Shown here one piece after another: positions 1-64,000 of a stretch of DNA of 64,000 nt. Position numbers and translations under genes: made by a program. Source of the DNA: an uncultured Gammaproteobacteria bacterium (GTDB taxonomy: Bacteria; Patescibacteriota; Microgenomatia; Daviesbacterales; UBA10151); assembly GCA_964625535.1 (NCBI GenBank), contig CAZVEX010000001.1, positions 295 to 64,294 of the forward strand. Direction: 5' to 3'. The notes below the pieces were generated by a model. The model was given only the letters and a program-made list of their open reading frames with translations, did not search any database and was not told where the DNA came from. The number at the start of each line of letters is the position of its first letter. The stretch's first letter is position 1.

Positions 1-2
1 AG

Positions 3-1238
3 CTTCAATTTCAAGAAGGCTTTTATCCTAGAGGAGTCACCAAAGAACAACTTGAAAAAGCTGCTCAAAATAATCCCGAAATACTTTCACCTTTTGCAAA
101 CGTGGAACAAAGAGATGGCAAACTGGAGGCTGTACCTTACCATGTTCGCTTCGCTAAATATCTTAAACCGATCGCTAAAAAAATAGAAAAAGCATCAGGT
201 ATTTGTACAAATAAATCGTTCAAGGCTTACTTAAAGACGCGGGCGAAGTCTTTAATTACCGGTAATTACGAAGAAGCGTACAAGTTATGGTTGCAGGTTA
301 AAAATTCTAAGATAGATTTTACTATTGTTCCTCATGAACAGCACCTAGATAAATTGTTCTTTATCAAGAGAGTATTTCAAGCACATATTGGTATAGTAAA
401 TAAAACTGAGACTAAATTAGCTGAGCAATATAAGGAGACCTTGTATTCTTCTGCAAAAATGAGCTTTTCCAAGTATCATTCAACAGATATCGCCAAGAAA
501 GGAGTGAGAGTACAAGTTCAAGATATCCCAATTATATCGGGTTTTCCGGCAGCCATGCTTTATTCTGGACAGCACTTCCCCTATGATTTAGATAAAGCCC
601 TAAAATACGGATCTAAAACTATAATTTATAATTCCCAACTGGCACTAAAATTTGAGAAATTGTACTATCCTATTTTTAAGACTATTTTTGAGAAAAGATT
701 TGCTTCTAAATACTCCAAGCAGTTATTGCTAGAGGCATCCGGTTTGTGTATTTTACTTTATGAGTTAGGAAAGCAATTACATAAGTTTGCAGGTGCTAGG
801 GACAGATTGCAAGAATTTTATTCTCCAATAGACATAGCCAATGGATTTGTTTCAGGAATAGAACATAGTAAACACCTGGTTGTTAAGGGAATGCTTTCTC
901 AAGAACAACTTGAGGCTATTATGATTACCCATGTACTTTGTATGTTAGCCGACTGGCTGGTTTTTAAATCAAATAAAGCCAGACAAAACCATATGACTGG
1001 TTATTCCATTTTACTTAATTCCTATTTATCTCATAGGGCATTAAGTGTAAACAGCGGAGTTTCTTGGCCTAATTTTTCAAGAATTTTCTTTGAGATTGAA
1101 ACTATGTCATATAAACTGGTCTATCTTTTGCAAAAAGGCTCATATCAAGAGGCCGAAGAGTTTATTAATAAAAATGTAAGTTTCAATAGTTTTGAAAGGT
1201 TGTCCAGGGGTTTAAGTAAAATCAATACTCAAATTTGA
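3..1238 (+). CDS. hypothetical protein, 5'-partial (frame open to window edge; first in-frame start is GTG at 102)
   Basis: Six-frame ORF 102..1238. The same frame has no stop between position 3 and 102, and there is no in-frame ATG until ~aa 120, so the gene probably starts upstream of the window. No recognisable family motif. Confidence 0.45.
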   Translation, partial: LQFQEGFYPRGVTKEQLEKAAQNNPEILSPFANVEQRDGKLEAVPYHVRFAKYLKPIAKKIEKASGICTNKSFKAYLKTRAKSLITGNYEEAYKLWLQVKNSKIDFTIVPHEQHLDKLFFIKRVFQAHIGIVNKTETKLAEQYKETLYSSAKMSFSKYHSTDIAKKGVRVQVQDIPIISGFPAAMLYSGQHFPYDLDKALKYGSKTIIYNSQLALKFEKLYYPIFKTIFEKRFASKYSKQLLLEASGLCILLYELGKQLHKFAGARDRLQEFYSPIDIANGFVSGIEHSKHLVVKGMLSQEQLEAIMITHVLCMLADWLVFKSNKARQNHMTGYSILLNSYLSHRALSVNSGVSWPNFSRIFFEIETMSYKLVYLLQKGSYQEAEEFINKNVSFNSFERLSRGLSKINTQI

Positions 1239-1259
1239 TATCTTTCTTTTGTTGTGTTG

Positions 1260-1278
1260 TTGTGATATAATATCACAA
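1260..1278 (+). promoter_or_regulatory. 19-bp perfect palindrome TTGTGATAT-A-ATATCACAA that embeds an extended -10 (TGaTATAAT at 1263-1271); putative promoter/operator of the hisG-like gene
   Basis: Read directly from the sequence. The reverse complement of 1270-1278 equals 1260-1268, and TATAAT lies at 1266-1271, preceded by TGa. It sits 63 nt upstream of the 1334 ATG. Confidence 0.5.
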
Positions 1279-1333
1279 ATTCTCCCTCATAAATAGTTGG
1301 GAGAAATAAGGAAGTGGCTAAATAGGAAAAAAT

Positions 1334-2101
1334 ATGTTAGAGCACGAACAAAAAATTTCATTGGCTATAGATGGTGGTCACAATATCCGTCCGGATATTG
1401 AGAGGTTCATGAGGCATGCCGGGTTTAGGTTTGAACTTAAGAGAAACGGCAACCTTCATGCCGAAGTGATAGATGACCTTCTTCTTGGGAGCATTACTCT
1501 TAATAGAGGCCCAGATATTCCTCTCCGGCTTCGTGAAGCAGTTAATGATCTTGCGGTACTGGGAAGAGATGTGGTGCGAGATGCACAACTAGGCGGTATA
1601 GAAATAGAAGAAATAGAGGCTTTGGGTATAAGCATTTGTCGGGTAGTCTTGGAGGTTCCACAGCAATCAGAATATAGTCATCCTGAGGATTTAAATGGAG
1701 CTAGAATAGCAACATCTCTTCCTAACATCACTACACAATTCTTTAAAGATCATAACACTGAGGTGAGAATTGTCCCATACAGCGGTAAGGAAGAAGGTGC
1801 CCCAGCAGCAGGCGCAGCTGATGCAGTAGTTGCAATTTACAACAGTGGAAGAGCGGCAACAGATAATACGTTAAGACCAATATCTACTATTGATGAAAGC
1901 ACTCTTCTTCAAAGTGAAGCAGTCTTAGCTTCTCATACTGACTTTATGAGGGAGCGAGGCAGTGATTTAATAGTTAGTCAGTTTATAGATAGATTTAGAC
2001 AGGCAGTCAGACAACCAAGAAGATCAGTCAATGGTCGAACGACTACTACTACGCCAGATTTCATAAAAGCTATGTTGGATCATGCTACACCGGCAGGCTA
2101 A
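1334..2101 (+). CDS. hisG: ATP phosphoribosyltransferase (HisG)-like protein; divergent, with an unusual C-terminal tail
   Basis: Alignable to E. coli HisG over most of its length. [28 protein letters not shown] matches [46 protein letters not shown] matches [40 protein letters not shown] matches [22 protein letters not shown]. The PRPP-loop residues differ (D-L-V-S-T-G becomes A-I-Y-N-S-G). It ends in a Thr-rich tail, [17 protein letters not shown]. Confidence 0.7.
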   Translation: [255 protein letters not shown]

Positions 2102-2118
2102 CTCTGATTTCTTCTTCA

Positions 2119-2148
2119 TTGTCAAAACTTGATCTTAAAGGTATACTT
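2119..2148 (+). promoter_or_regulatory. sigma70-like promoter for lysK: -35 TTGTCA (2119-2124), 18-bp spacer, -10 TATACT (2143-2148); the ATG lies 5 nt downstream, so the mRNA is leaderless or near-leaderless
   Basis: Hexamers read from the sequence. No Shine-Dalgarno sequence lies between the -10 and the ATG at 2154. Confidence 0.4.
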
Positions 2149-2153
2149 TACCC

Positions 2154-3719
2154 ATGTATTGGGCAGATAAGGTTGCAAAAGAAATTATAGATTCGGGAAA
2201 ATTTAAGCCATACTGGGTGGATGATATGTTTACCCCCTCGGGTTTTGCCCACATTGGTTCTTTGAGAGGGCCTTTAGTCCATGATCTTATTTATAAAGCC
2301 TTAATTCATGCAGGCGTTGATGCAAGATTTACCTATGTTTTTAATGATTTTGACCCTATTGACGGTTTACCTGAAGAGTTGGAAAAGGATTTTTCAAAAT
2401 ATCTTGGTTTTCCCCTAAGAACAGCTCCATCTCCAAAACCTGGTTTTGATAGTTTTGCTGCCTATTTTGAGAACGATTTCATGGATGTCTTAAAGAGCCT
2501 GGGATTGGAACCGGGATACTTATCTTCCTGGGATATGTATCATGAAGGTAAATTTGATGGGGTTATCAGGGAAGCTTTAGACAATGCAAATAAAATCCAA
2601 GATATATATCAAAAAGTAAGCGGTAGCAAGAAGAAAGAATTAGGATGGTTACCTTTGCAGGTAATTTGTGAAGATTGCGCTAAATTGGGTACTACCAGAG
2701 TGCATGATTGGGATGGTAAAACTGTTGCCTACACTTGTGAAGCTATTATGGTCAAATGGGCAAAGGGTTGTGGGTATGAGGGTAGAATTTCACCTTTTGG
2801 CGGTAATGGAAAGCTTCCATGGAAAGTTGATTGGCCCGCTCACTGGAAGGTCATTGGAGTAACTGTGGAAGGCGCAGGTAAGGATCATTCATCCGCAGGA
2901 GGGTCTAGGGATATAGCCAGGGAGTTTGTTAAAGAGGTTTTTCATATAGAAGAGCCTTATAATTTGCCTTATGAATTTTTCCTGATTGGGGGAAAGAAAA
3001 TGGCTTCATCTAAAGGATTGGGTTTGAAGGCAAAAGATGCAAAAAACTTATTTCCTTCGGAACTGGTGAGATTTCTATTTTCAAGAACCGATTACAGGCA
3101 ATCTGTGGAATTTGATCCTATGGAGACAATGGCAATACCGGATCTGTTTGATGAATATGATAGATGTTTTAAGGCTTTTATTAATGGATCTGATGAAAAT
3201 TTGGCAAGAGTATTTGAGATGAGTCAAATTGGGCAGTTACCAAAAAAAGAAAAAACTTATCTTGCAAGATTTAGGGATATAGTCAATTATGTCCAAATGG
3301 CAAATGTTGATATCTTGAAAAAATATGAAGAGATAAAAGGATCGGTTCTTTTGGAGATTGAAAAGAAGATTCTTGAGGAAAGAATTCAGTATGCAAAAGT
3401 TTGGATACAAAATTATGCCCCAGCAGAATTTAGATTACAAATGAGCGAAGAGTTATCGGAGAAGGTAAAGGAGTTAAGCGAGAAACAGAAAGAATTTTTG
3501 AAAAAAACTGTTGATTTAATCGAAAAAAATGATGACCCGGAAATCTTGCAATTGGCGCTTTATAATTTAACGAAAGAACTAGGAATTAATGCAAAAGAAG
3601 CTTTTTCGGCTATTTATATTACTTTAACCGGTAAAGAGTATGGTCCAAAAGCTGCTTGGTTTTTACTGCAGTATCCAAAGAAAAAAGTTATTGCAAGATT
3701 AAAAGAAGTTGCCTTATGA
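2154..3719 (+). CDS. lysK: lysine--tRNA ligase, class I (archaeal-type LysRS)
   Basis: N-terminus MYWADKVAKEII...TPSGFAHIGSLRG has the HIGH-type motif of class I LysRS. KMASSKG is the KMSKS motif. Overall length (~520 aa) and architecture fit class I LysRS. Confidence 0.9.
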   Translation: MYWADKVAKEIIDSGKFKPYWVDDMFTPSGFAHIGSLRGPLVHDLIYKALIHAGVDARFTYVFNDFDPIDGLPEELEKDFSKYLGFPLRTAPSPKPGFDSFAAYFENDFMDVLKSLGLEPGYLSSWDMYHEGKFDGVIREALDNANKIQDIYQKVSGSKKKELGWLPLQVICEDCAKLGTTRVHDWDGKTVAYTCEAIMVKWAKGCGYEGRISPFGGNGKLPWKVDWPAHWKVIGVTVEGAGKDHSSAGGSRDIAREFVKEVFHIEEPYNLPYEFFLIGGKKMASSKGLGLKAKDAKNLFPSELVRFLFSRTDYRQSVEFDPMETMAIPDLFDEYDRCFKAFINGSDENLARVFEMSQIGQLPKKEKTYLARFRDIVNYVQMANVDILKKYEEIKGSVLLEIEKKILEERIQYAKVWIQNYAPAEFRLQMSEELSEKVKELSEKQKEFLKKTVDLIEKNDDPEILQLALYNLTKELGINAKEAFSAIYITLTGKEYGPKAAWFLLQYPKKKVIARLKEVAL

Positions 3720-4306
3720 AGATTAATGATCTGAAAAAAATTTTAAAAGTATTTTTGACTTTGCAATGGGCTAAGGAGCTCCCCAGGCAGGGTTTTATTG
3801 CCATGGGGTTTAAGAGAAATGAGGCGGATTCGGTGGCAGCGCATTCTTTTTCCACTGCCTTGCTGGCCTATTTTTTTGCCAAGGAGCTCCAAAAAGAAGG
3901 ATTAAAAATAGATAGTGAAAAAGTTTTAAAAATGGGTTTGGTGCATGATATTGGAGAGACAATTGTGGGGGACGTGGGTACTTTTGTCAAAGGCATGGCA
4001 GGAGGGGTTTTTAAAAATATTGAGGAAGAAGGGGTAGCTGCTTTAGTTGGTGGTTTGGATTCCAAAACGGAGATTATAGAACTGGTTTCCGAATATAATG
4101 ATAGAAAAAGCTTAGAAGCAAGAGTAGTAAAAGCAGCTGATAATTTGGATGCACTGGCCCAAGCCAAGGGTGTACCCGGAGCTTTTGATGCGTTAAAATA
4201 TTTTAAGCAGGTGTATCATATTACTAAATTTCCCTGGCATAAAAAGGCGGTGGATCTGATCTTGTCAGGTGAGGTTGAACCGGCCAGGGAATGGCAGAAG
4301 AAATGA
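3716..4306 (+). CDS. HD-domain phosphohydrolase (YfbR-like 5'-deoxynucleotidase family)
   Basis: Start MKINDLKK overlaps the lysK stop (ATGA). Motifs AAHSFSTALLA and LVHDIGETIVGD are HD-domain metal ligands. The six-frame ORF 3656..4306 was trimmed to the overlapping ATG. Confidence 0.75.
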   Translation: MKINDLKKILKVFLTLQWAKELPRQGFIAMGFKRNEADSVAAHSFSTALLAYFFAKELQKEGLKIDSEKVLKMGLVHDIGETIVGDVGTFVKGMAGGVFKNIEEEGVAALVGGLDSKTEIIELVSEYNDRKSLEARVVKAADNLDALAQAKGVPGAFDALKYFKQVYHITKFPWHKKAVDLILSGEVEPAREWQKK

Positions 4307-4307
4307 T

Positions 4308-5540
4308 ATGTTAGACATTAATTTTATTCGTGAAAATTTAGATCGGGTTAAAAAATCTATTGAAGCAAGAAAAGCGGATGTGGATTTGGACCAGCTTTTA
4401 TCATTGGACGGCGAAAAAAGAAAATTAACTAAAGCAGTTGATGATTTGCGGGCCAAAAGAAATCAAGCAGCTAAAACTAGAGATAAGAATCAAGGAATAA
4501 AAATCAAGCAGGAATTGCAAGAAGTAGAGAAAAAATTAAAGCAGGTCGATGGGACTTGGCAAGAAATGATGCTACAAGTTCCCAACATCATAATGGATGA
4601 GGTGCCTGTAGGGAATGCTTCTCAAAATAAAGTTATCCGGAAGCAGAGCGAGCCCCCAAAATTTAGTTTTAAACCAAAAGATCACATTGAGCTGGGGAAG
4701 CTTTTGGATATTATTGATTTTGACAGGGGAGTAAAAGTGGCAGGGTTTCGGGGATATTTTCTAAAGCAGGCGGGGGCAAAGCTGCAATGGGCTATATTAA
4801 ATTTTGCTCTTGATCATATATCCCAAAAGGGATTTCAGGCAGTTGTACCTCCTGTTGTAAACAGGGGATTTGCTCTTTTGGGAGGGGGACAATTTCCCTG
4901 GGGTGAGGTAGATACTTACCGCTTAGGTGAGGATAAATATTTGGTTGGCACCTCGGAGATTCCTTTAATGGCTCTGCACGCCGGCGAAACTTTTGATATA
5001 AAAGATTTACCTAAAAAATATGTGGGTACATCTGCCTGTTTCAGAACCGAAATCGGTTCATATGGGAAAGATACCAGGGGACTGTATAGAGTACACGAAT
5101 TCTACAAAGTAGAACAGGTGGTTTTATGTGAGGCTGATGAGCAAGAGTCCTTAGGCTTTTTTGAAGAGTTGCAGGAAAATAGTGAGGAAATTTTGGACAT
5201 GTTAGGTCTCCCCTATCAAGTGGTTATAATGTCCTCTCAAGAAATGGGCAAAAAACAGGCACTGCAATATGACATAGAAACTTGGATGCCCTCCCGCGAG
5301 GGATATGGGGAAACCCATTCAAATTCCATTTGTCTGGATTTTCAAACTAGAAGATTAAAAATTCGCTACAAAGATAAAGATGGGCAAGTTAAATATTGTC
5401 ATGCTTTAAACAACACAGCCATTGCTTCGCCTCGCATTTTGATTCCCTTTTTGGAGAATTTCCAACAGGAAGATGGTGCGGTCAAAATTCCTGAAGTCTT
5501 ACAAAAATATACCGGATTTTCTGAAATTAAACCTAAATAA
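4308..5540 (+). CDS. serS: serine--tRNA ligase
   Basis: N-terminal coiled-coil arm MLDINFIRENLDRVKKSIEARK... is present. Class II motifs TSEIPLMALH and TSACFRTEIGSYGKDTRGLYRVHEF (motif 2) are present. Start is taken at MLDINF (4308), one nt after the HD-gene stop. Confidence 0.9.
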   Translation: MLDINFIRENLDRVKKSIEARKADVDLDQLLSLDGEKRKLTKAVDDLRAKRNQAAKTRDKNQGIKIKQELQEVEKKLKQVDGTWQEMMLQVPNIIMDEVPVGNASQNKVIRKQSEPPKFSFKPKDHIELGKLLDIIDFDRGVKVAGFRGYFLKQAGAKLQWAILNFALDHISQKGFQAVVPPVVNRGFALLGGGQFPWGEVDTYRLGEDKYLVGTSEIPLMALHAGETFDIKDLPKKYVGTSACFRTEIGSYGKDTRGLYRVHEFYKVEQVVLCEADEQESLGFFEELQENSEEILDMLGLPYQVVIMSSQEMGKKQALQYDIETWMPSREGYGETHSNSICLDFQTRRLKIRYKDKDGQVKYCHALNNTAIASPRILIPFLENFQQEDGAVKIPEVLQKYTGFSEIKPK

Positions 5541-5541
5541 A

Positions 5542-5811
5542 ATGGCTACAGTTCAAGATTTGGAACTAGAAATTAATAAAATTAAAGAAAGAAACAAACG
5601 TGTGGAAACAGAAAAATCCTGGGAAACAAGCCTGACCAGAAAGATTGTAATATCCGTTTTAACTTATTTAGTAATTTCCTTATTCTTTTTATTTGCCGGC
5701 ATCAACAAACCGTTTGTCAATTCCATAGTGCCGGCATTAGCGTTTATCTTATCAACACTATCAGTTCCCCTTGTTAAACATTGGTGGCTAAAGTATATAC
5801 ACAAAGGGTGA
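5542..5811 (+). CDS. small membrane protein (coiled-coil N-terminus plus 2 predicted TM helices)
   Basis: ATG lies 1 nt after the serS stop. Sequence MATVQDLELEINKIKERNKRVETEKSWE is followed by hydrophobic stretches ISVLTYLVISLFFLFAG and IVPALAFILSTLSVPLV. No homology recognised. Confidence 0.45.
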   Translation: MATVQDLELEINKIKERNKRVETEKSWETSLTRKIVISVLTYLVISLFFLFAGINKPFVNSIVPALAFILSTLSVPLVKHWWLKYIHKG

Positions 5812-5816
5812 GTTGA

Positions 5817-6584
5817 TTATCTCCCCTGCTGTTGTCTTTGGCGAAGCAAATCTGCGGCAGAAGTGGCGCTTTGCCCCGTACCTTCCAACCGCCCAAAGCT
5901 GGATGTTTCACTGGCCGGAGCCGGCGTGGCAGCGACTGGAGTGGGAAGTGGTGCAGGCGGTTTGACCTCTTGGGTGGCTTGAGTCGGAACTGCCGGGACG
6001 CTACCACCTTTTGGAGCCTGGCCTATCCCCAGGATAAAATAGGCAGAGACCCCCAATACTGCCAGCAACAGCCCCAGCCCTACCCCAATCAACCATTTTG
6101 GCACCCCCCTTTTTATATTGTCTGTAGGTTCGGCAGGTACTTCGGGCACAGCGGCCGGCGGTACGACCAGCGTTTCCACCTGGCCAGAGTTTGTTGGGAT
6201 TGGCTCTGCCTGGGAACTGTTGCCGACCAGGTGTGACAAATCGGTCGGGGGTGAGTCTGCGGAAGAAGTTTCAGCCAGTGCTTGAGGCGGCGTCCATGGG
6301 GGCGGGGTTGTAGGAGTACTGATTGGCGGAGGCTGAGGAGGCGCGCCCCAGGGATTATCTAGGGGATTTTCCAAAGGCGATGGGGTGGGGGGCGGTGGTG
6401 GTGGCGGGGGAGGAGCCGGTGGTGGTGGCGGGGGCATAAATGGTTCAGGGGCTGGCGGTGGGGGTTCTATAGGAAAGGTAGGGGACTGGGGGAACGGAGG
6501 GGGTGGCGGAGGAGGGGAAGAAGAAACCCCTCCTAATGGGGGATTGATATCAAATGGTGAACCGGGTTTGTTAGAGTTATCCAT
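5817..6584 (-). CDS. proline-rich membrane protein (Pro/Gly-rich N-terminal region, single TM helix, short C-terminal tail)
   Basis: 255-aa ORF with PPPPPPPFPQSPTFPIEPPPPAPEPFMPPPPPPAPPPPPPPPPTPSP..., then KWLIGVGLGLLLAVLGVSAYFILGI as a TM helix. It is strongly GC-rich relative to its flanks. It converges on the small membrane gene with a 5-nt gap, and there is a divergent promoter region shared with secA. Confidence 0.55.
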   Translation of the reverse strand: MDNSNKPGSPFDINPPLGGVSSSPPPPPPPFPQSPTFPIEPPPPAPEPFMPPPPPPAPPPPPPPPPTPSPLENPLDNPWGAPPQPPPISTPTTPPPWTPPQALAETSSADSPPTDLSHLVGNSSQAEPIPTNSGQVETLVVPPAAVPEVPAEPTDNIKRGVPKWLIGVGLGLLLAVLGVSAYFILGIGQAPKGGSVPAVPTQATQEVKPPAPLPTPVAATPAPASETSSFGRLEGTGQSATSAADLLRQRQQQGR

Positions 6585-6590
6585 TTAGGC
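6385..6590. repeat. GC-rich low-complexity (GGN/CCN)n tract inside the proline-rich CDS
   Basis: Runs such as ggtggtggtggcgggggaggagccggtggtggtggcgggggc are seen directly. They encode the poly-Pro on the minus strand and a spurious poly-Gly ORF on the plus strand. Confidence 0.7.
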
Positions 6591-6633
6591 AGTTTCTATT
6601 GTTAGTTTAGTAAATTAGTTAGTTAAATGTCAA

Positions 6634-6642
6634 TGGTATAAT
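6634..6642 (+). promoter_or_regulatory. extended -10 promoter TGgTATAAT for secA; the ATG lies exactly 7 nt downstream, giving leaderless geometry
   Basis: TGG at 6634-6636, TATAAT at 6637-6642, 7-nt spacer, secA ATG at 6650. There is no SD. Confidence 0.5.
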
Positions 6643-6649
6643 ATGCACT

Positions 6650-9334
6650 ATGCTAGGAATTTTTGGCAAACTTTTAGATTCCAACGAGAGAGAGATTAAA
6701 AAACTAAAACCTATTGTTGATAGTATTAATGCTTTTGAAAAAAAAGCATCCAAACTGACTGATAAAGAGCTTCGGGGTAAATTTGTCGAGTTTAAGCTAC
6801 AACACGAACGAGGCAGGAGTCTGGATGAGCTTTTACCGGAGGCTTTTGCCGCTGTCAGAGAGGCAAGCTTAAGAACTATCAAACAGCGCCATTTTGACGT
6901 ACAGATGATGGCGGCAACGGTTTTGCACCAGGGCAGGATTGCCGAGCAAAAAACCGGCGAAGGAAAAACCTTGTCCAGCACCCCAGCCCTGTTTTTAAAC
7001 GCCATTGCCGGTAAAGGAGTGCATCTTATTACTGTTAATGATTATCTGGCCCGCCGTGATTGCGGCTGGATGGGCCCTATTTTTTATGCCTTGGGGGCAA
7101 CTTGCGCCACTATTGTTCATGATAGCGCATTTATTTATGACCCCAAGCATAAAGATACTACGCACGACGATAAAAGATTACAGCACCTTCGTCCTGTTTC
7201 GCGAAAAGAAGCTTACGGCGCAGATATCACCTATGGAACCAATAACGAGTTCGGCTTTGATTATCTGCGGGACAACATGGTTTTTCGTTTGGAAGATGCT
7301 ATGCAACGGGGTCATTTTTTTGCCGTTGTTGATGAGGTAGATTCAATTTTAATTGACGAGGCCAGGACCCCTTTAATTATCTCCCAGCCGGCCCAGGAGG
7401 CAACCGATAAATATTTTAAGTTTTCAGAGCTGATAAGCGCCCTGTCCCCCTCGGATTATGCGGTGGATGAAAAGCTTCGAACTGCTCACCTCACCGAACA
7501 TGGCATTTTAAAAATAGAAAAAACACTGGGAGTGGATAATCTATACGAAAAAGATTTTTCCACCCTTCATCATCTGGAACAGGCTTTAAAAGCCAAGACT
7601 TTGTTTGAAAAAGACAGGGACTATGTGGTTAAAGACGGCGAGGTAATTATAGTAGATGAGTTTACCGGCCGTCTGATGCTGGGACGGCGCTACTCCGAGG
7701 GGTTGCATCAGGCAATAGAGGCCAAAGAAGGGGTGGCAATTCAACAGGAATCTCAAACCTTGGCCACCATTTCTTTTCAAAATTATTTCAGGATGTATGA
7801 AAAATTAGCCGGCATGACAGGTACTGCCGCCACCGAAGCCGAAGAATTTAATAAAATCTATAAACTGGAAGTGGTAGTTATCCCCACCCACAGACCGATG
7901 ATTCGGGCCGATCATCCGGATACGATTTATAAAACCCAAAGCGCCAAATATACGGCCGTTGCCAATTTAATTGAAAAGCTGCATGAAAAAGGACAACCTG
8001 TCCTGGTGGGAACAACTTCAATTGAAAAAAATGAATTTCTTTCGGATTTGCTCAAAAGAAAGGGTATTTCTCATGCCCTGTTAAATGCCAAAAATCACGA
8101 GAAAGAGGCGGAGATTATTTCCAAGGCAGGAGAAAGGGGAGCTGTCACTTGCGCTACCAATATGGCAGGACGTGGAGTGGATATTATTCTTGGTAAGGGT
8201 ATAGATAAACTGGGAGGACTTTTTGTAATTGGCACCGAGCGGCATGAATCAAGAAGAATAGATAATCAATTGCGGGGCCGATCCGGTCGCCAGGGTGATC
8301 CGGGAGAGTCGCGATTTTTTGTTTCTTTAGAGGATGATCTGATGAGAATTTTCGGGGGGGATCAGGTTTCCCGGGTGATGGATTTTCTCAAAATGCCAGA
8401 GGATACGCCAATTGAACACGCACTGGTTTCAAAGGCCATCGAGGGAGCCCAGAAAAAAGTGGAAGGCCACAATTTTGACATCAGAAAACACACGGTTGAA
8501 TACGATGATGTGATGAATCAGCAAAGGAGAATTATTTATGGTTTGAGAAAGAAAGTGTTGGAGGCAGCCCAAATCCAAGATACATCCTTGAAAGAGGAAA
8601 TCCTGGAAAAAGTAGCAAGCGAGATTAAAAATCTTGTCATCATACGCTCTGAAGAAGGTTTGGATGTTAAGAAAATTGCGGAAGAGTTTTCTACTATTGC
8701 CCCCCTTGACGATAAAAGTAAAGCGGATTTGGAAAAAAAGCTTTTAAGCTTATCAAATACTGACGAAATATCGCAATTTCTTATTGATTTAAGCCTTCAA
8801 TTTTACGGGCAAAGAGAAAATCAGGTGGGGCAGGATTTGGCCAGACAAATGGAGGTATTTGTTTATCTTAATACCATTGATACTTTATGGATTGAGCACC
8901 TTGATACCATGGATGATTTGCGCTCCGGCATCGGCCTTCGCGGTTATGCCCAAAGAGATCCTTTAATTGAATACAAAAGGGAAGGTTTTGATCTGTTTGA
9001 AAAGTTAATAGTGGAAGTTGATTATGAAATAGTTCACAGGATTTTTAAAGTGGCGCTGCAACAACAGCAGCCACCATCTCAACCGATTGTGGTGGAAGAA
9101 AAACATCCGGAAATAGAGGTGGGGGTGGAAACGGAAAAAGAAGAGGTAGAAACCGGAAAAGTAGATGAAGGTGGGATAACTAAAGTTACCATTGAGAGAG
9201 GAGGGCAGGTAGTTGCTCAAGAAGTTTACGGCGGTCAGGGTCAACTAACCAAACCTCACGGTAAAATCGGCCGAAATGATCCGTGCTGGTGTAATAGTGG
9301 AAAAAAGTACAAGAAATGCCATTATCCTAATTAG
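6650..9334 (+). CDS. secA: preprotein translocase ATPase SecA
   Basis: N-terminus MLGIFGKLLDSNEREIKKLKPIV resembles E. coli [25 protein letters not shown]. Walker A is MKTGEGKTL. The C-terminal zinc finger is CWCNSGKKYKKCH. Length is 894 aa. Confidence 0.95.
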   Translation: MLGIFGKLLDSNEREIKKLKPIVDSINAFEKKASKLTDKELRGKFVEFKLQHERGRSLDELLPEAFAAVREASLRTIKQRHFDVQMMAATVLHQGRIAEQKTGEGKTLSSTPALFLNAIAGKGVHLITVNDYLARRDCGWMGPIFYALGATCATIVHDSAFIYDPKHKDTTHDDKRLQHLRPVSRKEAYGADITYGTNNEFGFDYLRDNMVFRLEDAMQRGHFFAVVDEVDSILIDEARTPLIISQPAQEATDKYFKFSELISALSPSDYAVDEKLRTAHLTEHGILKIEKTLGVDNLYEKDFSTLHHLEQALKAKTLFEKDRDYVVKDGEVIIVDEFTGRLMLGRRYSEGLHQAIEAKEGVAIQQESQTLATISFQNYFRMYEKLAGMTGTAATEAEEFNKIYKLEVVVIPTHRPMIRADHPDTIYKTQSAKYTAVANLIEKLHEKGQPVLVGTTSIEKNEFLSDLLKRKGISHALLNAKNHEKEAEIISKAGERGAVTCATNMAGRGVDIILGKGIDKLGGLFVIGTERHESRRIDNQLRGRSGRQGDPGESRFFVSLEDDLMRIFGGDQVSRVMDFLKMPEDTPIEHALVSKAIEGAQKKVEGHNFDIRKHTVEYDDVMNQQRRIIYGLRKKVLEAAQIQDTSLKEEILEKVASEIKNLVIIRSEEGLDVKKIAEEFSTIAPLDDKSKADLEKKLLSLSNTDEISQFLIDLSLQFYGQRENQVGQDLARQMEVFVYLNTIDTLWIEHLDTMDDLRSGIGLRGYAQRDPLIEYKREGFDLFEKLIVEVDYEIVHRIFKVALQQQQPPSQPIVVEEKHPEIEVGVETEKEEVETGKVDEGGITKVTIERGGQVVAQEVYGGQGQLTKPHGKIGRNDPCWCNSGKKYKKCHYPN

Positions 9335-9335
9335 C

Positions 9336-10157
9336 ATGAAGCTAAATACAGAGTGGGTAGCTGGTAAATTACCCAAAAGGCCAAAAGAGGCCAATAAAGG
9401 GACTTTTGGAAAAGTTTTAGTGATAGCCGGATCGAGAAATTATCCCGGAGCGGCATATCTTTGCTCTGCCGCGGCATACAGGGTTGGAGCAGGATTGGTA
9501 ACATTGGCAACGGATGAAACTACTAAAATAATTGTTTCAAGAAAACTACCCGAAGTGACATTTATTCTACCGGAAGAAATTTCTTTTAAGGAATATGATG
9601 TTTGCCTAATTGGTCCTGGATTGGGACAAGAGGAAGAAACTATTGATTTTTTGGGAAAGCTACTTAAAAAAAAATTGCCAAAAACAGTCATTGACGGAGA
9701 TGGGTTGAATATTTTAGCAAAAATTGGCAACTGGTATAAACTTAAATTTGAAGCCATATTAACTCCACATCCGGGAGAAATGAGCAGATTAACGAAATTA
9801 TCCATAAATGAAATACAATCCGACAGAGAAAACATAGCTAAAGAATTCTCCAAAAAGTGGGGACAGGTAGTTGTCTTAAAAGGTGCAAATACAGTAATTG
9901 TCTCCCCCGCCGGGGAAGTTAGAGTTAGTCCTTTTGTAAATCCAGTTTTGGCAACAGCCGGAACAGGGGATGTTTTAGCCGGATGTATCGTAGGTTTTTT
10001 AGCTCAAGGATTAAAAACTTTTGATGCCGCCTGTGTTGGTGTTTATACCCATGGTCTGGCAGGGGAATCGATTAGAGATAAGTTAGGTAATGCCGGGGCT
10101 CTGGCTGGTGATCTGCTGCCTCTGTTACCAGCCGCTATTGCACATATCCAAGCATAG
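9336..10157 (+). CDS. nnrD: ADP-dependent NAD(P)H-hydrate dehydratase (YjeF C-terminal domain)
   Basis: Motifs GKVLVIAGSRNYPGAAYLCSAAAYRVGAGLV and ATAGTGDVLAG are present. Start is taken at MKLNTEW, 1 nt after the secA stop. Confidence 0.8.
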   Translation: MKLNTEWVAGKLPKRPKEANKGTFGKVLVIAGSRNYPGAAYLCSAAAYRVGAGLVTLATDETTKIIVSRKLPEVTFILPEEISFKEYDVCLIGPGLGQEEETIDFLGKLLKKKLPKTVIDGDGLNILAKIGNWYKLKFEAILTPHPGEMSRLTKLSINEIQSDRENIAKEFSKKWGQVVVLKGANTVIVSPAGEVRVSPFVNPVLATAGTGDVLAGCIVGFLAQGLKTFDAACVGVYTHGLAGESIRDKLGNAGALAGDLLPLLPAAIAHIQA

Positions 10158-11583
10158 GATCTGTCAAATTGGTGTTTTGCCCGCTGCAAGCATCTTTCAT
10201 TAAATCTTTTGACGGGATCTGGGTTGGAGGTATTACCCCGATATGGCCAAATTTTACTTTGACTTCACCTAGAGCATACTCATCAGGTATAACAATGTTA
10301 TACACCGGACTGCCCCGCCCCGCTACGGCAATATGGGCGTTTTTAAGGAAAAGAAAGTACCGAAAACCCACATTTTCTCCGGGTGAGGTGATGTAATTTA
10401 TGGAAAAGCAGGGGAAGTTTTTACTCTTTGCATCATTTACTATGTAATCAACCACAGCTTTTTTCTCCAGGTAGCCTTTGGCATAATAATTCTGGCCCGT
10501 AATAGAATAGAAACTTTTAATTAGAATGAGAAATAATAAAACTAGGGTAATGAACAAACCTTTTTTCGAGGACTTATATAAAAGGTAGATACAAAGAGAA
10601 GCAATTGCTAAAAATACCACATTGGAGTTGGAGAAATAATATTCCGAAATGGGCGAGGAGGAAAAGTAAAAAAATAAAACCGGACCAATGATCCAGATGC
10701 AAAGAAGGACTGCCTCTTTTAATGCAATTAATTTGGTCTTTACAAGTAATATCCCTGATAAGAAGATAGCGATAGTAAGCAAGGGTGTAAAAAATAGCTG
10801 GTGGATATTTTTATTTAGCATTCCCAAGATCAGCTGGAATCTGTAAAGACCTGTTGGTCCCCCTTCCTGATGCAATCCGAAATTATTTATCAAGCTGTAA
10901 GTTTGATTAAAATTATGTTTAAATTCAAATATAACCAGTGGCGCGGATGTTATCAATAGAAAGATGAGAAAAAGCGCTATATTTCTAAAATCCGGCAGTT
11001 TTTTGGAAGCAAATATTGCAAACGGCAGGCTTAACAGGACAGGGATTAAGGCAATATGTATATGCCAGATGAGCCCGATAAGAGCGCCCATCAGCCAAAA
11101 AAAATGAAATCTTCCCCGGGAGAGCATGATAAGCGCATATAAATACCAAACGGACCAGAGAGGCGTGGTTATTGTGGGGACTATCCATCTGTCAAAATTG
11201 ACGGTTGCCGGCATAGTTGCATACAGTAGTGCTCCCACCAGTCCGACTTTTTCATTAAAAATTTTAGAAAAAACCCAATAGTAGCTTATGATAGTTGCCA
11301 GTCCCAACAAAATTGCGGGTATAGTTGCACCGATAGGATCCATCTTAGTCAAAATAAAAAAGGGAACTAAAAAATAATAAAACAATGGCCCGATATAAAT
11401 TCCCGGAGCTGAAGTCAACTGACCTATGAGCCTGAAATGGTGATTTACTGTGATATCTTTAACAATCCAGGAAAAAAGATCAGCGTCGTGTCCAAAACCC
11501 ATCCTTTCCGCCAGTTGATAGGTTCTAAAGAAAAGGCCCAAAACAATAATTAGAATAAGCAAAAGAAGTTGAGACCTTTTCAT
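10135..11583 (-). CDS. GT-C-fold polytopic membrane glycosyltransferase (PMT_2/ArnT-like)
   Basis: 482 aa with 10+ hydrophobic helices and a C-terminal soluble domain. It resembles the other GT-C genes in the window. Its 3' end overlaps nnrD by 23 bp in convergent orientation. Confidence 0.6.
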   Translation of the reverse strand: MKRSQLLLLILIIVLGLFFRTYQLAERMGFGHDADLFSWIVKDITVNHHFRLIGQLTSAPGIYIGPLFYYFLVPFFILTKMDPIGATIPAILLGLATIISYYWVFSKIFNEKVGLVGALLYATMPATVNFDRWIVPTITTPLWSVWYLYALIMLSRGRFHFFWLMGALIGLIWHIHIALIPVLLSLPFAIFASKKLPDFRNIALFLIFLLITSAPLVIFEFKHNFNQTYSLINNFGLHQEGGPTGLYRFQLILGMLNKNIHQLFFTPLLTIAIFLSGILLVKTKLIALKEAVLLCIWIIGPVLFFYFSSSPISEYYFSNSNVVFLAIASLCIYLLYKSSKKGLFITLVLLFLILIKSFYSITGQNYYAKGYLEKKAVVDYIVNDAKSKNFPCFSINYITSPGENVGFRYFLFLKNAHIAVAGRGSPVYNIVIPDEYALGEVKVKFGHIGVIPPTQIPSKDLMKDACSGQNTNLTDPMLGYVQ

Positions 11584-11605
11584 ATAAATGTTAAACTAAC
11601 ACACC

Positions 11606-12346
11606 ATGATAGTTTCGGCAATAAGATCAAGAAAATTTTTACCTCCCAAAGATGATCTTTGGCAACTTTTATCAGAAAGCATTAAATCGTTGGAGGAAAA
11701 TTGTGTGGTGGCAGTTACTTCCAAAGTGGTATCAATTGGCGAGGGCAGATGCGTATTGACAAAGATAAAAAGCAAAGACGAGCTGGCAATGATGGAAGCG
11801 GATAAGTATATTCCCCGCAAATTAGCTCCTCATGGACTGGTGATGCATACAATTAAAAATAATATTCTGGTAGCATCTGCCGGAGTGGATGAAAGTAACG
11901 GGGCCGGATTTTATATTCTCTGGCCAAAAGACCCCCAATCATCAGCCAAAAAAATTTGGCAGTTTTTAACAAAAAAGTTTAAAGTAAAAAATCTGGGAGT
12001 AATCATAACGGATTCCCGGTTGGTGCCGCTGCGCCGTGGAGTAGTGGGAGTGGCCATTGGCTATTTTGGATTTTTGCCTTTGAGGAATTATCGGGGTAAA
12101 AAGGATTTATTTGGCAGAAAGTTTGAAATGGAAACATCCAATCTTCCTGATAGTTTGGCCACGGCGGCGGTTTTAGAAATGGGGGAGGGAGCGGAGCAAA
12201 CACCGCTTGCTGTCATCTTCGATATTCCTTATATCAAATTTAGCAAAACTTTTTACAGTTTTCAGATTCCCGAAAAAGAAGATATATTTTATCCGCTGTT
12301 ATCTGTTGTTAAGTGGCAGAAAGGCGGGAGCGGAAAAAATCAATAG
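11606..12346 (+). CDS. CofE-like gamma-glutamyl ligase family protein (F420-0:gamma-glutamyl ligase fold)
   Basis: VVAVTSKVVSIGEGRCV...ASAGVDESNGAGFYILWP...GVIITDS resembles the CofE family (PF01996). Confidence 0.55.
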   Translation: MIVSAIRSRKFLPPKDDLWQLLSESIKSLEENCVVAVTSKVVSIGEGRCVLTKIKSKDELAMMEADKYIPRKLAPHGLVMHTIKNNILVASAGVDESNGAGFYILWPKDPQSSAKKIWQFLTKKFKVKNLGVIITDSRLVPLRRGVVGVAIGYFGFLPLRNYRGKKDLFGRKFEMETSNLPDSLATAAVLEMGEGAEQTPLAVIFDIPYIKFSKTFYSFQIPEKEDIFYPLLSVVKWQKGGSGKNQ

Positions 12347-13235
12347 TTTTTGCTAAGCCTTCATTCAGACTGACTTTGGCGTTCCAGCCCAGTTCTTTTT
12401 TAATTTTTTCAGACGAAGCAACCAGTGCTGTCACATCCCCTTTTCTTTCTCCCTGATCATCAATTGGAACCTCATACCCCACCAAATCAAAAATAGTTTT
12501 TATCACATCAGCGACTTTTACTCCGGTTTCAGTACCTACATTATATATATGCAATCCTGTCAAGTTTAAGGGCAGCACATGAGCCAAACTTAAATCATCA
12601 ATATAAATAAAATCCCTTATCTGGCTGCCTTTCCAAAAAAGAGGGAGGGGTTTTTTCTCCAAGGCGGCCTGGATAAAATTGGGTATGGCATGCGTTTCGG
12701 GTTGATGTAACTCACCCGGTCCGTATGGATTAAAATACCGCAAAATTGTTACATCAAAATTATGGAGATTATGGTAAAGCAGACAAAGTTGCTCCATAGT
12801 CACTTTGGTTATCCCGTAAGTATTTTCCTGTTTACCCAGCGGCATATCTTCCGTGATTGGCAATTTTTTGGGTTTTCCGTAAACGCAGGCGCTGGATGAA
12901 AAAATAATCTTTTTTACCCCTGTATTTTTCATGGCCTGCAAAAGTTTGGCAGTTCCCAAAATATTATTTTCCACAAACTCCACCGGTTTTTTGACAGACT
13001 CCCCCACCTCAATTAAAGAGGCCATGTGGATAACGCCTTCATGTCCGGCTAGCACTTCCTCCAATCTTTCCTGATGCAAAATATCAGCCTCTACAAAAGT
13101 GGCCCTTTTATCTATTGATGCTTTGTTGCCGTGAGAGAGATTATCTATGATTGTAACCTGATGTCCCAGTTCAAGAAGCAACCTAACAACATGTGAGCCA
13201 ATAAAACCTGCCCCGCCTGTGACTAATATTTTCAT
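12309..13235 (-). CDS. NAD-dependent sugar epimerase (UDP-glucose 4-epimerase-like, short-chain dehydrogenase/reductase family)
   Basis: MKILVTGGAGFIGSH Rossmann motif, catalytic YGITK (YxxxK) and SSSACVYG are present. Its 3' end overlaps the CofE-like gene by 38 bp in convergent orientation. Confidence 0.8.
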   Translation of the reverse strand: MKILVTGGAGFIGSHVVRLLLELGHQVTIIDNLSHGNKASIDKRATFVEADILHQERLEEVLAGHEGVIHMASLIEVGESVKKPVEFVENNILGTAKLLQAMKNTGVKKIIFSSSACVYGKPKKLPITEDMPLGKQENTYGITKVTMEQLCLLYHNLHNFDVTILRYFNPYGPGELHQPETHAIPNFIQAALEKKPLPLFWKGSQIRDFIYIDDLSLAHVLPLNLTGLHIYNVGTETGVKVADVIKTIFDLVGYEVPIDDQGERKGDVTALVASSEKIKKELGWNAKVSLNEGLAKTIDFFRSRLSAT

Positions 13236-13242
13236 ATATGAA

Positions 13243-13265
13243 ATTTTAACACATTCTAGTATAGT
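13243..13265. promoter_or_regulatory. divergent promoter pair in a 40-bp intergenic region. The minus strand carries TGtTAAAAT (13243-13251), 7 nt before the epimerase ATG. The plus strand carries TATAGT (13260-13265), 10 nt before the GT-C ATG.
   Basis: Read from the sequence. Neither start codon has an SD. Confidence 0.4.
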
Positions 13266-13275
13266 TTAAGTTGTC

Positions 13276-14757
13276 ATGTTGAAATGGATTTTGGTTATTT
13301 TGGTTTTAACCATTGCTTTGCGCATTGTGTATATTCCATCGGGCGCAGTTTCATTTCACTATGACATGGCAAGAGACGCATATGCAGCCTTGCAGATTTG
13401 GAACGGTGATTTAAAAATTCAAGGCCCTCCCACTTCCACCCCGGGTCTATATCACGGCCCGCTTTATTATTATCTGCTGGCTCCAATTTATGGTTTGGGT
13501 GGAGGAGACCCCCGAGTGGTGGCAATATTTTTTTCTCTGATTAATGCCTTGGTGGTCATTCCGGTGATGTTTTTGGCCAGAGATATTTTTAAATCGGATA
13601 AATGGGCCATCCTTTCCGGAATATTTTTTGTCTTTTCTTTTGAAAACACCCAGTATGGCCCTTGGATTTCAAATCCCGCGCCTGCTGTTTTAACTGTGGC
13701 TTTGTTTTTTCTATTTTTGCTACATTGGCAAAAGGGTAAAGAGTATGGATTATATCTGGCCATAATATCTGCCGCACTTTCCGTGCAATTTCAATTTTTC
13801 TTAATTTATCTTTTGTTTTTAATTCCTGTTTTTGGATATTTATTTAAAATCAAAACAAATTTTAAGCAAAAAATTAATTCTATTTTTATAACCTTAGTTG
13901 GTTTAAGTTCGTTTTTTGTGGCGGCTTTAAAGTTTGGAAATTTGCAAAATTTTACAGGAGGATTTTTCAATATTGCAACTGCCGGTCAAATTGATTTTAG
14001 GTCACAATTTAGTGCACTGGCGCTAAATTATCTGGACAAATTTTCCGAAACTTTTATTTATAACTTTTTCCCTACTAATGTTTTTCTGGGAGGATTATTG
14101 GCATTTTTGAGTTTAATACTACTCAAAAATAAACTTCTGTTTTTTTATTTATTTTTTAATTTGCCCATTTTTATTTTTGGCGGTCACAGCAATACTTATG
14201 CCAATTTAGGGTTAGTCGTGGGAGCGATTTTGGCAGTTTTGAACACGATTAAAATTATTGCAAAAAAGAGCGTCATACTTGCGGCAGCATTGATTTTACT
14301 TTTGGCTATATCTAATCTTTATGCCATATTTAAAAACGGGCCCTTGGGACAAGTTATTTTGGTAATCCCCAATGATATGGTTTTAAAAAATCAATTAAAA
14401 TTAATAGATGAAACTTACCAAAAAGCCGCGGGTCAAGCATTTTCCATAAATACTTTAACGCTCCCTCTTTGGACAAATACCACATGGAGTTATCTTTATT
14501 CCTGGTATGGGCAAAAAAAATACGGATATGTGCCAAAGTTTTTAGGACACAATCAAGTCGGGTTGTTAGGGGCAAATGCCTTGGAAAAAATAGACCAACC
14601 GCTTGAAAAAACGTTTTTCATTATCGAACCCCATGTGGGAATTCCCGATGATATTTATAATCTGGAAATAGGAGCAGAGGATAGTAAAAGCAAATTAATT
14701 TCCGAAACAAAATATGGAGAGTTAAGATTGCAATTTAGAATGCCAAAAAATGAATAA
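13276..14757 (+). CDS. GT-C-fold membrane glycosyltransferase (family with the YDMARD / GPPTS-GLYHGPLYYY N-terminal motif)
   Basis: It shares the N-terminal motif and a C-terminal W(Y/W)G(Q/K)KKYGY(V/I)P motif with the ORF at 14750 and with the C-terminal half of the ORF at 29891. Confidence 0.6.
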   Translation: MLKWILVILVLTIALRIVYIPSGAVSFHYDMARDAYAALQIWNGDLKIQGPPTSTPGLYHGPLYYYLLAPIYGLGGGDPRVVAIFFSLINALVVIPVMFLARDIFKSDKWAILSGIFFVFSFENTQYGPWISNPAPAVLTVALFFLFLLHWQKGKEYGLYLAIISAALSVQFQFFLIYLLFLIPVFGYLFKIKTNFKQKINSIFITLVGLSSFFVAALKFGNLQNFTGGFFNIATAGQIDFRSQFSALALNYLDKFSETFIYNFFPTNVFLGGLLAFLSLILLKNKLLFFYLFFNLPIFIFGGHSNTYANLGLVVGAILAVLNTIKIIAKKSVILAAALILLLAISNLYAIFKNGPLGQVILVIPNDMVLKNQLKLIDETYQKAAGQAFSINTLTLPLWTNTTWSYLYSWYGQKKYGYVPKFLGHNQVGLLGANALEKIDQPLEKTFFIIEPHVGIPDDIYNLEIGAEDSKSKLISETKYGELRLQFRMPKNE

Positions 14758-16249
14758 ATCTAAATTACTTGTTTTCACCATTTTATTATTTGGAATTGTT
14801 TATAGATTGATGATGACTTGGAATGGCAATTTTCTTTTTAACATGGATAATGCCAGGGACATGGTGGATGTTAGGGAAATGGTGGTTTTGGGGAAGTTAA
14901 GACTCACAGGACCAACTTCTGCCATTGAAGGTTTGTTTAACGGACCAGCCTGGTATTATCTTTTGGCTGTCCCCTTTGTTTTAACAGGAGGAGATCCATA
15001 TGGTTCAATTGTCATGGAAATAGTCTTGTGGGCCATTGGAGGATTTTTCCTGCTAAAACTAACCAGTCGATTTGGCCTGTGGGCAGTAGCAGTTTCAGGA
15101 TCTTTGTGGATTGCTTCCAATTATATAGTTTTACTGACTACTTATGCTTTTAATCCTAATCCGGTGACTTTTTTAACACCAGTCCTGATTTTTGCAATCG
15201 AAAAGTTTATCAAAACCGGGAAAATCATTTATTCAATATTTGTATGGATCTTGGCGGGAGCGTTTTTTAATTTTGAGATGAATTTTGGCATCTTCATTCC
15301 GTTTATCATCATCTTTGCCGTTTTTCTCTATAAAAAATCAATACTTAAAAATCTAAGCTTTTGGCTTTCTTCCTTAGCTTTTGTGGCCGCAGTACTGCCG
15401 CAAATCTTCTTTGATCTAAGGCATCAATTTATTATGTCAAAATCAGTGATTAATTTTTTATCACAAGGTGGAAGCTTCAACCTACTGTCGCGGACAACTT
15501 CAGTTTACGGCAGTTTTTACAGCACTTTAAATGCTACTTTCATGAACCAGTCTATCATTACTTTAATGTTTCTTGGGTTATTCTTTATTTATCTTGTGTC
15601 TTTTCTTAAAAGATTCAAGAGCAAAGAGATTTTTGAAACGTCTTGTCTGTTATTTGTGCTGATACCGTTTGGTGGGTATGTTTTGCTGCCTGTTCAAGTT
15701 AATTCCTGGCATTTGGGTGGGGCAATGGTGGCCCTGATTTTACTGCTAATCATCATACTTAATAAATTATCCAAACTTGGACTTGTGATTTCTTTGTTAG
15801 TTATTTTTTATGCTCTTTTCAATATTGTCCGCTTTTTCACTCACGATCTATTGATACCCAATCAAGATCCATCTCTTTTTAAAAATGAAATTGCTGCCAT
15901 AGATTATGTTTACGAGTATGCCAATGGCAAAAACTTTAAAGTATATACATACCTGCCTTCGGTTTATGATTACCCTTACCAATATCTTTTTTGGTGGTAT
16001 GGTAAGAAAAAGTATGGATACATCCCTGGGGAATACGCCTATTCTCCCAATAAACCAACTTATATTCCCAGTCAGGATAAATTTCAAGGAAAGAAGGATG
16101 GTTTTTCCGGAATGCTATTTTTAATAAAAGAGCCGGATAGAAATGACACTCGCTCCGGTTGGGAAGGCCCATTTGCCAAATTGGAAACTGTAAAAAAACA
16201 AATAGTTGGATCATTAGAGATCGAGATAAAAAGAGAAATCAATCAATAG
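14750..16249 (+). CDS. GT-C-fold membrane glycosyltransferase, tandem paralog of 13276..14757
   Basis: FNMDNARDM...GPTSAIEGLFNGPAWYYLL and the C-terminal WWYGKKKYGYIPGEY motif are present. It overlaps the upstream gene by 8 nt. Confidence 0.6.
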   Translation: MNKSKLLVFTILLFGIVYRLMMTWNGNFLFNMDNARDMVDVREMVVLGKLRLTGPTSAIEGLFNGPAWYYLLAVPFVLTGGDPYGSIVMEIVLWAIGGFFLLKLTSRFGLWAVAVSGSLWIASNYIVLLTTYAFNPNPVTFLTPVLIFAIEKFIKTGKIIYSIFVWILAGAFFNFEMNFGIFIPFIIIFAVFLYKKSILKNLSFWLSSLAFVAAVLPQIFFDLRHQFIMSKSVINFLSQGGSFNLLSRTTSVYGSFYSTLNATFMNQSIITLMFLGLFFIYLVSFLKRFKSKEIFETSCLLFVLIPFGGYVLLPVQVNSWHLGGAMVALILLLIIILNKLSKLGLVISLLVIFYALFNIVRFFTHDLLIPNQDPSLFKNEIAAIDYVYEYANGKNFKVYTYLPSVYDYPYQYLFWWYGKKKYGYIPGEYAYSPNKPTYIPSQDKFQGKKDGFSGMLFLIKEPDRNDTRSGWEGPFAKLETVKKQIVGSLEIEIKREINQ

Positions 16250-16628
16250 TTATCAATCGCTTGTTATCTTCTAATTTTTCTATACTTATTTTTTTTGTTT
16301 TTTGGGGTAAATATCTTAATTTTTCAGCCCATTCAATTAAAACTATATTATTTTTATCAGATAAAATTTCCTCAAGACCTAAATGATCAAAAGTATTTAT
16401 TCTGTACAGATCAATGTGATAGAGATTTTTATACTGTCTGATTAAAACAAAAGTAGGGGAAATAATTTTATCTTTAATTCCTAAACCTTTGGCAAAACCC
16501 TGGACAAAGGTGGTTTTGCCTGTACCCAAGTCTCCGGATAGAGCAATAATTCCTCCCTTAAGTTTTCTAGCTAAATTTCCTGCCAGTTTTTTAGTTTCTT
16601 GCGGTGAATTGGTGATAAATTTTTTCAT
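16239..16628 (-). CDS. tsaE: tRNA threonylcarbamoyladenosine biosynthesis ATPase TsaE (YjeE)
   Basis: P-loop GDLGTGKTTF and a 129-aa size typical of TsaE. Its 3' end overlaps the GT-C gene by 11 bp in convergent orientation. Confidence 0.8.
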   Translation of the reverse strand: MKKFITNSPQETKKLAGNLARKLKGGIIALSGDLGTGKTTFVQGFAKGLGIKDKIISPTFVLIRQYKNLYHIDLYRINTFDHLGLEEILSDKNNIVLIEWAEKLRYLPQKTKKISIEKLEDNKRLITID

Positions 16629-16639
16629 TGAGGGAGATT

Positions 16640-17692
16640 TTAACCCCTTTTCATAAAAAGGTAAACTGCAAAACCGCCCGAGGCAAAAAGAAAAATCCCA
16701 CCCGTGACATAAAATAATGTAGGTACTTTCCCTCCGGCAACTTTTAATTGCGGGGAGGAAGATGCGCGTTTTTGACCAGATGGGGTTGATGATTTTTTGT
16801 ATTTTTCCAAAGAATAGACTATTTCCGGCAACTCTTCTTGTTTTTTGCTTTCTCCTAAAATGGCAGACGATTTGGGAGTTGAAAGTCCTGATAAACTGAT
16901 ACTCCCTTCGGCAATTTCTACCTCCTTGGCATTGATTTTTACAGTTACCTCATTGCTCCAAGTTGGACCTGATCCGCCGGATGTGTATCTGCCGACTTTG
17001 AAACCGTATTCTCCCGCTCCCTGATATCCCGCATCCATGATATCCGGCTGAATTTCCAAGTTTCCTGACCAACTGCCGGATGAGTTGGTGGTAATTTGAT
17101 ACTGGGAAGAAAAACTGCTGCCATTTTTTATCCAAGAAGAGCCTACTTTGGTCAATCCGAAATAATTGCTGGAACCTTCTTTTCTAAAAGCTCCTTTTAA
17201 ATAAAAGTTGGTATTGGGATAAGAAGATAATTCCAAATTTACTGATGTTGTAAAAGTTTGAGTAGAGTCAATTGATGATGGAACATTAGAAATGGTAAAA
17301 GCAGAGGTAGTTGAGGGAGAAGGGGAGGGTGAAGGAGTTGGGGAAGGGGAGGAGGCGGATAGAATAAAAGACCATGTACTACTCCATTCGCTCCACGTTC
17401 CCCCTGAATCCTTGGCTTTAACTCGCCAGTACCAGGTACCAGCTGATAAAACAGGAGTGTAATTGGTATTGGCAGTGGGATAATCTTTAGGTGGCTGAAT
17501 AAAACCTGTCTCATCATCTACCTGAACTCGATAAGGACTGCTGGTGTACAGTAAATACGAAGGAGCCTGCCAGGTTAAGGTGGTGGAAGAAACTGTGGAT
17601 CCGCTGGCTGGAGATTGTTGAGATGGACCGCTGACCGCATAGACGGAATTAACGAAGAACCCCGCTAAAAACAAAATCAGCCACTTGAGCAT
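16640..17692 (-). CDS. secreted surface protein: signal peptide, fibronectin type III-like domain, Ser/Pro/Thr linker, C-terminal TM anchor
   Basis: Signal peptide MLKWLILFLAGFFVNSVYA is followed by an FN3-like WYWRVKAKDSGGTWSEWSSTWSF stretch. Then come an SPSPTPSPSPSPS linker, a Ser/Thr/Gly-rich region and a C-terminal hydrophobic helix TLFYVTGGIFLFASGGFAVYLFMKRG. Confidence 0.6.
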   Translation of the reverse strand: MLKWLILFLAGFFVNSVYAVSGPSQQSPASGSTVSSTTLTWQAPSYLLYTSSPYRVQVDDETGFIQPPKDYPTANTNYTPVLSAGTWYWRVKAKDSGGTWSEWSSTWSFILSASSPSPTPSPSPSPSTTSAFTISNVPSSIDSTQTFTTSVNLELSSYPNTNFYLKGAFRKEGSSNYFGLTKVGSSWIKNGSSFSSQYQITTNSSGSWSGNLEIQPDIMDAGYQGAGEYGFKVGRYTSGGSGPTWSNEVTVKINAKEVEIAEGSISLSGLSTPKSSAILGESKKQEELPEIVYSLEKYKKSSTPSGQKRASSSPQLKVAGGKVPTLFYVTGGIFLFASGGFAVYLFMKRG

Positions 17693-17714
17693 CTAAAACC
17701 ATCATAACTTAAAG

Positions 17715-18860
17715 TCATAACAGGTGCCAGTAAATAGTGACCAGGCCGTTTTGATGATCAACAACCACCCCTTTAGCGGGTCCGTTATCAAAGCCGGCAA
17801 TCCGACATCCCGAATCTCCGATAGAATAGGCTACCCCGTCGGCAGCAGCTAAAATAGGAGTCCCGACATACTTATCATCATACATATCCAAACCGGTATG
17901 AGTCCCCAGCGCGTATAGTTCCCCATACTCCGTGCTAATGGTGGTTGATCCCGGATAACCTTGCATGGGCGGGCCAAGTTGTCCGTTATCAAGGTATTTA
18001 TGAGGATTGATTCTGCTGCCGTTAACCCTGCCTCCCTCTACTTTGGCATTTTCATAAACTTCAAAATGCAGATGAGGACCGCTGGAACAACCGGATGTTC
18101 CTTCAGATCCTATTTGTTGGCCTTTTTTGACCGGACCGATGACTATTCCCACATTGGATATGGCTCTGGCAATAGAATCTGCATCTGCCTTAAGCTGGGC
18201 AATCAGCCCCTGGAATCTGGCTTCGTCATTTTGGGTGATTCTTAAAAGTTCTTCCTTGGCTTTTTTTTGTTCTTCCAGCTGCTGCTTATAAGTTTCCAGA
18301 TCTTTATTTAATTTTTCCGCCTCTTGTTGTCTTACCTCCTTATCCTGTTTTTGATCGTTGTAAGCTTGCTTAGTAGCTTGCAGCTCATATAATTTCCTCT
18401 TATCATAGGCCTGGGCCACTTGAATATACTTTAACCGTTGCAGCAGATCGGCAAAGCCGTGGGAAGAAAAAAGAAAATCCAGGGTGGACAGATTGGAGTA
18501 TTTATAAGTTTGGACAATTCGCCGCAAGAGAATTTCTGACAGCGTATCCAGCGAGGAAGAAATTCGTGAAATACGGGTTGAGAGCTCGGCAATTTCTCTT
18601 TTGAGTTTTTCAATCCGTAAATTGGTTTCCTCAATTTTTAAGACTGTAACTTTGCCTTGGCTGTCTATAATGTTAAGCTGGGATTTTAAAGTGCGCTCGT
18701 TACCTCTGGCATTTTCAAGCTGGCTTTCCAGTTTGGCAATTTCTGCCTGTTTTTCCTGCAGCTTTGCGCTTAACTCCTCATTAGACTCGGCAAAAACAGG
18801 AAGAAAAAATGGGCTAAGCAAAAAAAGCCCGAGAACAAAGATTAAGAATAGCTTTTTCAT
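17715..18860 (-). CDS. coiled-coil M23-family metallopeptidase (EnvC/PcsB-like FtsEX partner) with an apparently circularly permuted M23 domain
   Basis: Signal peptide, then ~200 aa of coiled coil. The GQQIGSEGTSGCSSGPHLHFEV (HxH) motif comes BEFORE HTGLDMY...GTPILAAADGV (HxxxD) and ...VVVDHQNGLVTIYWHLL. The protein ends right after WHLL. It overlaps ftsX by 4 nt. Confidence 0.8.
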   Translation of the reverse strand: MKKLFLIFVLGLFLLSPFFLPVFAESNEELSAKLQEKQAEIAKLESQLENARGNERTLKSQLNIIDSQGKVTVLKIEETNLRIEKLKREIAELSTRISRISSSLDTLSEILLRRIVQTYKYSNLSTLDFLFSSHGFADLLQRLKYIQVAQAYDKRKLYELQATKQAYNDQKQDKEVRQQEAEKLNKDLETYKQQLEEQKKAKEELLRITQNDEARFQGLIAQLKADADSIARAISNVGIVIGPVKKGQQIGSEGTSGCSSGPHLHFEVYENAKVEGGRVNGSRINPHKYLDNGQLGPPMQGYPGSTTISTEYGELYALGTHTGLDMYDDKYVGTPILAAADGVAYSIGDSGCRIAGFDNGPAKGVVVDHQNGLVTIYWHLL

Positions 18861-19741
18861 ATCCGAAGATATCTTCTGGTGGCGCCAAATGATCCCACTG
18901 CTCCCACTAAACAGGCCAGCAAAATAGCAAGTATAAGCAAAAATATCATCAATACAGGGCTGGGGGGCAAAAGTTTGATTTCACCCAGGTATCCCCCTTG
19001 AATAAAGGGAGTAAAATACCAAAGCAGGATGTAAATGACCGCCCAGGCAAATGTGGCGCCCACCACTCCATAAAACATTCCTTCCAGAATAAAAGGCATT
19101 CTGATAAATGATGTTGATGCCCCCATCAGACGCATGGTTTCGATTTCATTTCGCTTAAGCCTGATCTTAAACCCGATGATCATCAAAATTTGCAGGATGG
19201 CATAAAGTATCAGGTAGGTTACAATTACTCCGCCAACGATTCTAACTACCAGGGTGGCGGTAGAGAGGTTAGCTACTACATCTTCGGGAAAGACCACATC
19301 TTCCACCACCGGTTCCTGTTTTAGGATTTCAGCTACCGGAGCTAAATCTTGCAAAGTTAGAGTGGAAACTTCTAGGGATGGGGGTAGGGTGCTGGCTGTC
19401 ACCAGTTCAACCAAGAGTGGGTCTTTGCCCTGATTAAACTTTTTATAAATTTGCAGGGCCTCTTCCCGGGAAACATATTTGGTTTTGGTGACCTGGTAGT
19501 AGCTTTTCAGGTTGTCTTCTATGGCCTGAATATCTTCTTCGGTGGTGCCGTCTTTAAAAAAGGCGATGACTTGAGGTCTTGACTCATAATATTGTAAAGT
19601 TGCTTGCAACCCGATAGAAATAAGCAGGAAACCGATCAGGGCCAAAAAGGCCGAAAACATGGCCAGGGAGGCGGCTGCGGCCTGAAAGGGGGTTCTTTTA
19701 ATGTTTCTTTTGGCAAATTTAATGTAGTTTCCCAAACTCAT
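18857..19741 (-). CDS. ftsX: cell division permease FtsX
   Basis: Four-TM topology with a large extracytoplasmic loop between TM1 and TM2. It is adjacent to and overlapping ftsE. Confidence 0.8.
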   Translation of the reverse strand: MSLGNYIKFAKRNIKRTPFQAAAASLAMFSAFLALIGFLLISIGLQATLQYYESRPQVIAFFKDGTTEEDIQAIEDNLKSYYQVTKTKYVSREEALQIYKKFNQGKDPLLVELVTASTLPPSLEVSTLTLQDLAPVAEILKQEPVVEDVVFPEDVVANLSTATLVVRIVGGVIVTYLILYAILQILMIIGFKIRLKRNEIETMRLMGASTSFIRMPFILEGMFYGVVGATFAWAVIYILLWYFTPFIQGGYLGEIKLLPPSPVLMIFLLILAILLACLVGAVGSFGATRRYLRI

Positions 19742-20412
19742 TCGTATTTACCCTCCTTAGTGTCTTTGGTGATCTTACCCGCTTTTAGAGTTATTACTCG
19801 CCGCTTCAAGGTATTGACAATTTCTTGGTTGTGAGTAGCCATCAGGATGGTGGTGCCCCAGGAGTTGATCTCATTGAGCAGCTGAATCACTCCCCAGGCT
19901 GTTTTAGGGTCTAAATCGCCGGTTGGCTCATCAGCCAAAACTATGTCGGGTTTACCCACCACCGCCCGGGCAATGACAGTGCGCTGAGCCTCCCCTCCGG
20001 AAAGTTGTCGCGGGAACAAATTCCGCCTATCCCAAATTTCCACCAGTTTTAGAGTATGTTCCACGGCCCTCCCAATTTCCTCATCGGATTTACCCAAAAC
20101 TTCCAAGGCCAGGGCCACCTGCTCAAAAACGGTCCTGTCGTCCAGTAGCTTGAAATCCTGGAAAACTACCCCCACTTTTCTCCTCAAATTTGGGATCTCA
20201 CCGTTTTTTAGTTTAGTAATGTCCATTTTATTAACAACGACTGTGCCGCTTGTGGGTATTACTTCCCGGGTTAGAATTCTCAAAAGGGTGGTTTTACCCG
20301 CTCCGGAGGGTCCAACCAAAAAGACGAACTCTCCCTGTTTAATTTCCAGGGAAATGTCATCCAGAGCGGTAGCTGAACCAAACTTTTTGAAGACTTTGTC
20401 AAATAAGATCAT
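19738..20412 (-). CDS. ftsE: cell division ATP-binding protein FtsE
   Basis: Walker A GPSGAGKTT, ABC signature LSGGEAQR and Walker B ILADEPTGDLD are present. Length is 224 aa. Confidence 0.9.
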   Translation of the reverse strand: MILFDKVFKKFGSATALDDISLEIKQGEFVFLVGPSGAGKTTLLRILTREVIPTSGTVVVNKMDITKLKNGEIPNLRRKVGVVFQDFKLLDDRTVFEQVALALEVLGKSDEEIGRAVEHTLKLVEIWDRRNLFPRQLSGGEAQRTVIARAVVGKPDIVLADEPTGDLDPKTAWGVIQLLNEINSWGTTILMATHNQEIVNTLKRRVITLKAGKITKDTKEGKYE

Positions 20413-20837
20413 TCTACTACTTCAACTCGCCCAACATCCATCAGCCATCCTGCTTCCAGAGCCTTTTGGGTTTCGCCGTATACTTTAACTTTTTTACCTT
20501 CATACAGGGATAAGTCCACCACGGAAGAAGTTAAGGCTACAGGTGGTGTGGAGTCTCTTTGCAAAAGATGAGTTCCTTCGACATATTCTGACGGATCTTT
20601 GGGCTCTGGTCTGGCCGTGAGGGTTCCTTCGGCAAAATCTCTAAAAGTCCGGGTGTCCTGCTGGGGATTTTTAGGTTGGCCTGCCAGCGGAGCGGCGGAG
20701 CGCTTGCCTGCTATCAGATATCCTGTTAAAACTCCCAAAACCAAAGAGAAGATTAAAACTCCCAGGAGAACTCTTTTGGGACTGGCATCTTTGAAAAACT
20801 TCTTGGTAATTTTTTCCCCGCCTTCGAGAGTTTCCAT
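20409..20837 (-). CDS. membrane-anchored hypothetical protein in the prfB-ftsEX operon
   Basis: N-terminal TM helix VLLGVLIFSLVLGVLTGYLIAG, then a ~100-aa soluble domain. No homology recognised. Confidence 0.5.
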   Translation of the reverse strand: METLEGGEKITKKFFKDASPKRVLLGVLIFSLVLGVLTGYLIAGKRSAAPLAGQPKNPQQDTRTFRDFAEGTLTARPEPKDPSEYVEGTHLLQRDSTPPVALTSSVVDLSLYEGKKVKVYGETQKALEAGWLMDVGRVEVVE

Positions 20838-20853
20838 AGCGACTTTATCTATA

Positions 20854-21831
20854 TTAACCCTTTATCACTTCCGCGTCAATAAACTGTTCTAAATCTCCAT
20901 CCAAAACGGAATTTGTATCTTGAGTTTCCACTTGGGTGCGAAGGTCCTTGACCATATGGTAAGGATGTAAAACATAAGATCTGATTTGAGTGCCCCATGA
21001 AGCTTGGGTGGTGCTTTTTAAGCTTTGGGTCTGGGTTTGTTTTTCAGTTTGTTGCAGGGTCCAAAGTTTGGCCCGAAGTAACTTCGTGGCATTTTCCCGA
21101 TTTTGTAGTTGTGACCTCTCTGTTTGGGCAGTCACCACCAGCCCCGTAGGAATGTGTCTTAATCTGACAGCAGTGTTGACCTTATTAACATTTTGGCCTC
21201 CCGCTCCGCCGGACCTGAATGCTTCAAATTCTATTTCATCCTCTTTAATTTCCAGTTCTACATTTTCAATTACCGGCAAGACTTCAACTAAGGCAAAAGA
21301 TGTTTGCCGCAGTTTATCTGCATTAAATGGAGATTGTCTCACTAATCTGTGAGTGCCTGCTTCACCTTTCAAGTAGCCGTATGCTAGGGGAGCATGGACA
21401 ATCATGGAAACTGATTTGTATCCGGCCTCTTCCCCTAAACTTTCATCAGAAACTTCATATTTCCAGCCTTTTCTTTCAAAAAATCTCTGGTACATGCGAT
21501 AAAGCATGCCGGCCCAATCCATGGCTTCCACCCCTCCTGTGCCGGAATGGATAGAAACTATGGCTTCGGATTGATCGTGCGGACCAGAAAGATAAGTCTT
21601 GAGCTCAAACTCTTTTAATAATTTTTCATTTAAGTTTTGCTCCAAATTTTCCAGGATGTCCAGAGTTTTTTGTTTATCTGCCAGTTCTTGCGAAGCCTTG
21701 GTGGCCTTTTCTCTATCATCCCAAAATCCGGGTTGCGTCATTTGACTTTCCAACTGCCTGATTTCCCCACGCAAAACCTCCCGATCAAAAGATTTCGAAA
21801 TTTTCTCAAACCTAACTTTTAAATCATCCAT
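20854..21831 (-). CDS. prfB: peptide chain release factor 2, single contiguous ORF (no programmed +1 frameshift)
   Basis: GGQ motif (SGGAGGQNVNKV) and the RF2-specific SPF motif (RQSPFNADK) are present. The N-terminus ...VLRGEIRQLESQ runs through where E. coli has the frameshift site. Confidence 0.9.
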   Translation of the reverse strand: MDDLKVRFEKISKSFDREVLRGEIRQLESQMTQPGFWDDREKATKASQELADKQKTLDILENLEQNLNEKLLKEFELKTYLSGPHDQSEAIVSIHSGTGGVEAMDWAGMLYRMYQRFFERKGWKYEVSDESLGEEAGYKSVSMIVHAPLAYGYLKGEAGTHRLVRQSPFNADKLRQTSFALVEVLPVIENVELEIKEDEIEFEAFRSGGAGGQNVNKVNTAVRLRHIPTGLVVTAQTERSQLQNRENATKLLRAKLWTLQQTEKQTQTQSLKSTTQASWGTQIRSYVLHPYHMVKDLRTQVETQDTNSVLDGDLEQFIDAEVIKG

Positions 21832-21837
21832 AGGGAA

Positions 21838-21846
21838 ATTATAGCA
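21838..21846 (-). promoter_or_regulatory. extended -10 TGcTATAAT (minus strand); the prfB ATG lies 6 nt downstream, giving leaderless geometry
   Basis: The reverse complement of 21832-21846 is tgcTATAATttccct. This directly abuts the ATG (reverse complement of 21829-21831). Confidence 0.45.
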
Positions 21847-21891
21847 GTGTGTTGCCTAATATTGCCAGATATTTCCAGAAAATTATGAAAT

Positions 21892-22491
21892 TTATGCCGC
21901 AGATGTTTCGATTTTGGAGATTAGCCAATTAGGAGTTACCTCCAACCCTGTAAATCCAATCACCTCGTAAATTTGTGCTACCCCAAGAGATGTGATTCTA
22001 TGAAGAGCATCAAGAAGTCTTTCTGGTAATAAATAATCTTTTTGTCGTTTTACCAATTCATCAACAATTCCGGCATCTCTTCTTGTTTCTTCATGTATCC
22101 ATCCTACGGTGCTACTTAAACGCCTTAATAATTCTTCTCCCAGATTTGTTACTCGCTGTGCAGTTTCCCTTTGATATACCGTGGTTATAATTTCTCTCGC
22201 CAATTCTCCAGCTAAATTTATTCTTTTTGGTTCATGCAAGTCAAAAGGTTTTTCTGAATCTGCAACTAAAGCTAGTTTCCTTATGCCCGGATTACCCCAA
22301 AACAATCTGCTGTCAATTTCCCCCTCGGCTATGTAGGAGACGAGTTGACCTTGAGAGTTCATCCTGAATCCTTCTCTACCTACCCTCATACCCATTAGCC
22401 CATATGAATATTGAGGGTCTCCTCTGTCGTCAATGATTATCCTCGCCCAGTTGATATCTGGATATGAATCCACAGTTAAAATTTCCGCCAT
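21892..22491 (-). CDS. hypothetical soluble protein, first gene of the prfB-ftsEX operon
   Basis: 199-aa ORF with no recognisable motif. It is co-directional with prfB and 60 bp upstream of it. Confidence 0.5.
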   Translation of the reverse strand: MAEILTVDSYPDINWARIIIDDRGDPQYSYGLMGMRVGREGFRMNSQGQLVSYIAEGEIDSRLFWGNPGIRKLALVADSEKPFDLHEPKRINLAGELAREIITTVYQRETAQRVTNLGEELLRRLSSTVGWIHEETRRDAGIVDELVKRQKDYLLPERLLDALHRITSLGVAQIYEVIGFTGLEVTPNWLISKIETSAA

Positions 22492-22499
22492 AATGACCT

Positions 22500-22550
22500 A
22501 TAATACCAAGTTTTCTCGTATTTGTCAATAATTATTAAGCCTGATAGAAT
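22500..22550. promoter_or_regulatory. divergent promoter region. On the minus strand, TGgTATTAT (22500-22508) sits 8 nt before the ATG at 22491. On the plus strand, -35 TTGTCA (22522-22527), a 17-bp spacer and -10 TAGAAT (22545-22550) sit 6 nt before the ATG at 22557.
   Basis: Hexamers read from the sequence. Both downstream genes lack an SD and start 6-8 nt after the -10. Confidence 0.5.
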
Positions 22551-22556
22551 TTAGGC

Positions 22557-22841
22557 ATGATTCTTTATATCAATACCAAAGAGCAGAAGGGAATTTCCGT
22601 AGCTTTGAAAGAAAAGGGAAAGGTCATTCAAAGTTTATCTGCCCAAAATAAGTTTGGGTCACAGGTTTTGTTACCTCTGGTAACAAAACTACTTAAAAAT
22701 GACATAAATGCAATTGAAGTGGAGACTGGACCTGGATCATTTACAGGTCTTAGAGTGGGGGTTGCTGTGGCTAATGCACTGGCATTCTCATTAAATATTT
22801 CTGTTAATGGTAAGAAAATAGAAACAGATTTGATATACTAG
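22557..22841 (+). CDS. TsaB (YeaZ)-like protein, N-terminal half only (94 aa)
   Basis: VETGPGSFTGLRVGVAVANALAF is the hallmark YeaZ/TsaB/Kae1-fold motif. The ORF stops after ~94 aa, and the next gene starts 5 nt later. Confidence 0.6.
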   Translation: MILYINTKEQKGISVALKEKGKVIQSLSAQNKFGSQVLLPLVTKLLKNDINAIEVETGPGSFTGLRVGVAVANALAFSLNISVNGKKIETDLIY

Positions 22842-22845
22842 ATAC

Positions 22846-23715
22846 ATGGCTTGGCAGCACTGGTTTTTACCTCACAAAGATACTCATCAAAAAGCCAAAC
22901 TGATTTCCTGGGAAGGATTAGTGATCTATATTCTGATTTTTATTTTCCTGCAGGTTGGTTTTTCCATAGTAGGTTATACCAAACCCGGAGTATTGGGAAT
23001 CTCGGGAAATATTGATCAAAAAAAACTGATTGAACTGACAAATCTGGAAAGAGAAAAAATGGGTTTGCCTAAAGTTTCGGAAAACCCGGCTCTGGATCAA
23101 GCTGCAGCGCTTAAAGCCCAAAACATGTTTTCCGAAAATTATTGGGCTCATTTTGCCCCATCAGGCAAGACCCCATGGGATTTTATTTTAGGTTCAGGCT
23201 ATAAATTTACCTATGCCGGGGAAAATCTGGCTAAGAATTTTTATAACTCCGATGAAGTGGTCAAGGCCTGGATGAACTCATCTACTCACAGAGACAATCT
23301 GCTGAATGCTAAATATATTGACATTGGCATTGCCGTGGTGGAGGGAGTGTTGAATGGACAGAAAACCACCCTGGTGGTGCAAATGTTTGGCTCAACCAAG
23401 TCCGGTTTTACCCAACCGATTGTATCCGCAGGCGGACAAAAGGTAGCGGTGCCAAAAGAGAAATATCTTAATGCTCCCGCGCTTTTTGCTGAAACGCGGG
23501 GTGAAAATGTCAAGCCTGTCCTGGATCCGTACCTGTTTACCAAAACGGCAGGATTTGCCCTGATATTTTTCGTGACTTTCTTACTGGCTGTTGATCTGGT
23601 AATTTTGAAAAAACGCGGAGTATTTCGGGTGTCGTCTTCCAGAGTGGCCCATATGGCAATTCTGGGAGTGGCAGCAGCCACACTGATAAGCAGCACTCCG
23701 GGAGCAATATTGTGA
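22846..23715 (+). CDS. CAP/SCP/PR1-like extracellular domain protein with an N-terminal TM anchor and a C-terminal TM
   Basis: YWAHFAPSG...AGENLAKNF...VVKAWMNSSTHRDNLLNAKYIDIGIAVV is the CAP (SCP-like) signature. Hydrophobic segments lie at aa ~25-45 and near the C-terminus. Confidence 0.65.
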   Translation: MAWQHWFLPHKDTHQKAKLISWEGLVIYILIFIFLQVGFSIVGYTKPGVLGISGNIDQKKLIELTNLEREKMGLPKVSENPALDQAAALKAQNMFSENYWAHFAPSGKTPWDFILGSGYKFTYAGENLAKNFYNSDEVVKAWMNSSTHRDNLLNAKYIDIGIAVVEGVLNGQKTTLVVQMFGSTKSGFTQPIVSAGGQKVAVPKEKYLNAPALFAETRGENVKPVLDPYLFTKTAGFALIFFVTFLLAVDLVILKKRGVFRVSSSRVAHMAILGVAAATLISSTPGAIL

Positions 23716-23876
23716 TGAAAAACGAACTTTATATTTTAACTGTTGCCATCCTTGCCTATCTCATTTGGGCCCTCTGGCACCATCGCCGGGACAAAAGTTT
23801 GACTTTGCCTATTTTGATAGAGTATCTTTTAACTGCTGCTCTTTCTTTAGTTTTATTAACAGGAGTTTTATTGTGA
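23715..23876 (+). CDS. small 53-aa two-TM membrane protein (below the ORF-track size cutoff)
   Basis: ATG overlaps the CAP-gene TGA (tgATG). It translates as MKNELYILTVAILAYLIWALWHHRRDKSLTLPILIEYLLTAALSLVLLTGVLL. Its stop overlaps the rfbA GTG start (ttGTGAaa), and AGGAG lies 8 nt before that GTG. Confidence 0.4.
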   Translation: MKNELYILTVAILAYLIWALWHHRRDKSLTLPILIEYLLTAALSLVLLTGVLL

Positions 23877-24955
23877 AAGCCATTATACCTACAGGCGGTC
23901 GCGGAACAAGGATGCGGCCTTTAACTTTTTCCGCCAATAAACATTTTATTCCCCTGGCGAACAAGCCGATTATTTTTTACCCGATTGAAACTGTAGCGGA
24001 TGCCGGTATTAAAGAAGTAGCCATCACATATAACCCGCAAGGACAGGAGGAAGCAAAAGAGATTTTAGGCGACGGTTCAAGGTGGGGACTAAAATTTAGC
24101 TATGTTTTGCAGGAGAAACCAAAAGGCCTGGCTAACATTTTTCAAGTTTGCGAAGAATTCTTAAATGGGGAAGCTTTTGTCCTGCATTTGGGGGATAATA
24201 TTTTTGTAAACGGCATCAAAAATCTGGTTGATTTTTTTGTTAGTGAGCGCCCAAATGCCCTTTTAACCTATCTTCAACATTCAGACAACAAAAGATTGGG
24301 AGTTCCTTTTTTTGATGAAAAAGGAGACCTCATTCGTTATGTAGAAAAACCGGAAAATCCTCCCAATGACTTTGGCATCCCGGGTCTTTATTTTTTTGAT
24401 CATCATGTTTTTGAGTGCTTTAAAGGGAAAGATGCCATCAAGGCATCAGCGCGGGGGGAGCTGGAAATTTCCGATCCGTATAACTGGTTAATAGATCATG
24501 GCTTTAAAGTTGAGGCAAAGGAGTATGAAGGCAAATGGATGGATCCGGGCAAATTTGATGACTTCTTGGAGGCCAATCAGTATATTTTGCAGCATCAGCT
24601 GGAAGAGAAAAGAGAAAGTGAACCTGACGCCGGCAGCAAGATAACAGGCAAGGTATCAATCGGCAAAGACTGCATTATTAAAAGATCTCTCATTCATGGT
24701 CCGTTAATCATTGGAGACGGCTGTGTGATTGAAGATTCTTCTATCGGTCAATATACATCAGTTGGTGATGTATGCAGAATCAGGGATAGTAAGATAGAAA
24801 ACAGTGTTTTGATGAAAGGCGTCAAGATCCAGGGCGTCAGGGAGCATCCGTTAGCAAGCAGTCTGATAGGGACAGACAGTGAAGTCTTTGGATCCAATGG
24901 TAAAGGGGCAGCGACCTCTCTTTTTGTAGGAGAAAAGTGTAAAATACAAGTCTAG
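23873..24955 (+). CDS. rfbA: glucose-1-phosphate thymidylyltransferase-like sugar nucleotidyltransferase (long form with a C-terminal left-handed beta-helix)
   Basis: VKAIIPTGGRGTRMRPLT is the N-terminal G-x-G-t-R-l motif. The hexapeptide-repeat C-terminus is IIGDGCVIEDSSIGQYTSVGDVCRI. A GTG start with an AGGAG SD is preferred over the in-frame ATG at 23765, whose 36-aa extension is non-protein-like. Confidence 0.75.
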   Translation: MKAIIPTGGRGTRMRPLTFSANKHFIPLANKPIIFYPIETVADAGIKEVAITYNPQGQEEAKEILGDGSRWGLKFSYVLQEKPKGLANIFQVCEEFLNGEAFVLHLGDNIFVNGIKNLVDFFVSERPNALLTYLQHSDNKRLGVPFFDEKGDLIRYVEKPENPPNDFGIPGLYFFDHHVFECFKGKDAIKASARGELEISDPYNWLIDHGFKVEAKEYEGKWMDPGKFDDFLEANQYILQHQLEEKRESEPDAGSKITGKVSIGKDCIIKRSLIHGPLIIGDGCVIEDSSIGQYTSVGDVCRIRDSKIENSVLMKGVKIQGVREHPLASSLIGTDSEVFGSNGKGAATSLFVGEKCKIQV

Positions 24956-25957
24956 ATGAAACTATTAATTACTGGCGGGGCCGGTTTTATCGGCTCCAAT
25001 TTTATACATTATTGGTTGAAAAATCATCCGGATGATCAAATAGTTAATCTGGACGCTCTCACCTATGCCGGACATCTGGAGAGCCTAAAAGACATAGAAA
25101 GAAACCCAAATTATAAGTTTGTTAAAGGAGATATTTCAGACGAGAATGCAGTGAAACAAGTTATGAATGAGGTAGATACTGCGGTGCATTTTGCAGCGGA
25201 ATCTCATGTTGATCGTTCAATTATCAACCCTTTGCAATTTGTCAGGACTAATGTTTTAGGAACGGCTGTTTTATTAAACGCCGCCCTAGATGCTAAAGTT
25301 AAAAGATTTCATCACGTTTCATCGGATGAGGTATATGGTCAGCTTGGGCCAAATGATCCGTCATTTAAGGAAGATACACCTTACAGACCGCGCACCCCCT
25401 ATGCTGCTTCCAAAGCAGGATCAGATCATCTGGTCAGAGCTTATAATCAAACATATGGATTGCCTGTAACCATTACCAATTGTGCCAATAATTTTGGTCC
25501 CTATCAGGATCCGGAAAAGCTGATCCCAAGATTTATCACTAATTTACTGGAAGGTAAAAAAGTGCCTTTAATGGGTAAAGGAGAAAATATCCGGGAATGG
25601 CTTTATGTTGAAGATCATGCAAAAGCCATTGATCTGGTTTTGCAAAAAGGGCAAATAGGAGAAACCTATTTGGTGCAGGGAGAAGAAAAAACAAATTTGG
25701 AGGTGACCAGGAAATTGCTACAGATTTTGGGAATGGATGAATCTATGATAGATTATGTTCCGCACCGCCTTGGGCATGATTTCCGCTACGCCACCGACGG
25801 TGCAAAAGTGACGGCGCTGGGATGGAAAAGGCAGCACAATTTTGATGAGGGTTTGGTAGAAACGGTTCGTTTCTACAAAGAGAACAAATGGTGGTGGGGA
25901 AGCTTAAAACAAGACAGGCCAAATGTGGACAGGGGAGCTCAAAAATCTTATGGATAA
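24956..25957 (+). CDS. rfbB: dTDP-glucose 4,6-dehydratase
   Basis: MKLLITGGAGFIGSNF, the YAASKAGSDH catalytic YxxxK and the ...HVSSDEVYG motif are present. Confidence 0.9.
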   Translation: MKLLITGGAGFIGSNFIHYWLKNHPDDQIVNLDALTYAGHLESLKDIERNPNYKFVKGDISDENAVKQVMNEVDTAVHFAAESHVDRSIINPLQFVRTNVLGTAVLLNAALDAKVKRFHHVSSDEVYGQLGPNDPSFKEDTPYRPRTPYAASKAGSDHLVRAYNQTYGLPVTITNCANNFGPYQDPEKLIPRFITNLLEGKKVPLMGKGENIREWLYVEDHAKAIDLVLQKGQIGETYLVQGEEKTNLEVTRKLLQILGMDESMIDYVPHRLGHDFRYATDGAKVTALGWKRQHNFDEGLVETVRFYKENKWWWGSLKQDRPNVDRGAQKSYG

Positions 25958-26498
25958 AAAAAATATTACAAAAACGTCAATTCCTGGGCTGTTAATTTTG
26001 GAAAGACCGATTTTTGAAGACGAGAGAGGTTTTTTTCGGGAAATTTTTCATATGGATCAGCTGGAAAAAGCACTTGGATTTGAGTTTAAGCCGATTCAGA
26101 TGAATCATTCAAGATCTATGCCGCGGGTTCTTCGCGGTTTGCACGCCGAGCAGTGGAACAAATTGATTTACCCGGTCACCGGGACGGTATTTTTGGCTAT
26201 TGTCGATTTAAGGCCGTCCTCGCCAACTTTTGCCAAAGTGGAAACTTTTACCATAGATGAGAGGCATAGATACGGTTTGTTTATACCCAATGGTTTTGCC
26301 AATTCTGTCTGCGTGGTGGGAGAGGATCCGGTTGATTATATTTATTTGACAGACGCTTACTGGGATGGATCAGATCAAAGGGCCATTGCCTGGGATGATC
26401 CGGATTTGGCAGTAGAGTGGCCAATAAAAGATCCGATTATCTCCCCAAGGGATAGAAATAATCCCAAACTTCGGGATCTGTTTCCGGAGAAATTTTAA
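25950..26498 (+). CDS. rfbC: dTDP-4-dehydrorhamnose 3,5-epimerase
   Basis: IFEDERGFFREIF and ...RGLHAEQWNKLIYPVTGTVFLAIVDLR form the cupin RmlC signature. Start is taken at MDKKNITKT, overlapping the rfbB end. Confidence 0.85.
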   Translation: MDKKNITKTSIPGLLILERPIFEDERGFFREIFHMDQLEKALGFEFKPIQMNHSRSMPRVLRGLHAEQWNKLIYPVTGTVFLAIVDLRPSSPTFAKVETFTIDERHRYGLFIPNGFANSVCVVGEDPVDYIYLTDAYWDGSDQRAIAWDDPDLAVEWPIKDPIISPRDRNNPKLRDLFPEKF

Positions 26499-26530
26499 AC
26501 AGATGGTTGACGAGATAGCCTCCCATTAGA

Positions 26531-26536
26531 TATAGT
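26531..26536 (+). promoter_or_regulatory. -10-like TATAGT located 10 nt upstream of the gmd ATG (possible internal, leaderless-type promoter)
   Basis: Read from the sequence. No SD is present. Confidence 0.3.
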
Positions 26537-26546
26537 AGAGCAAGCT

Positions 26547-27557
26547 ATGACAAAAAGAGCTTTTATTACAGGAATTTCCGGACAAGACGGATCATATTTG
26601 ACCGAAATTTTACTTGATAAAGGGTATGCGGTGGGTGGTTTAATTCGAAGAAACGCCACGGCAGAAATGGGCAATATTGATGATTTCAAAGAAGAAATTA
26701 AAATTTACTATGGCGATTTACAATCCCCCGAATCAATAGCTTTGGCTCTTTTGGATTTTAAGCCGGATGAAATCTATAATCTGGCTTCTTTTTCCTCTCC
26801 TTTGGGATCTTTTGCCGACAAGCTTGGTTCAATTATGATTACGGGAGTGGGAGCCTTTCATGTTTTTGAGAGAGCTAAAGATGTGGTTCCCGAAGCCAAA
26901 ATTTATCAGGCATCCACTTCGGAAATGTTTGGCGCGCCCCGGGAAGTGCCGCAGGACGAGACTACCCCGCTTAATCCCAAAAACCCCTATGCCGTGGCCA
27001 AAGAATATGCCCACAGAATGGCGATCATTGCCAGGGAAGACAGCAAAAATCCCCAGTTTATCTCTTGCGGCATCCTTTTTAACCACGAAAGTCCCCGCCG
27101 GGGCTTGAATTTTGTCACCAGAAAAATTACTGCCGCAGTTGCCTGTATTAAAAATGACAGAAAGGAGGATGTTCCTTTAAACGAGATAGGGGAGCCGATT
27201 GTCCAAAATGGTAAACTTAAACTGGGGGATTTGGGGGCAAAAAGGGACTGGGGCTATGCCCCGGATTATGTTGAGGCCATGTGGTTAATGTTGCAGCAGG
27301 AAAGAGCTGATGATTTTGTGATAGCTACAGGAGAAACCCACACCGTAGGGGAGTTTGCAGAGGAAGCGTTTAAAGTGGTTGGTCTAAACTGGAAAGATTA
27401 TGTGGTGACAGATCCTCATTTTGTTCCGCCGGTTCAAACAGGTCCCTTGCAGGGAAATCCGGCCAAAGCCAAAAAAGTCTTGGGTTGGGAGCCGAAAACA
27501 GCCTTCAAGGATCTGGTTAAAATTATGATTCATGCCGATCTTGCCAAGTTCTCTTAA
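26547..27557 (+). CDS. gmd: GDP-mannose 4,6-dehydratase
   Basis: ITGISGQDGSYL, catalytic YAVAKEYAH and the diagnostic GILFNHESPRRG motif are present. Confidence 0.9.
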   Translation: MTKRAFITGISGQDGSYLTEILLDKGYAVGGLIRRNATAEMGNIDDFKEEIKIYYGDLQSPESIALALLDFKPDEIYNLASFSSPLGSFADKLGSIMITGVGAFHVFERAKDVVPEAKIYQASTSEMFGAPREVPQDETTPLNPKNPYAVAKEYAHRMAIIAREDSKNPQFISCGILFNHESPRRGLNFVTRKITAAVACIKNDRKEDVPLNEIGEPIVQNGKLKLGDLGAKRDWGYAPDYVEAMWLMLQQERADDFVIATGETHTVGEFAEEAFKVVGLNWKDYVVTDPHFVPPVQTGPLQGNPAKAKKVLGWEPKTAFKDLVKIMIHADLAKFS

Positions 27558-28744
27558 TGAAAAAAACAGTTTCGGTTGTCCTCCCCACATATAATGAAAA
27601 AGCCAATATTGAAAAAACCGTTGACAAGGTTTTAGAGCAAGAAAAAAACTTACCCGGATGGGAAATTCACATTGTTATTGCAGATGACGTCAGGTCTTCG
27701 GATGGGACGGAAAAGATAGCCAGGGCAATTTGCCAAAAGAATAAAAGAGTGCATTTTATTAAAGCAAACCCGGGCTTGGGAGTGGGTCTTATTGAGGGTC
27801 ATCGGTATGCAATGGGAAAAATCCGTCCGGATATTTTGGCCCAGCTTGATGCGGACGGTCAGGTGGTAACAAATGTACTGGTCGATCTTGTTCAAACCGT
27901 AGAGCAGGGTTTTGATCTGGCTATCGGATCAAGATTTGTCAGGGGAGGGAAGAATCAACTTTCAATAGGGAGGAGAATTTTTACTTATGGAGCCTCACTT
28001 TTTTGTCGGGTGCTGATGGGGCCTTGGGACGTCAGGGAATTTACCAATTCCGCCAGAGCTTTTACACCCTCTCTTTTCCAAAAATTAAATTTTGACAGAC
28101 TCCCCTGGCGTGAAACCTCTTTTATTATCCAGCCGGCATTTTTGCATGAGGCAATTTTAGCGGGAGCAAAATACAAAGAAGTGCCCCTGATTTTTCGGAA
28201 CCGCCTAGAAGGTTATTCCAAAAATAAAGTTTTTAACTATACGTATGATGTTATTACCTATTGTATAGATGCCAGATTACACAAATGGGGTTTTGATATG
28301 CCCTTCTTTTATTTAACCAGAAGGGCTAAAACAATTGTCAAATTTGGTTTGGTGGGGTTTGTGGGAACATTGGTAGACTTCCTTTTTTACAAGTTATTTA
28401 TCAACCTGGGGGGTTTTCCTCCTGCCACTTCCAAAGGAATTTCCACAGAAGTTGCCATTATTAATAATTTCATTTTAAATAATTACTGGACTTTTCGCTA
28501 CAGAAAAACCAAAACTAATTTCTGGACCAAACTGGGGATTTTTAATCTGGTCAGTTTAGGGGGACTGGTGATTGGGGTTTTAATAGTTAAAGTTTTGCAT
28601 TTATACTATGGAGACGGGTTTGTAGATTTGGGGTGGAGAAGGATTGCTTACAATAACTTTTACTTTTTTGCCACCATCCCTTTTGTAATGACCTGGAATT
28701 TCTTCATGAACCACTTTATCACCTGGAAACATCAGGAAGACTAG
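27557..28744 (+). CDS. fusion of a GT2 polyprenol-phosphate sugar synthase (DPM1/ArnC/GtrB-like) to a C-terminal GtrA-like 4-TM domain
   Basis: VVLPTYNEKANI...IADDVRSSDGT...DADGQ is the GT2 DxD signature. The C-terminal ~130 aa have four helices and NNYWTFR, the GtrA-family motif. Confidence 0.75.
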   Translation: MKKTVSVVLPTYNEKANIEKTVDKVLEQEKNLPGWEIHIVIADDVRSSDGTEKIARAICQKNKRVHFIKANPGLGVGLIEGHRYAMGKIRPDILAQLDADGQVVTNVLVDLVQTVEQGFDLAIGSRFVRGGKNQLSIGRRIFTYGASLFCRVLMGPWDVREFTNSARAFTPSLFQKLNFDRLPWRETSFIIQPAFLHEAILAGAKYKEVPLIFRNRLEGYSKNKVFNYTYDVITYCIDARLHKWGFDMPFFYLTRRAKTIVKFGLVGFVGTLVDFLFYKLFINLGGFPPATSKGISTEVAIINNFILNNYWTFRYRKTKTNFWTKLGIFNLVSLGGLVIGVLIVKVLHLYYGDGFVDLGWRRIAYNNFYFFATIPFVMTWNFFMNHFITWKHQED

Positions 28745-29868
28745 TTAAAATCTGCCAAATTTGGCACAGGCGCTACATTATTGACAATGAAGTTTTGGGA
28801 ATATAAATAAATGGCTATTGCCAAAATTATCAGCAATATTTTAAATTCTTTAGATACCAGAACTTTTTCAAAGGCTATTAAAATAAAAGGGGTTATGGGG
28901 AGTAGGTATCTGCTGATGTCTCGATGGACAACCAGTGTGGATGCTGCAAGATAGGTTAAAACAAAAAAAGCCAAGGGGTATAATTTTTGTTTTATCAAAA
29001 ACATTCCGCCTAAAAACCCAAGAATAAAAATATAAATTATGTCCTCCAGCCAAATATCCCCTACCCAAAACTGGGCTTTATTAAAAACACTTAAAGGCGG
29101 AAAAGTTAAATGGATATTATCGCCGGAGTGAAAATAAGCATAAAAATCATTGTAAGTAACGCCGAACCAATAAAAAACTGCTACAAGAGTTAAGGGAATA
29201 AACACGATGGGATAGAAAGAGAGGATATATTTAAGGGACTTTTTTTGATAACCTATCCACAAGACATAGAGAGCTAAAGCTATCCCCAAAAGAATTCCAG
29301 GTGGTCTGACTAATTGGGCTAGCGCCGCAAAGAGAGCTACCGCCCAAATTTTGTTTTTTAGAAAAAAATAAATTGATAAAATAACAAAGAAGATGAAAAC
29401 AGGTTCAGGGGAACCAATAGACCTTACAATGACCCATCTGGCGGGAAGGATTAAAAATATTAAGGACAGTAAAAAAGGATTACTGGAAAGTTTAAAATCT
29501 TTAACTAAAAAGTAAAAAGCCCAAGCGCTTAAAATAGTAAAAAGCAAAGATACAAAAAGCATTGATTTTAGGAAACCCAAAAAGGGAGCAAAAAGGGAGA
29601 TAAACAAGGGATATCCCGGGAAATGAGAGGCAAAATATCCCGCAGGTTGAGTTATATGCAAGCCGGCGATCGCCTCGGGATTATAAAAGGTTTTGGCAAT
29701 AACTATATATTCCAAGCCGTCAAAGTTTCTGTAGATTATATTGAATCCATTGGAAAAATTTAGTCCCCAAAAATTTGGAAGAGAGAGAAGATGGGGAAGC
29801 CAAATCAGAAAGGTTGAGGCTAAAGTCAAAATTGCAATCAAGAAGAGATTTTTCGTTGTTTTGTTCAT
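28741..29868 (-). CDS. polytopic membrane protein, GT-C-like (PIG-V/DUF2029-like mannosyltransferase family?)
   Basis: 375 aa with ~11 TM helices. It shares an N-terminal NFDGxEY motif (NFDGLEYIVIAKTFY) with ORF 59320 (NFDGEHYLSIAIFGY). It is the only minus-strand gene in the island and lies 22 bp from the divergent next gene. Confidence 0.5.
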   Translation of the reverse strand: MNKTTKNLFLIAILTLASTFLIWLPHLLSLPNFWGLNFSNGFNIIYRNFDGLEYIVIAKTFYNPEAIAGLHITQPAGYFASHFPGYPLFISLFAPFLGFLKSMLFVSLLFTILSAWAFYFLVKDFKLSSNPFLLSLIFLILPARWVIVRSIGSPEPVFIFFVILSIYFFLKNKIWAVALFAALAQLVRPPGILLGIALALYVLWIGYQKKSLKYILSFYPIVFIPLTLVAVFYWFGVTYNDFYAYFHSGDNIHLTFPPLSVFNKAQFWVGDIWLEDIIYIFILGFLGGMFLIKQKLYPLAFFVLTYLAASTLVVHRDISRYLLPITPFILIAFEKVLVSKEFKILLIILAIAIYLYSQNFIVNNVAPVPNLADFN

Positions 29869-29890
29869 AATTTGATGTTAGCATATTACC

Positions 29891-32029
29891 ATGTCTATTA
29901 AAAATCTTTCTGTTTTTTTTCCGGCATTTAATGAGGAGGGAAGTATTGAAAATACCGTTATCAAGGCATCTGAAGTTTTACAGGATCTTCGCTTAAATTA
30001 TGAGATTATCATAGTTGATGACGGATCTACAGACAAAACTGCCCAAATTGCTGACAGTTTAGCCAAATCAAATCCTAAAATCAGGGTCATCCATCATTCC
30101 AAAAATTTAGGTTACGGGGAAGCATTAAGGTCTGGTTTTTACAATGCCAAATATGACACCATAGTCTATACCGACGGAGACGGGCAGTTTGATTTCTCGG
30201 AAATAAATAAGTTTTTGGAAAAAATTGAGGATCATGATTTGGTAATAGGCTATCGCATCAAAAGGCAGGACCCCTTTTTTAGAATTTTATTTAAAAAGGG
30301 CTGGAAACTTTCTCTTCTAACCTTTTTTGGATTGACTCTAAAAGATGTGGACTGTGGTTTTAAAATGATCCGCAAATCCGTTTTGGAAAATATCCCCCAT
30401 TTGGAATCCACCAGGGGAGCGATGATTAATGCGGAACTGGCTATTAAGACCAAAAAATACGGATTTACGCTGACCCAGGTGGGCGTAAATCATTACCCAA
30501 GACTTTCCGGTAAGCCAACCGGAGCAAGTATCCGGGTAATCGTTAAATCTTTTTTGGATCTTCTAAGGCTGTGGTGGAAACTTAAAGATCAAAAAATTTA
30601 CTTTATTTCACTGTTGGGAATACTGGTTCTGGCAACATTTTTGAGGCTTTATAAAATTGAGGAATACATGATTTTTTTGGGAGATCAGGGAAGAGATGCC
30701 ATCATTGTTAAAAACATGATTGACGATCTTCATTTTCCTGCCATTGGTCCTCCCACCTCCGTGGGCAATATTTATCTTGGTCCGCTTTATTATTATATGA
30801 TGCTGCCCCCGATGGTTTTGACCAATTTTAATCCGGTTTCGGCGGCGGCGGCGGCGGCTTTGGTTGGGGTGGCCACGGTCTTTCTGGTTTATTATTTGGG
30901 CAAAGTTTGGTTTGGCAGGGGATCCGGTTTGCTGGCTGCATATCTTTATGCAATCAGCCCGGTTACTGTCAATTATTCAAGATTTTCCTGGAACCCCAAT
31001 CCGGCGCCTTTTTTTGCTCTTCTTGCCATTTTGGGCATGATGAAACTGCAAAAAAGCGGTAATTTCCTGTGGCTTATTTTAACAGGTCTAGCTTTGGCTG
31101 CCGCCTTGCAGATGCACTATCTTGCTTTGATTCTGGCAGCAGTTATTGCAACGCTTTGGCTTTATCAGGCCCTGGCGAAAAACAAAAAGAAAAATTTTCT
31201 AAAAGGGACATTGCTTGGTCTGGCAGCTTTTTTGCTGGTTATGTCTCCTCTTTTTTGGTTTGATCTTCGGCACAACTTTTTAAATTATCAGGCCGCTGTC
31301 GCGCTTTTCGGCAAAGGCGAGGCAGTAAGTATAAATCTATTTTCTAACCTTGGCAGGATTCCGGAAATTTATAACAATGCTTTGATTGGAAGATATATGG
31401 CAGGGGAGAATGCATTTTTGGCGGCTTTTTTGTCTTTGACTGTTCTAGCGCTTTTAGTTTATTGGTTTATTAAAAGAAAGATTATTTTGGCAGTTTGGAT
31501 AATAGTTGGTTTATTTGGACTCTCTTTTTATCAAAATGATATTTATGATCACTATCTGGGGTTTTTAAACCCGGCTCCTTTTATCCTCTTGGGATCTTTG
31601 ATCGCTTTAAACAAAAAACGGATAACAGTGGGGCTACTGCTTTTAGTGGCTGTTTTGACAGTTTTGAATTTGCAAAAAAATCCTCTTTTATCCCCTCCCC
31701 AAAACCAACTTCAAAGGACCCAAAATCTGGCCAAATTTATTATCGGGGAATCAAATGACAAACCGTTTAACTTTGCCCTTCTTGCCAAAAATAACTATGA
31801 TTCGGCCTATCAGTTTTATTTGGAAGTTTATGGATATGAGTCCAAAAAATTACCTTTTGAGAAAACTATGCAGCTTTTTGTAGTTTGCGAAGATGAAGTG
31901 TGCGATCCAATTTACAGTCCCAAGCACGAGATTGCGGCTTTTGGCTGGACAAAAATTGAAGAGGAGTGGCAAGTAGAAGGATTAAGAGTTTTTAAACTGG
32001 CGCATAATCCGGAGGAAAACCGTCAATGA
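29891..32029 (+). CDS. bifunctional fusion: an N-terminal GT2 polyprenol-phosphate sugar synthase (DPM1-like) and a C-terminal GT-C membrane glycosyltransferase of the 13276/14750 family
   Basis: The N-terminus VFFPAFNEEGSI...IIVDDGSTDKT...YTDGDGQ is GT2. From ~aa 235 the motifs FLGDQGRDAI...GPPTSVGNIYLGPLYYYMM match those of the 13276 and 14750 proteins. Length is 712 aa. Confidence 0.75.
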   Translation: MSIKNLSVFFPAFNEEGSIENTVIKASEVLQDLRLNYEIIIVDDGSTDKTAQIADSLAKSNPKIRVIHHSKNLGYGEALRSGFYNAKYDTIVYTDGDGQFDFSEINKFLEKIEDHDLVIGYRIKRQDPFFRILFKKGWKLSLLTFFGLTLKDVDCGFKMIRKSVLENIPHLESTRGAMINAELAIKTKKYGFTLTQVGVNHYPRLSGKPTGASIRVIVKSFLDLLRLWWKLKDQKIYFISLLGILVLATFLRLYKIEEYMIFLGDQGRDAIIVKNMIDDLHFPAIGPPTSVGNIYLGPLYYYMMLPPMVLTNFNPVSAAAAAALVGVATVFLVYYLGKVWFGRGSGLLAAYLYAISPVTVNYSRFSWNPNPAPFFALLAILGMMKLQKSGNFLWLILTGLALAAALQMHYLALILAAVIATLWLYQALAKNKKKNFLKGTLLGLAAFLLVMSPLFWFDLRHNFLNYQAAVALFGKGEAVSINLFSNLGRIPEIYNNALIGRYMAGENAFLAAFLSLTVLALLVYWFIKRKIILAVWIIVGLFGLSFYQNDIYDHYLGFLNPAPFILLGSLIALNKKRITVGLLLLVAVLTVLNLQKNPLLSPPQNQLQRTQNLAKFIIGESNDKPFNFALLAKNNYDSAYQFYLEVYGYESKKLPFEKTMQLFVVCEDEVCDPIYSPKHEIAAFGWTKIEEEWQVEGLRVFKLAHNPEENRQ

Positions 32030-32784
32030 AATTATCAGTTGTCATACCGGCCTACAACGAAGAAAGAAACTTGCAAAAAGGAGTTTTAGATGAAGTGGAA
32101 AAATATCTGGAACAGAAAAAATTGGATTATGAAGTGGTGATTGTTGACGACGGGTCCCAGGATCAGACTAAAGAGATTGTTAGAAAAGTAATTTTAAAAA
32201 ATGAGCAAGCTCATTCTAATCGAAGTAAAAAATTTAGATTGATTGAAAATAAACATGGCGGAAAAGCCATGGCAGTGATGACCGGGATGCTGCAAAGTAG
32301 GGGAGAGATTGTGTTATTTACAGATATGGATCAGGCCACTCCAATAAATCAACTGGAAAAATTTGTTCCCAAATTTGAGCAAGGTTATGATATTGTCATT
32401 GCTTCAAGACATGGGAGGAGAGGGGCGCCAATAGTTAGAAAATTAGCAGCTTGGGCTTTTGGACTTTTGAGAGGAGCGATCTTAGGTCTTCCTTTTGCCG
32501 ATACCCAATGCGGCTTTAAAGCATTTAATCAAAAATCAATTGCTAAAATTATTCCCAAAATAAAAGGGGAGTGGGGAGTGGTGCATTTTAGAGGAGGGGC
32601 AGTTAATGCGGGTTTTGATGTGGAGCTTTTATATTTGGCTAAAAAATACGGATTTAGAATTGCCGAAGTAGAGGTGGAATGGAATTATGTGGATACTGAA
32701 AGGGTCCAGGTTGTCAAAGATGCCCTGGCAGCGATCTACGATATGCTCCGAATCAGATGGAATGATATCAGAGGTAAGTATTGA
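32026..32784 (+). CDS. GT2 glycosyltransferase (DPM1/ArnC-like polyprenol-phosphate glycosyltransferase)
   Basis: VVIPAYNEERNL...VIVDDGSQDQT...FTDMDQ is present. It is soluble, 252 aa. Confidence 0.75.
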   Translation: MKLSVVIPAYNEERNLQKGVLDEVEKYLEQKKLDYEVVIVDDGSQDQTKEIVRKVILKNEQAHSNRSKKFRLIENKHGGKAMAVMTGMLQSRGEIVLFTDMDQATPINQLEKFVPKFEQGYDIVIASRHGRRGAPIVRKLAAWAFGLLRGAILGLPFADTQCGFKAFNQKSIAKIIPKIKGEWGVVHFRGGAVNAGFDVELLYLAKKYGFRIAEVEVEWNYVDTERVQVVKDALAAIYDMLRIRWNDIRGKY

Positions 32785-32796
32785 TATAATGGTAAG

Positions 32797-34254
32797 GTGG
32801 ATTTTTTGCTCAAACACCGAAAAGAAATTATAGTCCTTGCTTTTTTAGCCGCCCTCTACCTTATCTTAAGGCTACCTAATTTGACTTTGCAGCCGGTTTT
32901 TGCCGATGAAGCGATCTATATCCGCTGGGCCCAGGTGATGAGATCCGAGCCAACATTGCGATTCTTGCCTTTATCCGACGGTAAGACTCCCCTATTTATG
33001 TGGAGCATGATTCCCCTATTTAAAATCTTTGAAGACCCCTTGTTTGCGGGAAGATTTTTATCTCTGACGAGCGGCTTTGCAACTTTATTGGGAGTATTTG
33101 CATTGACTTGGAAAGCTTTTAACTCAAAGGCTGCCTTTTGGGCAGCTTTACTTTATGCAATAGTTCCTTATACGGTTTTTTTTGACCGGATGGCCTTGGT
33201 TGATTCCATGCTGTCGGCTTTAACTGTCTGGGCCTTATTTTTTGCCATACTTCTTGCTAAAAAAGTTAGGCTTGATTTGGCTTTTATTTTAGGATTTATT
33301 CTGGGAGGAGCCTGGCTTACCAAAACTCCGGCTGTTTTAAATCTGCTGCTTTTACCTACCACCATACTTGCTTTCAAAAGAGTAAAAAAAGATAGGTTTA
33401 CTCTTTTGAAATTATTTTTATTTTGGGCAGTGGCAATACTAATTGCTTTGGCTGCGTACAATGCCTTAAGATTGGGTCCAAATTTCCACCTTTTATCTTC
33501 AAGAAATGCAGATTATGTTTTCTCGCCCCTTGAACTTATCGGCAGACCCCTGGACCCTTTTATACCTCATTTGCGGGATATTGCCGACTGGTTCCCCAAA
33601 CTGTTAACCTGGCCGGTGATTGGGTTTATGGTTTATGGTATATGGTTTATGGTTAAGACAAAAAATAAATTAGGGTGGGTAATCCTTCTTTGGGGGCTGA
33701 TACCTTTACTTTTGAACATGGCATTTTTGAGGACTTTTACAGCCAGATACTTACTCTCTTCCATACCCCTATTTTTAATTTTAGGAGGATATGGGATCGG
33801 AAAAATTTCAAATGGAATTCTAACGCTGATACTGGTTATTCTTGTGATGCTCATGCCACTTAAATTTGATTACGAATTGTTGACTAATCCTCCACCAGAG
33901 TCGCTACCCCGGGAGGAAAGGCAAGGTTATTTTGAACAGTGGACAGCGGGCTACGGTTTCAAGGAAATTGCCCGGTTTCTAATCGAACAAAAAGCCAAAG
34001 GCTCTGTGGTGGTGGGGACCGAAGGATTTTTCGGGACTTTGCCCGACGGGCTTTATATTTATCTTGATAAAACCGGTATTGCGGTTGTTTCCTCAACTGC
34101 CACCATATCAGCAGAGCTTAGAGAAGCAGCGCAGAACCATAAGACTTATTTTGTGGGTAACAAAAGCAATCTTGAAAATATAGGAGGAGTAGAATTAGTT
34201 AGAGAATATCCTAAGGTTGGGTCTGATGCCACTGTTTTATACCAGGTAAGATGA
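32797..34254 (+). CDS. GT-C membrane glycosyltransferase (ArnT/PMT-like, with a DE motif in the first outer loop); GTG start
   Basis: PVFADEAIYIRWAQ in loop 1 resembles the ArnT/PMT catalytic Asp-Glu. It has 12+ TM helices plus a C-terminal domain. Confidence 0.6.
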   Translation: MDFLLKHRKEIIVLAFLAALYLILRLPNLTLQPVFADEAIYIRWAQVMRSEPTLRFLPLSDGKTPLFMWSMIPLFKIFEDPLFAGRFLSLTSGFATLLGVFALTWKAFNSKAAFWAALLYAIVPYTVFFDRMALVDSMLSALTVWALFFAILLAKKVRLDLAFILGFILGGAWLTKTPAVLNLLLLPTTILAFKRVKKDRFTLLKLFLFWAVAILIALAAYNALRLGPNFHLLSSRNADYVFSPLELIGRPLDPFIPHLRDIADWFPKLLTWPVIGFMVYGIWFMVKTKNKLGWVILLWGLIPLLLNMAFLRTFTARYLLSSIPLFLILGGYGIGKISNGILTLILVILVMLMPLKFDYELLTNPPPESLPREERQGYFEQWTAGYGFKEIARFLIEQKAKGSVVVGTEGFFGTLPDGLYIYLDKTGIAVVSSTATISAELREAAQNHKTYFVGNKSNLENIGGVELVREYPKVGSDATVLYQVR

Positions 34255-35867
34255 AAAAAACTCTTTTGATCTTAGCTTTAATAACTTTTCCCTCGCTTTT
34301 TCCTTTCTTTAACCCCCAATTTTTTTATACGCAGGATCATATTTTTATAGCCAGGTTGCAACAGATGAGTACCGCCCTGTCCGATGGCCACTTTCCCGTT
34401 CGATGGGCAGCTGATCTTCGTTTTGGCGAGCCGCTTTTTAATTTTTATGCCTCCCTGCCCTATTACCTCGGGGCATTGATAAAACTTTTAGGGTTTAACT
34501 ATATTTGGGTAGCAAAAATCCTTTTTATTTTATCAAGCTTTTTATCTGCCCTGACAATGTACATTTTTTGCCGCAAGCTTTTTAGTCAAAAATCTTCATT
34601 TTTGGCAGTTGCTTTCTACATTTGGGCTCCCTACAGAGCAGTTGATCTTTATGTCAGGGGCGCCCTGTCCGAGGCTTTTGCTTTTATCTTTTTTCCGCTG
34701 ATTTTTTATGCCTCTTTGCTGTTATCTCAAAAAGTAACTTGGGCGAGGATTTCCTTTCTTTCTCTGTCCCTGGGGGGGTTGTTCCTGACGCATAATGTGA
34801 CAACCCTAATCTTTTTGCCATTTTTATTTCTTTGGTGGCTATATTTGTGGATCAAACAAAAAAACTTAAAAGTAGTACTACCTTTTTTCTTCTCGTTTGC
34901 TTTAGGTTTGGGGTTGTCGGCAACCTTTCTTCTTCCGGCAGTTTTGGAAAGAGAGTTGATCCAAACAAAATATTTGCTGGTGGGTTATTTTGATTTTAGG
35001 GCCCATTTTGTGGCATTTTATCAGTTTTTCTCTCCTGTCTGGGGGTACGGAGCATCGCTGTGGGGACCAAAAGACGATATGTCGTTTCAGGTCGGTCTAG
35101 CCCATTGGGCGCTAGTTTTACTTGCTCTGGTTGTAGGATTTATCAAACGAAGCGATAAAAAATTTCTGCTTCTTACTTCGTTTTTATTTTTCAGTTTCTT
35201 TTTGTCTATTTTTTTACAGCACAACAGATCCGCTTTCGTGTGGGAAGCTATCCCTTTAATGGCTTTTATTCAATTTCCCTGGAGATTTTTGGCAATTTCA
35301 GTTTTTACTGTTTCTTTATTGGGAGGGGTAGCGATAGAGCATTTAAAATGGAAGTCTAATATTATTTTTTTTGTGGCGCTTGCCGCAACAATTCTGATTA
35401 ATTTTAACTATTTTAAGCCAAGAAATTATGTGGAGGATGCCTTTTTTGATAAATTTTTAAATAAAGAAAGCATGCACAGGGGAGTGGATTTGACCAAAGA
35501 TTATTTCCCCGTCTGGGTGAAGTTTGACAGGGTAGAGTATTTCCCAACTCCCAGGGCCAATACCGGAGAAATTGAAGTTTTAAGCTTTGAAAAAAAGACC
35601 GCCGCAGCCAAAGGAGAGATTAAGGTTTTATCCGAAGCGCAAATAGAAGTGCCAATTACTTATTTTCCCGGCTGGGAAGTTAAAGCCAACAATGAGCGGG
35701 TAAATTTATCAGAACCTTCTTTACAGGGACTGATTACTTTTAAGCTTCCTAAGGGGGAATACCAAATAGATTTGGCATTAAAAGATACTCCTGTTAGAAT
35801 AATAGGAAACCTGGTGAGTTTTGCAACCATTTTATTGCTTCTTATAACTTATGCTAAATCTCGCTAA
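34251..35867 (+). CDS. YfhO / PTPS-related-family large membrane protein (putative GT-C glycosyltransferase)
   Basis: N-terminus TQDHIFIARLQQM...HFPVRWAADL, then ~12 TM helices and a C-terminal beta-rich domain. It is a paralog of the next gene. Confidence 0.5.
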   Translation: MKKTLLILALITFPSLFPFFNPQFFYTQDHIFIARLQQMSTALSDGHFPVRWAADLRFGEPLFNFYASLPYYLGALIKLLGFNYIWVAKILFILSSFLSALTMYIFCRKLFSQKSSFLAVAFYIWAPYRAVDLYVRGALSEAFAFIFFPLIFYASLLLSQKVTWARISFLSLSLGGLFLTHNVTTLIFLPFLFLWWLYLWIKQKNLKVVLPFFFSFALGLGLSATFLLPAVLERELIQTKYLLVGYFDFRAHFVAFYQFFSPVWGYGASLWGPKDDMSFQVGLAHWALVLLALVVGFIKRSDKKFLLLTSFLFFSFFLSIFLQHNRSAFVWEAIPLMAFIQFPWRFLAISVFTVSLLGGVAIEHLKWKSNIIFFVALAATILINFNYFKPRNYVEDAFFDKFLNKESMHRGVDLTKDYFPVWVKFDRVEYFPTPRANTGEIEVLSFEKKTAAAKGEIKVLSEAQIEVPITYFPGWEVKANNERVNLSEPSLQGLITFKLPKGEYQIDLALKDTPVRIIGNLVSFATILLLLITYAKSR

Positions 35868-37548
35868 ATCACACAAAGAATTTGTTATTGGTTTAATGCT
35901 GACTCTAGCTTTACTTTGGCCGCTTTTTTGGGCTCCCTTTTTTTCCCATCATGACGATGTTCAGGTCATTAGACTTTACGAGATGGATAAATGCGTCAAA
36001 GACGGACAACTGCCCTGCCGCTGGGTACCTGATTTAGGCGGTTTGTACGGCTATCCTATTTTTAACTACTACGGCCCTCTTCCATATTATTTTGGTGAAA
36101 TTTTTTATTTGCTAACTGGCAACCTGATTTTTTCCGTCAAGACAATGTTTGCCGTATCTTTTGTCGCCTCCTACGTATTTATGTTTCTTTTGGCCAGAAA
36201 ATTTTGGGGAAAGATGGGAGGCGCTCTATCGGCGATATTTTATAGTTTCGCCCCATATCATGCAGTAAATTTATATGTTAGGGGAGCCATGGGGGAGCTG
36301 TGGGCTTTAATGTTTTTTCCAGCTATATTATGGGGTTTGGTCAGATTGCAGGAAAAGTTAAGTATTGCCAATCTGGTCATAGCAGCACTTTTTATGGCAG
36401 CACTTTTCACCTCGCATAATTTATCAACCATACTTTTTCTGCCGGTAATTTTAATTTGGATTTTGGTTTTATATTTCCACAAAAGAGTTAAAAAATTTAT
36501 TCTCTACAGCGGCCTGGCTATTTTTTTGGCAGCTGTTGTTTCTTCTTTTTACCTTTTGCCGATGGTTTTGGAAAAAAATTTGGTCCATGTTGACACCACC
36601 ACATACGGTTACTTTTCCTATACGGAACATTTTAAAGGATTTAGGAAATTGCTGGAGCGGTCATGGGGTTTTGGTTCCTCCGTCAGAGAAGTGCCCGGAG
36701 GGGAAAAAGACGGACTTTCCTTTCAGATCGGCTGGGTTCATCTTCTGGGTTGGATTCTGGCTCTCTATGTGGCTAAACGATTTTGGGCGTCTCAAAAAAA
36801 TTTGAGTTTGATCATTATTTTTTCATCACTTGTTATTTCTTTTGCCGGTTTCATGATTAATCCCAGATCTGAATTTATATGGAAGATGGTTGAACCCTTA
36901 AAATTTTTGCAGTTTCCCTGGAGATTTTTACTCCTGATTATTTTCTTTATTTCCTTTATAGCGGGAAGCGCTGCCCTATTAAAAAGCAAAAAAATTATTA
37001 TTTCTATGATTGTGGCGGTTTTCCTTGTAAATTTTTTCTATTTTAGACCGGAAAAATTTATTAATGTGACGGATCAGGAGCTTTTATCAGGCGAACACTG
37101 GGACAGGCAAATTAAAAGATCTATTTTTGATTATTTGCCCATTTTTGCCAAAGAGCCGCCCGCAGAACTCGCCAAAGAAAGGTATCAAATTTTAACAGGA
37201 GAAACAAAAATAATGAATTTTCAGGAAGGCACCAACTGGTTTAAATTTAAAGCGGAGGTAACTTCACACTCGATCATCCGTCTTTCCCAATACTATTTTC
37301 CCGACTGGAAGATAACGATTGATGGAAAAGGGGCGCCCATAGAGTATAAAGATAATACTTTGGGTCAAATGACAATTATCTTAGGGAAAGGCAATCATCA
37401 AATAGAGGGGAGATTGTATGATACGCCGGTTCGCACTATTGCTAATTTTGTCACAATTTTTGGATTAGGAGTGACAGTTCTACTGTTTTTGATCCAATTT
37501 CCGGCAGTTCGAAAATGGATTTTATATTACAGAAAGGGAATTAATTGA
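35851..37548 (+). CDS. YfhO / PTPS-related-family large membrane protein, paralog of 34251..35867
   Basis: SHHDDVQVIRLYEM...QLPCRWVPDLGG parallels the upstream paralog. APYHAVNLYVRGAMGELWALMFFP matches APYRAVDLYVRGALSEAFAFIFFP. Confidence 0.5.
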   Translation: MLNLAKSHKEFVIGLMLTLALLWPLFWAPFFSHHDDVQVIRLYEMDKCVKDGQLPCRWVPDLGGLYGYPIFNYYGPLPYYFGEIFYLLTGNLIFSVKTMFAVSFVASYVFMFLLARKFWGKMGGALSAIFYSFAPYHAVNLYVRGAMGELWALMFFPAILWGLVRLQEKLSIANLVIAALFMAALFTSHNLSTILFLPVILIWILVLYFHKRVKKFILYSGLAIFLAAVVSSFYLLPMVLEKNLVHVDTTTYGYFSYTEHFKGFRKLLERSWGFGSSVREVPGGEKDGLSFQIGWVHLLGWILALYVAKRFWASQKNLSLIIIFSSLVISFAGFMINPRSEFIWKMVEPLKFLQFPWRFLLLIIFFISFIAGSAALLKSKKIIISMIVAVFLVNFFYFRPEKFINVTDQELLSGEHWDRQIKRSIFDYLPIFAKEPPAELAKERYQILTGETKIMNFQEGTNWFKFKAEVTSHSIIRLSQYYFPDWKITIDGKGAPIEYKDNTLGQMTIILGKGNHQIEGRLYDTPVRTIANFVTIFGLGVTVLLFLIQFPAVRKWILYYRKGIN

Positions 37549-37549
37549 T

Positions 37550-39004
37550 ATGGATCCTACCGAGGAAATCAATATTGAAATGGTTAAGCGAAGAACAGTC
37601 AGCGGAGCAGCCATTTTAACAGTTAGAACTTTTTTGATGCAAATAGTATCTTTAATAGCGACCGCGCTTTTAACGTTTTTTTTAAATCCTGCGCAATATG
37701 GAACTTTTTTCTTGGTTTCCGCAGTTATTAGTTTTTTGGCATATTTTGGCGACATAGGTTTTGCGGCCAGCTTAATTCAAAAAAAAGATAAATTGCAGGA
37801 TATTGAACTACGAACTATTTTTACTACTCAACAAACACTGGTGTTTTTTCTTATCGCCATAGTTTTTATATCTACTCCTTACTTAAAAAATTTTTATCAT
37901 TTTGACGATAGCGCAATCTATCTTCTTTGGGCTCTTGCTTTTTCGCTTCTTCTTTCATCACTGAAGACTATACCGACTGTTTTATTGGAGAGAAAACTGG
38001 AGTTTAATAAATATGTTATTCCCCAGATTCTGGAAGTTTTAGTATTTAATGCTACTGCGGTATATCTTGCTTGGCGAGGTTTCGGGGTGACTAGTTTTAC
38101 TGTGGCAGTAATACTGCGGGGGGTTGTGGGATTGCTTTCAACATATGCAGTTTCGCCGTGGATTCCCGGGTTTGCATTTTCTCCCCCTTCACTTAAATCT
38201 TTGCTCAAGTTTGGGATTCCTTATCAAGTAAACACTTTTCTTGCCATGATTAAGGACGACGGAATGACTCTTTTTTTAGGAGGGATTTTAGGATCCTCGG
38301 GGATAGGTCTTTTGGGATGGGCTCAAAAATGGGCTTTTTCACCCTTGCGTTTTTTTATGGACCAGGTGATCAAAGTAACTTTTCCCGCTTTTTCCCGGTT
38401 GCAGGATGACAAAAAAGAGCTATCCCTAGCTTTGTCAAAATCAATCTTTTTCATTTGTCTTTTGGTCTTTCCGTCCTTGGCTTTTTTGATACTAGTTGCT
38501 CCAACGCTGGTAGAAATAATTCCAAAGTACAGTAAATGGAGTCCGGCGCTTTTGGCTTTGACTTTTCTTTCGGTCACCTCCGCTTTGGCAGCGATAACTA
38601 CTCCCATAACTAACGCTTTCAATGCAATTGGAAAAATATCAGTCACTTTTAGATTAATGATGATGTGGACCGTTTTAACTTGGCTTTTTGTACCTGCTTT
38701 GGCGCTGATTTATGGGGTAAGTGGCGCAGCTTTTGGCTTTAGCTTGGTAGGAGCGAGTTCGATTATTGCAATGATTCTAGCCTTAAGATATATAGAGATA
38801 AATTATTTGGAGATTATTGGTAAGCCTGCAGTTGCAACGGTGACAACGGGAGGAGTAGTCTTTCTGATAAGAAGCGTTGTCTCAACCTCGCTATTACAAG
38901 TCGTTTTGATGGCGATGGGCGCGCTTATCGTATACGCCCTGACCGTTTTTATAATAGAACCTAAAATTTTATTTTACCTTAAATTGAGAAAACAAAATGT
39001 TTAA
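37550..39004 (+). CDS. Wzx-like oligosaccharide flippase (MOP/polysaccharide biosynthesis protein family)
   Basis: 484 aa with 12-14 TM helices. An N-terminal cytoplasmic stretch is followed by the composition typical of Wzx/RfbX. Confidence 0.6.
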   Translation: MDPTEEINIEMVKRRTVSGAAILTVRTFLMQIVSLIATALLTFFLNPAQYGTFFLVSAVISFLAYFGDIGFAASLIQKKDKLQDIELRTIFTTQQTLVFFLIAIVFISTPYLKNFYHFDDSAIYLLWALAFSLLLSSLKTIPTVLLERKLEFNKYVIPQILEVLVFNATAVYLAWRGFGVTSFTVAVILRGVVGLLSTYAVSPWIPGFAFSPPSLKSLLKFGIPYQVNTFLAMIKDDGMTLFLGGILGSSGIGLLGWAQKWAFSPLRFFMDQVIKVTFPAFSRLQDDKKELSLALSKSIFFICLLVFPSLAFLILVAPTLVEIIPKYSKWSPALLALTFLSVTSALAAITTPITNAFNAIGKISVTFRLMMMWTVLTWLFVPALALIYGVSGAAFGFSLVGASSIIAMILALRYIEINYLEIIGKPAVATVTTGGVVFLIRSVVSTSLLQVVLMAMGALIVYALTVFIIEPKILFYLKLRKQNV

Positions 39005-42000
39005 ATTATTCTACATAATTTTTTTTCTTCTGTTTTTTCTTCCTCACCCGACTTATGCCCAAGGACCTTCATTTATATCCATAGTCAATCCTGTCAGAGG
39101 AGATGATTTTTGGCAAGAGGGGCAAACTGCGGAAAAGGCTGTACTGGGCCAGATAGAAATTTTGCAAAAGAATAATCTTCCGGCAACTTTTCTGCTGCGT
39201 TTTGATGCTTTATCTAAACTAACAATCGTAGAGGCGCTTAAAGATGATCAAAATTTTGAGCAAGGTTTATTTTTGGAAGTGACTCCTACGCTAACTAATG
39301 CGGCCGGGGTAAACTATCGCAAATCCGAAAATTGGCATGATGCCGGTAGCGCTTTTTTGACAGGTTATGTAAGAGGAGAGAGGGAAAAACTAATAGATTC
39401 AGCCTTTGAAAGATTTAAAAGCATATTTGGATTCTTTCCCACGTCAGTGGGAGCTTGGTGGATTGACGCTTACTCCCTGGATTATATGCAAAAAAAATAT
39501 GGTATCAGCGCCTCTTTAATTGTGTCCGACCAATACTCAACAGATAATTATCAGATCTGGGGACAATATTTTTCTACTCCTTATTATCCTTCCAGAAAAA
39601 ATGCCCTGTACCCTGCCCAGACTATTGCAAACAAGCTGCCGGTGGTAATGTTGCAGTGGGCCCCGAGAGATCCTATTAACTCTTATGGAAGTGGAGTTAT
39701 GGAGAGTACTTTTAGCGTCCAGGCAAATGATTATCTTGATTATCATAATCTGGATACAAAATATTTTTCATCCCTTATCGATCTTTATACAAAACAACCA
39801 CTTAATCAATTTGCGCATCTGGTAATAGGTCTTGAAAATTCCTACTCCTGGGAAAAATATCAAGCAGAATACCAAAATCAAATGCAAGTTTTGTTGGAAA
39901 AAAGAAAGAAAGGACAACTTTCTGTTGTCACCATGAAAGATTTTGCTGTTTGGTACAAACAAAATTTTCCCGCTCTGTCTCCGGCCCAGATTATAGTGGC
40001 CGATGACCCGCTGGGATCTTTTAAAAAAGCGGTTTGGTTTATGAATCCATATTATCGGGCCGGCTGGTTTCTCAATCAGGACGGTTCTGTCTTTAGGGAT
40101 ATCAGGCAATACATTGACGGGGAAGAGGAGTTATGTTTTCAAGGCCGTTGCAGTAGTGTTAATTTTGCCACCTCCGCCACCAGAGTTTTGGACGAGGTGA
40201 GCTTCGGGCATAAATGGTTGATAGATGAGGGTAAAGTCTCCGATTTTAAAGCTACAAAGCAGGGTGAGAATTTTATCATCGGTTACAAAAACGAGGCAGG
40301 CAATGTAAAGAAAATAGAATTTTTGCCAAGAGATATTAGCATAGATGGAAAAATATCCTCCATTGACGGAGCCATACTTGAGGTGACAAAGCACCAATTG
40401 GATCAGCAAAAAGATAGGATTGATTTAGCAGCAGGCCCATTTAGGATGTCTTTGCCAAGTGCTGTTTTCAAAATTTTTGCATTCCTGGCATTTTTAGTCA
40501 TTGGAACTCTGGTCCCGGGATTTTTGATGATCAAGAAGGTGGCTCCCGAAGAGTCACCTTTTTGGCAAAGAATTTTTCTTTCGCTAGTTTTGGGGTTTGT
40601 CCTGGCAACCCTACTTTTTTATCTTCTTTCTCTTATTAAATTTAGACAGGGAATTTTCATTTACTTATTTATAAATCTTGCATTGTTTATCAAGATCAGA
40701 AAACAATTTTTTTCCAATATTGCTTTAAAATTTAAGGATAAATTTAGTATTATTTTGGTTTGTTTGATTGGATCCGGTACAGTATTCCAACAGTTACCTG
40801 TTTTCAAAAACGGTCTTAATTTTCCCTATGGCTTAGGGCTTTGGGGGCCGAATACACATGACGGTTTATGGCATGTTAGTTTAATAAATCAGCTCATTAA
40901 ATCTACGCCGCCGGAAAATCCCATTTTTGCCGGGGAAATTTTAAAAAATTATCATTACTTTTATGATTTACTGGTGGCCGTCACCAGCTTTGTAACTCGC
41001 ATTTCCGTTTTAGATCTGTTATTCAGATTTTACCCGGTAATCTTTTCACTGCTTTTAGGGACCGGTACATACTATCTTGTTAAATCCGTGTTCAAAATCC
41101 AAAACAATTTGCAAGGTAAACTGGCAGTTTTATTTTCTCTGTATCTTACATATTTTGCCGGAAGCTTTGGGTGGGTTGTGGAGTTTATTAAGTTTAGGCA
41201 CTTGGGAGGTGAATCTGCTTTTTGGGCGAATCAATCAATTTCTTTTAACTTAAACCCTCCGTTTGCCATTTCGCTTCTCATTGTCATCGCCATATTTGGG
41301 ATTTTGCCAAACCTGAAAAATAAGTTATCTGTAATTGTGATAACCGTCCTTGCGGGAAGTCTAATTGCTTTTAAGGCTTATGCGGCAATTTTAATTTTAC
41401 TAAGTCTTGCTACAGTGGGTATTTTGAAAAGAAACCTACAATATGTGTATGTGTTTTTCTTTAGCGCTTCTTTATCCGCAATACTATTGTTTTTAACTTT
41501 TAATATTGGCGAGCAGTTGATAATTTTTTCTCCTTTTTGGTTTATTCACTCCATGATTGACTCCCCTGACAGGGTGGGGTGGGCCAGGATTACTCTGGCT
41601 AGGATGGCAGGATGGGAAAGCGGCAATTGGTTTAAATTTTTAGCATCAGAAGCAATCAGTTTATCACTCTTTATATTAGGTAATTTAGGAACAAGAGTAG
41701 TTGCCTTATTTAGTTTAACGAGAATTAATAAAATAGTAAAAGACAAAAATTATTTATTTATTTTTGTTTTCGCAACGCTTTCGCTTGTTATTCCGATTTT
41801 ATTTATTCAAGCAGGCAACCCTTGGAATACAATTCAATTTCTTTATTACTTTCTATATATATCAGCCGTGGTAGGAGGAGTCGTATTTGTTAGAATTATT
41901 CAAATGAATAGGATATTTGCATTTATTATTATTGCTATTTTTCTGGTAGTCACACCGATAAATTCTTGGGCTACTGCCAACGGATATTTAAGCTATCAGC

Positions 42001-42413
42001 CTCATGCTTTAATAACAAATTCAGAGTTACAAGCATTGGATTATCTTGCAGACCAACCGGACGGGGTGGTGTTGACATTCCCCTATGACGCAAAATTGAA
42101 AAATAAAATAGCCGAACCATGGCCAATTGTTGCTTATGACAGTACTTCTTACGTATCCGCCCTGTCCACAAAGGCTGTTTTTGTCGAAGATGAACCGCAG
42201 AACCAAATTCTTTTGACAGAGTATAAAAAAAGATTAGTAGCCGCAAAAGATTTTTTTACCAGATTTCCAGCTCTTGCCAATAACTTCTTAGGGGACAACA
42301 ATATAAAATATGTTTATCTTCCAAAAATATTTAATGTGACTTTAGATGATACAAAATTAAGTCTGAATTTAATTTTTGAAAATCAGGAAATATTAATATA
42401 TGAGGTAAAATAG
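38997..42413 (+). CDS. 1138-aa fusion: signal peptide, a ~450-aa extracytoplasmic domain of unknown function, and a ~650-aa GT-C-like polytopic membrane domain
   Basis: The N-terminal domain (GAWWIDAYSLDYMQKKYGISASLIVSDQYSTDNYQIWGQYFSTPYYPS, LQWAPRDPINSYG) is paralogous to the start of the gene at 62523. The membrane domain (GLWGPNTHDGLWHVSL...NPIFAGE...YHYFYDLL) is paralogous to the ORF at 42416. Confidence 0.7.
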   Translation: MFKLFYIIFFLLFFLPHPTYAQGPSFISIVNPVRGDDFWQEGQTAEKAVLGQIEILQKNNLPATFLLRFDALSKLTIVEALKDDQNFEQGLFLEVTPTLTNAAGVNYRKSENWHDAGSAFLTGYVRGEREKLIDSAFERFKSIFGFFPTSVGAWWIDAYSLDYMQKKYGISASLIVSDQYSTDNYQIWGQYFSTPYYPSRKNALYPAQTIANKLPVVMLQWAPRDPINSYGSGVMESTFSVQANDYLDYHNLDTKYFSSLIDLYTKQPLNQFAHLVIGLENSYSWEKYQAEYQNQMQVLLEKRKKGQLSVVTMKDFAVWYKQNFPALSPAQIIVADDPLGSFKKAVWFMNPYYRAGWFLNQDGSVFRDIRQYIDGEEELCFQGRCSSVNFATSATRVLDEVSFGHKWLIDEGKVSDFKATKQGENFIIGYKNEAGNVKKIEFLPRDISIDGKISSIDGAILEVTKHQLDQQKDRIDLAAGPFRMSLPSAVFKIFAFLAFLVIGTLVPGFLMIKKVAPEESPFWQRIFLSLVLGFVLATLLFYLLSLIKFRQGIFIYLFINLALFIKIRKQFFSNIALKFKDKFSIILVCLIGSGTVFQQLPVFKNGLNFPYGLGLWGPNTHDGLWHVSLINQLIKSTPPENPIFAGEILKNYHYFYDLLVAVTSFVTRISVLDLLFRFYPVIFSLLLGTGTYYLVKSVFKIQNNLQGKLAVLFSLYLTYFAGSFGWVVEFIKFRHLGGESAFWANQSISFNLNPPFAISLLIVIAIFGILPNLKNKLSVIVITVLAGSLIAFKAYAAILILLSLATVGILKRNLQYVYVFFFSASLSAILLFLTFNIGEQLIIFSPFWFIHSMIDSPDRVGWARITLARMAGWESGNWFKFLASEAISLSLFILGNLGTRVVALFSLTRINKIVKDKNYLFIFVFATLSLVIPILFIQAGNPWNTIQFLYYFLYISAVVGGVVFVRIIQMNRIFAFIIIAIFLVVTPINSWATANGYLSYQPHALITNSELQALDYLADQPDGVVLTFPYDAKLKNKIAEPWPIVAYDSTSYVSALSTKAVFVEDEPQNQILLTEYKKRLVAAKDFFTRFPALANNFLGDNNIKYVYLPKIFNVTLDDTKLSLNLIFENQEILIYEVK

Positions 42414-42415
42414 TG

Positions 42416-44434
42416 ATGTTGATAATACAGACCTTGTTTCTTGGTTTACTTTTCCTGGTCATTTCGTGGTTTATTTTCTATAACATCGGTTACGCCGTAT
42501 TAGCTTTCAAAAGAAAAGATCTTGAGGATCAGGAGATTATCGCTTTGGCTTTTTCTTTGGGGTTGGTCGTATTTCTGGGAATAGCCCTTTTTTTGGGGCT
42601 CGTTAATTTAAGGTGGCTTCTTTTGCCGCTTGTTTTAGTAGCCGGTTTTTATAATCTGATTAAATACAAAAAAGAAGTTATCGCGCCATGGAAGATCTTT
42701 ATCCGGAGAAAGGTTTTGTTTTGGCTGATTATATTGGGAATTTTAGTCCAGGGGTTTATCAATTTCCCAAGCGGACTTCGCTATTCCGAAGGATTGCTTT
42801 TTTGGAGTTCTCAAGGCCACGACGGCATATGGCATGTCAGTTTAATGGAGGAGATTAGAAAAAATTTTCCTCCCCAAAACCCTATTTTTTCCGGGGAGAA
42901 GCTTTATAATTATCATTATCTGGTTGATGTTTTGATGGGCGATTTCTATCGGATTTTCCCGTTTTTTTCGCCGCTCGACCTGTATTTTAGATTTTTTCCA
43001 ATAATTTTCTCTTTCCTTTTTGGTCTCTGTGTTTTCTCATTTGTCAAAAGATGGCAAGCTAATTACTCAGTGGGATATTTGGCAGTATTTTTTACATATT
43101 TTACCGGAAGCTTCGGTTATGTGGTAACTTTTTTCAGGAATAAAAATTTATTCGGGGGGGAAACGGTTTTTTGGGCCTCTCAAGAAAACACTTTACTGGG
43201 TAACCCACCTCATGCCATTGCCCATATTTTTCTGGTGGCAATACTGCTTTGTCTGTTGTTGTATTTTAGTCAAAGGAAGATATTTTGGTTAATTATCGCT
43301 TTTATTTTGGGAAGTTTACTGTCCGGCTTTAAGGTTTCCGGTGGATTTGTCATGTTGACAGGAGTAGCAGCTGCAGCATTAGTGGATTTAATCTTTAATA
43401 GGAAATGGCACACAACTTTGCTTGCCGTGGTTCTGGGGTTTTCCAATTTTATAACTTTTAAAATGATGACCTCCAAAGAGGCAGCCTCATTTTTAATGTT
43501 TTTGCCCTGGTGGTTTATCAGAACCATGGTGGTGGATAAACTGGGTTGGATGGATCTGGAACTTCGCCGGCAGCACTATCTTTCCAAAGGGACATGGCAT
43601 GCCTATTTGAGAGTGTTTCAGCTTGAAGTAACAGCCTTTTTAATTTTTTTAGTGGGCAATTTGGGAATGAGAATATTGGGATTTTACGGATTGATAAAAG
43701 ATTTATTAACCAAAAAGTTTATCAAAAGTCCTATTGACGCAATGCTTTTTGTGTCGATGTTAACGGGATTTTTGATGGTTATTATCTTTGTGCAAAAGGG
43801 GATTATTTATAACAACATTCAATTTATCCAGTATTCTCTGCTGATCATGGGATTTTACGCTGCAGTATCAACTTATCAATTGCTTATGCGTTTTAAGAAA
43901 AAGCTGATAAGGATTATTATTTTGTTAATGATAGTTTTATTTTCGGTGCCGACAGTGATAGGAAATTTGAATGAGTTTTACGGGCCTGGCAGAAAGCCCC
44001 TGGCTATCATCAGTAATCGGCAGATTCAAGCATTGAGTTTTTTAAAAGCAAACAGTGAACAAAATGACATTGTTTTAACTGTGCCCTTTAATAAATATTT
44101 AAAAGATCGATACAAGAGTGAACCCAGGCCAATAAATGCCTGGTATTCTACGGCCTATGTTTCGGCGCTCACGGCGAGAAATACCTATTTTACTTCGGAG
44201 GAGCAGGCTTTAATTACCGGATACCCCACCGATAAAAAACTGGCGAAGGTAGAAGAGTTTTTTGCGCAAACGGATTTTTCCTACAATAAAAAATTTCTGG
44301 CAGAAGAAGGTATAAAATATTTATATGTTGTTAAAGATGAATTGGATAAACCGTTAAGCGTTCAAGAAAATAATTTGGAAATTATGTTTGAAAATACGGA
44401 GATAATTATCTTTAAAGTTAACCAAAGAGTATGA
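42416..44434 (+). CDS. GT-C-like polytopic membrane protein, stand-alone paralog of the membrane half of 38997..42413
   Basis: LFWSSQGHDGIWHVSL...NPIFSGE...YHYLVDVL is present. The C-terminal ...LEIMFENTEIIIFKV parallels ...LNLIFENQEILIYEV. Confidence 0.65.
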   Translation: MLIIQTLFLGLLFLVISWFIFYNIGYAVLAFKRKDLEDQEIIALAFSLGLVVFLGIALFLGLVNLRWLLLPLVLVAGFYNLIKYKKEVIAPWKIFIRRKVLFWLIILGILVQGFINFPSGLRYSEGLLFWSSQGHDGIWHVSLMEEIRKNFPPQNPIFSGEKLYNYHYLVDVLMGDFYRIFPFFSPLDLYFRFFPIIFSFLFGLCVFSFVKRWQANYSVGYLAVFFTYFTGSFGYVVTFFRNKNLFGGETVFWASQENTLLGNPPHAIAHIFLVAILLCLLLYFSQRKIFWLIIAFILGSLLSGFKVSGGFVMLTGVAAAALVDLIFNRKWHTTLLAVVLGFSNFITFKMMTSKEAASFLMFLPWWFIRTMVVDKLGWMDLELRRQHYLSKGTWHAYLRVFQLEVTAFLIFLVGNLGMRILGFYGLIKDLLTKKFIKSPIDAMLFVSMLTGFLMVIIFVQKGIIYNNIQFIQYSLLIMGFYAAVSTYQLLMRFKKKLIRIIILLMIVLFSVPTVIGNLNEFYGPGRKPLAIISNRQIQALSFLKANSEQNDIVLTVPFNKYLKDRYKSEPRPINAWYSTAYVSALTARNTYFTSEEQALITGYPTDKKLAKVEEFFAQTDFSYNKKFLAEEGIKYLYVVKDELDKPLSVQENNLEIMFENTEIIIFKVNQRV

Positions 44435-45987
44435 AGTATAAATTGGTTTTAATATTAATTCTTGTTTTGGGGTTTATGTTGCGAATTGTAGATACTAATA
44501 ATAATCCCCCCTCTCTTTATGGGGATGAATTGACAATCGCTCTGGATGCAAATTCCATTTTGCATACCGGAAAAGATCAGTTAGGTAATTTATTTCCACT
44601 GACATTTTCTATGGGAGCAGGTAGACCGGCCGGATATGTCTACGGTTCTATCCCGTTTGTGGCTTTGTTTGGGCCTAATGCTTTAGGGGTGAGAATGTTG
44701 TCAATTTTGTCCGGAATGGGCATTATATTTTTACTTTATCTGCTGGGTAAAAGATTTTTTTCGCCAAAAGTGGGTCTTGCAGCTGCATTTATTACTGCCG
44801 TTTCACCTTGGGATATATCGCTGTCGCGGGGAGGATTTGAAGCTCATTTCGCCCTATTTCTGGCCCTGGCGGGCTTATATTTTTTTATTGGAGCCAAAGA
44901 AAAAGGTATATTTTATGCGCTTTCGTTTTTGAGTTTTGGATTAACTTTCCACACTTATCCCACATATAAAATCAGCTTAGCTTTATTTCTGCCACTGCTT
45001 CTTTGGTATCAAGGCGGCGGGCATAAAAAGTATTTTCTTGTCGGGGTAGCTATCTTTTTCCTGTTAGGCATTTTAGCCCTCAGTCAAACTTTCATTGGAG
45101 GTTCTGAAGATAGATTTTCCGAGATCAATATTTTTTCTCAAGAAAAATTAAAAGAACAAATCATCCAAAAGATTAATTTTGAAAGAACTATTACCGGCTT
45201 ACCGGATAATTTGGCGCCGTATTTCCACAATAAGCCGGTGGAATATGCAAAAATTCTGATAGAAAATTATCTGCAGAATTTTTCCTTGGATTTTTTGGTT
45301 TTACATGGAGACAGAAACCCGCGCCACAATATGGCCACTATGGGAGAAATTTATTTGGCAGAGATGATCTTAATATTCTTTGGTATTTTAACTCTCTGGC
45401 AAAAAAACAGAAAAATACTTTTATTTTTTCTTTTTTGGTTAATGATTGCCCCTGTGCCAACAGCAATAATAGATGTGCCTCATGCGCTGCGAAGTTCTTT
45501 TATGCTGCCTCCTTTGTTGATTATTTCCGCTCTAGGGTTGCATTCTTTAATAAATAAAAAAAAGAAGATGTTTGTTGCAGGATTATTTATTATTTTTTTA
45601 ATTCAATTTGCATTTTTTGTCCAAAAATTATTTTTTCTCGCTCCCAACGAATACAGTCGATTTTGGTCTTACTCTGCCAAAAAAGCAGCAGAGGTAGCTT
45701 TGGAAAATAAAGAAAAGTATGATTTTATAATCCTTTCCGACAGCATTGATAATATTGAATTTGCCTATCCTGTTTATGCCACACTCGATCCGGCCCTTAT
45801 CATTTCACAAAATCAAAAAAGGAGTAAACTGAGGGGTTTTATGTTCAAAAAGTTTGAAAATGTATATATCGGGTATATGCCGGAGGCACAAGCTGAAGTG
45901 TTTTTACAAAGCCTTGAGGGTTCAGCTCTATATATAGGCTCCGGCCCCGATCAGAAAAAAAACGCTATTTTACTTCACCAGCGTTAG
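44431..45987 (+). CDS. GT39/PMT-like GT-C membrane glycosyltransferase
   Basis: SLYGDELTIALDANSILHTGKDQLGNLFPLTF in loop 1 carries the DE motif. It is related to ORFs 49893, 52947, 54593 and 55995. Confidence 0.65.
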   Translation: MKYKLVLILILVLGFMLRIVDTNNNPPSLYGDELTIALDANSILHTGKDQLGNLFPLTFSMGAGRPAGYVYGSIPFVALFGPNALGVRMLSILSGMGIIFLLYLLGKRFFSPKVGLAAAFITAVSPWDISLSRGGFEAHFALFLALAGLYFFIGAKEKGIFYALSFLSFGLTFHTYPTYKISLALFLPLLLWYQGGGHKKYFLVGVAIFFLLGILALSQTFIGGSEDRFSEINIFSQEKLKEQIIQKINFERTITGLPDNLAPYFHNKPVEYAKILIENYLQNFSLDFLVLHGDRNPRHNMATMGEIYLAEMILIFFGILTLWQKNRKILLFFLFWLMIAPVPTAIIDVPHALRSSFMLPPLLIISALGLHSLINKKKKMFVAGLFIIFLIQFAFFVQKLFFLAPNEYSRFWSYSAKKAAEVALENKEKYDFIILSDSIDNIEFAYPVYATLDPALIISQNQKRSKLRGFMFKKFENVYIGYMPEAQAEVFLQSLEGSALYIGSGPDQKKNAILLHQR

Positions 45988-46004
45988 TTGATAAGATTTA
46001 CACT

Positions 46005-46898
46005 ATGGTTCAAAAAATTTCAGCCGTAATAAATACCTTCAACGAGGAAGCAAATATCAAAAGAGCTATAGAATCTGTAAAATGGGCAGATGAAATAATA
46101 GTTTGCGATATGCACTCCAGTGATCAAACGGTTAAAGTAGCCAAAAAGTTTGGAGCGAAAATAGCTTATCATAAGAAAGAAGAGTATGTGGAGCTCGCTA
46201 GGAATTTTGCCATTTCCAAGGCTATATCCGACTGGATATTAGTTGTTGATCCGGACGAGGAGGTGCCGCAAAGTTTAGCCGTGAGATTAGTGGAAATCTC
46301 CCGGAAGATGAAGAGAATAGATTATGTCAGGTTGCCGAGAAAAAATACCATCTTCGGAAAATGGATGAAGGCCTCAATGTGGTGGCCGGATTACAATATC
46401 AGGTTTTTTAGAAAGGGGAAGGTTGCCTGGACTAATAAAATTCACCGGCCGCCCGAAGCGAGAGGTGCGGGGTTGGATCTTCCGGAAGATGAAAAGTGGG
46501 CAATTGTCCACCATCATTACGAGAGTGTCTCGCAATTCCTGCAGCGGATGGACAGATACACCAAGATTCAATCAATGGAGTTAAAAAAAGAAGGCTATAA
46601 ATTTAGCTGGCAAGATTTAATCAGTAAGCCGCTGCGAGAATTTTTAAGCAGGTTTTTTGCCAATAGAGGGTATGAAGACGGATTGCACGGTTTGGCCCTT
46701 TCTCTGCTACAAGCCTTTTCTTTTCTGGCAGTTTATTTAAAAGTATGGGAAATGGATAAGTTTAAGGAACAAGAACTTAAGCTGGAGGAGTTGGAACTAA
46801 TCAAAAAACAAGCAGGAGAGGAGTTAAACTATTGGTTTAACAAATCAGAGGCGCGGGGAAATCTATTTAAAACTTTTTTTAAAAAATTTAAAACCTAA
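46005..46898 (+). CDS. GT2 glycosyltransferase (WaaE/KdtX-like family)
   Basis: ISAVINTFNEEANI...LVVDPDEE is present. It is a paralog of 46900 and 57529. Confidence 0.7.
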   Translation: MVQKISAVINTFNEEANIKRAIESVKWADEIIVCDMHSSDQTVKVAKKFGAKIAYHKKEEYVELARNFAISKAISDWILVVDPDEEVPQSLAVRLVEISRKMKRIDYVRLPRKNTIFGKWMKASMWWPDYNIRFFRKGKVAWTNKIHRPPEARGAGLDLPEDEKWAIVHHHYESVSQFLQRMDRYTKIQSMELKKEGYKFSWQDLISKPLREFLSRFFANRGYEDGLHGLALSLLQAFSFLAVYLKVWEMDKFKEQELKLEELELIKKQAGEELNYWFNKSEARGNLFKTFFKKFKT

Positions 46899-46899
46899 T

Positions 46900-47706
46900 A
46901 TGTTAAGCGTGGTGATTATTGCCAAAAATGAGGAAAAAAGAATTACGGCCTGTCTGGAGTCGGTCAAATGGGCGGATGAAATTATAGTTTTGGATAATGG
47001 ATCGCAAGATAAAACTTTAGAGATTGTCAAAGAGTATACGGATAAGATATTTAAATTTAACGAAGAAGACTTTGCCAAACTGCGAAACAAAGGCATGGAG
47101 CAGGCAAAAGGGGAGTGGGTATTGTATTTAGATGCCGACGAGAGGGTATTGGATGATTTGAGGAAAGAGATAGAGGCCAAAATAACTTTTTCCGATTTTG
47201 GAGCATTTGCCATTTCCAGAAAAAATATTATTTTTGGAAAAGAGGTAAACTTTGGTCCTTATAAAAAAGATTGGGTGATCAGATTACTGCGAAAAAAAAG
47301 TTTTGAAGTTTGGGTGGGCAAGATACATGAGTACCCGAAATTTAATGGTGAGTTGGGCTATTCCAAAAACTTTCTTCTTCATTTAACCCACCGCGATGTT
47401 GATCAAATAGTTTTAAAAAGTTTGGAGTGGTCAAAAATTGATGCCAGGCTTCGCCTGGAAGCGCACCATCCCCCTATGAACGCGTTAAGATTTTTGAGAA
47501 TTCTAATAACAGAACTTTTCAATCAAGGAATTAAAAGAAAAGGTTTTTTTAACGGCACTATTGGAGTGATGGATTCTATTTTGCAGACATTTAGTCTGTT
47601 TATAACTTATGTCAGAGTATGGCAACTGCAGCAGCCAAAAACTCCGGATAGTATTTACGATGATACAGACAGAGAGCTGATTGAAAATAGATTTAACTAC
47701 AAATGA
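46900..47706 (+). CDS. GT2 glycosyltransferase (WaaE-like), tandem paralog
   Basis: LSVVIIAKNEEKRI...YLDADER is present. It has the same architecture as 46005. Confidence 0.7.
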   Translation: MLSVVIIAKNEEKRITACLESVKWADEIIVLDNGSQDKTLEIVKEYTDKIFKFNEEDFAKLRNKGMEQAKGEWVLYLDADERVLDDLRKEIEAKITFSDFGAFAISRKNIIFGKEVNFGPYKKDWVIRLLRKKSFEVWVGKIHEYPKFNGELGYSKNFLLHLTHRDVDQIVLKSLEWSKIDARLRLEAHHPPMNALRFLRILITELFNQGIKRKGFFNGTIGVMDSILQTFSLFITYVRVWQLQQPKTPDSIYDDTDRELIENRFNYK

Positions 47707-48782
47707 AAATTGCCATTTATTCACCTTACTTAGATACCTTTGGGGGAGGAGAAAGATACATTGCCACCATTGCCGAAGTTTTATCTTCTGACCAGGATGT
47801 TGATTTGCTATTAGATAAACATTTAATCAAAATAGGGTCAGATTATTTAAAATCAAATCTTTCCCAAAGATTTAATTTAAATTTGGAAAAAGTAAAAATG
47901 GTTGGTTCTCCTATGGGGGAAGGTTACAATTTTTTTTCCAGATTCTTCTTTCTTAGAAAATATGATTTTTTATTTTACTTGACAGACGGCAGTATATTTT
48001 ATCCCACAGCCAGGAAGAATATTCTTCACATTCAGTCACCAATTGAGGGACAGCCTGTCAAAAGTCTCTGGGGGAAAATAAAATTAAAAAAATGGGATTT
48101 AATAATTTATAATTCTAGGTTTACTAAAGATCATTCTGTCGCTCGCTGGCCTCTGTTTTCCAAAGTGATTTACCCGCCGGTTGACACGGAAGCAATCAAA
48201 CCGCTCAAGAAGAAAAAATATATACTGTCAGTTGGTCGCTTCTTCGGATATTTAAAAGATAAAAAACATGAACTGATGATAAAAGCTTTTGACAGACTTA
48301 AGCAAAATCTCAAAAGCCTTGGTTGGAGTTTACACTTGGCCGGATCTGCCAAAGAAGGAGATCAGGATTATTTAAAAAGCTTAAAAAATATGGCAAAGGA
48401 TTTACCGGTGAACTTTTATCCAAATCTATCGTTTGATCAGCTAGTTAAGCTTTATGGTTTCTCATCCATATACTGGCACGCGGCGGGGTATGGCGAAGAG
48501 GAAGCTACCAAAATGGAGCATTTTGGGATCTCCGTTGCCGAGGCCATGGCAGGAGGTTGCGTACCGGTGGTTATTGGCAAAGGAGGTTTAATTGAGATTG
48601 TTGATAATGGCGTAAATGGTTTTTTGTGGGATGACCCTTTGGATTTAGAAAGCAAAACTTTACAGCTAATGAGAGAGAAAATTTTATTGAATAAAATGTC
48701 AAGGGAAGCTGTCAAAAAAGCAGGTCATTTTAGCAAAGAAATCTTTGAGAAAAATATCAAAAGTGCGGTTAAAACCTTATGA
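47703..48782 (+). CDS. GT4-family (GT-B) glycosyltransferase
   Basis: EHFGISVAEAMAGGCVPV is the E-x7-E motif region of retaining GT4 enzymes. Confidence 0.7.
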   Translation: MKIAIYSPYLDTFGGGERYIATIAEVLSSDQDVDLLLDKHLIKIGSDYLKSNLSQRFNLNLEKVKMVGSPMGEGYNFFSRFFFLRKYDFLFYLTDGSIFYPTARKNILHIQSPIEGQPVKSLWGKIKLKKWDLIIYNSRFTKDHSVARWPLFSKVIYPPVDTEAIKPLKKKKYILSVGRFFGYLKDKKHELMIKAFDRLKQNLKSLGWSLHLAGSAKEGDQDYLKSLKNMAKDLPVNFYPNLSFDQLVKLYGFSSIYWHAAGYGEEEATKMEHFGISVAEAMAGGCVPVVIGKGGLIEIVDNGVNGFLWDDPLDLESKTLQLMREKILLNKMSREAVKKAGHFSKEIFEKNIKSAVKTL

Positions 48783-49900
48783 ACAAAATTTTAATTATTA
48801 TTTTGGTGGGGATATTTTTAAGAGTTTTATTAGCTTTTTCCACATTCCATCCTGATCTTTTGGCCTTTCATTTGGGCGGTAAGCTAGTGGGGGAGGGGAA
48901 CATCTTAAATTTATATGATTACTCCTCTAATGTGGCTACCCTCAATTATCCACCGTTAATTTATTGGTTTTTTGGTTTATTTAATTTTTTATCAATCTGG
49001 GGGATATGGTTACTGAAACTCCCCTATCTGATTTTTGATTTATTTTTAGGGTTGCTGTTATTCCGACTGGTTGAAGAAAAAAAGAAGGTATTGACCTTGG
49101 GATTGTGGATGTTTAATCCGGTCAGTCTTTATGCTACTTACATGATGGGTCAGTTTGATATTATCCCCGCATTTTTTACCGTATTTTCTTTTTATCTGGT
49201 GGCAAAAAATAGGCTCAAATGGGCTGCTTTTGTCTTAGGGTTCGGAGTTGCTTTTAAGCTTTATCCCGTATTTCTTCTTATTCCTCTTGTCATACTGGGC
49301 AAAACTTATTGGGAGAAATTCAAGCTCGCCGTTTTGGCGCTACTGCCTTATGCATTGTCAATTTTACCCTATATACAATCCCCCGGTTTTCGCCAAACTG
49401 CTCTTTTTGCCAATCAAAGCTCAAAAAGTCTTTACGCCGGAATCCCCGTATCAGGCGGTGAATCTATCCTTTTATTTCCCGCATCCTTAGTGCTTTTTTA
49501 TTTGTTGATCTGGAAAAAGAGCCTGGATAAAGTATCTTTTTGGAAGATTTACTTAATCCCCCTACTGCTATTTTTTATTTTTACTCACTATCATCCACAA
49601 TGGTTAATCTGGGTGAGCCCATTTTTGATTTTGGATTTAAGCCTTGAAAGATTTAAAAATTTATTACCTATTTTATTAATTGGTCTAAGTTGGTTTGGTT
49701 CGCTTTTCCTTTTTGATCCCTCCCTAACCGTTGGATTGTTTGCTCCCCTTTTCCCCGTTCTAGCGAATACTTCTGATATCTGGTTCTTGTTAAATGTAAA
49801 TGTAGATTATAATTTTTCAAGAAGCATTATACAAACTGTATTTGCATCCAGCGCTTTCTATTTAATATTTAGAAACTTTCCACGAAAAATAAATGTCTAA
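48779..49900 (+). CDS. polytopic membrane protein, GT-C-like (DUF2029/GT87-like?)
   Basis: 373 aa with ~11 TM helices. It has no soluble domain and no clear motif. Confidence 0.4.
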   Translation: MNKILIIILVGIFLRVLLAFSTFHPDLLAFHLGGKLVGEGNILNLYDYSSNVATLNYPPLIYWFFGLFNFLSIWGIWLLKLPYLIFDLFLGLLLFRLVEEKKKVLTLGLWMFNPVSLYATYMMGQFDIIPAFFTVFSFYLVAKNRLKWAAFVLGFGVAFKLYPVFLLIPLVILGKTYWEKFKLAVLALLPYALSILPYIQSPGFRQTALFANQSSKSLYAGIPVSGGESILLFPASLVLFYLLIWKKSLDKVSFWKIYLIPLLLFFIFTHYHPQWLIWVSPFLILDLSLERFKNLLPILLIGLSWFGSLFLFDPSLTVGLFAPLFPVLANTSDIWFLLNVNVDYNFSRSIIQTVFASSAFYLIFRNFPRKINV

Positions 49901-51386
49901 AAAACTTACTGTTGCTTTTTTTATCATTACTTCTTTTTGGTTTTTATTTACTTTTAAATTGACAGATGTCCCGCCCGGGATCAATGGAGACGAGGCAAAC
50001 ATCGGCCTAAACAGCGTCTTGATTGCCCAAACAGGCAAAGATGCCAGAGGTAGCGTCCTGCCGCTTTTTTCGTCAGTCCCGGATTCCTTTGACTGGAAAC
50101 AGCCGGTAACTGTTTATGCTACAGCCGTAGCTTTTAAAATATTTGGATCGTCTTACTTTGTATTGCGCTCAATTAGTGTCTTTTTTGCGCTTCTATCTGC
50201 ATTAACCCTTTTTTTATTAATAAATCAAATAAAGGGATTTAAGTTAGCCTTGGCGGGTTTACTTATTTTCGCAACCACCCCCATCATTATGATTCAATCT
50301 CATTTGGCTTTGGAAAACATTGCGCCGGTTCCCTTTATCTGCCTTTGGCTTTTAATGCTTTATAAATACCATATCAGCCAAAAAAGAAAATACCTCATAT
50401 TTTCAGCTGCCAGTTTGGGTTTGGCTCTTTTTTCATATCTTGGCTTAAGATTAATTACTCCTACCCTAGTGCTTGCTACACTATTGTTTTTATACTTTAG
50501 TAGCCGTAAACAGAAAACAAAGTTGGTTTTAAAGAAGTTGTTAATATTTATAGTAGCCCTTTTACCTTTTTTTATCTTGTTACTTTTGGCCAGAAGCCAA
50601 TATCCCGGGGTGATCTTGGGACTTTTCAGGCCGTATAATCTTTCCTCGTATCAAGATGTTTTCCTGCCTTATATTTCTTCTTTTGATCCATCATTCTTAT
50701 TCATAACCGGTGATGTGACGCCGTATCATTCAACCGGCAAGCATGGAGTATTTTTATTAGCATCTCTGCCGCTATTCGTATTAGGAATCATAAGAATTAT
50801 TCAAAAGAGAGATCTATTTTTAAGTTTTGTTTTAGTATCCTTTTTCTTAGTTCCTTTATTTTTCGGTTTAGGATCAACTATTCATAGGGGAAGTAGGTTA
50901 TTGAGCTTGGTGCCGCTTTTTGTGGTAGTGGCCACAATAGGTTTTGAATATATTCTGGCTTTCAAAAATATGCTCCTTAAAACTTTTTCGATATTGCTTG
51001 TAATTTTTCTGATTATATTAAATTATGGAGATTTCTTAAATGATTATTGGTATCATTATCCCCAACGGGTAAAACAGGAATTTGCTGCGCCTGTGCATAA
51101 AGCTTTTGAGTCATTAAAGCAGCTTTCAGATGAGAATAATTTACAACCGTTTATTCAGAATGATTTGCCTTTACAAAACCCCCTTGCCTTCTCTTTTTTC
51201 GAACAAGCATATTTTCCCAATCAATTGGAAAGATGGAAAAATGCCGCTTTAGCTAAAAATGGCATAATAATCCTGGTTGACTCCGCAGGCCTAGCTTCTT
51301 TGGATCCCTCAAGAATAATGGTGGAAAAAATTGCAGGAACGGATTATGCTTTAGTTACAAATAAATATTCGGATGAAAAAAATTAA
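49893..51386 (+). CDS. GT39/PMT-like GT-C membrane glycosyltransferase
   Basis: GINGDEANIGLNSVLIAQTGKDARGSVLPLF in loop 1 carries the DE motif. Confidence 0.6.
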   Translation: MSKKLTVAFFIITSFWFLFTFKLTDVPPGINGDEANIGLNSVLIAQTGKDARGSVLPLFSSVPDSFDWKQPVTVYATAVAFKIFGSSYFVLRSISVFFALLSALTLFLLINQIKGFKLALAGLLIFATTPIIMIQSHLALENIAPVPFICLWLLMLYKYHISQKRKYLIFSAASLGLALFSYLGLRLITPTLVLATLLFLYFSSRKQKTKLVLKKLLIFIVALLPFFILLLLARSQYPGVILGLFRPYNLSSYQDVFLPYISSFDPSFLFITGDVTPYHSTGKHGVFLLASLPLFVLGIIRIIQKRDLFLSFVLVSFFLVPLFFGLGSTIHRGSRLLSLVPLFVVVATIGFEYILAFKNMLLKTFSILLVIFLIILNYGDFLNDYWYHYPQRVKQEFAAPVHKAFESLKQLSDENNLQPFIQNDLPLQNPLAFSFFEQAYFPNQLERWKNAALAKNGIIILVDSAGLASLDPSRIMVEKIAGTDYALVTNKYSDEKN

Positions 51387-52824
51387 GATAAATTACTTTA
51401 AGACTTTTGTTTTCCTGTTGATTTTAATATTTACTTTTATCTTAAGGACGCATAACTTTGATAAAACTCCCCCACTGGGGCATTTGGAAGAAATGTTATA
51501 TGCCTGGTCTGGCCTTTATCTTGTAGAAACAGGCACTCCCGTATCCTGGTCAACTTTAGATTATCCTCAAAGGGCTGAAGTTTTTAAAGGGAAGGTGAAT
51601 TTTCAGGGAGGCCCGCCGGATGCTTATGTGAAACTATACAAACCCTGGTTAGACGAACCGCCGCTTTTCTCTTTGCTGGTAGGATGGGTAGCTCATTTAA
51701 ATCATGCCGATAGAGGTAGCATTATCCATTCGGCGTACATCAGGATCCCTTCGATTTTTATGGCAGTTTTGACCACAGTGATGATTTTTTTGGTAGCTCG
51801 CCTAGTTGCAGGTTATTGGACAGGGATTTTATCCATGATTGTATATGGAACCACTCCCATTGCGGTGTTTGCCTCCAGAATGGCTTTACCGGAAAATTTG
51901 ATTGCCCTGATCCTCATCACGATAGTTTATCTGTTAATCAAATTTGATGTTAAACCAAGATTGGTTTTACTGCTGCCACTACCTTTGTTAATAGGTCTGG
52001 CGGGTTTATCCAAACCGACCGGATTTTTGCTGCTGCCTTTGGCGGCGTATTTTGCTTTTATAAAAAAATACTATAAAGCTTGTATATATCTTGTTTTGAT
52101 AACTCTTTTGTTTGTTGGCGCTTATTTTGGCTACGGCATATATTACGACGCGGAAATCTTCTGGAAAATTTTCAATATTCAATCCTTTAGACCGGTGGGA
52201 TTTAGCGCCCTGGGATTTTTCTTTACCAGCCCTTCTTATGACATATATACTTTACAATTTGTGGATGGTTGGTACATATTCAGTTTGCTGTCGGCTTTTT
52301 ATTTTCTGTTTGTTAACAGAAACAGGCGAGAGTGGATTGTCAGCTTTGCATTTGTTTTTTGGTTAGTGATTGTGCTTTTGACCGGGGGAGAAGGGGATCT
52401 TTTGCCCTGGTATAGATTTCCCATGTTTCCTTTGCTTGCTATTTTGGGGGCTTTGGGTTTGAAGATTTTAGTAGAGAAAGCAAATTTTGCCACCACAGTT
52501 TTAGCTGCCGGTTTACTGCTGGGAAGCCGCCATTTGGTTGTTAACGCTTTTAGACCTAATATTTCTCCCACCAATTTTAGGATAGTTTTCGCTTCTTTAG
52601 TACTGCCGTCGGTATTTTATTCTATCTATAAAAAAGGATGGTTAAAACAAATTTGTAAAATCATCATTATAGGAATAATAATTACGGGCGCATATTTGAA
52701 TACCAGATTTATTTATAATGAGTTTGAGATAAGATGCGAAGGCGCGGAGTGTCCATTTGGTCCGCCCACTTCTCTTTCATCGATACATTTTCCCTTCATT
52801 TGGCGCTGGATCTCTATTAGATGA
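51373..52824 (+). CDS. GT-C membrane glycosyltransferase (ArnT-like)
   Basis: YKPWLDEPPLFSLLVGW in loop 1 carries a DE motif. It has 12+ TM helices, and the C-terminus has a Cys pair EIRCEGAECPFGPP. Confidence 0.55.
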   Translation: MKKIKINYFKTFVFLLILIFTFILRTHNFDKTPPLGHLEEMLYAWSGLYLVETGTPVSWSTLDYPQRAEVFKGKVNFQGGPPDAYVKLYKPWLDEPPLFSLLVGWVAHLNHADRGSIIHSAYIRIPSIFMAVLTTVMIFLVARLVAGYWTGILSMIVYGTTPIAVFASRMALPENLIALILITIVYLLIKFDVKPRLVLLLPLPLLIGLAGLSKPTGFLLLPLAAYFAFIKKYYKACIYLVLITLLFVGAYFGYGIYYDAEIFWKIFNIQSFRPVGFSALGFFFTSPSYDIYTLQFVDGWYIFSLLSAFYFLFVNRNRREWIVSFAFVFWLVIVLLTGGEGDLLPWYRFPMFPLLAILGALGLKILVEKANFATTVLAAGLLLGSRHLVVNAFRPNISPTNFRIVFASLVLPSVFYSIYKKGWLKQICKIIIIGIIITGAYLNTRFIYNEFEIRCEGAECPFGPPTSLSSIHFPFIWRWISIR

Positions 52825-52887
52825 AAGCAAACAGGTATTGGTTAATTATTCTAGGATCAAGAAAAGATTATCAAAACTTTTTACTTT

Positions 52888-52941
52888 TATAATCGCACTC
52901 CGGCATATTATGCCATTGGGCTTTAGGTTATGTTAACATAA
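52888..52941 (+). promoter_or_regulatory. promoter/operator region for the GT39 triplet: -10 TATAAT (52888-52893), then a 13-bp palindrome GGCATA-T-TATGCC (52902-52914) at about +1 to +20, and a 14-bp palindrome TTATGTTAACATAA (52928-52941) just before the start codon
   Basis: Both palindromes are perfect and verified base by base. This is the largest intergenic region in the island (119 bp). Confidence 0.5.
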
Positions 52942-52946
52942 AATTG

Positions 52947-54596
52947 ATGAGCAAAGTTATCTTCACGCTTGCATTAATAACACTCCTGGCCTTTGTCCTA
53001 AGGTTTTATAAAGTAACGGAAATACCACCTTCTCTAAATTGGGATGAAGTTTCAATCGGATATAATGCCTATTCCATCTTAAAGACTGGTAAAGACGAAT
53101 GGGGAAAATTTCTGCCGGTTCATTTTAAATCTTACGGAGAATATAAATTGCCCGGACAGGTCTATTTAGCCGTCCCCGGGATTGCCATTTTTGGATTAAA
53201 TGAGTTGGGAGTGCGGATTACGCCGGTAGTTTATGGCACTCTGACAGTCTTGGTGATGTTTTTTTTGGGAAGAATAATATTCAGAAGCCACTTAGCCGGG
53301 TTAATATCTTCTTTTCTGCTGGCTATTTCCCTCTGGCATATCCAACTGACAAGAGCATCTTTTGAATCATCCTTGGCCACATTATTTATTTCTGTGGGGA
53401 TGTGGTTTTTAGTAAAAGGATTTAAAGATGCTCGATGGTTAGTTGTATCTATGATACCGTTTGCTCTTTCTGTATTTACTTACAATTCTGCCCGGATTTT
53501 TACTCCGATGTTTTTAGTGGCCATACTTTTTATCTATTGGAAAAAATTAATTAAGTTTAAGAAATTTATCGTACCTTCACTCATTATTTTTGTAGCTTTA
53601 TTAACTCCGCTTACTCCTTATTTTTTTTCCGGAGAGAGAAGTGCCAGATATAAATTGGTCAGTATCACCGATGATCCCGGTTTGATCCCGAGAATTAATG
53701 AGAATAGAGGCCGATCGACCTTACCCAAACCATTGCCAAGACTTATACATAATAAAGTTACATATATTAGTTTTTATTTTGCGCGAAACTATCTGGCTCA
53801 TTTTACTCCCCAGTTTTTATTTTTATCAGGCGCCCCTCACAAGCAACATCATGTGCAAAATATGGGAGAGTTGTATTTATTCCAGGCGCCATTTTTATTG
53901 ATTGGTTTGTGGGGCCTGTTTAAGTTTAAACATAAATTTAAAGGTCTGCTTTTTTCCTGGGTTTTGTTGGCCTTTGTGCCGGTTTCCGCAACAGGGGACA
54001 GCATCCCGCATGCCTTAAGAACTTTGATTGCCGCTCCTTTTTATCAATTGGTTTCAGCCTTCGGATTTTTAATAGGGTGGAATTGGTTGAAGAAATACGG
54101 AGTTAAAATCAAGGTATTTTCTGCAATTTTTTTGGCGGTAGTGATTATTGTCAGTCTTAGGTTTTATTTAAATCAGTATTACAATATCTACCCTGATAAA
54201 TACTCAAGAGATTGGCAGTATGGGTATAAACAGGTTGTTGAATATATCAAAGAGCACAAGGATGAGTATGACTTGATAGTTTTTACCCGCCATTACGGCG
54301 AACCGCACATGTTTACCTTATTTTATTCTCAATATGATCCTGATAAGTATCAAAATGATCTCAATTTAGTCAGGTTTGAGACATATGACTGGGTGAGAGT
54401 CTTAAATTTTGACAAATTCTACTTTCCGGATTTGGGGGATAAAGGAACGCAGCAAAAAGATATTTTGGAAAAGTATAAAGATAAAAAAATACTGTTAATT
54501 GGTAAACCAGGCGATTTTCCTTACGGCGGCAGATCTCTTTTGACTGTCAATTTCCTGGACGGCAGCCCTGCATTTTTGATAGTAGACAATAAATGA
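52947..54596 (+). CDS. GT39/PMT-like GT-C membrane glycosyltransferase (tandem copy 1)
   Basis: SLNWDEVSIGYNAYSILKTGKDEWGKFLPVHFKSYGEYKLPGQVY is present. The ATG at 52947 is preferred to the TTG at 52944. Confidence 0.65.
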   Translation: MSKVIFTLALITLLAFVLRFYKVTEIPPSLNWDEVSIGYNAYSILKTGKDEWGKFLPVHFKSYGEYKLPGQVYLAVPGIAIFGLNELGVRITPVVYGTLTVLVMFFLGRIIFRSHLAGLISSFLLAISLWHIQLTRASFESSLATLFISVGMWFLVKGFKDARWLVVSMIPFALSVFTYNSARIFTPMFLVAILFIYWKKLIKFKKFIVPSLIIFVALLTPLTPYFFSGERSARYKLVSITDDPGLIPRINENRGRSTLPKPLPRLIHNKVTYISFYFARNYLAHFTPQFLFLSGAPHKQHHVQNMGELYLFQAPFLLIGLWGLFKFKHKFKGLLFSWVLLAFVPVSATGDSIPHALRTLIAAPFYQLVSAFGFLIGWNWLKKYGVKIKVFSAIFLAVVIIVSLRFYLNQYYNIYPDKYSRDWQYGYKQVVEYIKEHKDEYDLIVFTRHYGEPHMFTLFYSQYDPDKYQNDLNLVRFETYDWVRVLNFDKFYFPDLGDKGTQQKDILEKYKDKKILLIGKPGDFPYGGRSLLTVNFLDGSPAFLIVDNK

Positions 54597-56002
54597 GCAA
54601 ATTGACAAGAATTGTATTTATTTTAATAATACTTCTCTTTTTATTTACTCGGTTTTACAAAATAGGCGAAATTCCACCTTCGGTTTATTGGGACGAAGCT
54701 TCCATTGGTTATAATGCATACTCCATTGCCCAAACTCTAAAAGATGAGTGGGGGGATTTTTTGCCAATTCATTTTCGAGCCTTCGGAGAATTTAAATTGC
54801 CGGTTTATATTTACTCCACCGTACCCCTTGTTAAACTGTTTGGCTTAAATGAGTTTTCTGTGAGGCTTCCGGCAGTCTTATTTTCCTTGGGAGTAGTTAT
54901 TTTAACTTACCTTTTGACAAAGAGATTATTCAATAACACATCTGCTTTATGGAGCAGTTTTTTTGTGACTGTGTCCCCCTGGTTTTTTATTTTTTCCAGA
55001 ACCGGTTATGAGGCAACTGCCGGATTAATGTTTTATCTACTTGGGATCCATCTGTTTTTGTTTATTGCCAAAAAGAGCACCTTTATTCTTTTCTCAATTC
55101 TCGCTTTTATTTTAAGCGCTTATAGCTATAACAGTTTCAGGATCATTATTCCTCTAACCATTTTAATTTTATTGATAATGGAAAAAGATAATCTGATGAT
55201 TTTGCGAAAATCTGTCTTTGTAGTAATGCTTTCGCTTTTTATCTTGGGGTTAAGTATTTGGCCAATTTATAGATTATATGTTTATGATGCCGGCATTTCC
55301 AGGTTGCAAACCGTAAGCGGCGAAAGCGCGGATTTTCTTAAAAATTACCTCTCGCATTTTAGTCCCGATTTTCTAATATCGGGAGATAAAAATTTAAGAA
55401 GTCAGCAAAAAGATTTTGGTCAAATCTTTCCTTATGATTTTTTACTTTTACCGCTGGGCCTGATTTACATAATTAAATTCAAATCAAAATACGGACTGTT
55501 TAGTCTGGCGCTTTTTTTAATTTCTATCATTCCTGCTGCATTGACTAAAGAATCACCACACGGCCTAAGGGCAGTTTCCGCTGTCCCGTTCATTGCCATG
55601 ATTTCTGCTCTGGGGATGATTAAAATAAAAAAACTCTCCATCCCGCTGATGGCAATTTTTCTAATCTTTTTTATTAATTATTTTGCTAATTTTATTTATG
55701 TCTATCCCGGTCAATCCGCGATGGAGTGGCAATACGGCTATAAAAAATTTTTTACAGATAATAAAGAGCAGTTGGCCAAATACGATCAAATTATTATCTC
55801 CGACAAATATGCCCAGCCGTATATTTTTGCCTTGTTCTATTTGAAATACGATCCTGACAAATTTCAGGAAGAGGCGGTCAGAAACAGTGTTGATCAATGG
55901 GGATTTTCAACTGTGGCCAAATTTGGCAAATTCGAGTTTAAAAAAGACACTGAGATATTAAAAGAAAAACAAAACAAGGCTTTGATATTTGTCGATGAAT
56001 AA
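54593..56002 (+). CDS. GT39/PMT-like GT-C membrane glycosyltransferase (tandem copy 2)
   Basis: SVYWDEASIGYNAYSIAQTLKDEWGDFLPIHFRAFGEFKLPVYIY is present. It overlaps the upstream gene by 4 nt. Confidence 0.65.
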   Translation: MSKLTRIVFILIILLFLFTRFYKIGEIPPSVYWDEASIGYNAYSIAQTLKDEWGDFLPIHFRAFGEFKLPVYIYSTVPLVKLFGLNEFSVRLPAVLFSLGVVILTYLLTKRLFNNTSALWSSFFVTVSPWFFIFSRTGYEATAGLMFYLLGIHLFLFIAKKSTFILFSILAFILSAYSYNSFRIIIPLTILILLIMEKDNLMILRKSVFVVMLSLFILGLSIWPIYRLYVYDAGISRLQTVSGESADFLKNYLSHFSPDFLISGDKNLRSQQKDFGQIFPYDFLLLPLGLIYIIKFKSKYGLFSLALFLISIIPAALTKESPHGLRAVSAVPFIAMISALGMIKIKKLSIPLMAIFLIFFINYFANFIYVYPGQSAMEWQYGYKKFFTDNKEQLAKYDQIIISDKYAQPYIFALFYLKYDPDKFQEEAVRNSVDQWGFSTVAKFGKFEFKKDTEILKEKQNKALIFVDE

Positions 56003-57524
56003 TAAAGTTAAGCTTTTGCTTTTAATAATTGTAATTTTAGCTCTCGGAGCGAGAATCTATAAATTAGACAGTGTGCCTCCCTCACTTTCCTGGGATGAGG
56101 CGGCAGTGGGATACAATGCCTGGATTATTGCCCGCTTTGGTCAGGACGAATACGGCAAGAGTTTTCCTGTAGTTTTTAAATCTTTCGGTGAGTATAAAAA
56201 CCCGGTGGATATTTACTTCACCTCGCTTTCTGTAAAAGTGCTTGGTCTTAGCGAATTTAGCACGAGATTACCGGCAGCTATTTTTGGAATACTAAATGTA
56301 ATACTTCTATTTTTTCTGGTTAAAGCGTTATTTAATAACAATTGGCTTGGTCTTACCTCTGCATTTTTCTTAAGTATTTCCCCTTATAATATTCATTTTT
56401 CCCATTTCAATCATGAAGCCAATTTTGCTTTATTTTTCTTCATGCTGGGTTTATTGCTGTTTATCTTGACCCTTAAAGGTAAAAAACTTCTCATCTTAGC
56501 TGTGATATTTTTTATCTTAAGCTTTTTTTCTTATAGCGCCTCCAAAATGTTTATCCCGGTTTTTGTATTTTTTCTAGCAATAATCTACAGAAAAGAACTT
56601 TTAAAATTACTCAGGCAGCTACTTTTTTCAGTATGTTTAATAATTCTTCTCTCATTTTTTTTATTCTTAAACCCCCATGCTTTAGGAATAGATAGAGCCG
56701 CTCAAACCATGGGCAAAATAAATCTAGTGGCAGCGCAATATATCAGGCATTTTTCTCCAAATTTTTTATTTATTCACGGGGATAAAAACCCCCGTTTATC
56801 GGCTCAAGCAACAGGCGAATTTTACTACCTTGACGCTGCTTTTCTTGTTGCGGGTGCAATCTATATCTTTCGAAAAAGGTCAAAAGAACTTAAGACTTTA
56901 GCTTTATGGGCGCTCCTTGCTCCTTTACCGGGAAGCTTGACAGCAGAAGCTCCTCATGCCGGGCGAGCGATGTTTATGATGGGGAGTTGGCAGATAATTT
57001 CTGCAGTGGGTTTTTATTATATTGTTCGCTCCATCTCAAACCTAAAATATAAAAGAATAGTCATATTTGGCAGTTTGGTCGTATTAACCGTTCTTTTTGC
57101 CAATTTTCTCATTTATTATTTTGGAAATTATAGTAAACGTTTTGCAATTGAATGGCAATATGGCATGAAACAAATTGTGGAGTTTATTCAGGCAAATCCC
57201 CAGTATAATCATATCTACATGACCGACGCGCGCTATCAGCCATACATTTTTTTCCTTTATTATTTACAAACGCCGTTACCGGATTATTTGCGTACTGTAA
57301 CTTATAATAAGACGGAAATAAGTAGAAGTTATAATAATGTTTTTTCTTTTAATAAATATTTTTTTGGCGGATGGGATAGCGTTGAAAGCATGCCAAAGCT
57401 TGAGGTGTTATATGTTCTTACCCCCAGTCAATACGATGGGTTAAAATATAAATTGCAGTTTGCTATCAAAGAGACAATCTATTATCCTAATGAAACGGTG
57501 GCATTCTATCTGGTAAGCAAGTAA
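55995..57524 (+). CDS. GT39/PMT-like GT-C membrane glycosyltransferase (tandem copy 3)
   Basis: SLSWDEAAVGYNAWIIARFGQDEYGKSFPVVFKSFGEYKNPVDIY is present. The ATG at 55995 overlaps the upstream stop. Confidence 0.65.
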   Translation: MNNKVKLLLLIIVILALGARIYKLDSVPPSLSWDEAAVGYNAWIIARFGQDEYGKSFPVVFKSFGEYKNPVDIYFTSLSVKVLGLSEFSTRLPAAIFGILNVILLFFLVKALFNNNWLGLTSAFFLSISPYNIHFSHFNHEANFALFFFMLGLLLFILTLKGKKLLILAVIFFILSFFSYSASKMFIPVFVFFLAIIYRKELLKLLRQLLFSVCLIILLSFFLFLNPHALGIDRAAQTMGKINLVAAQYIRHFSPNFLFIHGDKNPRLSAQATGEFYYLDAAFLVAGAIYIFRKRSKELKTLALWALLAPLPGSLTAEAPHAGRAMFMMGSWQIISAVGFYYIVRSISNLKYKRIVIFGSLVVLTVLFANFLIYYFGNYSKRFAIEWQYGMKQIVEFIQANPQYNHIYMTDARYQPYIFFLYYLQTPLPDYLRTVTYNKTEISRSYNNVFSFNKYFFGGWDSVESMPKLEVLYVLTPSQYDGLKYKLQFAIKETIYYPNETVAFYLVSK

Positions 57525-57528
57525 ACTT

Positions 57529-58293
57529 ATGACTAAAGTTTCCGTGGTGCTAGCTGTTTACAATGAGGAAGACAACTTGAGGCAGTGTTTGGAATCTGTC
57601 AAAGATTTAGCTTGGGAAATAGTGGTGGTGGATGGGGGATCAACCGATCGGACTTATGAAGTTGCCAGAGATTTTGGAGCCAGGATTGTTGAAACAGATA
57701 ATCCACAGGTATTTCATATCAACAAAAACAAAGCCATAGATGAAGCAAGGGGCGACTGGATATTGCAGCTTGACGCAGATGAAATAGTGACCGAAGAGTT
57801 AAAAAAAGAAATCAAGGAGGCTACCGGGCAAAAAACTGATTTTAATGGATTTTGGATCCCGAGGAGGAATTTTTTTCTGGGAAGATTTCTTAAAAAGGGA
57901 GGTCAATATCCGGATTATACATTGAGACTTTATAAAAAGGGTAAGGGTCGATTGCCGGCCAAAGATGTCCACGAGCAGGCAGTAGTGGAAGGAAAAGTAG
58001 GGTACTTGACGGCTGATTTATTGCATCTGCGAGACAAGACGTTTGCAAACTATCTTGAGGGATTTAACAGGTATACTGATTTATTGGCTTTGCAACTTCA
58101 AGCCTCGGGTCTTAAAAATAATTTTTTTGCATTTTTTAGTTTTCTTTTCTTTAAGCCATTTTTTTGGTTCGTCAAAGCTTATTTTCGCCATCTGGGTTTT
58201 ATGGACGGCTTTCCCGGATTTATTTTTGCCTTGTTTTCATCGTTACGATTTCCTGTGTCATTTATTAAATATCGCATCAGTCATACAAAATGA
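57529..58293 (+). CDS. GT2 glycosyltransferase (WaaE-like), paralog of 46005/46900
   Basis: VSVVLAVYNEEDNL...LQLDADE is present, with the C-terminal ...ANYLEGFNRYT as in its paralogs. Confidence 0.7.
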   Translation: MTKVSVVLAVYNEEDNLRQCLESVKDLAWEIVVVDGGSTDRTYEVARDFGARIVETDNPQVFHINKNKAIDEARGDWILQLDADEIVTEELKKEIKEATGQKTDFNGFWIPRRNFFLGRFLKKGGQYPDYTLRLYKKGKGRLPAKDVHEQAVVEGKVGYLTADLLHLRDKTFANYLEGFNRYTDLLALQLQASGLKNNFFAFFSFLFFKPFFWFVKAYFRHLGFMDGFPGFIFALFSSLRFPVSFIKYRISHTK

Positions 58294-59360
58294 AAATAGC
58301 ATTTAATATTACTCCTTTGAAATCTACTCATAAAGAAAGAGGCATTGGTTATTATACAGGGAATTTACTTGAGGGTTTAAAGAGAGAAAGGGATTTGGAA
58401 ATTGTAGAATTTACTAACCTTGCCGATATCAAAAAGCAAGTCGATGGTATTCATTTTCCCTGGTTTGATTTTTATTTCCATACCTTACCCCTTCAAACTT
58501 CTTTTCCCGCTGTGGTGACAGTGCATGATGTGATCCCGCTGATTTTTAAAGACCAATACCCGGTAGGACTGCGGGGAAAAATCAATTTCATCCTGCAAAG
58601 ATTGGCACTGGGCCGCAGCAAGAAAATAATCACCGACTCTTTAGTGTCCAAGGCCGATATTGCCAAATACTTAAAAATAGATGAAGGTAAAATTGCGGTT
58701 ATTCCCTTGGCCTCTGATCCAAGTTTCAAAGAGTTGAACGAGTCGAAGCTGTTATTCATAAAAAGAAAGTACAATTTACCTGATAAGTTTTTACTATATG
58801 TGGGCGATGCCAACTTTGTTAAAAATTTGCCGTTTTTGATAGATTGCTTCAAGGATTTAGTTAAATCATCGGATCTTGCCGATTTAAAGCTTGTTTTGGT
58901 TGGAGGGGTATTTTTAAAAAATCTGAAAGGGATTGATCACCCGGAACTTATCAGTTTGAAAAAAGCATTAGGAATGATTAAAGATAACAATCTGGAGAGT
59001 AAAGTTTTAAGGCCGGGAAGATTAGCAACAGCAGATCTGGTGGCATTTTATAATCTGGCAACAGTTTATGTTCAGCCTTCATTTTATGAAGGATTTGGGT
59101 TGCCCATATTGCAGGCGTTTGCCTGCGGCACTCCGGTTTTATCTTCCAACAGGGGTGCTCTTCCCGAAGTTGGCGGTAATGCCGCCTTGTATTTTGACCC
59201 CGAAAACAAAACGCAGTTTATTAGTCTTGTTGCAGAAACTCTGCAAAATCCATCTTTGCAAAAAAAGTTATCAAAGCTTGGGTTAGATCAAGCTGCAAAA
59301 TTTTCCTGGGAGAAAACAGTTGAAGAAACAAAATTGGTCTATGAAAAAATTAAATCCTGA
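58290..59360 (+). CDS. GT4-family (GT-B) glycosyltransferase
   Basis: YEGFGLPILQAFACGTPV is the GT4 EX7E region. Confidence 0.7.
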   Translation: MKIAFNITPLKSTHKERGIGYYTGNLLEGLKRERDLEIVEFTNLADIKKQVDGIHFPWFDFYFHTLPLQTSFPAVVTVHDVIPLIFKDQYPVGLRGKINFILQRLALGRSKKIITDSLVSKADIAKYLKIDEGKIAVIPLASDPSFKELNESKLLFIKRKYNLPDKFLLYVGDANFVKNLPFLIDCFKDLVKSSDLADLKLVLVGGVFLKNLKGIDHPELISLKKALGMIKDNNLESKVLRPGRLATADLVAFYNLATVYVQPSFYEGFGLPILQAFACGTPVLSSNRGALPEVGGNAALYFDPENKTQFISLVAETLQNPSLQKKLSKLGLDQAAKFSWEKTVEETKLVYEKIKS

Positions 59361-60495
59361 AACCCTACATATTATATTAATATTTTTGGTATGGAGAATA
59401 GCATTGGTGGTGGTATTGATTTTCTCCATAAGTTTTATCCCCCTTCAATACAAAGATAGATTTTTAGGAGGTGGGCCGATTAATTACCACCTAGCCCCCG
59501 AGCTTTTTTCCTGGGCAAATTTTGATGGTGAGCATTACTTATCAATTGCCATATTTGGTTATAAAGAAAAGGAGCAGGCGTTTTTTCCCGTTTATCCGGG
59601 GATGATGTCTTTTCTGGCCAAACCTTTTTCACCGGATTTACTCTCGTTTCTTGTTAATTCGACAACCGCGGGTTTAATTATTTCTAATTTATCTTTCCTG
59701 CTGGCTTTAATAATTCTTTGGAATTTAATTAAAATAGACTATTCAAAAAAAATCGCCCTTTTTACTCTCGCAACTGTTCTTTTATTCCCAACTTCTTTTT
59801 ATTTCGGCGCAGTTTACAGCGAATCTTTATTTCTATTGTTATCTGTTAGTTCATTTTATTTAGCAAGAAAAGGTCGTTTTCTTAGCGCGTCACTTTTAGG
59901 AGCTGTAGCCTCTGCCACCAGAGTATTTGGTGTATTGCTTCTGGTGGCATTATTAATAGAAGCTTGGGAACAAAAGGTAAAACTTTCAAAATCATTTTGG
60001 ATTTTCCTGATTCCCATAGGCCTTTTAATTTATATGACGTATCAATATTTTTCCGTAGGAAATCCTTTTGCCTTTTACAATTTGCAAGGTCAGGTAGGCG
60101 AACAACATCAATCAGGGGTGGTTTTGCTGCCTCAAGTATATTTTCGTTATATAAAAATGCTTTTGACTGTTGACCCCACTAACCCTATTTATCAGACAAT
60201 AGTTCTGGAACTTTTAGTGGGTATAATTTTCTTTTTACTGCCCTTATACGGCTATTTTAAAAAAGTGAGATTGTCTTATGTTGCATATGCCATGTTGGGA
60301 TTTTTATTACCTACTATAACAGGTAGTTTTTCTTCAGTGCCCAGATATGTTATCATCCTTTTTCCCTCTTTTTTGATTCTGGCAATGATCATAAATAAAC
60401 TACCAAATGCGTTAAAGATTGCTATTTTAAGCTTTTCCGCTTTGGTGCTTATTGCGGAAACAGCGCTTTTCTTAAGGGGGTATTGGGTAGCATGA
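59320..60495 (+). CDS. GT-C-like polytopic membrane protein (PIG-V/DUF2029-like), related to the 28741 gene. An alternative start lies at 59341.
   Basis: It shares NFDGEHYLSIAIFGY with the 28741 gene's NFDGLEYIVIAKTFY. It has ~10 TM helices. Confidence 0.5.
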   Translation: MKKQNWSMKKLNPETLHIILIFLVWRIALVVVLIFSISFIPLQYKDRFLGGGPINYHLAPELFSWANFDGEHYLSIAIFGYKEKEQAFFPVYPGMMSFLAKPFSPDLLSFLVNSTTAGLIISNLSFLLALIILWNLIKIDYSKKIALFTLATVLLFPTSFYFGAVYSESLFLLLSVSSFYLARKGRFLSASLLGAVASATRVFGVLLLVALLIEAWEQKVKLSKSFWIFLIPIGLLIYMTYQYFSVGNPFAFYNLQGQVGEQHQSGVVLLPQVYFRYIKMLLTVDPTNPIYQTIVLELLVGIIFFLLPLYGYFKKVRLSYVAYAMLGFLLPTITGSFSSVPRYVIILFPSFLILAMIINKLPNALKIAILSFSALVLIAETALFLRGYWVA

Positions 60496-61760
60496 AGACA
60501 TTTTTTAGATTAATTAACCATCCATTATTTTCCGGAAGCTTGGTTATGGTTGTCGGAAGTAATTTGGTTAATTTTTTAAATTATTTATATCATCTGATTA
60601 TTGGTAGAATACTTGGTCCATCGGACTATGGCGAGCTTGCCGCCATTATATCTTTGATAGGGCTTTTGAGTATTGTTCCGGCTTCAATAAATCTGGTAAT
60701 TATCAAATATGTTTCCTCGACAAAGGATGACGCAAAACTTACCAATTTAATAAGCTGGCTGAAGTCTGGTACTATCAAAGCTTCTTTGATTCTATTTTTT
60801 GCCATCCTTGCAGCATCCCCCTTTATCGCCTCGTTTTTGCACATAAATAAATTAATTTATCTGATACTCATCGCCGTATCTTATTTGATTTCCTTTCAAT
60901 CTTTGTTTTACAGATCAATCTTGCAAGGTTTACTAAAATTTAAAGAGATGATAATCAGTATTTTGGCAGAAAATATGGTCAAGCTTGTTGTTAGCGTACT
61001 ACTCATCTATTTTGGATTTCGGGTAGGCGGTGCCGTATTTGCTTTCCTGGTTGCGGCTCTAGTAGGTTGGTATATAACAATTTTTTATCTAAAGATTAAG
61101 ACAAAAAAGGTTGATAATCCCCCTGATGTAAAAGCTATGGCTTTGTTTACTATACCGGTTATAATTCAGTCTTTTGCTATGACTTCTGTTTATTCGTCCG
61201 ATGTGATTTTGGTTAAGCATTTTTTTTCCTCTCATGATGCCGGGATTTATGCTTCGCTTTCAACTTTGGGAAAAATAATTCTTTTCGCAACCGGTCCTAT
61301 TGGAGCCGTGATGTTTCCTTTAGTTTCAAAACGCAGCGCCAAAGGAGAAAATTATAAAAGAGTATTTATATTTAGCTTTTTAACCACTCTATCTGTGGCA
61401 ACAATGATTTTGGTAATTTACTGGTTATTTCCTGTTATGGCGATTAGTTTACTTTACGGATCGCTTTTTCTTGAAGCTGCCAATCTTTTATTCTGGTTTG
61501 GCATTTTTATTACCTGCTTTACCCTATCTTTTCTAATAGTAAACTACAATCTGTCTTTGGGTAAAACTAAGGTTGTGATCTTCCCGGCTATTGGCGCCCT
61601 GTTGCAAATTATACTTATCTGGATTTATCACCAGAGTCTATTTACGGTTATACTGATTTCAATTATAGTCTCCGCTTTACTACTTGTCGCTTTGCTTATA
61701 TACTCTATCTATTCTAACAATGGACATAAAGTTGATTTCAGTCATAGTACCGGCGTATAA
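60492..61760 (+). CDS. Wzx-like flippase (MOP family), second copy
   Basis: ~420 aa with 12+ TM helices. The ATG overlaps the upstream TGA. Confidence 0.55.
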   Translation: MKTFFRLINHPLFSGSLVMVVGSNLVNFLNYLYHLIIGRILGPSDYGELAAIISLIGLLSIVPASINLVIIKYVSSTKDDAKLTNLISWLKSGTIKASLILFFAILAASPFIASFLHINKLIYLILIAVSYLISFQSLFYRSILQGLLKFKEMIISILAENMVKLVVSVLLIYFGFRVGGAVFAFLVAALVGWYITIFYLKIKTKKVDNPPDVKAMALFTIPVIIQSFAMTSVYSSDVILVKHFFSSHDAGIYASLSTLGKIILFATGPIGAVMFPLVSKRSAKGENYKRVFIFSFLTTLSVATMILVIYWLFPVMAISLLYGSLFLEAANLLFWFGIFITCFTLSFLIVNYNLSLGKTKVVIFPAIGALLQIILIWIYHQSLFTVILISIIVSALLLVALLIYSIYSNNGHKVDFSHSTGV

Positions 61761-62526
61761 ACAAGAAATTACTATTGCCAGAGATTTGCAAAGAATCAAA
61801 GAAGTTCTGGATAAGCTACGCTACCCCAGCGAACTTATTTGTGTGATTGACGGTAAAGCTGATAAGACTTTTAAAGAAGCCTCAAAGTTTGCCGAAAGAT
61901 GCAACAATGTCAAAGTTATAGGTTATGATCATAACAAGGGAAAAGGTTATGCCATCCGTTTTGGGATTGCCGAAAGTAAAGGAGATATCATCGGGTTCAT
62001 TGACGCGGGAATGGATCTTAACCCACGAGGTATCCTGCTGCTATTGGAGCAATTTGAATGGTATAATGCAGACATAATAGTTGGCTCCAAGAGACACCCT
62101 GTTTCTAAAGTTTATTATCCGTGGCAGAGGAAAATTCTTTCATTTAGTTATCAGATACTGGTCTGGTTGCTTTTTGGATTAAAGGTAAAAGATACTCAAG
62201 TGGGAATGAAATTTTTCAAAAGAGAAGTTTTGGAAAAAGTTCTTCCCCGACTTTTGGTCAAACGCTTTGCTTTTGATGTGGAAATGCTGGCTGTTGCCAA
62301 TGCTTTAAACTATAAAAGAATATATGAAGCGCCCGTTGATATAAAACTTCGCTTTGGAGGTACCTCGACTATTACCAGCCAAAAATTTTTAAGAACAGTC
62401 TTAGCAATGCTTATGGATACTCTGGCAATTTTTTATAGACTGAAAATATTGGGATATTATTCCGATAAAAACAAAAGAAAGTGGAGATTTGATCCCGAGT
62501 TAAATTTTAGGGTAAATATCGGATGA
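61720..62526 (+). CDS. GT2 glycosyltransferase (DPM1/ArnC-like)
   Basis: ISVIVPAYKQEITI...VIDGKADKT...FIDAGMD is present. The start at MDIKLIS overlaps the flippase 3' end in another frame. Confidence 0.7.
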   Translation: MDIKLISVIVPAYKQEITIARDLQRIKEVLDKLRYPSELICVIDGKADKTFKEASKFAERCNNVKVIGYDHNKGKGYAIRFGIAESKGDIIGFIDAGMDLNPRGILLLLEQFEWYNADIIVGSKRHPVSKVYYPWQRKILSFSYQILVWLLFGLKVKDTQVGMKFFKREVLEKVLPRLLVKRFAFDVEMLAVANALNYKRIYEAPVDIKLRFGGTSTITSQKFLRTVLAMLMDTLAIFYRLKILGYYSDKNKRKWRFDPELNFRVNIG

Positions 62527-64000
62527 AATTCCTCCTGTTGAGTGTTATTTTTCTTTCAATTCTGCTTTTTTCAAAGACTGCGTTGGCTCAAGAAAGTAAT
62601 TTAAGCAACAACCAATTTGTTACCATTGTTAATCCTTTCAGAATTTCTTCTTATACTAGGGATCCAAAAGCCGCACTTTTAGCGCAGTATAAACAAGTTA
62701 AGATAAGAAATCTGCCGGCAACCTGGCTTTTGACATACGATGTTCTGATAAATCCCGATACACATGCTGATATTTTGGAGTTTGACAGTTTGCAGGAGGT
62801 TGGGGTTTTTCTGGAAGTCACGCCGAAATTCGCTAGCGCATCAGGAGTTTTGTATAACAAGACAGATTCCTGGCATAGGGCGCATACGGTTTTTCTCTCG
62901 GGGTACACCCAAGAGGACAGGATAAAATTGATAGATAAAATCTTTGAAGAATTCAAAAAAATCTTTGGGTTTTACCCCAAGTCAGTCGGAGGGTGGTGGG
63001 TTGATAGCTTCTCCCTTGATTATATGAAGAAAAAATATGATATATCGGCCAATTTAACAGTGGCAGATCAATTTGCCACCGATGGTTACAAACTTTGGGG
63101 ACAATACTGGTCAACTCCGTTTTATCCCAGTAAATATCATGCCGGAATACCCGCAAGGACAGTTGAAAATAAGCTGGATCTGGTGACTATTCAGTGGGCA
63201 GCCAGAGATCCTTTAAACGGTTACGGTAAGGCAGGGGAGAGCACTTTTAGCACCCAAGATTATTTTACCAGAAATCTATCTGATGACTATTTTGAAAAAC
63301 TGGTTGATTTATATACAAAACAAAACGGAAATATGTTTGGACAAATTACCATTGGGTTGGAAGGTGATTTTACTCCGGAAGTTTATGGTGGCAACTTTAG
63401 CAGGCAACTTGATATTGTCAAGAAAAAGCAGGATGAAGGGCAAATTAAGGTTTTGACAATGAAAGATTTCAGCCTCCGGTACAGAAGTATGTTTACAAAG
63501 CTGTCTCCTGCGCATATTATTCAAACGGATGATTTGTTAGGAAAAAAGATCAAAACCTTTTGGTTTCAGTCGCCTGTTTACAGAATTAACATAACTTATG
63601 ACTATGAATCGAATAAAACTTATGTTAACGACTTCAGAAGTTACCACGGCGATTTTGAGGAGCCTTATTATTTTTCCCCTAATAGAGATTTGAATTTACA
63701 AATAAATATTCCTTCGATAATTGATTCTGCTGGCAATCCAGAGGATGGTTGGTTAATTGTGGATACTAAACTTAAATCAGTTGACATAAGAGATAACAAA
63801 CTTTTCCTTAATTTTGACAAAGCACAAATACAACTGGAGGAGGGAAAAATTAATATTTCCGGTAAGATTAACTCTTTACCACAAAGGGTTGCCCGCTCTC
63901 CTTATCTGCAAGTGGTAAAAAAGTGGGGGAAAATAGAGCTTGAGCCAAAAATTAAATGGCCGTATCCGGAGGAAGGCTTTAAATTTAGAGATTTAACTCA
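62523..64000 (+). CDS. secreted protein, 3'-partial, carrying the same ~450-aa extracytoplasmic domain as the N-terminus of 38997..42413
   Basis: Not in the ORF track because it runs off the window. Translated by hand as MKFLLLSVIFLSILLFSKTALAQESN...GGWWVDSFSLDYMKKKYDISANLTVADQFATDGYKLWGQYWSTPFYPS...IQWAARDPLNGYG...KVLTMKDFSLRY. There are no stops to position 64000. Confidence 0.7.
   Translation, partial: MKFLLLSVIFLSILLFSKTALAQESNLSNNQFVTIVNPFRISSYTRDPKAALLAQYKQVKIRNLPATWLLTYDVLINPDTHADILEFDSLQEVGVFLEVTPKFASASGVLYNKTDSWHRAHTVFLSGYTQEDRIKLIDKIFEEFKKIFGFYPKSVGGWWVDSFSLDYMKKKYDISANLTVADQFATDGYKLWGQYWSTPFYPSKYHAGIPARTVENKLDLVTIQWAARDPLNGYGKAGESTFSTQDYFTRNLSDDYFEKLVDLYTKQNGNMFGQITIGLEGDFTPEVYGGNFSRQLDIVKKKQDEGQIKVLTMKDFSLRYRSMFTKLSPAHIIQTDDLLGKKIKTFWFQSPVYRINITYDYESNKTYVNDFRSYHGDFEEPYYFSPNRDLNLQINIPSIIDSAGNPEDGWLIVDTKLKSVDIRDNKLFLNFDKAQIQLEEGKINISGKINSLPQRVARSPYLQVVKKWGKIELEPKIKWPYPEEGFKFRDLT

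Follow-up and report, generated by a model that had tools for sequence, protein, structure and literature searches.

The window analyzed here (64,000 nt) comes from the genome of an uncultivated groundwater bacterium, Candidatus Daviesbacteria (class Microgenomates within the Candidate Phyla Radiation, Patescibacteria/CPR; ~39% GC), which also occurs in runs SRR12113419-24. It carries, among others, secA, lysK, prfB, tsaE and tsaB-like genes, an epimerase of the galE type, rmlA, rmlB and gmd, and several genes of the GT2 and PMT families; Rfam and tRNA scans of the window found no RNA genes. Just upstream of secA lies an extended −10 box, and the initial annotation noted boxes of this kind, placed within a few nucleotides of the start codon, at “at least seven” operon-leading genes. 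All eight of the sites it listed are present in the sequence (Table 1). At lysK the hexamers TTGTCA and TATACT were read correctly, and the two spacings were each miscounted by one base (18 and 5 nt instead of 17 and 6). The figure of seven holds as a minimum and is an undercount: there are at least 18 motif-bearing starts in the window (19 with the weaker rmlB site) and four more in the 7.8 kb upstream.

Table 1. Start codons adjoined by a −10 box, followed by contrast cases (numbers between elements are nucleotides)
Feature	Position	Strand	Element and distance to start	Remarks
lysK (class I LysRS)	2119..2156	+	TTGTCA-17-TATACT-6-ATG	
secA	6634..6652	+	TGGTATAAT (TGgTATAAT), 6634-6642; 7 nt; ATG 6650	Extended −10; anchor of the finding
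PMT_2-like gene 10135-11583	11581..11601	-	TGtTAGTTT-9-ATG (or TAACAT-4)	Half of a divergent pair, 22-nt gap
gamma-glutamate ligase-like gene	11569..11608	+	TTGAGA-17-TGtTAAACT-8-ATG	TIGR04132 profile aligns 1 to 1
galE-type epimerase	13233..13251	-	TGTTAAAAT (TGtTAAAAT)-7-ATG 13235	GalE profile aligns 2 to 1
GT-C (PMT_2-like) gene	13238..13278	+	TATAGT-10-ATG 13276	Alternative TAGTTT-8
tsaE	16626..16665	-	TTTACC-17-TAAAAT-8-ATG	Promoter within last codons of upstream gene (11-nt gap)
350-aa gene 16640-17692	17690..17730	-	CTGGCA-18-TATGAT-8-ATG	
prfB	21829..21846	-	TGCTATAAT (TGcTATAAT)-6-ATG 21831	
hyp199 (hypothetical, 199 aa)	22489..22528	-	TTGACA-17-TGGTATTAT (TGgTATTAT)-8-ATG 22491	
tsaB-like (94 aa)	22522..22559	+	TTGTCA-17-TGaTAGAAT-6-ATG 22557	−35 overlaps −35 of divergent gene
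CAP/YkwD-family gene	22831..22848	+	TGaTATACT-6-ATG	Start only 4 nt past tsaB-like stop
rmlB	24940..24958	+	TAAAAT-10-ATG	0-nt gap; weakest candidate, with neither TG nor −35
gmd	26507..26549	+	TTGACG-18-TATAGT-10-ATG 26547	
Bidirectional pair	29866..29893	both	TGtTAGCAT-6-ATG (29891, +, GT2); TGcTAACAT-6-ATG (29868, -)	22 nt between start codons
PMT_2 gene	32762..32799	+	ATGATA-17-TGaTATAAT-6-GTG	Internal promoter 12 nt past upstream stop
GT2 gene	45989..46007	+	TGaTAAGAT-7-ATG	17-nt gap
PMT-family gene	52931..52949	+	TGtTAACAT-7-ATG	122-nt gap; ATG 52947 chosen over adjacent TTG 52944
cobA	held-out 7.8 kb		TGtTAAAAT-6	
greA	held-out 7.8 kb		TTGACA-17-TAAAAT-6	
histidine kinase	held-out 7.8 kb		TTGACC-18-TACTCT-6	
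response regulator	held-out 7.8 kb		TTGACC-18-TAAAAT-9	
Gly-rich gene 5817-6584	6582..6633	-	TTGACA-18-TAAACT; 19 nt from ATG	Exception
ftsX	19739..19762	-	AAGGAGG; 10 nt; ATG	Internal; SD contrast
rmlA/rfbA	23861..23875	+	AGGAG-7-GTG 23873	Internal; SD contrast; start overlaps stop of a 53-aa ORF

We scored 71.8 kb of the source genome, comprising the window and the 7.8 kb upstream of it, which served as a held-out set with independent gene calls, as well as ~92 kb from relatives. A gene was taken to carry the motif if TAnnnT ended 5–10 nt 5′ of its start codon, and to have a Shine-Dalgarno (SD) sequence if the duplex with the anti-SD reached a dG of −5 kcal/mol or lower, a threshold that 16% of random positions also pass. 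The 60 genes scored in the 71.8 kb fall into 22 operon-leading, six short-gap, and 32 tightly packed internal genes. All +1 positions are predictions from promoter geometry.

The motif precedes 18 of the 22 leading genes, compared with 13.7% of all ATGs (binomial p = 1.2e-12), and five of the six short-gap genes. Before the tight internal genes it occurs at the background rate (4/32, none with TGn; Fisher p = 4e-7). Overall, 23 of the 60 genes (38%) carry it, and the spacing at these sites is sharply distributed: 6 nt at ten, 7 at four, 8 at four, 9 at two, and 10 at three. Six nucleotides is the canonical distance from a −10 box to +1. The TGn of an extended −10 box is present at 15 of the 23 sites versus 6.8% of all TAnnnT sites (p = 8e-13), and a −35 hexamer with at least five of six matches at eight, versus a background of 2% (p = 8e-9); the promoter of hyp199, with 11 of 12 matches, is the best in the window. 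A pyrimidine occupies −1 in 37 of 51 cases versus 26 of 55 for internal genes (p = 0.01). In extended −10 sigma-70 promoters of E. coli and Gram-positive bacteria, TG lies one base upstream of the hexamer and a poor −35 is allowed. The element seen here is no different, and several sites (secA, prfB, and galE, with −35 hexamers matching at three or fewer of six positions) share the poor −35 and are predicted to be active; what is special is the fixed distance to the start codon.

AT-rich intergenic DNA could, of course, be rich in TAnnnT strings near starts by chance. The 13.7% background is appreciable, and a generic promoter scan barely exceeds shuffles (61 vs. 46.6 and 50 vs. 43.2). Nevertheless, the chance reading is refuted, and its probability is negligible, given p-values from 1e-8 to 1e-18, the accompanying TGn and −35 hexamers, and conservation of the geometry in orthologues (below). 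It is also countered by a position-specific peak within the same upstream sequences, in which 13 of 15 have the motif at the expected offset and 4 of 15 at each of two control offsets (~3-fold rarer). An annotation-free search for TGnTAnnnT-N5-10-ATG gave 32 matches versus 16 ± 4 in shuffles; in 15 cases (0.12 in shuffles) this composite motif leads into an ORF of 90 codons or more, and 14 of those 15 are gene starts. A gene-blind scan for sigma-70-like sites matching at 10 or more of 12 positions returned 38, seven of which end 4–11 nt before a gene start (0.13 expected). In a shifted-spacing control whose sole condition was an ORF of 90 or more codons, trends agree with the main result and only Saccharibacteria reach significance; this control discriminates poorly because in-frame internal ATGs inflate the counts. 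A profile of TANNNT against any ATG shows the same inflation, plus codon periodicity.

The start codons themselves are well constrained. At the 23 motif sites there are 22 ATGs and one GTG, each the first start codon of its own ORF, with ATG 52947 as the sole exception. Profile alignments begin at residues 1–7 in eight families (lysK, secA, galE, gmd, tsaB, rmlB, the ligase, and GT2). For lysK, TIGR00467 aligns residues 1–517 to positions 1–512, and SecA aligns from residue 7 onward to profile position 4; the secA sequence and gene call are identical in an independent Logan contig (L088). At prfB, we looked for a programmed frameshift that might hide an upstream start and found none; no start codon precedes ATG 21831 in its ORF. 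It could still be that the promoters are real and the called starts are wrong, with translation beginning at a downstream in-frame codon and ordinary leaders lying inside the called ORFs. MAG starts are predictions, and the N termini of several lineage-specific genes (hyp199, g9, g15, and g29) are unconstrained by any profile; no homologues of hyp199 were found. We consider this highly improbable in view of the profile alignments, the recovery of the same starts by independent gene calls, and the conservation of both ATG and spacing in orthologues, and it would not explain why the spacing to the ORF's first ATG peaks so sharply at 6 nt.

Three syntenic loci from other Daviesbacteria, whose genes were called independently, show the geometry at 23 of their 24 leading genes (p = 1e-18). 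It is retained at orthologous prfB, tsaB, galE/GT-C, gmd, and CAP genes while the surrounding sequence diverges. For prfB, the orthologous elements are TGcTATAAT-6 (L089) and TGgTATAAT-6 (L092), with a spacing of 8 in L091; the tsaB-like orthologues in L089 and L091 both have TGtTAAAAT-6-ATG, and the CAP/YkwD-family gene keeps its 6-nt spacing in L089, L091, L092, and L093. The epimerase and GT-C sites are both kept in L089 and L090, including the 40-nt divergent gap, and the gmd site is kept in L089. At a greater distance, two Microgenomates loci show the geometry at about half of their leading genes. Exact-protein look-ups for SecA and for gene 58290-59360 gave no match, and the closest SecA relatives in species-representative genomes are only ~55% identical; the scan gave breadth and no close relatives.

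SD sequences, which the initial annotation reported as lacking at its sites, are indeed absent from the −10-adjoining starts. Across the 71.8 kb, they precede one of 22 leading genes and 10 of 38 internal genes, the latter being barely above the 16% at random positions. Strong SDs do occur at the internal genes ftsX, rmlA, rmlC, g31, g37, and g51, and the contrast drawn earlier with rfbA stands, as its textbook AGGAG precedes the true start (GTG) by 7 nt. Overlaps are found at 25 of 44 same-strand junctions. The four leading genes that are not of the leaderless type (lon, the H+-PPase gene, a hisG-like gene, and the Gly-rich gene 5817-6584) look leadered: the −10 of lon is at 14 nt, and the leaders of the H+-PPase and hisG-like genes contain an SD. 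For the Gly-rich gene, a −10 at 19 nt implies a predicted leader of ~12 nt without an SD, and L092 has a similar layout.

Low SD use invites another explanation, in which leadered mRNAs carry TAnnnT as a non-SD, A/U-rich element for ribosome binding or enhancement, as in Bacteroidetes (GeneMarkS-2 group B), and transcription starts further upstream. The genome is AT-rich, SD use is low overall, and the anti-SD is missing in some CPR lineages (PMC9297842), all of which would suit such an element. However, it should precede all genes, whereas the motif is only at background before tight internal genes; the TGn and the −35 at 16–18 nt that co-occur with it are features of DNA read by RNA polymerase; and the 22 nt between divergent start codons offer no space for separate upstream promoters outside coding sequence. 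We therefore judge it very unlikely. An archaeal-type (group D) TATA box ~26 nt upstream is likewise not what is seen, given that the element ends 5–10 nt from the start and has a bacterial −35 at 16–18 nt.

We consider it highly probable, from sequence geometry, its statistics, start-codon positions, and conservation, that these −10-adjoining promoters yield first-cistron mRNAs that begin on or beside the AUG and undergo leaderless translation. The promoters would be of sigma-70 type, mostly of the extended −10 class (TGnTAnnnT) and often with a TTGACA-like −35 at 16–18 nt, and RNA polymerase would start on the A of the ATG or no more than 1–3 nt upstream. The 8–10-nt spacings (9/23 sites) may give leaders of 1–3 nt instead of none. 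An mRNA that begins 5′-AUG with no SD must be translated by the leaderless route, in which the ribosome and initiator tRNA would bind the 5′-terminal AUG. A minority of downstream cistrons would be translated from strong SD sites, and the rest appear to depend on reinitiation after termination where stop and start codons overlap; some genes 0–17 nt past the preceding stop probably have their own such promoter inside the end of the upstream gene. The 5′-AUG initiation proposed in the initial annotation for first genes is supported at the level of sequence predictions, from which we infer both where transcription starts and how ribosomes are recruited. Spacing, the TGn, −35 and −1 pyrimidine, the lack of SD, the restriction to leading and short-gap genes, the profile-confirmed starts, and the conservation all came out as leaderless initiation predicts. 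Folding of the first 25 and 40 nt counts against this reading: less structure would be expected, and the predicted leaderless mRNAs are not less structured than other genes (25-nt means of −1.07 vs. −0.60 kcal/mol).

Divergent pairs share promoter elements, hence their fixed gaps of 22, 40, and 65 nt. In the 29868/29891 pair, both strands of ATGTTAGCAT (29875-29884) can be read as an extended −10. Symmetric bidirectional promoters of the kind described by Warman and colleagues reportedly share a −10 region, with 18 bp as the commonest separation of divergent start sites. Here too, divergent starts are predicted from one symmetric A/T-rich element, but 23 bp separate the A's of the two start codons, and the hexamers have no more than the central TA in common.

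Mechanistically, the case belongs to the leaderless architecture already known in bacteria as GeneMarkS-2 group C, described mainly from Actinobacteria and Deinococcus-Thermus (Zheng et al. 2011, PMC3160421; Lomsadze et al. 2018, PMC6028130). As in group C, a Pribnow box lies 6–8 nt from the start of first genes, which have no SD, and internal genes use ribosome-binding sites, although SD use at internal genes here is barely above chance. The host differs, being a member of the Microgenomates with ~39% GC instead of high GC. The motif share of leading genes is also higher (82% for the source region, 96% for the sister genomes, vs. 25%–50% of group C operons), in a small sample and under a different definition of leading genes. 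In Deinococcus-Thermus, a −10 motif directly upstream of ORFs marks leaderless promoters at ~30% of ORFs, the highest proportion among the phyla studied (Life Sci Alliance 2025, PMC12340547). CPR is not mentioned there; the corresponding figure here is 38% of genes, mostly with TGn and often with a −35. In mycobacteria, leaderless mRNAs were demonstrated by transcription start site mapping and ribosome profiling (Cortes et al. 2013, PMC3898074; Shell et al. 2015, PMC4633059). The layout is alike, with the −10 immediately upstream, mRNA from the A or G of the start codon, and leaderless first genes mixed with SD-led genes. Mycobacteria, however, are the experimental case and GUG starts are common in them, whereas here the mRNAs are predicted and 22 of 23 starts are ATG.

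Literature searches pairing leaderless with Patescibacteria, candidate phyla radiation, and TM7x or Saccharibacteria turned up nothing beyond reference-list mentions and unrelated uses, and leaderless expression seems so far undescribed for CPR/Patescibacteria. In Saccharibacteria loci, 19 ORF-opening ATGs lie exactly 6 nt past a promoter-like site, versus ~1–2 at other distances, and Firmicutes control loci have no 6-nt peak in the same scan. As a positive control, high-GC Actinobacteria loci with longest-ORF start calling gave the known leaderless signal in only 2 of 37 cases, so the cross-lineage comparisons are calibrated only for low-GC genomes. From secA starts and scanned loci of further CPR lineages (~20-kb samples, naive gene calls), it is tempting to propose that leaderless initiation is the default for transcription units across much of CPR, in Microgenomates such as Daviesbacteria, in Saccharibacteria, and probably in Peribacteria and Parcubacteria. 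We hold this only tentatively, at somewhat below an even chance. If it is true, leaderless initiation (>80% of Daviesbacteria leading genes) would be more frequent than in any bacterial phylum described so far and about as frequent as in archaea. It would go along with weak use of SDs, with pervasive coupling of stop and start codons, and with the reduced ribosome of CPR bacteria.

A large part of bacterial diversity belongs to CPR/Patescibacteria, which are known almost wholly from predicted genes. If most of their transcription units are leaderless, then gene-start prediction should model a −10 box beside the start codon rather than an SD. For the newly tractable Saccharibacteria, the design of promoters and expression cassettes can copy a simple TGnTATAAT-6-ATG module. 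The finding would widen the phylogenetic range of high-frequency leaderless expression past Actinobacteria, Deinococcus-Thermus, and archaea, and it becomes possible to test how leaderless translation in CPR is connected with reduced ribosomes and with the partial loss of the anti-SD.

In agreement with the initial annotation, most first genes of operons in this genome carry a -10 element immediately ahead of the start codon. The anchor case, secA, reads as claimed, and the remaining seven listed promoter sites were all found in the sequence. The sole correction concerns lysK, where the site is present with the layout TTGTCA-17-TATACT-6-ATG, not with spacings of 18 and 5 nt. The gene cited as a contrast, rfbA (rmlA), does have the Shine-Dalgarno (SD) sequence attributed to it. 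Its true start is a GTG; the TTG that opens the longest ORF, overlong by 36 codons, is rejected on the basis of the rmlA_long profile and independent gene calls.

To quantify the geometry we used 60 curated starts from the window joined to the 7.8 kb upstream of it, in which genes were independently called. Genes were classified as leading if divergent or if the previous gene was at least 20 nt away, and the motif was scored as TAnnnT ending 5–10 nt ahead of the start codon. The motif is enriched beside leading-gene starts: it precedes 18 of 22 leading genes and five of six genes with gaps of 0–17 nt, compared with 4/32 tightly packed internal genes and a background of 13.7% across every ATG of the two strands (binomial p = 1.2e-12; leading versus internal genes, Fisher's test, p = 4e-7). 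At control offsets in the same upstream sequences it is about threefold rarer (4/15 and 4/15 versus 13/15). The commonest spacing is 6 nt (n = 10), which is the canonical distance from the -10 hexamer to +1, followed by 7 (n = 4), 8 (n = 4), 9 (n = 2) and 10 nt (n = 3). Four of the six leading genes in the upstream 7.8 kb, which served as a held-out test, matched the prediction. Chance is excluded as an explanation.

Features discussed in the text, in window coordinates unless stated (numbers between elements are nucleotides)
Feature	Position (strand)	Sequence or layout
secA	6634-6642; ATG 6650	TGGTATAAT, then ATGCACT, then ATG
Gly-rich gene	5817-6584 (-)	TTGACA-18-TAAACT, 19 nt from ATG
Gly-rich gene, leader	6585-6604 (-)	...AAACTGCC(C/TAA)ATG
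Contig break	6413/6414	GGTGGTGGC repeat
Match to Logan contig L088	5664-7261	
Divergent pair	11581-11608	22 nt
galE/GT-C pair	13233-13278	40 nt
prfB	20854-21831 (-)	ATG 21831
hyp199	21892-22491 (-)	TTGACA-17-TGgTATTAT
hyp199/tsaB pair	22489-22559	65 nt
Overlapping -35 hexamers	22522-22528	TTGACA and TTGTCA
tsaB-like ORF	22557-22841 (+)	
53-aa hydrophobic ORF	23715-23876 (+)	
rmlA	GTG 23873; rejected TTG 23765	AGGAG-7-GTG
Divergent pair	29866-29893	22 nt
Bidirectional -10	29875-29884	ATGTTAGCAT
Same-strand run	29891-64000 (+)	
Leaderless-type promoters within the run	32797; 46005; 52947	
1138-aa ORF	38997-42413	
Site within the 1138-aa ORF	41886-41906 (+)	TGTTAGAAT-7-ATG
prfB start, related locus L090	2085-2108 (of L090)	AAAGGAG; TATACT-6-ATG
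cobA	upstream 7.8 kb	TGtTAAAAT-6
greA	upstream 7.8 kb	TTGACA-17-TAAAAT-6
Histidine kinase	upstream 7.8 kb	TTGACC-18-TACTCT-6
Response regulator	upstream 7.8 kb	TTGACC-18-TAAAAT-9

An A/U-rich, non-SD ribosome-binding element could be imagined in place of a promoter. This is unlikely, because the motif is not enriched before internal genes and because it is accompanied by features that are read in DNA: an extended TGn at 15/23 motif-bearing sites (6.8% of all TAnnnT sites, p = 8e-13) and a -35 hexamer (at least 5/6 bases, 16–18 nt spacer) at 8/23 (versus 2%, p = 8e-9). The base at -1 is a pyrimidine at 37/51 sites in the window and relatives, versus 26/55 internal genes (p = 0.01). Independently of annotation, 7 of 38 sigma-70-like sites (at least 10/12 matches) end 4–11 nt ahead of a gene start (0.13 expected). 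TGnTAnnnT-N5-10-ATG occurs 32 times, versus 16 +/- 3.9 in dinucleotide shuffles, and opens 15 ORFs of at least 90 codons, versus 0.12 (maximum 1); 14 of these 15 are gene starts. A site in frame within a 1138-aa ORF, 169 codons short of its stop, might drive a C-terminal product from an internal promoter and start, or might have arisen by chance.

Mis-called start codons are also an unlikely source of the pattern, given the sharp spacing, the independent gene calls and the profile alignments, which start at residues 1–7 for lysK, secA, galE, gamma-glutamate ligase, gmd, tsaB-like, rmlB and GT2. The prfB ATG is the first start codon of its ORF, and no programmed +1 frameshift was found in this RF2 gene. 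The protein is short in this Daviesbacteria clade (325 aa, versus 354–370 aa in more distant relatives). The tsaB-like ORF has just 94 aa and covers only the N-terminal part of the profile (89 of 212 positions). It is not a pseudogene fragment, since each of the five related loci keeps a similarly short version (98–114 aa).

In two divergent pairs the start codons are exactly 22 nt apart, too close to accommodate leaders, or separate upstream promoters that do not lie in coding sequence. One contains a symmetric, bidirectional extended -10, 6 nt from its ATG on either strand. The gaps of the four divergent pairs are fixed and made of shared promoter elements, and the galE/GT-C gap is conserved in relatives. 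The hypothetical gene hyp199 (199 aa) has the best promoter match of the window; it has no homologue besides itself among 5.8 billion clustered proteins.

There are exceptions. The promoter of lon is good but lies 14 nt from the ATG, and H+-PPase (GGGGA) and a hisG-like gene (AGGA) have leaders with an SD. Divergent from secA, the 255-aa Gly-rich gene, without a Pfam or NCBIfam match, keeps its short SD-less leader, with the same ending, in the distant relatives L092 and L093. Among internal genes, only 10/38 have an SD (dG <= -5), barely above chance (16% of random positions), although those present are strong (AAGGAGG, GGAGG, AGGAG). Same-strand junctions overlap in 25/44 cases, 14 of them by 4 nt (ATGA), consistent with termination-reinitiation; low SD use and frequent overlaps suggest heavy reliance on translational coupling. 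A 53-aa hydrophobic ORF between the CAP-family gene and rmlA has stop/start overlaps with both neighbors, and its counterparts are called as 52–90 aa in the relatives L089, L091 and L093. In the 34-kb same-strand run of about 30 genes, most of them glycosyltransferase paralogues of the GT2 and PMT_2-like (GT-C) kinds, leaderless-type promoters occur internally at just three places. Scans of the window for rRNA, tRNA and Rfam families gave no match.

Through PrfB homologues (77–88% identity) we reached three syntenic Daviesbacteria loci, all with independently called genes. There, the motif lies at 5–10 nt in 23/24 leading genes (background 14.7%, p = 1.4e-18), most commonly at 6 nt and with TGn at 12 of the motif-bearing genes; at orthologous prfB, tsaB, hyp, galE, GT-C, gmd and CAP promoters the geometry is kept while the sequence has diverged. 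In L090, prfB has become internal through insertion of a Fic-domain gene upstream, with an 8-nt overlap at the prfB start; an SD was acquired with the -10 retained, which looks like a natural switch from leaderless to SD-led initiation. In two more distant syntenic Microgenomates loci, about half of leading genes have the geometry, including prfB (TGgTATAAT-6) and secA (TATAAT-6 / -9). Across 80 secA loci from species-representative genomes, secA has it in loci labelled Collierbacteria, Sungiibacteriota, Peribacteria and Uhrbacteria, and an SD in Saccharibacteria, Firmicutes and Actinobacteria. Locus-wide, Saccharibacteria nevertheless peak sharply, with 19 ORF-opening ATGs exactly 6 nt past a promoter-like site, versus about 1–2 at other distances, including orthologous serS, ftsE and murD-like genes of several species; the same scan of Firmicutes loci gave no peak.

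Window positions 1-6413 and the terminal stretch of NCBI contig JACPUM010000003.1 (339 kb; GCA_016192235.1) are identical, and the LysRS of this genome is named 'Candidatus Daviesbacteria bacterium' by NCBI, hence the placement in Microgenomates (CPR/Patescibacteria). Because prfB is on a separate 192.5-kb contig of the same assembly, the window crosses a contig break, where the end of the first contig meets the start of the second in a Gly-rich repeat inside the Gly-rich gene. The join is seamless and genuine: L088, from an independent assembly, spans it with 0 mismatches, and its gene calls agree on the 255-aa gene and the secA start.

The geometry stands up as real and robust, and it is conserved. 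Judged from sequence, RNA polymerase very probably begins transcription on the A of the ATG or within 1–3 nt of it; the resulting 5'-terminal AUG would then serve as the translation start of the first cistron. A search for low 5' structure in the predicted leaderless mRNAs was negative. The geometry corresponds to the bacterial leaderless architecture of GeneMarkS-2 group C, in which first genes have a Pribnow box 6–8 nt from their start; this group is common in Actinobacteria and Deinococcus-Thermus, with 25–50% of operons leaderless (PMC6028130). In a 2025 study, about 30% of Deinococcus-Thermus ORFs had an adjacent -10, the most among the phyla studied (PMC12340547). A study of CPR ribosomes reported that part of the Parcubacteria lack the anti-SD and did not address leaderless mRNAs (PMC9297842), and the searched literature pairing leaderless with Patescibacteria or candidate phyla radiation yielded no description of leaderless genes in these bacteria. 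This appears to be a known type of system in a lineage where it is seemingly undescribed, and the frequency of leaderless-type starts here is unusually high.

Follow-up and report, generated by a model that had tools for sequence, protein, structure and literature searches.

The gene described here lies on the minus strand of the window (the whole 64,000-nucleotide stretch of DNA that was analysed), where it follows ftsE and ftsX in a run of four overlapping genes. It encodes a protein of 381 amino acids in which a probable signal peptide and a long coiled coil precede an M23 peptidase domain with its two parts in rotated order. The features of the locus are the following, with the two parts of the M23 domain termed segments A and B.

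17715..18860, minus strand: whole gene (open reading frame) for a predicted secreted coiled-coil protein with a permuted M23 domain, 381 amino acids
17715-17717, minus strand: stop codon of the M23 gene
17718..17975, minus strand: segment A, canonically the N-terminal M23 part, residues 296-381
17724-17726, minus strand: codon of the catalytic His379, inside segment A
17886-17900, minus strand: HTGLD codons (H321/D325), inside segment A
17976..18155, minus strand: segment B, canonically the C-terminal M23 part, residues 236-295
18066-18074, minus strand: HxH codons (H263/H265), inside segment B
18156..18788, minus strand: EnvC/PcsB-like coiled coil, residues 25-235 (AlphaFold, Foldseek, hhalign)
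18789..18860, minus strand: probable Sec signal peptide, residues 1-24, MKKLFLIFVLGLFLLSPFFLPVFA and then ES (sequence features only)
18857..19741, minus strand: ftsX (Pfam FtsX_ECD, 8e-15; FtsX, 8e-11)
19738..20412, minus strand: ftsE, ABC ATPase (Pfam ABC_tran, 1.5e-35)
20409..20837, minus strand: single-pass membrane protein of 142 amino acids, first of the four overlapping genes

The four genes are tightly packed. The M23 gene starts within an ATGA that also contains the stop codon of ftsX, ftsE and ftsX are joined by an ATGA as well, and both the ftsX/ftsE pair and the pair formed by ftsE and the 142-residue protein gene share four bases. The gene prfB lies just upstream of the run. The 142-residue membrane protein has no Pfam match; its gene precedes ftsE in most loci from Daviesbacteria to Levybacteria, at 35-77% identity, and its membership of the ftsEX-M23 system is uncertain. 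On the other side of the M23 gene, 22 bp separate its stop codon from the next gene.

Searches with tblastn recovered prfB, the 142-residue protein gene, ftsE, ftsX and the permuted M23 gene in the same order at approximately 40 of 46 related loci, with the departures located mostly on short contigs. The arrangement prfB-(142 aa)-ftsE-ftsX-M23 is kept from Daviesbacteria to WWE3 and Dojkabacteria, and three divergent permuted members likewise adjoin ftsE-ftsX. For one of these (P0300) the next gene after ftsE-ftsX-M23 encodes a CtpB-like S41 protease, which is the arrangement (ftsE-ftsX-M23-S41 protease) that is also found around a canonical-order M23 protein of Desulfofarcimen acetoxidans (P0328). 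An initial reading of the sequence had described the gene as occupying the ‘classic position’ after ftsE-ftsX, like that of EnvC or PcsB. That description fits the Firmicutes-type ftsE-ftsX-M23-ctpB cluster but does not hold in E. coli, where envC and ftsEX are located apart.

The N-terminus of the protein (a basic n-region, a hydrophobic core and VFA at positions −3 to −1) has the features of a probable Sec signal peptide spanning residues 1-24, and is followed by a heptad-rich stretch of approximately 210 residues. An AlphaFold model of the full-length protein (mean pLDDT 81.4) places helices at residues 27-52, 58-122 and 136-235, the last of which passes without a linker into a strand at residues 237-244. 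The turn in the coiled coil, YKYSN-STLDFLFSSHGFADLL (about residues 119-139), is conserved. When this model was searched with Foldseek, the best matches were 8tzl_E, which is EnvC in the V. cholerae FtsEX-EnvC complex, and 6tpi_A, which is E. coli EnvC bound to the periplasmic domain of FtsX; RipA/RipC and PcsB (4cgk, 6ewy, 8idc) ranked lower. The EnvC/PcsB-like coiled coil that had been proposed for the N-terminal part was borne out by hhalign, which aligned the whole of it with those of canonical-order, FtsEX-linked coiled-coil M23 proteins (probability 100%, E 8.9e-45). Scores to family-specific models fell below their cut-offs (24.6 bits versus 270 for the NCBIfam EnvC equivalog NF008644, 22.5 versus 450 for the PcsB equivalog NF046104, and 19.2 versus 27 for Pfam CC_PcsB, PF24568), and Pfam gave no match to a CHAP domain in the protein. 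Together, the common gene arrangement and the coiled coil make the permuted proteins homologues, in genomic position as well as in the coiled coil, of the M23 proteins of canonical order that are linked to FtsEX.

The final 146 residues of the protein read NVGIVIGPVKKGQQIGSEGTSGCSSGPHLHFEV...NPHKYLDNGQL-GPPMQGYPGSTTISTEYGELYALGTHTGLD...GTPILAAADGV...VVVDHQNGLVTIYWHLL-stop. The HxH motif lies within VKKGQQIGSEGTSGCSSGPHLHFEV, HTGLD follows 58 residues further on, and the chain ends directly after VVVDHQNGLVTIYWHLL, only two residues beyond His379. Segment B corresponds to the pattern V..Gq.iG-GtsGcSsGPHLHFEV...NP..YL and segment A to P..G..itSteYG...HTGLD...GTPILAAADG...VVVDHQNGLVTIYWHLL. The HxH and HxxxD motifs each occur in one copy in the 381 residues, and the account of the motif sequence given in the sequence-only reading proved accurate in this respect.

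Alignments to canonical M23 domains displayed the same rotation. The Pfam Peptidase_M23 model (PF01551) matched with 54 bits against a gathering cut-off of 28.7 (E 2e-14), with the match split into two stretches, and the native sequence gave no colinear match to that model (HxxxD before HxH). In a phmmer search of PDB sequences, query residues 314-380 aligned to the N-terminal part of a canonical M23 domain (5j1l, residues 58-116) and query residues 244-268 to its C-terminal part (residues 127-151). We then used a synthetic re-ordered sequence, consisting of residues 296-381 followed by residues 236-295. This sequence matched the Pfam model in a single stretch (model positions 2-92 of 96, E 2.6e-18), and the best E-value against the PDB improved from 2.6e-6 for the native order to 1.8e-12. 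The artificial junction WHLL|NVGIVIGPVKKGQ aligned without gaps to AHLNKIVVKTGEFVKKGQ. With 6jmx as the reference, positions 103-195 of the family profile aligned to residues 118-198 and positions 47-83 to residues 198-235; the two pieces abut exactly, indicating that nothing has been either lost or duplicated. Finally, in the hhalign comparison with canonical coiled-coil M23 proteins, residues ∼243-286 (most of segment B) appeared as an insertion after the coiled coil, and the alignment resumed at P..G..ITS.fG...HTG.D...Y.H. Judged from these alignments, the M23 domain of the 381-residue protein is a circular permutation of one domain. The rotated motif order, and a break between Y.HL and V..G, were both part of the initial proposal, and the swapped alignments, the continuous match after re-ordering and the abutting profile pieces agree with it on both points.

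A separate model of the domain (residues 233-381) was predicted with a pLDDT of 87.8 and a pTM of 0.87, and consists of ten strands and one short helix which, by our own reading of the model, would correspond one-to-one to the canonical M23 elements in rotated order. A Foldseek search of the PDB with this domain-only model returned noise and no M23 match. Given a permutant, an order-dependent aligner should yield half-domain matches of low rmsd, which count as indirect evidence; the missing M23 match may reflect the failure of such a local aligner when faced with two short rotated pieces.

The extent of the family was established with profiles, since a search with the single sequence was limited by its word index and found only four relatives. 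A profile search gave more than 4,600 matches, of which the best 120 were all ∼380-400 amino acids in length. HxH preceded HxxxD in all 122 close homologues, and in every one of the 121 of these that could be scored the C-terminus fell exactly two residues past the Y.H histidine. When 1.84 billion cluster representatives were searched exhaustively with HMMER, 592 scored at E<=1e-10. Among the best 150 representatives of 50%-identity clusters, 117 had the permuted order, nearly all with the same coiled-coil-plus-domain architecture, so that the motif order for which a homologue check had been suggested recurs in close and diverse relatives alike. The chain ends two to three residues past the catalytic histidine in 132 of 147 diverse members (∼90%).

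The nearest genome, Candidatus Daviesbacteria UBA9644 (L001), encodes a full-length orthologue with 88% identity. The names attached to members are Daviesbacteria, Microgenomates, Woykebacteria, Curtissbacteria, Levybacteria, WWE3, Dojkabacteria and the ‘Patescibacteria group’; every permuted member that bears a taxonomic name belongs to Patescibacteria, with one so labelled among the divergent members, for which cluster look-ups yielded hardly any names. Matches from Oscillospiraceae, Chloroflexi, Marinimicrobia and Dormibacterota have the canonical order. A match from Komeilibacteria (L058), considered as an orthologue, proved to be an unrelated MepM-type M23 protein of canonical order. The permuted members are labelled generically in source databases, and none of the NCBIfam models is specific for them.

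In lysostaphin, zinc is bound by H279, D283 and H362, and H329 and H360 are catalytic. The catalytic histidine of the Y-M-H-L sequence in lysostaphin, His329 (H82 in the mature numbering), and H260 of LytM have their counterpart in H379 of the present protein. Residues H263, H265, H321, D325 and H379 are kept in 99 of 99 diverse permuted members and H369 in 94 of those 99, and all six are invariant in 118 close homologues; the earlier statement that all metal-ligand residues are retained thus extends to the family. The protein also has a pair of cysteines, Cys258 and Cys351, that might form a disulfide or cap the zinc as a ligand. In E. coli EnvC, the LytM domain lacks these catalytic residues and is enzymatically dead; it serves to activate amidases, and a restraining-arm helix holds it in place. 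The full-length AlphaFold model of the permuted protein contains no such helix between the coiled coil and the domain. As far as sequence and model can indicate, the intact catalytic set and the missing restraining arm favour a role of the permuted protein as a hydrolase over one as an activator of amidases.

Comparison with known systems places the protein closest to the canonical FtsEX-linked coiled-coil M23 proteins of Firmicutes and Actinobacteria (for example P0328 of D. acetoxidans). These have in common with it a signal peptide, a coiled coil of ∼230 amino acids, one M23 domain with intact catalytic residues and a gene directly after ftsE-ftsX, sometimes followed by one for a CtpB-like S41 protease; they are annotated as ‘murein hydrolase activator EnvC family’ or ‘peptidoglycan DD-metalloendopeptidase family’. 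They differ in having the order HxxxD...HxH and in ending with ...NP..YL, whereas in the permuted protein that last third is located between the coiled coil and the rest of the domain. EnvC of E. coli and V. cholerae (6tpi, 8tzl, 8hd0) is alike in its coiled coil, LytM-type domain and FtsEX partnership, but differs in that the permuted protein keeps its catalytic residues, has no predicted restraining helix and scores far below the NCBIfam EnvC cut-off. PcsB of S. pneumoniae, CwlO of B. subtilis and RipC/RipA of Mycobacterium follow the same logic, in which a coiled-coil adaptor for FtsX is joined to an active peptidoglycan hydrolase, but catalysis in them is by a cysteine peptidase domain of CHAP or NlpC/P60 type rather than by M23. 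LytM, lysostaphin and other single-domain M23 enzymes have unrotated connectivity and no coiled-coil fusion, while the permuted protein combines rotation with fusion. A natural precedent for swapped order of catalytic residues is provided by the circularly permuted NlpC/P60 families (YaeF/poxvirus G6R, LRAT-like; PMC6403190). Those are papain-like cysteine peptidases, distinct from M23 in both fold and catalytic class, and they were the only permuted cell-wall hydrolases that we found; the literature searched contained no description of a permuted M23/LytM domain.

We therefore considered several explanations for the unusual order of the motifs. That it could be an artefact of assembly, frameshift or gene calling in the window is extremely improbable: the order and the C-terminus are common to well over a hundred independently assembled homologues at 28-88% identity (from NCBI, ENA, JGI and Logan), which excludes misassembly, and the gene is a single intact reading frame that is translationally coupled to ftsX. 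It is also very improbable, although somewhat less so, that the protein is the remnant of a tandem M23-M23 protein, with a truncated or degenerate second domain and a first domain that has lost its N-terminal half. Tandem M23-M23 proteins do exist, they match the profile of the permuted family continuously across their junction, and the spacing from HxH to HxxxD in them is 57-70 amino acids compared with 58 here; they offer a plausible evolutionary route to a permutant. As a description of the present protein, however, a remnant is at odds with the single motifs, with two pieces that abut on canonical sequences without loss or overlap and are predicted as one confident, compact domain (pTM 0.87), and with a coiled coil that reaches residue 235 and a reading frame that ends two residues past His379. 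Nor are tandem domains any closer to the permuted family than are the FtsEX-linked canonical ones. The 22 bp downstream of the stop codon leave no space for a relic second half-domain, and no second M23 domain is encoded elsewhere in the window. Two findings that would have overturned the sequence-only reading were likewise discarded: given the single motifs, the abutting pieces and the extent of the coiled coil, HTGLD at the C-terminal end does not belong to a degenerate second domain, and no HxxxD of canonical order was overlooked upstream, since that motif occurs once, after HxH. A further proposal, in which the protein would be a catalytically silent activator that, like EnvC, switches on a separate amidase, seems to us improbable given that zinc ligands and catalytic histidines are kept in 99 of 99 diverse members, that no helix is predicted for an EnvC-type restraining arm, and that the NCBIfam EnvC score is 24.6 against 270.

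The reading that we prefer, to which we assign a probability of roughly 85%, is that the protein is the counterpart, in Microgenomates-type Patescibacteria, of the FtsEX-linked, EnvC-like coiled-coil M23 proteins, with its single M23 domain circularly permuted. In it, the canonical C-terminal third (V..G...HxH...NP..YL) has been relocated to a position directly behind the coiled coil, the two thirds that come first in a canonical domain (the lead strand, HxxxD and ...Y.HL) now close the protein, and the former C- and N-terminal tails are fused head to tail as a connector. Along the connector, the tail that ends a canonical domain (...NP..YL) passes into the lead that begins one (P..G..itS.fG), a composition that, at the level of sequence, would be expected after a duplication and subsequent truncation. 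As nearest relatives, or as the duplication intermediate, tandem M23-M23 proteins were not supported (83-87 bits, compared with 95 bits for FtsEX-linked canonical domains). A crude neighbour-joining tree of re-ordered domains gave no clean separation of permuted from canonical sequences, with 15 of 253 misplaced at the best split, and distances within the permuted family (0.62) were close to those between it and canonical coiled-coil M23 proteins (0.63). Our main argument for a probable single origin of the permuted family is the break point, which is identical across it.

By analogy with known FtsEX partners and from its conserved residues, the protein is most likely an active, FtsEX-controlled septal peptidoglycan endopeptidase. 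Through its long antiparallel coiled coil it presumably binds to the extracellular part of FtsX, and the permuted domain would fold as a normal M23 barrel, bind zinc and, unlike E. coli EnvC, itself cut peptidoglycan cross-links. ATP turnover by FtsE, transmitted through FtsX and the coiled coil, would then gate the hydrolase at the septum. We infer this docking and gating from the paradigm established for FtsEX with EnvC, PcsB, CwlO and RipC.

Whether the permutation also alters regulation, relative to the canonical proteins, is a separate matter, and it could be neutral. The new chain ends may flank His379, with the coiled-coil helix entering the strand that canonically follows that histidine. 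Because the termini would bracket His379 and the helix is linkerless, the permutation may provide a short and stiff connection from coiled coil to active site. We consider it possible, if rather unlikely, that the permutation is an adaptation by which a constitutively active M23 endopeptidase became mechanically gated, such that ATP-driven movements of FtsX could directly assemble and disassemble the active site. A serious alternative, which we hold to be distinctly the more plausible of the two and still short of an even chance, is that the permutation, though genuine, has no bearing on function and simply became fixed, as a frozen accident, early in this lineage of Patescibacteria, and that the protein works exactly like canonical FtsEX-linked hydrolases. 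The re-ordered core scores nearly equally against canonical domains (median 95 bits) and against its own family (109.5 bits), the coiled coil and gene neighbourhood are as in canonical relatives, and no extra element accompanies the permutation, all of which are consistent with neutrality. Less easily reconciled with it are a C-terminus fixed two to three residues past the catalytic histidine in ∼90% of members, across deep divergence, and the linkerless junction of helix and strand; these two features point to selection on the new termini, in a manner that is suggestive only.

Few peptidoglycan hydrolases have been studied as much as those with M23/LytM domains (lysostaphin, LytM, EnvC, NlpD, ShyA, Csd and SpoIIQ). 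In the literature searched, a natural circular permutant of the fold is apparently undescribed, and we regard the present protein as a topological variant rather than a new kind of system, one that should be moderately surprising to specialists. A deeply conserved permutant would indicate that the M23 fold tolerates a break beside a catalytic histidine, which may be useful for the engineering of lysostaphin-type enzybiotics. It also exposes a blind spot of annotation, in that permuted proteins are tagged ‘M23 family’ because the model matches two pieces that are out of order. If the permutation is neutral, it is a tidy evolutionary curiosity and brings no new mechanism. Mechanical gating, if true, would be a mode of control unlike both the restraining arm of EnvC and the autoinhibition of PcsB and CwlO, and the family would offer a natural experiment on FtsEX coupling, with the change placed exactly where force would enter the domain. 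To our knowledge, the division and envelope biology of Microgenomates-type Patescibacteria is almost unknown, and the permuted M23 protein may mark the cell-division machinery of these ultra-small bacteria.

The protein cluster representatives P0180, P0186, P0211, P0222, P0253, P0257, P0261 and P0267 from the profile search carry two M23 domains in tandem, and the profile of the permuted family matches them continuously across the junction between domain 1 and domain 2. The distance from the HxH motif to the HxxxD motif is 57–70 residues in these tandem M23-M23 proteins, as compared with 58 residues in the permuted protein. They illustrate, without proving it, a duplication and truncation route to the permuted M23 domain.

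Two cysteines of the 381-residue permuted M23 product are encoded in the window as follows:

18087-18089, Cys258 codon, in the GCSxGPHLH loop
17808-17810, Cys351 codon, in a low-confidence loop (residues 349–362)

Cys258 is invariant and Cys351 nearly invariant in the close family, and among diverse permuted members Cys258 is paired with a loop cysteine in every case (39/39). Other subfamilies display an alternative placement, with one cysteine immediately before the HxH motif (STGCHLHF) and one after HxxxD. Close to the active site of the permuted M23 domain, the conserved pairs could be linked as a disulfide or serve as a metal-capping ligand.

Further genes in the window, beside the permuted M23 gene or elsewhere, comprise:

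20409-20837, (-), 142-residue single-pass membrane protein, upstream of ftsE
16640-17692, (-), 350-residue secreted protein, rich in Ser, Pro and Thr and anchored in the membrane at its C-terminus
13276-14757, (+), multi-pass membrane protein of ~495 residues, first of a pair
14750-16249, (+), multi-pass membrane protein of ~495 residues, second of the pair

In many related loci, the gene for the 350-residue protein, which has no significant Pfam match, comes directly 3' of the permuted M23 gene, with tsaE following it. The members of the (+)-strand pair are overlapping neighbours that look like paralogous glycosyltransferases; the first product scores 24.2 bits against PMT_2 (glycosyltransferase family 39-like), slightly under the cut-off of 26.1, whilst for the second product there is no Pfam match.

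The Daviesbacteria-type prfB-ftsE-ftsX-permuted-M23 operon is also present in many MAGs whose title reads 'uncultured Gammaproteobacteria bacterium ... binchicken' (related loci L003-L008, L010, L012-L015 and others), with operon protein identities of 55–68% and a GC content of 33–40%. The taxonomy in these titles looks wrong or like a placeholder.

In a Microgenomates MAG, ftsX and the permuted M23 gene flank the gene for a second coiled-coil paralogue (locus L040, 2605-3831; also locus L044, 2716-3411). Its coiled coil is EnvC/PcsB-like, of the same type as in the permuted M23 protein, whereas its C-terminal domain is Cys-peptidase-like (GCLVTSMAM...HFMVI) rather than M23. FtsEX may therefore serve two different hydrolases in that setting. 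One WWE3 genome also encodes an additional coiled-coil paralogue.

The stop of the 142-residue membrane protein gene overlaps the ftsE start by four bases in the window, and its product has no Pfam match. Since its position 5' of ftsE is kept in most of the related loci from Daviesbacteria to Levybacteria (35–77% identity), this protein may represent an as yet undescribed partner of FtsEX in that lineage.

Follow-up and report, generated by a model that had tools for sequence, protein, structure and literature searches.

Introduction

The closest defined mechanism to the locus described here is the 'three-component' system of a polyprenyl-phosphate sugar, a flippase and a GT-C glycosyltransferase, as in GtrA/GtrB/Gtr*, ArnC/ArnEF/ArnT, CsbB/GtcA/YfhO and PPPRS/MATE/GT136, where a single GT-C decorates a glycan from another pathway with one side-chain sugar, and where a MOP/MATE-family flippase can serve the polyprenyl-phosphate sugar and its GT-C (Kelly et al. 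2024, PMC11127046). In pathway logic the locus comes nearest to haloarchaeal Agl or ER-lumen ALG/OST assembly. There DPM1-like GT2s prime or charge polyprenol, the lipid-linked sugar is lengthened by soluble GT2 and GT4 enzymes and flipped by a Wzx-like protein (AglR in haloarchaea), GT-Cs add the final sugars outside, and AglB/STT3, a GT-C whose C-terminus forms a globular domain, transfers the glycan. In Haloferax this glycan is made on a monophosphate, hence a phosphoglycosyltransferase (PGT) is not needed. Elongation and branching of a glycan outside the membrane by many polyprenyl-phosphate-sugar GT-Cs, after cytoplasmic priming, is also found in mycobacterial and corynebacterial LM, LAM and arabinogalactan assembly (Ppm1, PimE, MptA-C, EmbA-C, AftA-D), the mycobacterial genes being dispersed across a 4.4-Mb genome, while protein O-mannosylation pairs Ppm1 with PMT (GT39), of which actinobacteria have one paralogue.

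Here we describe a locus of the uncultured Candidatus Daviesbacteria in which more than 40 kb of conserved sequence, ~5% of a 0.8-Mb genome, is spent on ~15 membrane glycosyltransferases; their most likely product is a surface sugar coat assembled outside the membrane. We found no description of this Daviesbacteria machinery in the literature.

Results

The window, the whole 64,000-nucleotide stretch that we analysed, contains between 23,765 and 64,000 a close-packed series of 30 ORFs, all glycan-related as judged from the ORF map, hydropathy, Pfam and NCBIfam, and all on the plus strand except g07 (coordinates below are plus-strand unless marked), with stop and start codons mostly overlapping. 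The original prediction had placed the locus at 23715-64000 with one small non-glycan ORF in it; the glycan-related span holds, the exceptional ORF was not found inside 23,765-64,000, and the limits prove too narrow. An upstream satellite (10135-16249) carries GalE (12309-13235, minus; 270 bits, above the NCBIfam cut-off of 262) and three more GT-C genes (10135-11583, minus; 13276-14757; 14750-16249), which fall slightly short of the PMT_2 gathering score in two of three cases and match the GT-C domain of g08 by BLAST (6e-25, 6e-9 and 6e-15), and in a relative sugar genes run on for at least 10 kb beyond the window end. This brings the number of GT-Cs from 15 in the span to 18 in the whole window.

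Nucleotide-sugar genes of the locus encode a long-form glucose-1-phosphate thymidylyltransferase (RmlA plus LbH domain; g02, 23765-24955; rmlA_long 343 bits, cut-off 320; Pfam NTP_transferase 3e-43), whose initial ~37 codons are probably untranslated; dTDP-glucose 4,6-dehydratase (RmlB; g03, 24956-25957; TIGR01181 449 bits, cut-off 365); dTDP-4-dehydrorhamnose 3,5-epimerase (RmlC; g04, 25923-26498; Pfam dTDP_sugar_isom 1e-45, with TIGR01221 at E 3e-41 marginally short of cut-off); and a GDP-mannose 4,6-dehydratase-like protein (Gmd; g05, 26547-27557; Pfam GDP_Man_Dehyd 6.5e-95, TIGR01472 E 2e-93 but under cut-off), which relative L005 lacks at the corresponding position.

Four polyprenyl-phosphate glycosyltransferases of the DPM1/ArnC/GtrB type are present. 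The first, g06 (27557-28744), joins a GT2 domain to a four-helix GtrA/DPMS domain (Pfam GT2 and GtrA_DPMS_TM) and matches the P. furiosus Dol-P-Man synthase 5mlz along its full length (E 1e-27). In g08 (29891-32029) a DPM1/ArnC-type GT2 (residues 1-230; 5mlz 1e-16, ArnC 7e-16, GtrB 5e-14) is fused to a PMT_2 GT-C (235-712; Pfam GT2 1e-31, PMT_2 5e-10, and PMT); by hydropathy, Pfam and alignment the GT2 lies on the inner side of the membrane and loop 1, which follows the first TM helix, on the outer, the topology that a GT2-inside/GT-C-outside model requires. The soluble DPM1/ArnC/PgfS-like GT2 g09 (32026-32784; Pfam GT2 1.6e-27) is 34% identical to the g08 N-terminus and has PgfS, ArnC and Dol-P-hexose transferase as its best NCBIfam matches, each under cut-off, and g30 (61720-62526) was assigned as a soluble DPM1/ArnC-like GT2 by Pfam, paralogy and NCBIfam. 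Its start is probably the ATG at 61,720, yielding 268 aa; the L002 orthologue, 90% identical, has 268 aa as well.

Five soluble Leloir glycosyltransferases comprise three GT2s of a second clade, g17 and g18 (46005-47706; Pfam GT2 and paralogy, with weak SunS/other NCBIfam matches only) and g26, and two GT4s, g19 (47703-48782; Glycos_transf_1 4.8e-23) and g27 (g26 and g27, 57529-59360; Pfam). Two Wzx/MOP flippases, g13 (37550-39004; Polysacc_synt_3 1e-51, with NCBIfam MOP flippase and O-glycosylation flippase models matched under cut-off) and g29 (60483-61760; Polysacc_synt 2.7e-23, Polysacc_synt_3 7.6e-19), complete this part of the inventory. Pfam and NCBIfam thus bear out the rfbABC, gmd, four DPM1/ArnC-like GT2s, three further GT2s, two GT4s, two Wzx-like proteins and GtrA domain that had been read from the sequence.

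The count of about 15 GT-C-fold proteins is likewise borne out, with 12 ORFs passing a Pfam GT-C gathering score (PMT_2, PMT, PTPS_related, PIG-M/GT87 or PIG-V) and three Pfam-less ones, g07, g14 and g15, assigned on other evidence. Besides the g08 C-terminus, the twelve are g10 (32797-34254; PMT_2 42.7 bits, gathering score 26.1), with D37-E38 immediately following TM1; the YfhO/PTPS_related-type paralogues g11 and g12 (34251-37548; 33% identical), both above gathering score for PTPS_related, g12 also matching PMT_2, and varying from one to five copies among relatives; g16 (44431-45987; PMT_2 38.6 bits, above gathering score); g20 (48779-49900), of PIG-M/GT87 type (PIG-M 30.5 bits, gathering 23.4; GT87 26.9, gathering 25); the tandem of five PMT_2-type genes g21, g22, g23, g24 and g25 (49893-57524; PMT_2 above gathering score, PMT matched besides in g23 and g25, mutual identity of g23, g24 and g25 31-35%); and g28 (59320-60495), of PIG-V/GT76 type (Mannosyl_trans2 41.4 bits, gathering score 22.4), whose loop 1 contains the motif NFDGEHY. 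The short GT-C g07 (28741-29868, minus; 375 aa), the sole minus-strand gene, keeps its orientation in relatives. PF13231/PF02366 occur in its homologues (64-82% identity), which are annotated as GT39 or Gpi18-like, the best 32 Foldseek PDB matches of its AF2 model (pLDDT 73) are GT-C throughout, and its loop-1 D50 is invariant in 36 homologues. An acidic residue, D except for E in g22, stands straight after TM1 in 13/13 aligned paralogues, with D50 and D622 as the family-invariant counterparts in g07 and g14; the predicted GT-C signatures or folds were found as well. By analogy with PIG-U, a non-catalytic GT-C paralogue, some of these proteins could be non-catalytic.

The most original element of the locus is g14/g15, a GT-C family not covered by any Pfam model. 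The 1138-aa g14 (38997-42413) has four parts: a signal anchor, a hydrolase/deacetylase-like ectodomain (~25-470), a GT-C membrane domain (~480-1000) and an AglB-like globular C-terminal domain. Its invariant HDGxWH at 621-626 contains the family-invariant loop-1 acid D622, and H621-D622-G623 is invariant across 43 homologues. Downstream, g15 (42413-44434; 673 aa) is a stand-alone paralogue of the membrane and C-terminal domains (33% identical), and g31 (62523-64000, running off the window) is a paralogue of the ectodomain (39% identical), a full-length relative of which (672 aa) continues into two TM helices and a C-terminal domain resembling that of g14. A census at E <= 1e-3 counted 1,277 cluster representatives of the g14/g15 family, and 10 diverse members yielded no GT-C Pfam match. 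Neither g14 nor g15 has a WWDYG motif or an STT3 Pfam match, and since STT3/PglB top the g07 Foldseek list as well, OST-like best matches partly reflect the GT-C fold in general. Furthermore, a Wzx homologue is the ORF directly 5' of the g14 homologue in 70/70 loci. One 1,639-aa protein joins the two in a single chain; it was seen once only, on a short-read contig, and may have arisen by an artefactual frameshift.

As had been predicted, no ORF in the window matched PGT families (PF00953, PF02397) or those of Wzy/O-antigen ligase, Wzz, ABC2 exporters or processive synthases, and a PGT/Wzy/Wzz set was likewise missing from the 23 kb upstream within the window. In a relative at 83% identity, the 10 kb beyond the window end also contained no PGT, Wzy, Wzz, glycan ABC exporter or synthase.

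The original prediction's term 'island' does not hold in the sense of horizontal transfer. Composition resembles that of the remaining window, and in relatives the matching gene order adjoins matching prfB-ftsEX-M23 housekeeping flanks; order and flanks are shared with CP066688.1 (a genome of 820,589 bp, in line with the small, compact genome that had been supposed), OBOI01000006.1 and UBA9644, and the order of the core is found again in 76 metagenomic loci, with orthologue identities of 41-90% across relatives. Given this unremarkable composition and the conservation of order and flanks in Daviesbacteria, the locus is not a mobile island but a region of a Candidatus Daviesbacteria (Microgenomates, CPR/Patescibacteria) chromosome that is inherited vertically and, it appears, maintained by selection. 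Within it, g07-g14 form a strictly conserved core, and GT-C paralogue copy number differs from relative to relative. The region downstream of g14 is variable and encodes further polytopic proteins without Pfam matches (388-568 aa), possibly of Wzy type.

Discussion

Combining these results, we consider it rather likely that this is the main cell-surface glycosylation locus, composed of chained three-component extracytoplasmic systems around one Wzx-coupled step. RmlA/B/C, Gmd and GalE would supply nucleotide sugars, with which g06, the g08 N-terminus, g09 and g30 would charge polyprenyl phosphate with single sugars at the cytoplasmic face, while g17, g18, g19, g26 and g27 probably build a short oligosaccharide on one of the lipid-linked sugars. 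Outward flipping of the lipid-linked sugars may fall to the two Wzx/MOP proteins and to the GtrA-type domain of g06, and at the outer face the 15 GT-Cs (18 in the window), with their loop-1 acidic residues, would add sugars singly to a surface glycan or glycoprotein. The Wzx-coupled step is proposed to be that of g13 with g14/g15, which may act as a transferase or polymerase taking the flipped oligosaccharide en bloc, the g14 ectodomain possibly trimming or modifying the product. The stepwise extracytoplasmic assembly originally predicted is retained in the GT-C array, but not as a purely extracytoplasmic process, since two Wzx proteins and five soluble Leloir enzymes speak for a hybrid pathway, part of which runs on lipid-linked intermediates in the cytoplasm. 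Such a combination normally implies an Und-PP-linked oligosaccharide begun by a PGT; as the window holds no PGT, one would be encoded elsewhere, or assembly would proceed on a monophosphate.

Other readings concern what is built and on which acceptor. We regard as possible, though tentatively, a cell-wall or lipid-anchored heteropolysaccharide in the style of mycobacterial arabinogalactan/LAM (for Ppm1-type logic, see PMC3485146) or of YfhO-dependent teichoic-acid glycosylation, its primer made inside and, once flipped, lengthened and branched by the external GT-C array, with attachment to peptidoglycan or a membrane lipid. The YfhO/PTPS_related paralogues, structural neighbours including AftA, AftB, AftD, Emb and PimE, dTDP-rhamnose genes reminiscent of the AG linker and a CE4/ArnD-like ectodomain in g14/g31 that suits polymer modification are consistent with this, yet the Emb/Aft-specific Pfam families are unmatched, the likeness to mycobacterial assembly drawn originally does not extend to a specific tie with Emb/Aft enzymes, and the window lacks rfbD (RmlD) and, by Pfam, decaprenyl-P-arabinose genes, an LCP ligase and teichoic-acid genes. 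A further point in favour of this reading is that, to our knowledge, a comparable density of GT-Cs occurs in the envelopes of Corynebacteriales alone.

Protein O-glycosylation, a question of acceptor that is compatible with the general three-component mechanism, seems somewhat doubtful. On the model of actinobacterial or eukaryotic O-mannosylation, PMT_2/PMT-like GT-Cs would pass sugars from polyprenyl-phosphate sugars to Ser/Thr residues in proteins that are secreted or belong to pili or the S-layer, the paralogues adding successive residues or serving separate substrates. Ten ORFs of the locus match PMT_2/PMT models and g13 resembles, below cut-off, the 'O-glycosylation flippase' model, but PMT_2 is broad and also covers ArnT-/RgtA-D-type lipid or glycan modifiers, MIR domains were not found in the locus, and Rml/Gmd with five Leloir enzymes suggest a complex heteroglycan over simple mannosylation. 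Two proteins encoded in the window resemble O-glycosylation substrates and are suggestive candidates: one (16640-17692, minus) is secreted, anchored in the membrane and has a PSPTPSPSPSPS linker, the other (5817-6584, minus) is a Pro-rich membrane protein. Quite unlikely, in our view, is an ordinary Wzx/Wzy pathway whose PGT, polymerase and chain-length/ligase genes lie elsewhere or are too divergent, with the GT-Cs only decorating side branches and so making the antigen more diverse, for instance as a defence against being recognised by phage or host. Two Wzx genes, five soluble glycosyltransferases, varying GT-C copy number and the possibly Wzy-like proteins 3' of g14 fit it; the strict conservation of g07-g14 does not, we know of no precedent for fifteen decorating enzymes on one polymer, and PGT, Wzy and Wzz were found neither in ~74 kb (window plus L002) nor among accessory ORFs sampled from relatives.

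How far do the known systems account for our preferred reading of chained three-component systems? With O-mannosylation the locus shares PMT/PMT_2 matches, a polyprenyl-phosphate-sugar synthase partner and a D-E motif straight after TM1 in most paralogues, but its proteins are of 470-565 aa, score low (25-48 bits), lack MIR domains and number 10 paralogues against one. The LM, LAM and arabinogalactan enzymes are structural neighbours of its GT-Cs and have dTDP-rhamnose genes in common with it, whereas here, in an unrelated phylum, one locus of a ~0.8-Mb genome holds the set, free of Emb/Aft signatures and decaprenyl-P-arabinose genes. The Agl and ALG/OST pathways offer the same succession of enzyme types, from DPM1-like GT2s to a GT-C with a globular C-terminus, but g14/g15 have no STT3 signature, Agl matches are far under cut-off, and the host is bacterial. 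Every part of a three-component system occurs in the locus, namely polyprenyl-phosphate sugar synthases of GT2 type, flippases that are small or belong to the MOP family, and outside-acting GT-Cs with an acidic first loop; in contrast to the single GT-C of known systems, and with no separate backbone pathway visible, it combines four synthases, three flippase modules and 15-18 GT-Cs in one co-oriented array.

A contiguous locus of GT-C glycosyltransferases

Between positions 23,765 and 64,000, the window carries 30 consecutive ORFs (g02-g31, the last running off the window end), all but g07 on the plus strand, with mostly overlapping stop and start codons and a widest gap of 119 nt in the ORF map. 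We assigned identities by Pfam, NCBIfam and PDB sequence searches, and found that 24.9 kb of this 40.3-kb region consists of ORFs containing GT-Cs, the polytopic membrane glycosyltransferases that use polyprenol-linked sugars on the outside. Scans for promoter and terminator consensus sequences gave matches no better than those obtained in shuffles.

The first genes of the region encode a long-form RmlA (g02) and RmlB (g03), both above the NCBIfam cut-off, followed by RmlC (g04) and a Gmd-like protein (g05). The listed g02 ORF begins with a TTG codon 37 codons before the part that aligns to the RmlA profile (23,765-23,875), and the true start is probably later. Though rmlA, rmlB and rmlC are present (23,765-27,557), rmlD was found neither in the window nor at the same place in the related locus L005, from which gmd, present in the window, is absent at the corresponding position. 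The missing reductases may be SDR genes located downstream in the 83%-identical Ca. Daviesbacteria genome UBA9644, where the stretch past g31 encodes a GT4, an epimerase, a GT2, a GHMP kinase, a UDP-glucose dehydrogenase, a second SDR, a DUF5667 protein, an unknown ORF and a sugar C-methyltransferase.

Twelve ORFs exceed the Pfam gathering score of some GT-C family, namely PMT_2/PMT (g08C, the GT-C half of the fusion protein g08, as well as g10, g12, g16 and g21-g25), PTPS_related/YfhO (g11 and g12), PIG-M/GT87 (g20) and PIG-V (g28). Together with g07, g14 and g15, which lack Pfam matches of their own and are assigned to the GT-Cs on other evidence given below, they bring the total to 15, in line with the original prediction of about 15 such enzymes. 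Hydropathy analysis identified 6-15 hydrophobic segments in all 15 candidates, in agreement with the AlphaFold2 secondary structure of g07 and g14. GT-Cs were taken to possess an N-terminal membrane module of 8-13 TM helices, and profile or structural similarity to established GT-Cs was found.

The acidic residue expected in the first loop was also recovered: when 13 paralogues were aligned, just one column was near-invariant, an acidic position immediately following TM1 that is Glu in g22 and otherwise Asp, mostly as D-E. In addition, D50 is invariant among 36 homologues of g07, H621-D622-G623-x-W625-H626 is invariant among 43 homologues of g14, and equivalent residues are present by inspection in g15, g20 and g28. 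The GT-Cs thus share an acidic position in their first loop outside the membrane, with a putative catalytic role. We further predict that these enzymes use polyprenyl-phosphate-linked sugar donors, because four DPM1/ArnC-type synthases are encoded at the same locus.

These four GT2s of the DPM1/ArnC/GtrB clade are g06, g08N (the GT2 half of g08), g09 and g30. The first carries a 4-TM domain of the GtrA/DPMS type and aligns along its entire length with the P. furiosus Dol-P-Man synthase (5mlz, E 1e-27), while residues 1-230 of g08 match 5mlz, ArnC and GtrB at 1e-16 to 5e-14, with g09 and g30 being 34% and 29% identical to g08N, respectively. A second GT2 clade (g17, g18 and g26), two GT4s (g19 and g27) and two Wzx/MOP flippases (g13, Polysacc_synt_3, 1e-51; g29, Polysacc_synt, 2.7e-23) accompany them. 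The locus therefore encodes together all members of a three-component set, comprising GT2 polyprenyl-phosphate glycosyltransferases, a GtrA_DPMS_TM domain and two MOP flippases, and the 15 GT-Cs.

Classical pathway parts are not detected at the locus

The original prediction had noted that the window lacks an initiating phosphoglycosyltransferase (PGT), Wzy, Wzz, an ABC exporter and a synthase, and family scans of 51 major window ORFs, including all 31 in or next to the region, bore this out. PGTs of neither the WecA/MraY type (PF00953) nor the WbaP/PglC type (PF02397) were matched in this set, and the same was true of Wzm/Wzt-type ABC2 exporters and of processive multi-TM GT2 synthases, the window GT2s having either 0-1 TM helix or a DPMS-type 4-TM domain. 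The Wzy_C, O-antigen polymerase/ligase and Wzz families also found no match in the window ORFs scanned, a result weaker than a positive test since Wzy is very divergent. Extending the search beyond the window, we detected no PGT, Wzy or Wzz in the 10 kb past the g31 homologue of UBA9644, and no PGT in the sampled accessory ORFs of relatives.

Two candidates for these missing parts were considered within the window. The only ABC genes are FtsE/FtsX, lying beside an M23 peptidase, and their FtsX_ECD domain and this adjacent peptidase rule them out as a glycan exporter. The sole candidate of a size suitable for Wzy is g07, for which a sequence search of the PDB returned nothing meaningful. Among its homologues, which exceed 1,000, many carry precomputed PMT_2/PMT matches or are named GT39 or Gpi18-like, and the top 32 Foldseek matches to its AlphaFold model (pLDDT 73, pTM 0.78) are all GT-C structures, with STT3, PglB, PIG-U, GPI-MT-I, ALG3/9/12, ArnT, Emb and Pmt as neighbours. 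Both its PMT_2/PMT-bearing homologues and a model that matches only GT-C structures rule out g07 as the missing Wzy or ligase.

As the lone minus-strand gene (28,741-29,891 stretch), g07 overlaps g06 by 4 nt at its 3’ end and starts 22 nt from the g08 start, an inverted arrangement kept in L005 and many metagenomic loci. Some relatives also encode polytopic proteins of 388-568 aa that have 8-13 hydrophobic segments, no Pfam match and no homologue in the window (L008, 19,403-20,572; L018, 15,278-16,444 and 21,712-22,998; L063, 21,703-23,406), and these may be additional GT-Cs or else polymerases resembling Wzy.

The g14/g15 family and its pairing with a flippase gene

The 1,138-aa g14 protein is a fusion, in which residues 1-490 share 39% identity with g31 and residues 586-1137 share 33% with g15. 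With a probability of 93%, hhalign connects its membrane core to the PMT_2 paralogues encoded in the window. A scan of 1.84 billion cluster representatives identified 1,277 family members at E <= 1e-3, occurring in a stand-alone form of ~550-680 aa and an ectodomain-fused form of ~1,000-1,170 aa. No Pfam match whatever was obtained for 9 of 10 diverse members, and PDB sequence searches with g14 and with a profile of 43 g14 homologues returned no meaningful match and no solved structure.

In architecture, g14 and g15 fit the oligosaccharyltransferase plan of a 13-TM GT-C core followed by an AglB-type globular domain outside the membrane. They do not match the STT3 profile PF02516 (nor any Pfam family at E <= 0.01), and the WWDYG motif was not found in them, with TYPYD instead following the first C-terminal strand. 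These sequence criteria rule out bona fide membership in STT3/AglB/PglB (GT66), while the structural resemblance persists.

In all loci having an upstream ORF (70/70), the ORF immediately upstream of the g14 homologue encodes a Wzx homologue. The remaining one of the 10 diverse members, P0288 (1,639 aa), combines a Wzx domain and an entire g14-like protein in one chain, with 47% identity to g14 along its whole length. Either it is a Rosetta-stone fusion, which would support coupling of the flippase to the GT-C, or a frameshift has arisen where g13 and g14 overlap by 8 nt; we retained it as weak evidence, as it is a singleton from a single 8.8-kb Logan contig. Because of the invariant Wzx-g14 pairing and the AglB-like architecture of g14, we regard g14 and g15 as the leading candidates to act on a lipid-linked oligosaccharide once it is on the outer side.

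The locus is a conserved core rather than an acquired island

The window comes from a member of Ca. Daviesbacteria (Microgenomates, CPR). The original prediction had described the region as an island, which composition, flanks and synteny do not support. GC content ranges from 35 to 44% inside the region vs 35 to 48% outside, and no tRNA, integrase or transposase was detected in the region scanned. The 820,589-bp genome CP066688.1 retains the same order of prfB-ftsE-ftsX-M23, CAP, rmlABC, GT2+GtrA, g07, GT2-PMT_2, GT2, PMT_2, PTPS_related, Wzx and g14, and OBOI01000006.1 carries g10 through g22 in order. Across 76 loci found in a metagenome scan, the core order [g07] g08 g09 g10 (g11/g12 x1-5) g13 g14 is conserved and the downstream part is variable, with GT-C-like ORFs averaging 8.9 of 15.6 in loci with at least 12 ORFs. 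Horizontal acquisition is ruled out by the ordinary composition, the lack of mobility genes, and the order and prfB-ftsEX flank kept in CP066688.1; judged by genomic context, the locus is a vertically inherited core with paralogue turnover.

Relatives (L003, L021, L024, L029 and others) have between 1 and 5 tandem copies of the YfhO/PTPS_related paralogues (window 34,251-37,548), and downstream of g14 they gain or lose ~800-aa YfhO proteins, extra GT2s, a 935-aa alpha/beta-hydrolase and GHMP kinases.

Three more GT-Cs lie beside GalE, 8-13 kb upstream of where the original prediction began the region (10,135-11,583 on the minus strand, 13,276-14,757 and 14,750-16,249). Interleaved with this group (10,135-16,249) is a gene of the CofE-like F420-0:gamma-glutamyl ligase family (11,606-12,346), which is odd for a CPR genome. 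The minus-strand ORF at 16,640-17,692 encodes a secreted, STP-rich protein that has a PSPTPSPSPSPS linker and is anchored in the membrane at its C-terminus, and that at 5,817-6,584, also on the minus strand, a very proline-rich membrane protein within a locally GC-rich (48%) stretch; both products are plausible O-glycosylation substrates. The lysyl-tRNA synthetase (2,154-3,719) is of class I (tRNA-synt_1f, E 7.5e-87), a type typical of archaea, and the genome also encodes SecA and FtsEX. Two ORFs, at 102-1,238 (378 aa) and 21,892-22,491 (minus strand, 199 aa), had no significant family match.

A model for stepwise extracytoplasmic glycan assembly

Combining these results, we propose that several three-component systems, each consisting of a GT2 polyprenyl-phosphate-sugar synthase, a flippase and a GT-C, have been concatenated in the locus. 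Donors would be supplied by the four synthases, flipped by the GtrA-type domain and the Wzx proteins, and used by the fifteen GT-Cs for sugar transfer on the outside. Kelly et al. 2024 (PMC11127046) have shown that a lipid-monophosphate donor can be served by a flippase of the MOP/MATE family. Because five soluble glycosyltransferases are present, we also envisage a cytoplasmic phase in which these would build a short lipid-linked oligosaccharide. On the outer side this oligosaccharide would be taken by g14/g15, with the CE4/GH-like ectodomain of g14 processing the product. Possible acceptors are proteins of the cell surface, for example the anchored, STP-rich one encoded at 16,640-17,692 on the minus strand, or a polymer linked to the wall or to lipid.

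Priming could proceed through a PGT encoded elsewhere, or on a polyprenyl monophosphate, as in the Haloferax Agl pathway. A more ambitious version of the model, which we consider rather unlikely as a whole, holds that Daviesbacteria make their surface glycan independently of PGT and Wzy, by a route nearer to archaeal Agl or the eukaryotic ER than to any bacterial pathway: a DPM1-like enzyme would prime the monophosphate, soluble enzymes would extend it, g13 would flip it, GT-Cs would finish it externally with polyprenyl-phosphate sugars, and g14/g15 would carry out en bloc transfer or polymerisation. Were this so, g14/g15 would do the job of STT3/PglB, WaaL or Wzy, and would constitute a new bacterial oligosaccharyltransferase or polymerase family.

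Significance and comparison with known systems

The biology of CPR/Patescibacteria, which are ultrasmall and for the most part episymbionts, hinges on the cell surface; to our knowledge, almost nothing is known of their envelope glycans. That ~25 kb of GT-C genes occupy one conserved locus of a ~0.8-Mb genome implies that a complex external glycan is strongly selected for, and this glycan may mediate host attachment, phage resistance or envelope integrity. The locus offers a compact, co-linear natural case of multi-step extracytoplasmic glycan assembly, bears on whether bacteria have an ER- or archaeal-style lipid-linked assembly logic and, through g14/g15, presents an uncharacterised GT-C clade closely coupled to a flippase; locus and family are both useful for glyco-engineering. 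Our literature searches returned no description of this locus or of a GT-C expansion in CPR, the sole related remark being a mention in passing of '29 glycosyl transferases' in one Microgenomates genome (PMC7143001).

The component classes are all known, while the arrangement, the scale and the g14/g15 family are new. The likeness to mycobacterial LAM or arabinogalactan assembly suggested by the original prediction did not extend to the enzyme families, as the Arabinose_trans, AftA and UbiA-type families (Emb/Aft and decaprenyl-phosphate-arabinose synthesis) had no match in the window ORFs scanned, and mycobacterial AftA, AftB, AftD and Emb are only general GT-C fold neighbours of the locus proteins. 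Mycobacteria possess a comparable number of GT-Cs, but these lie dispersed across a genome that is larger by a factor of five, and whereas known three-component systems have one GT-C, the locus described here has 15.
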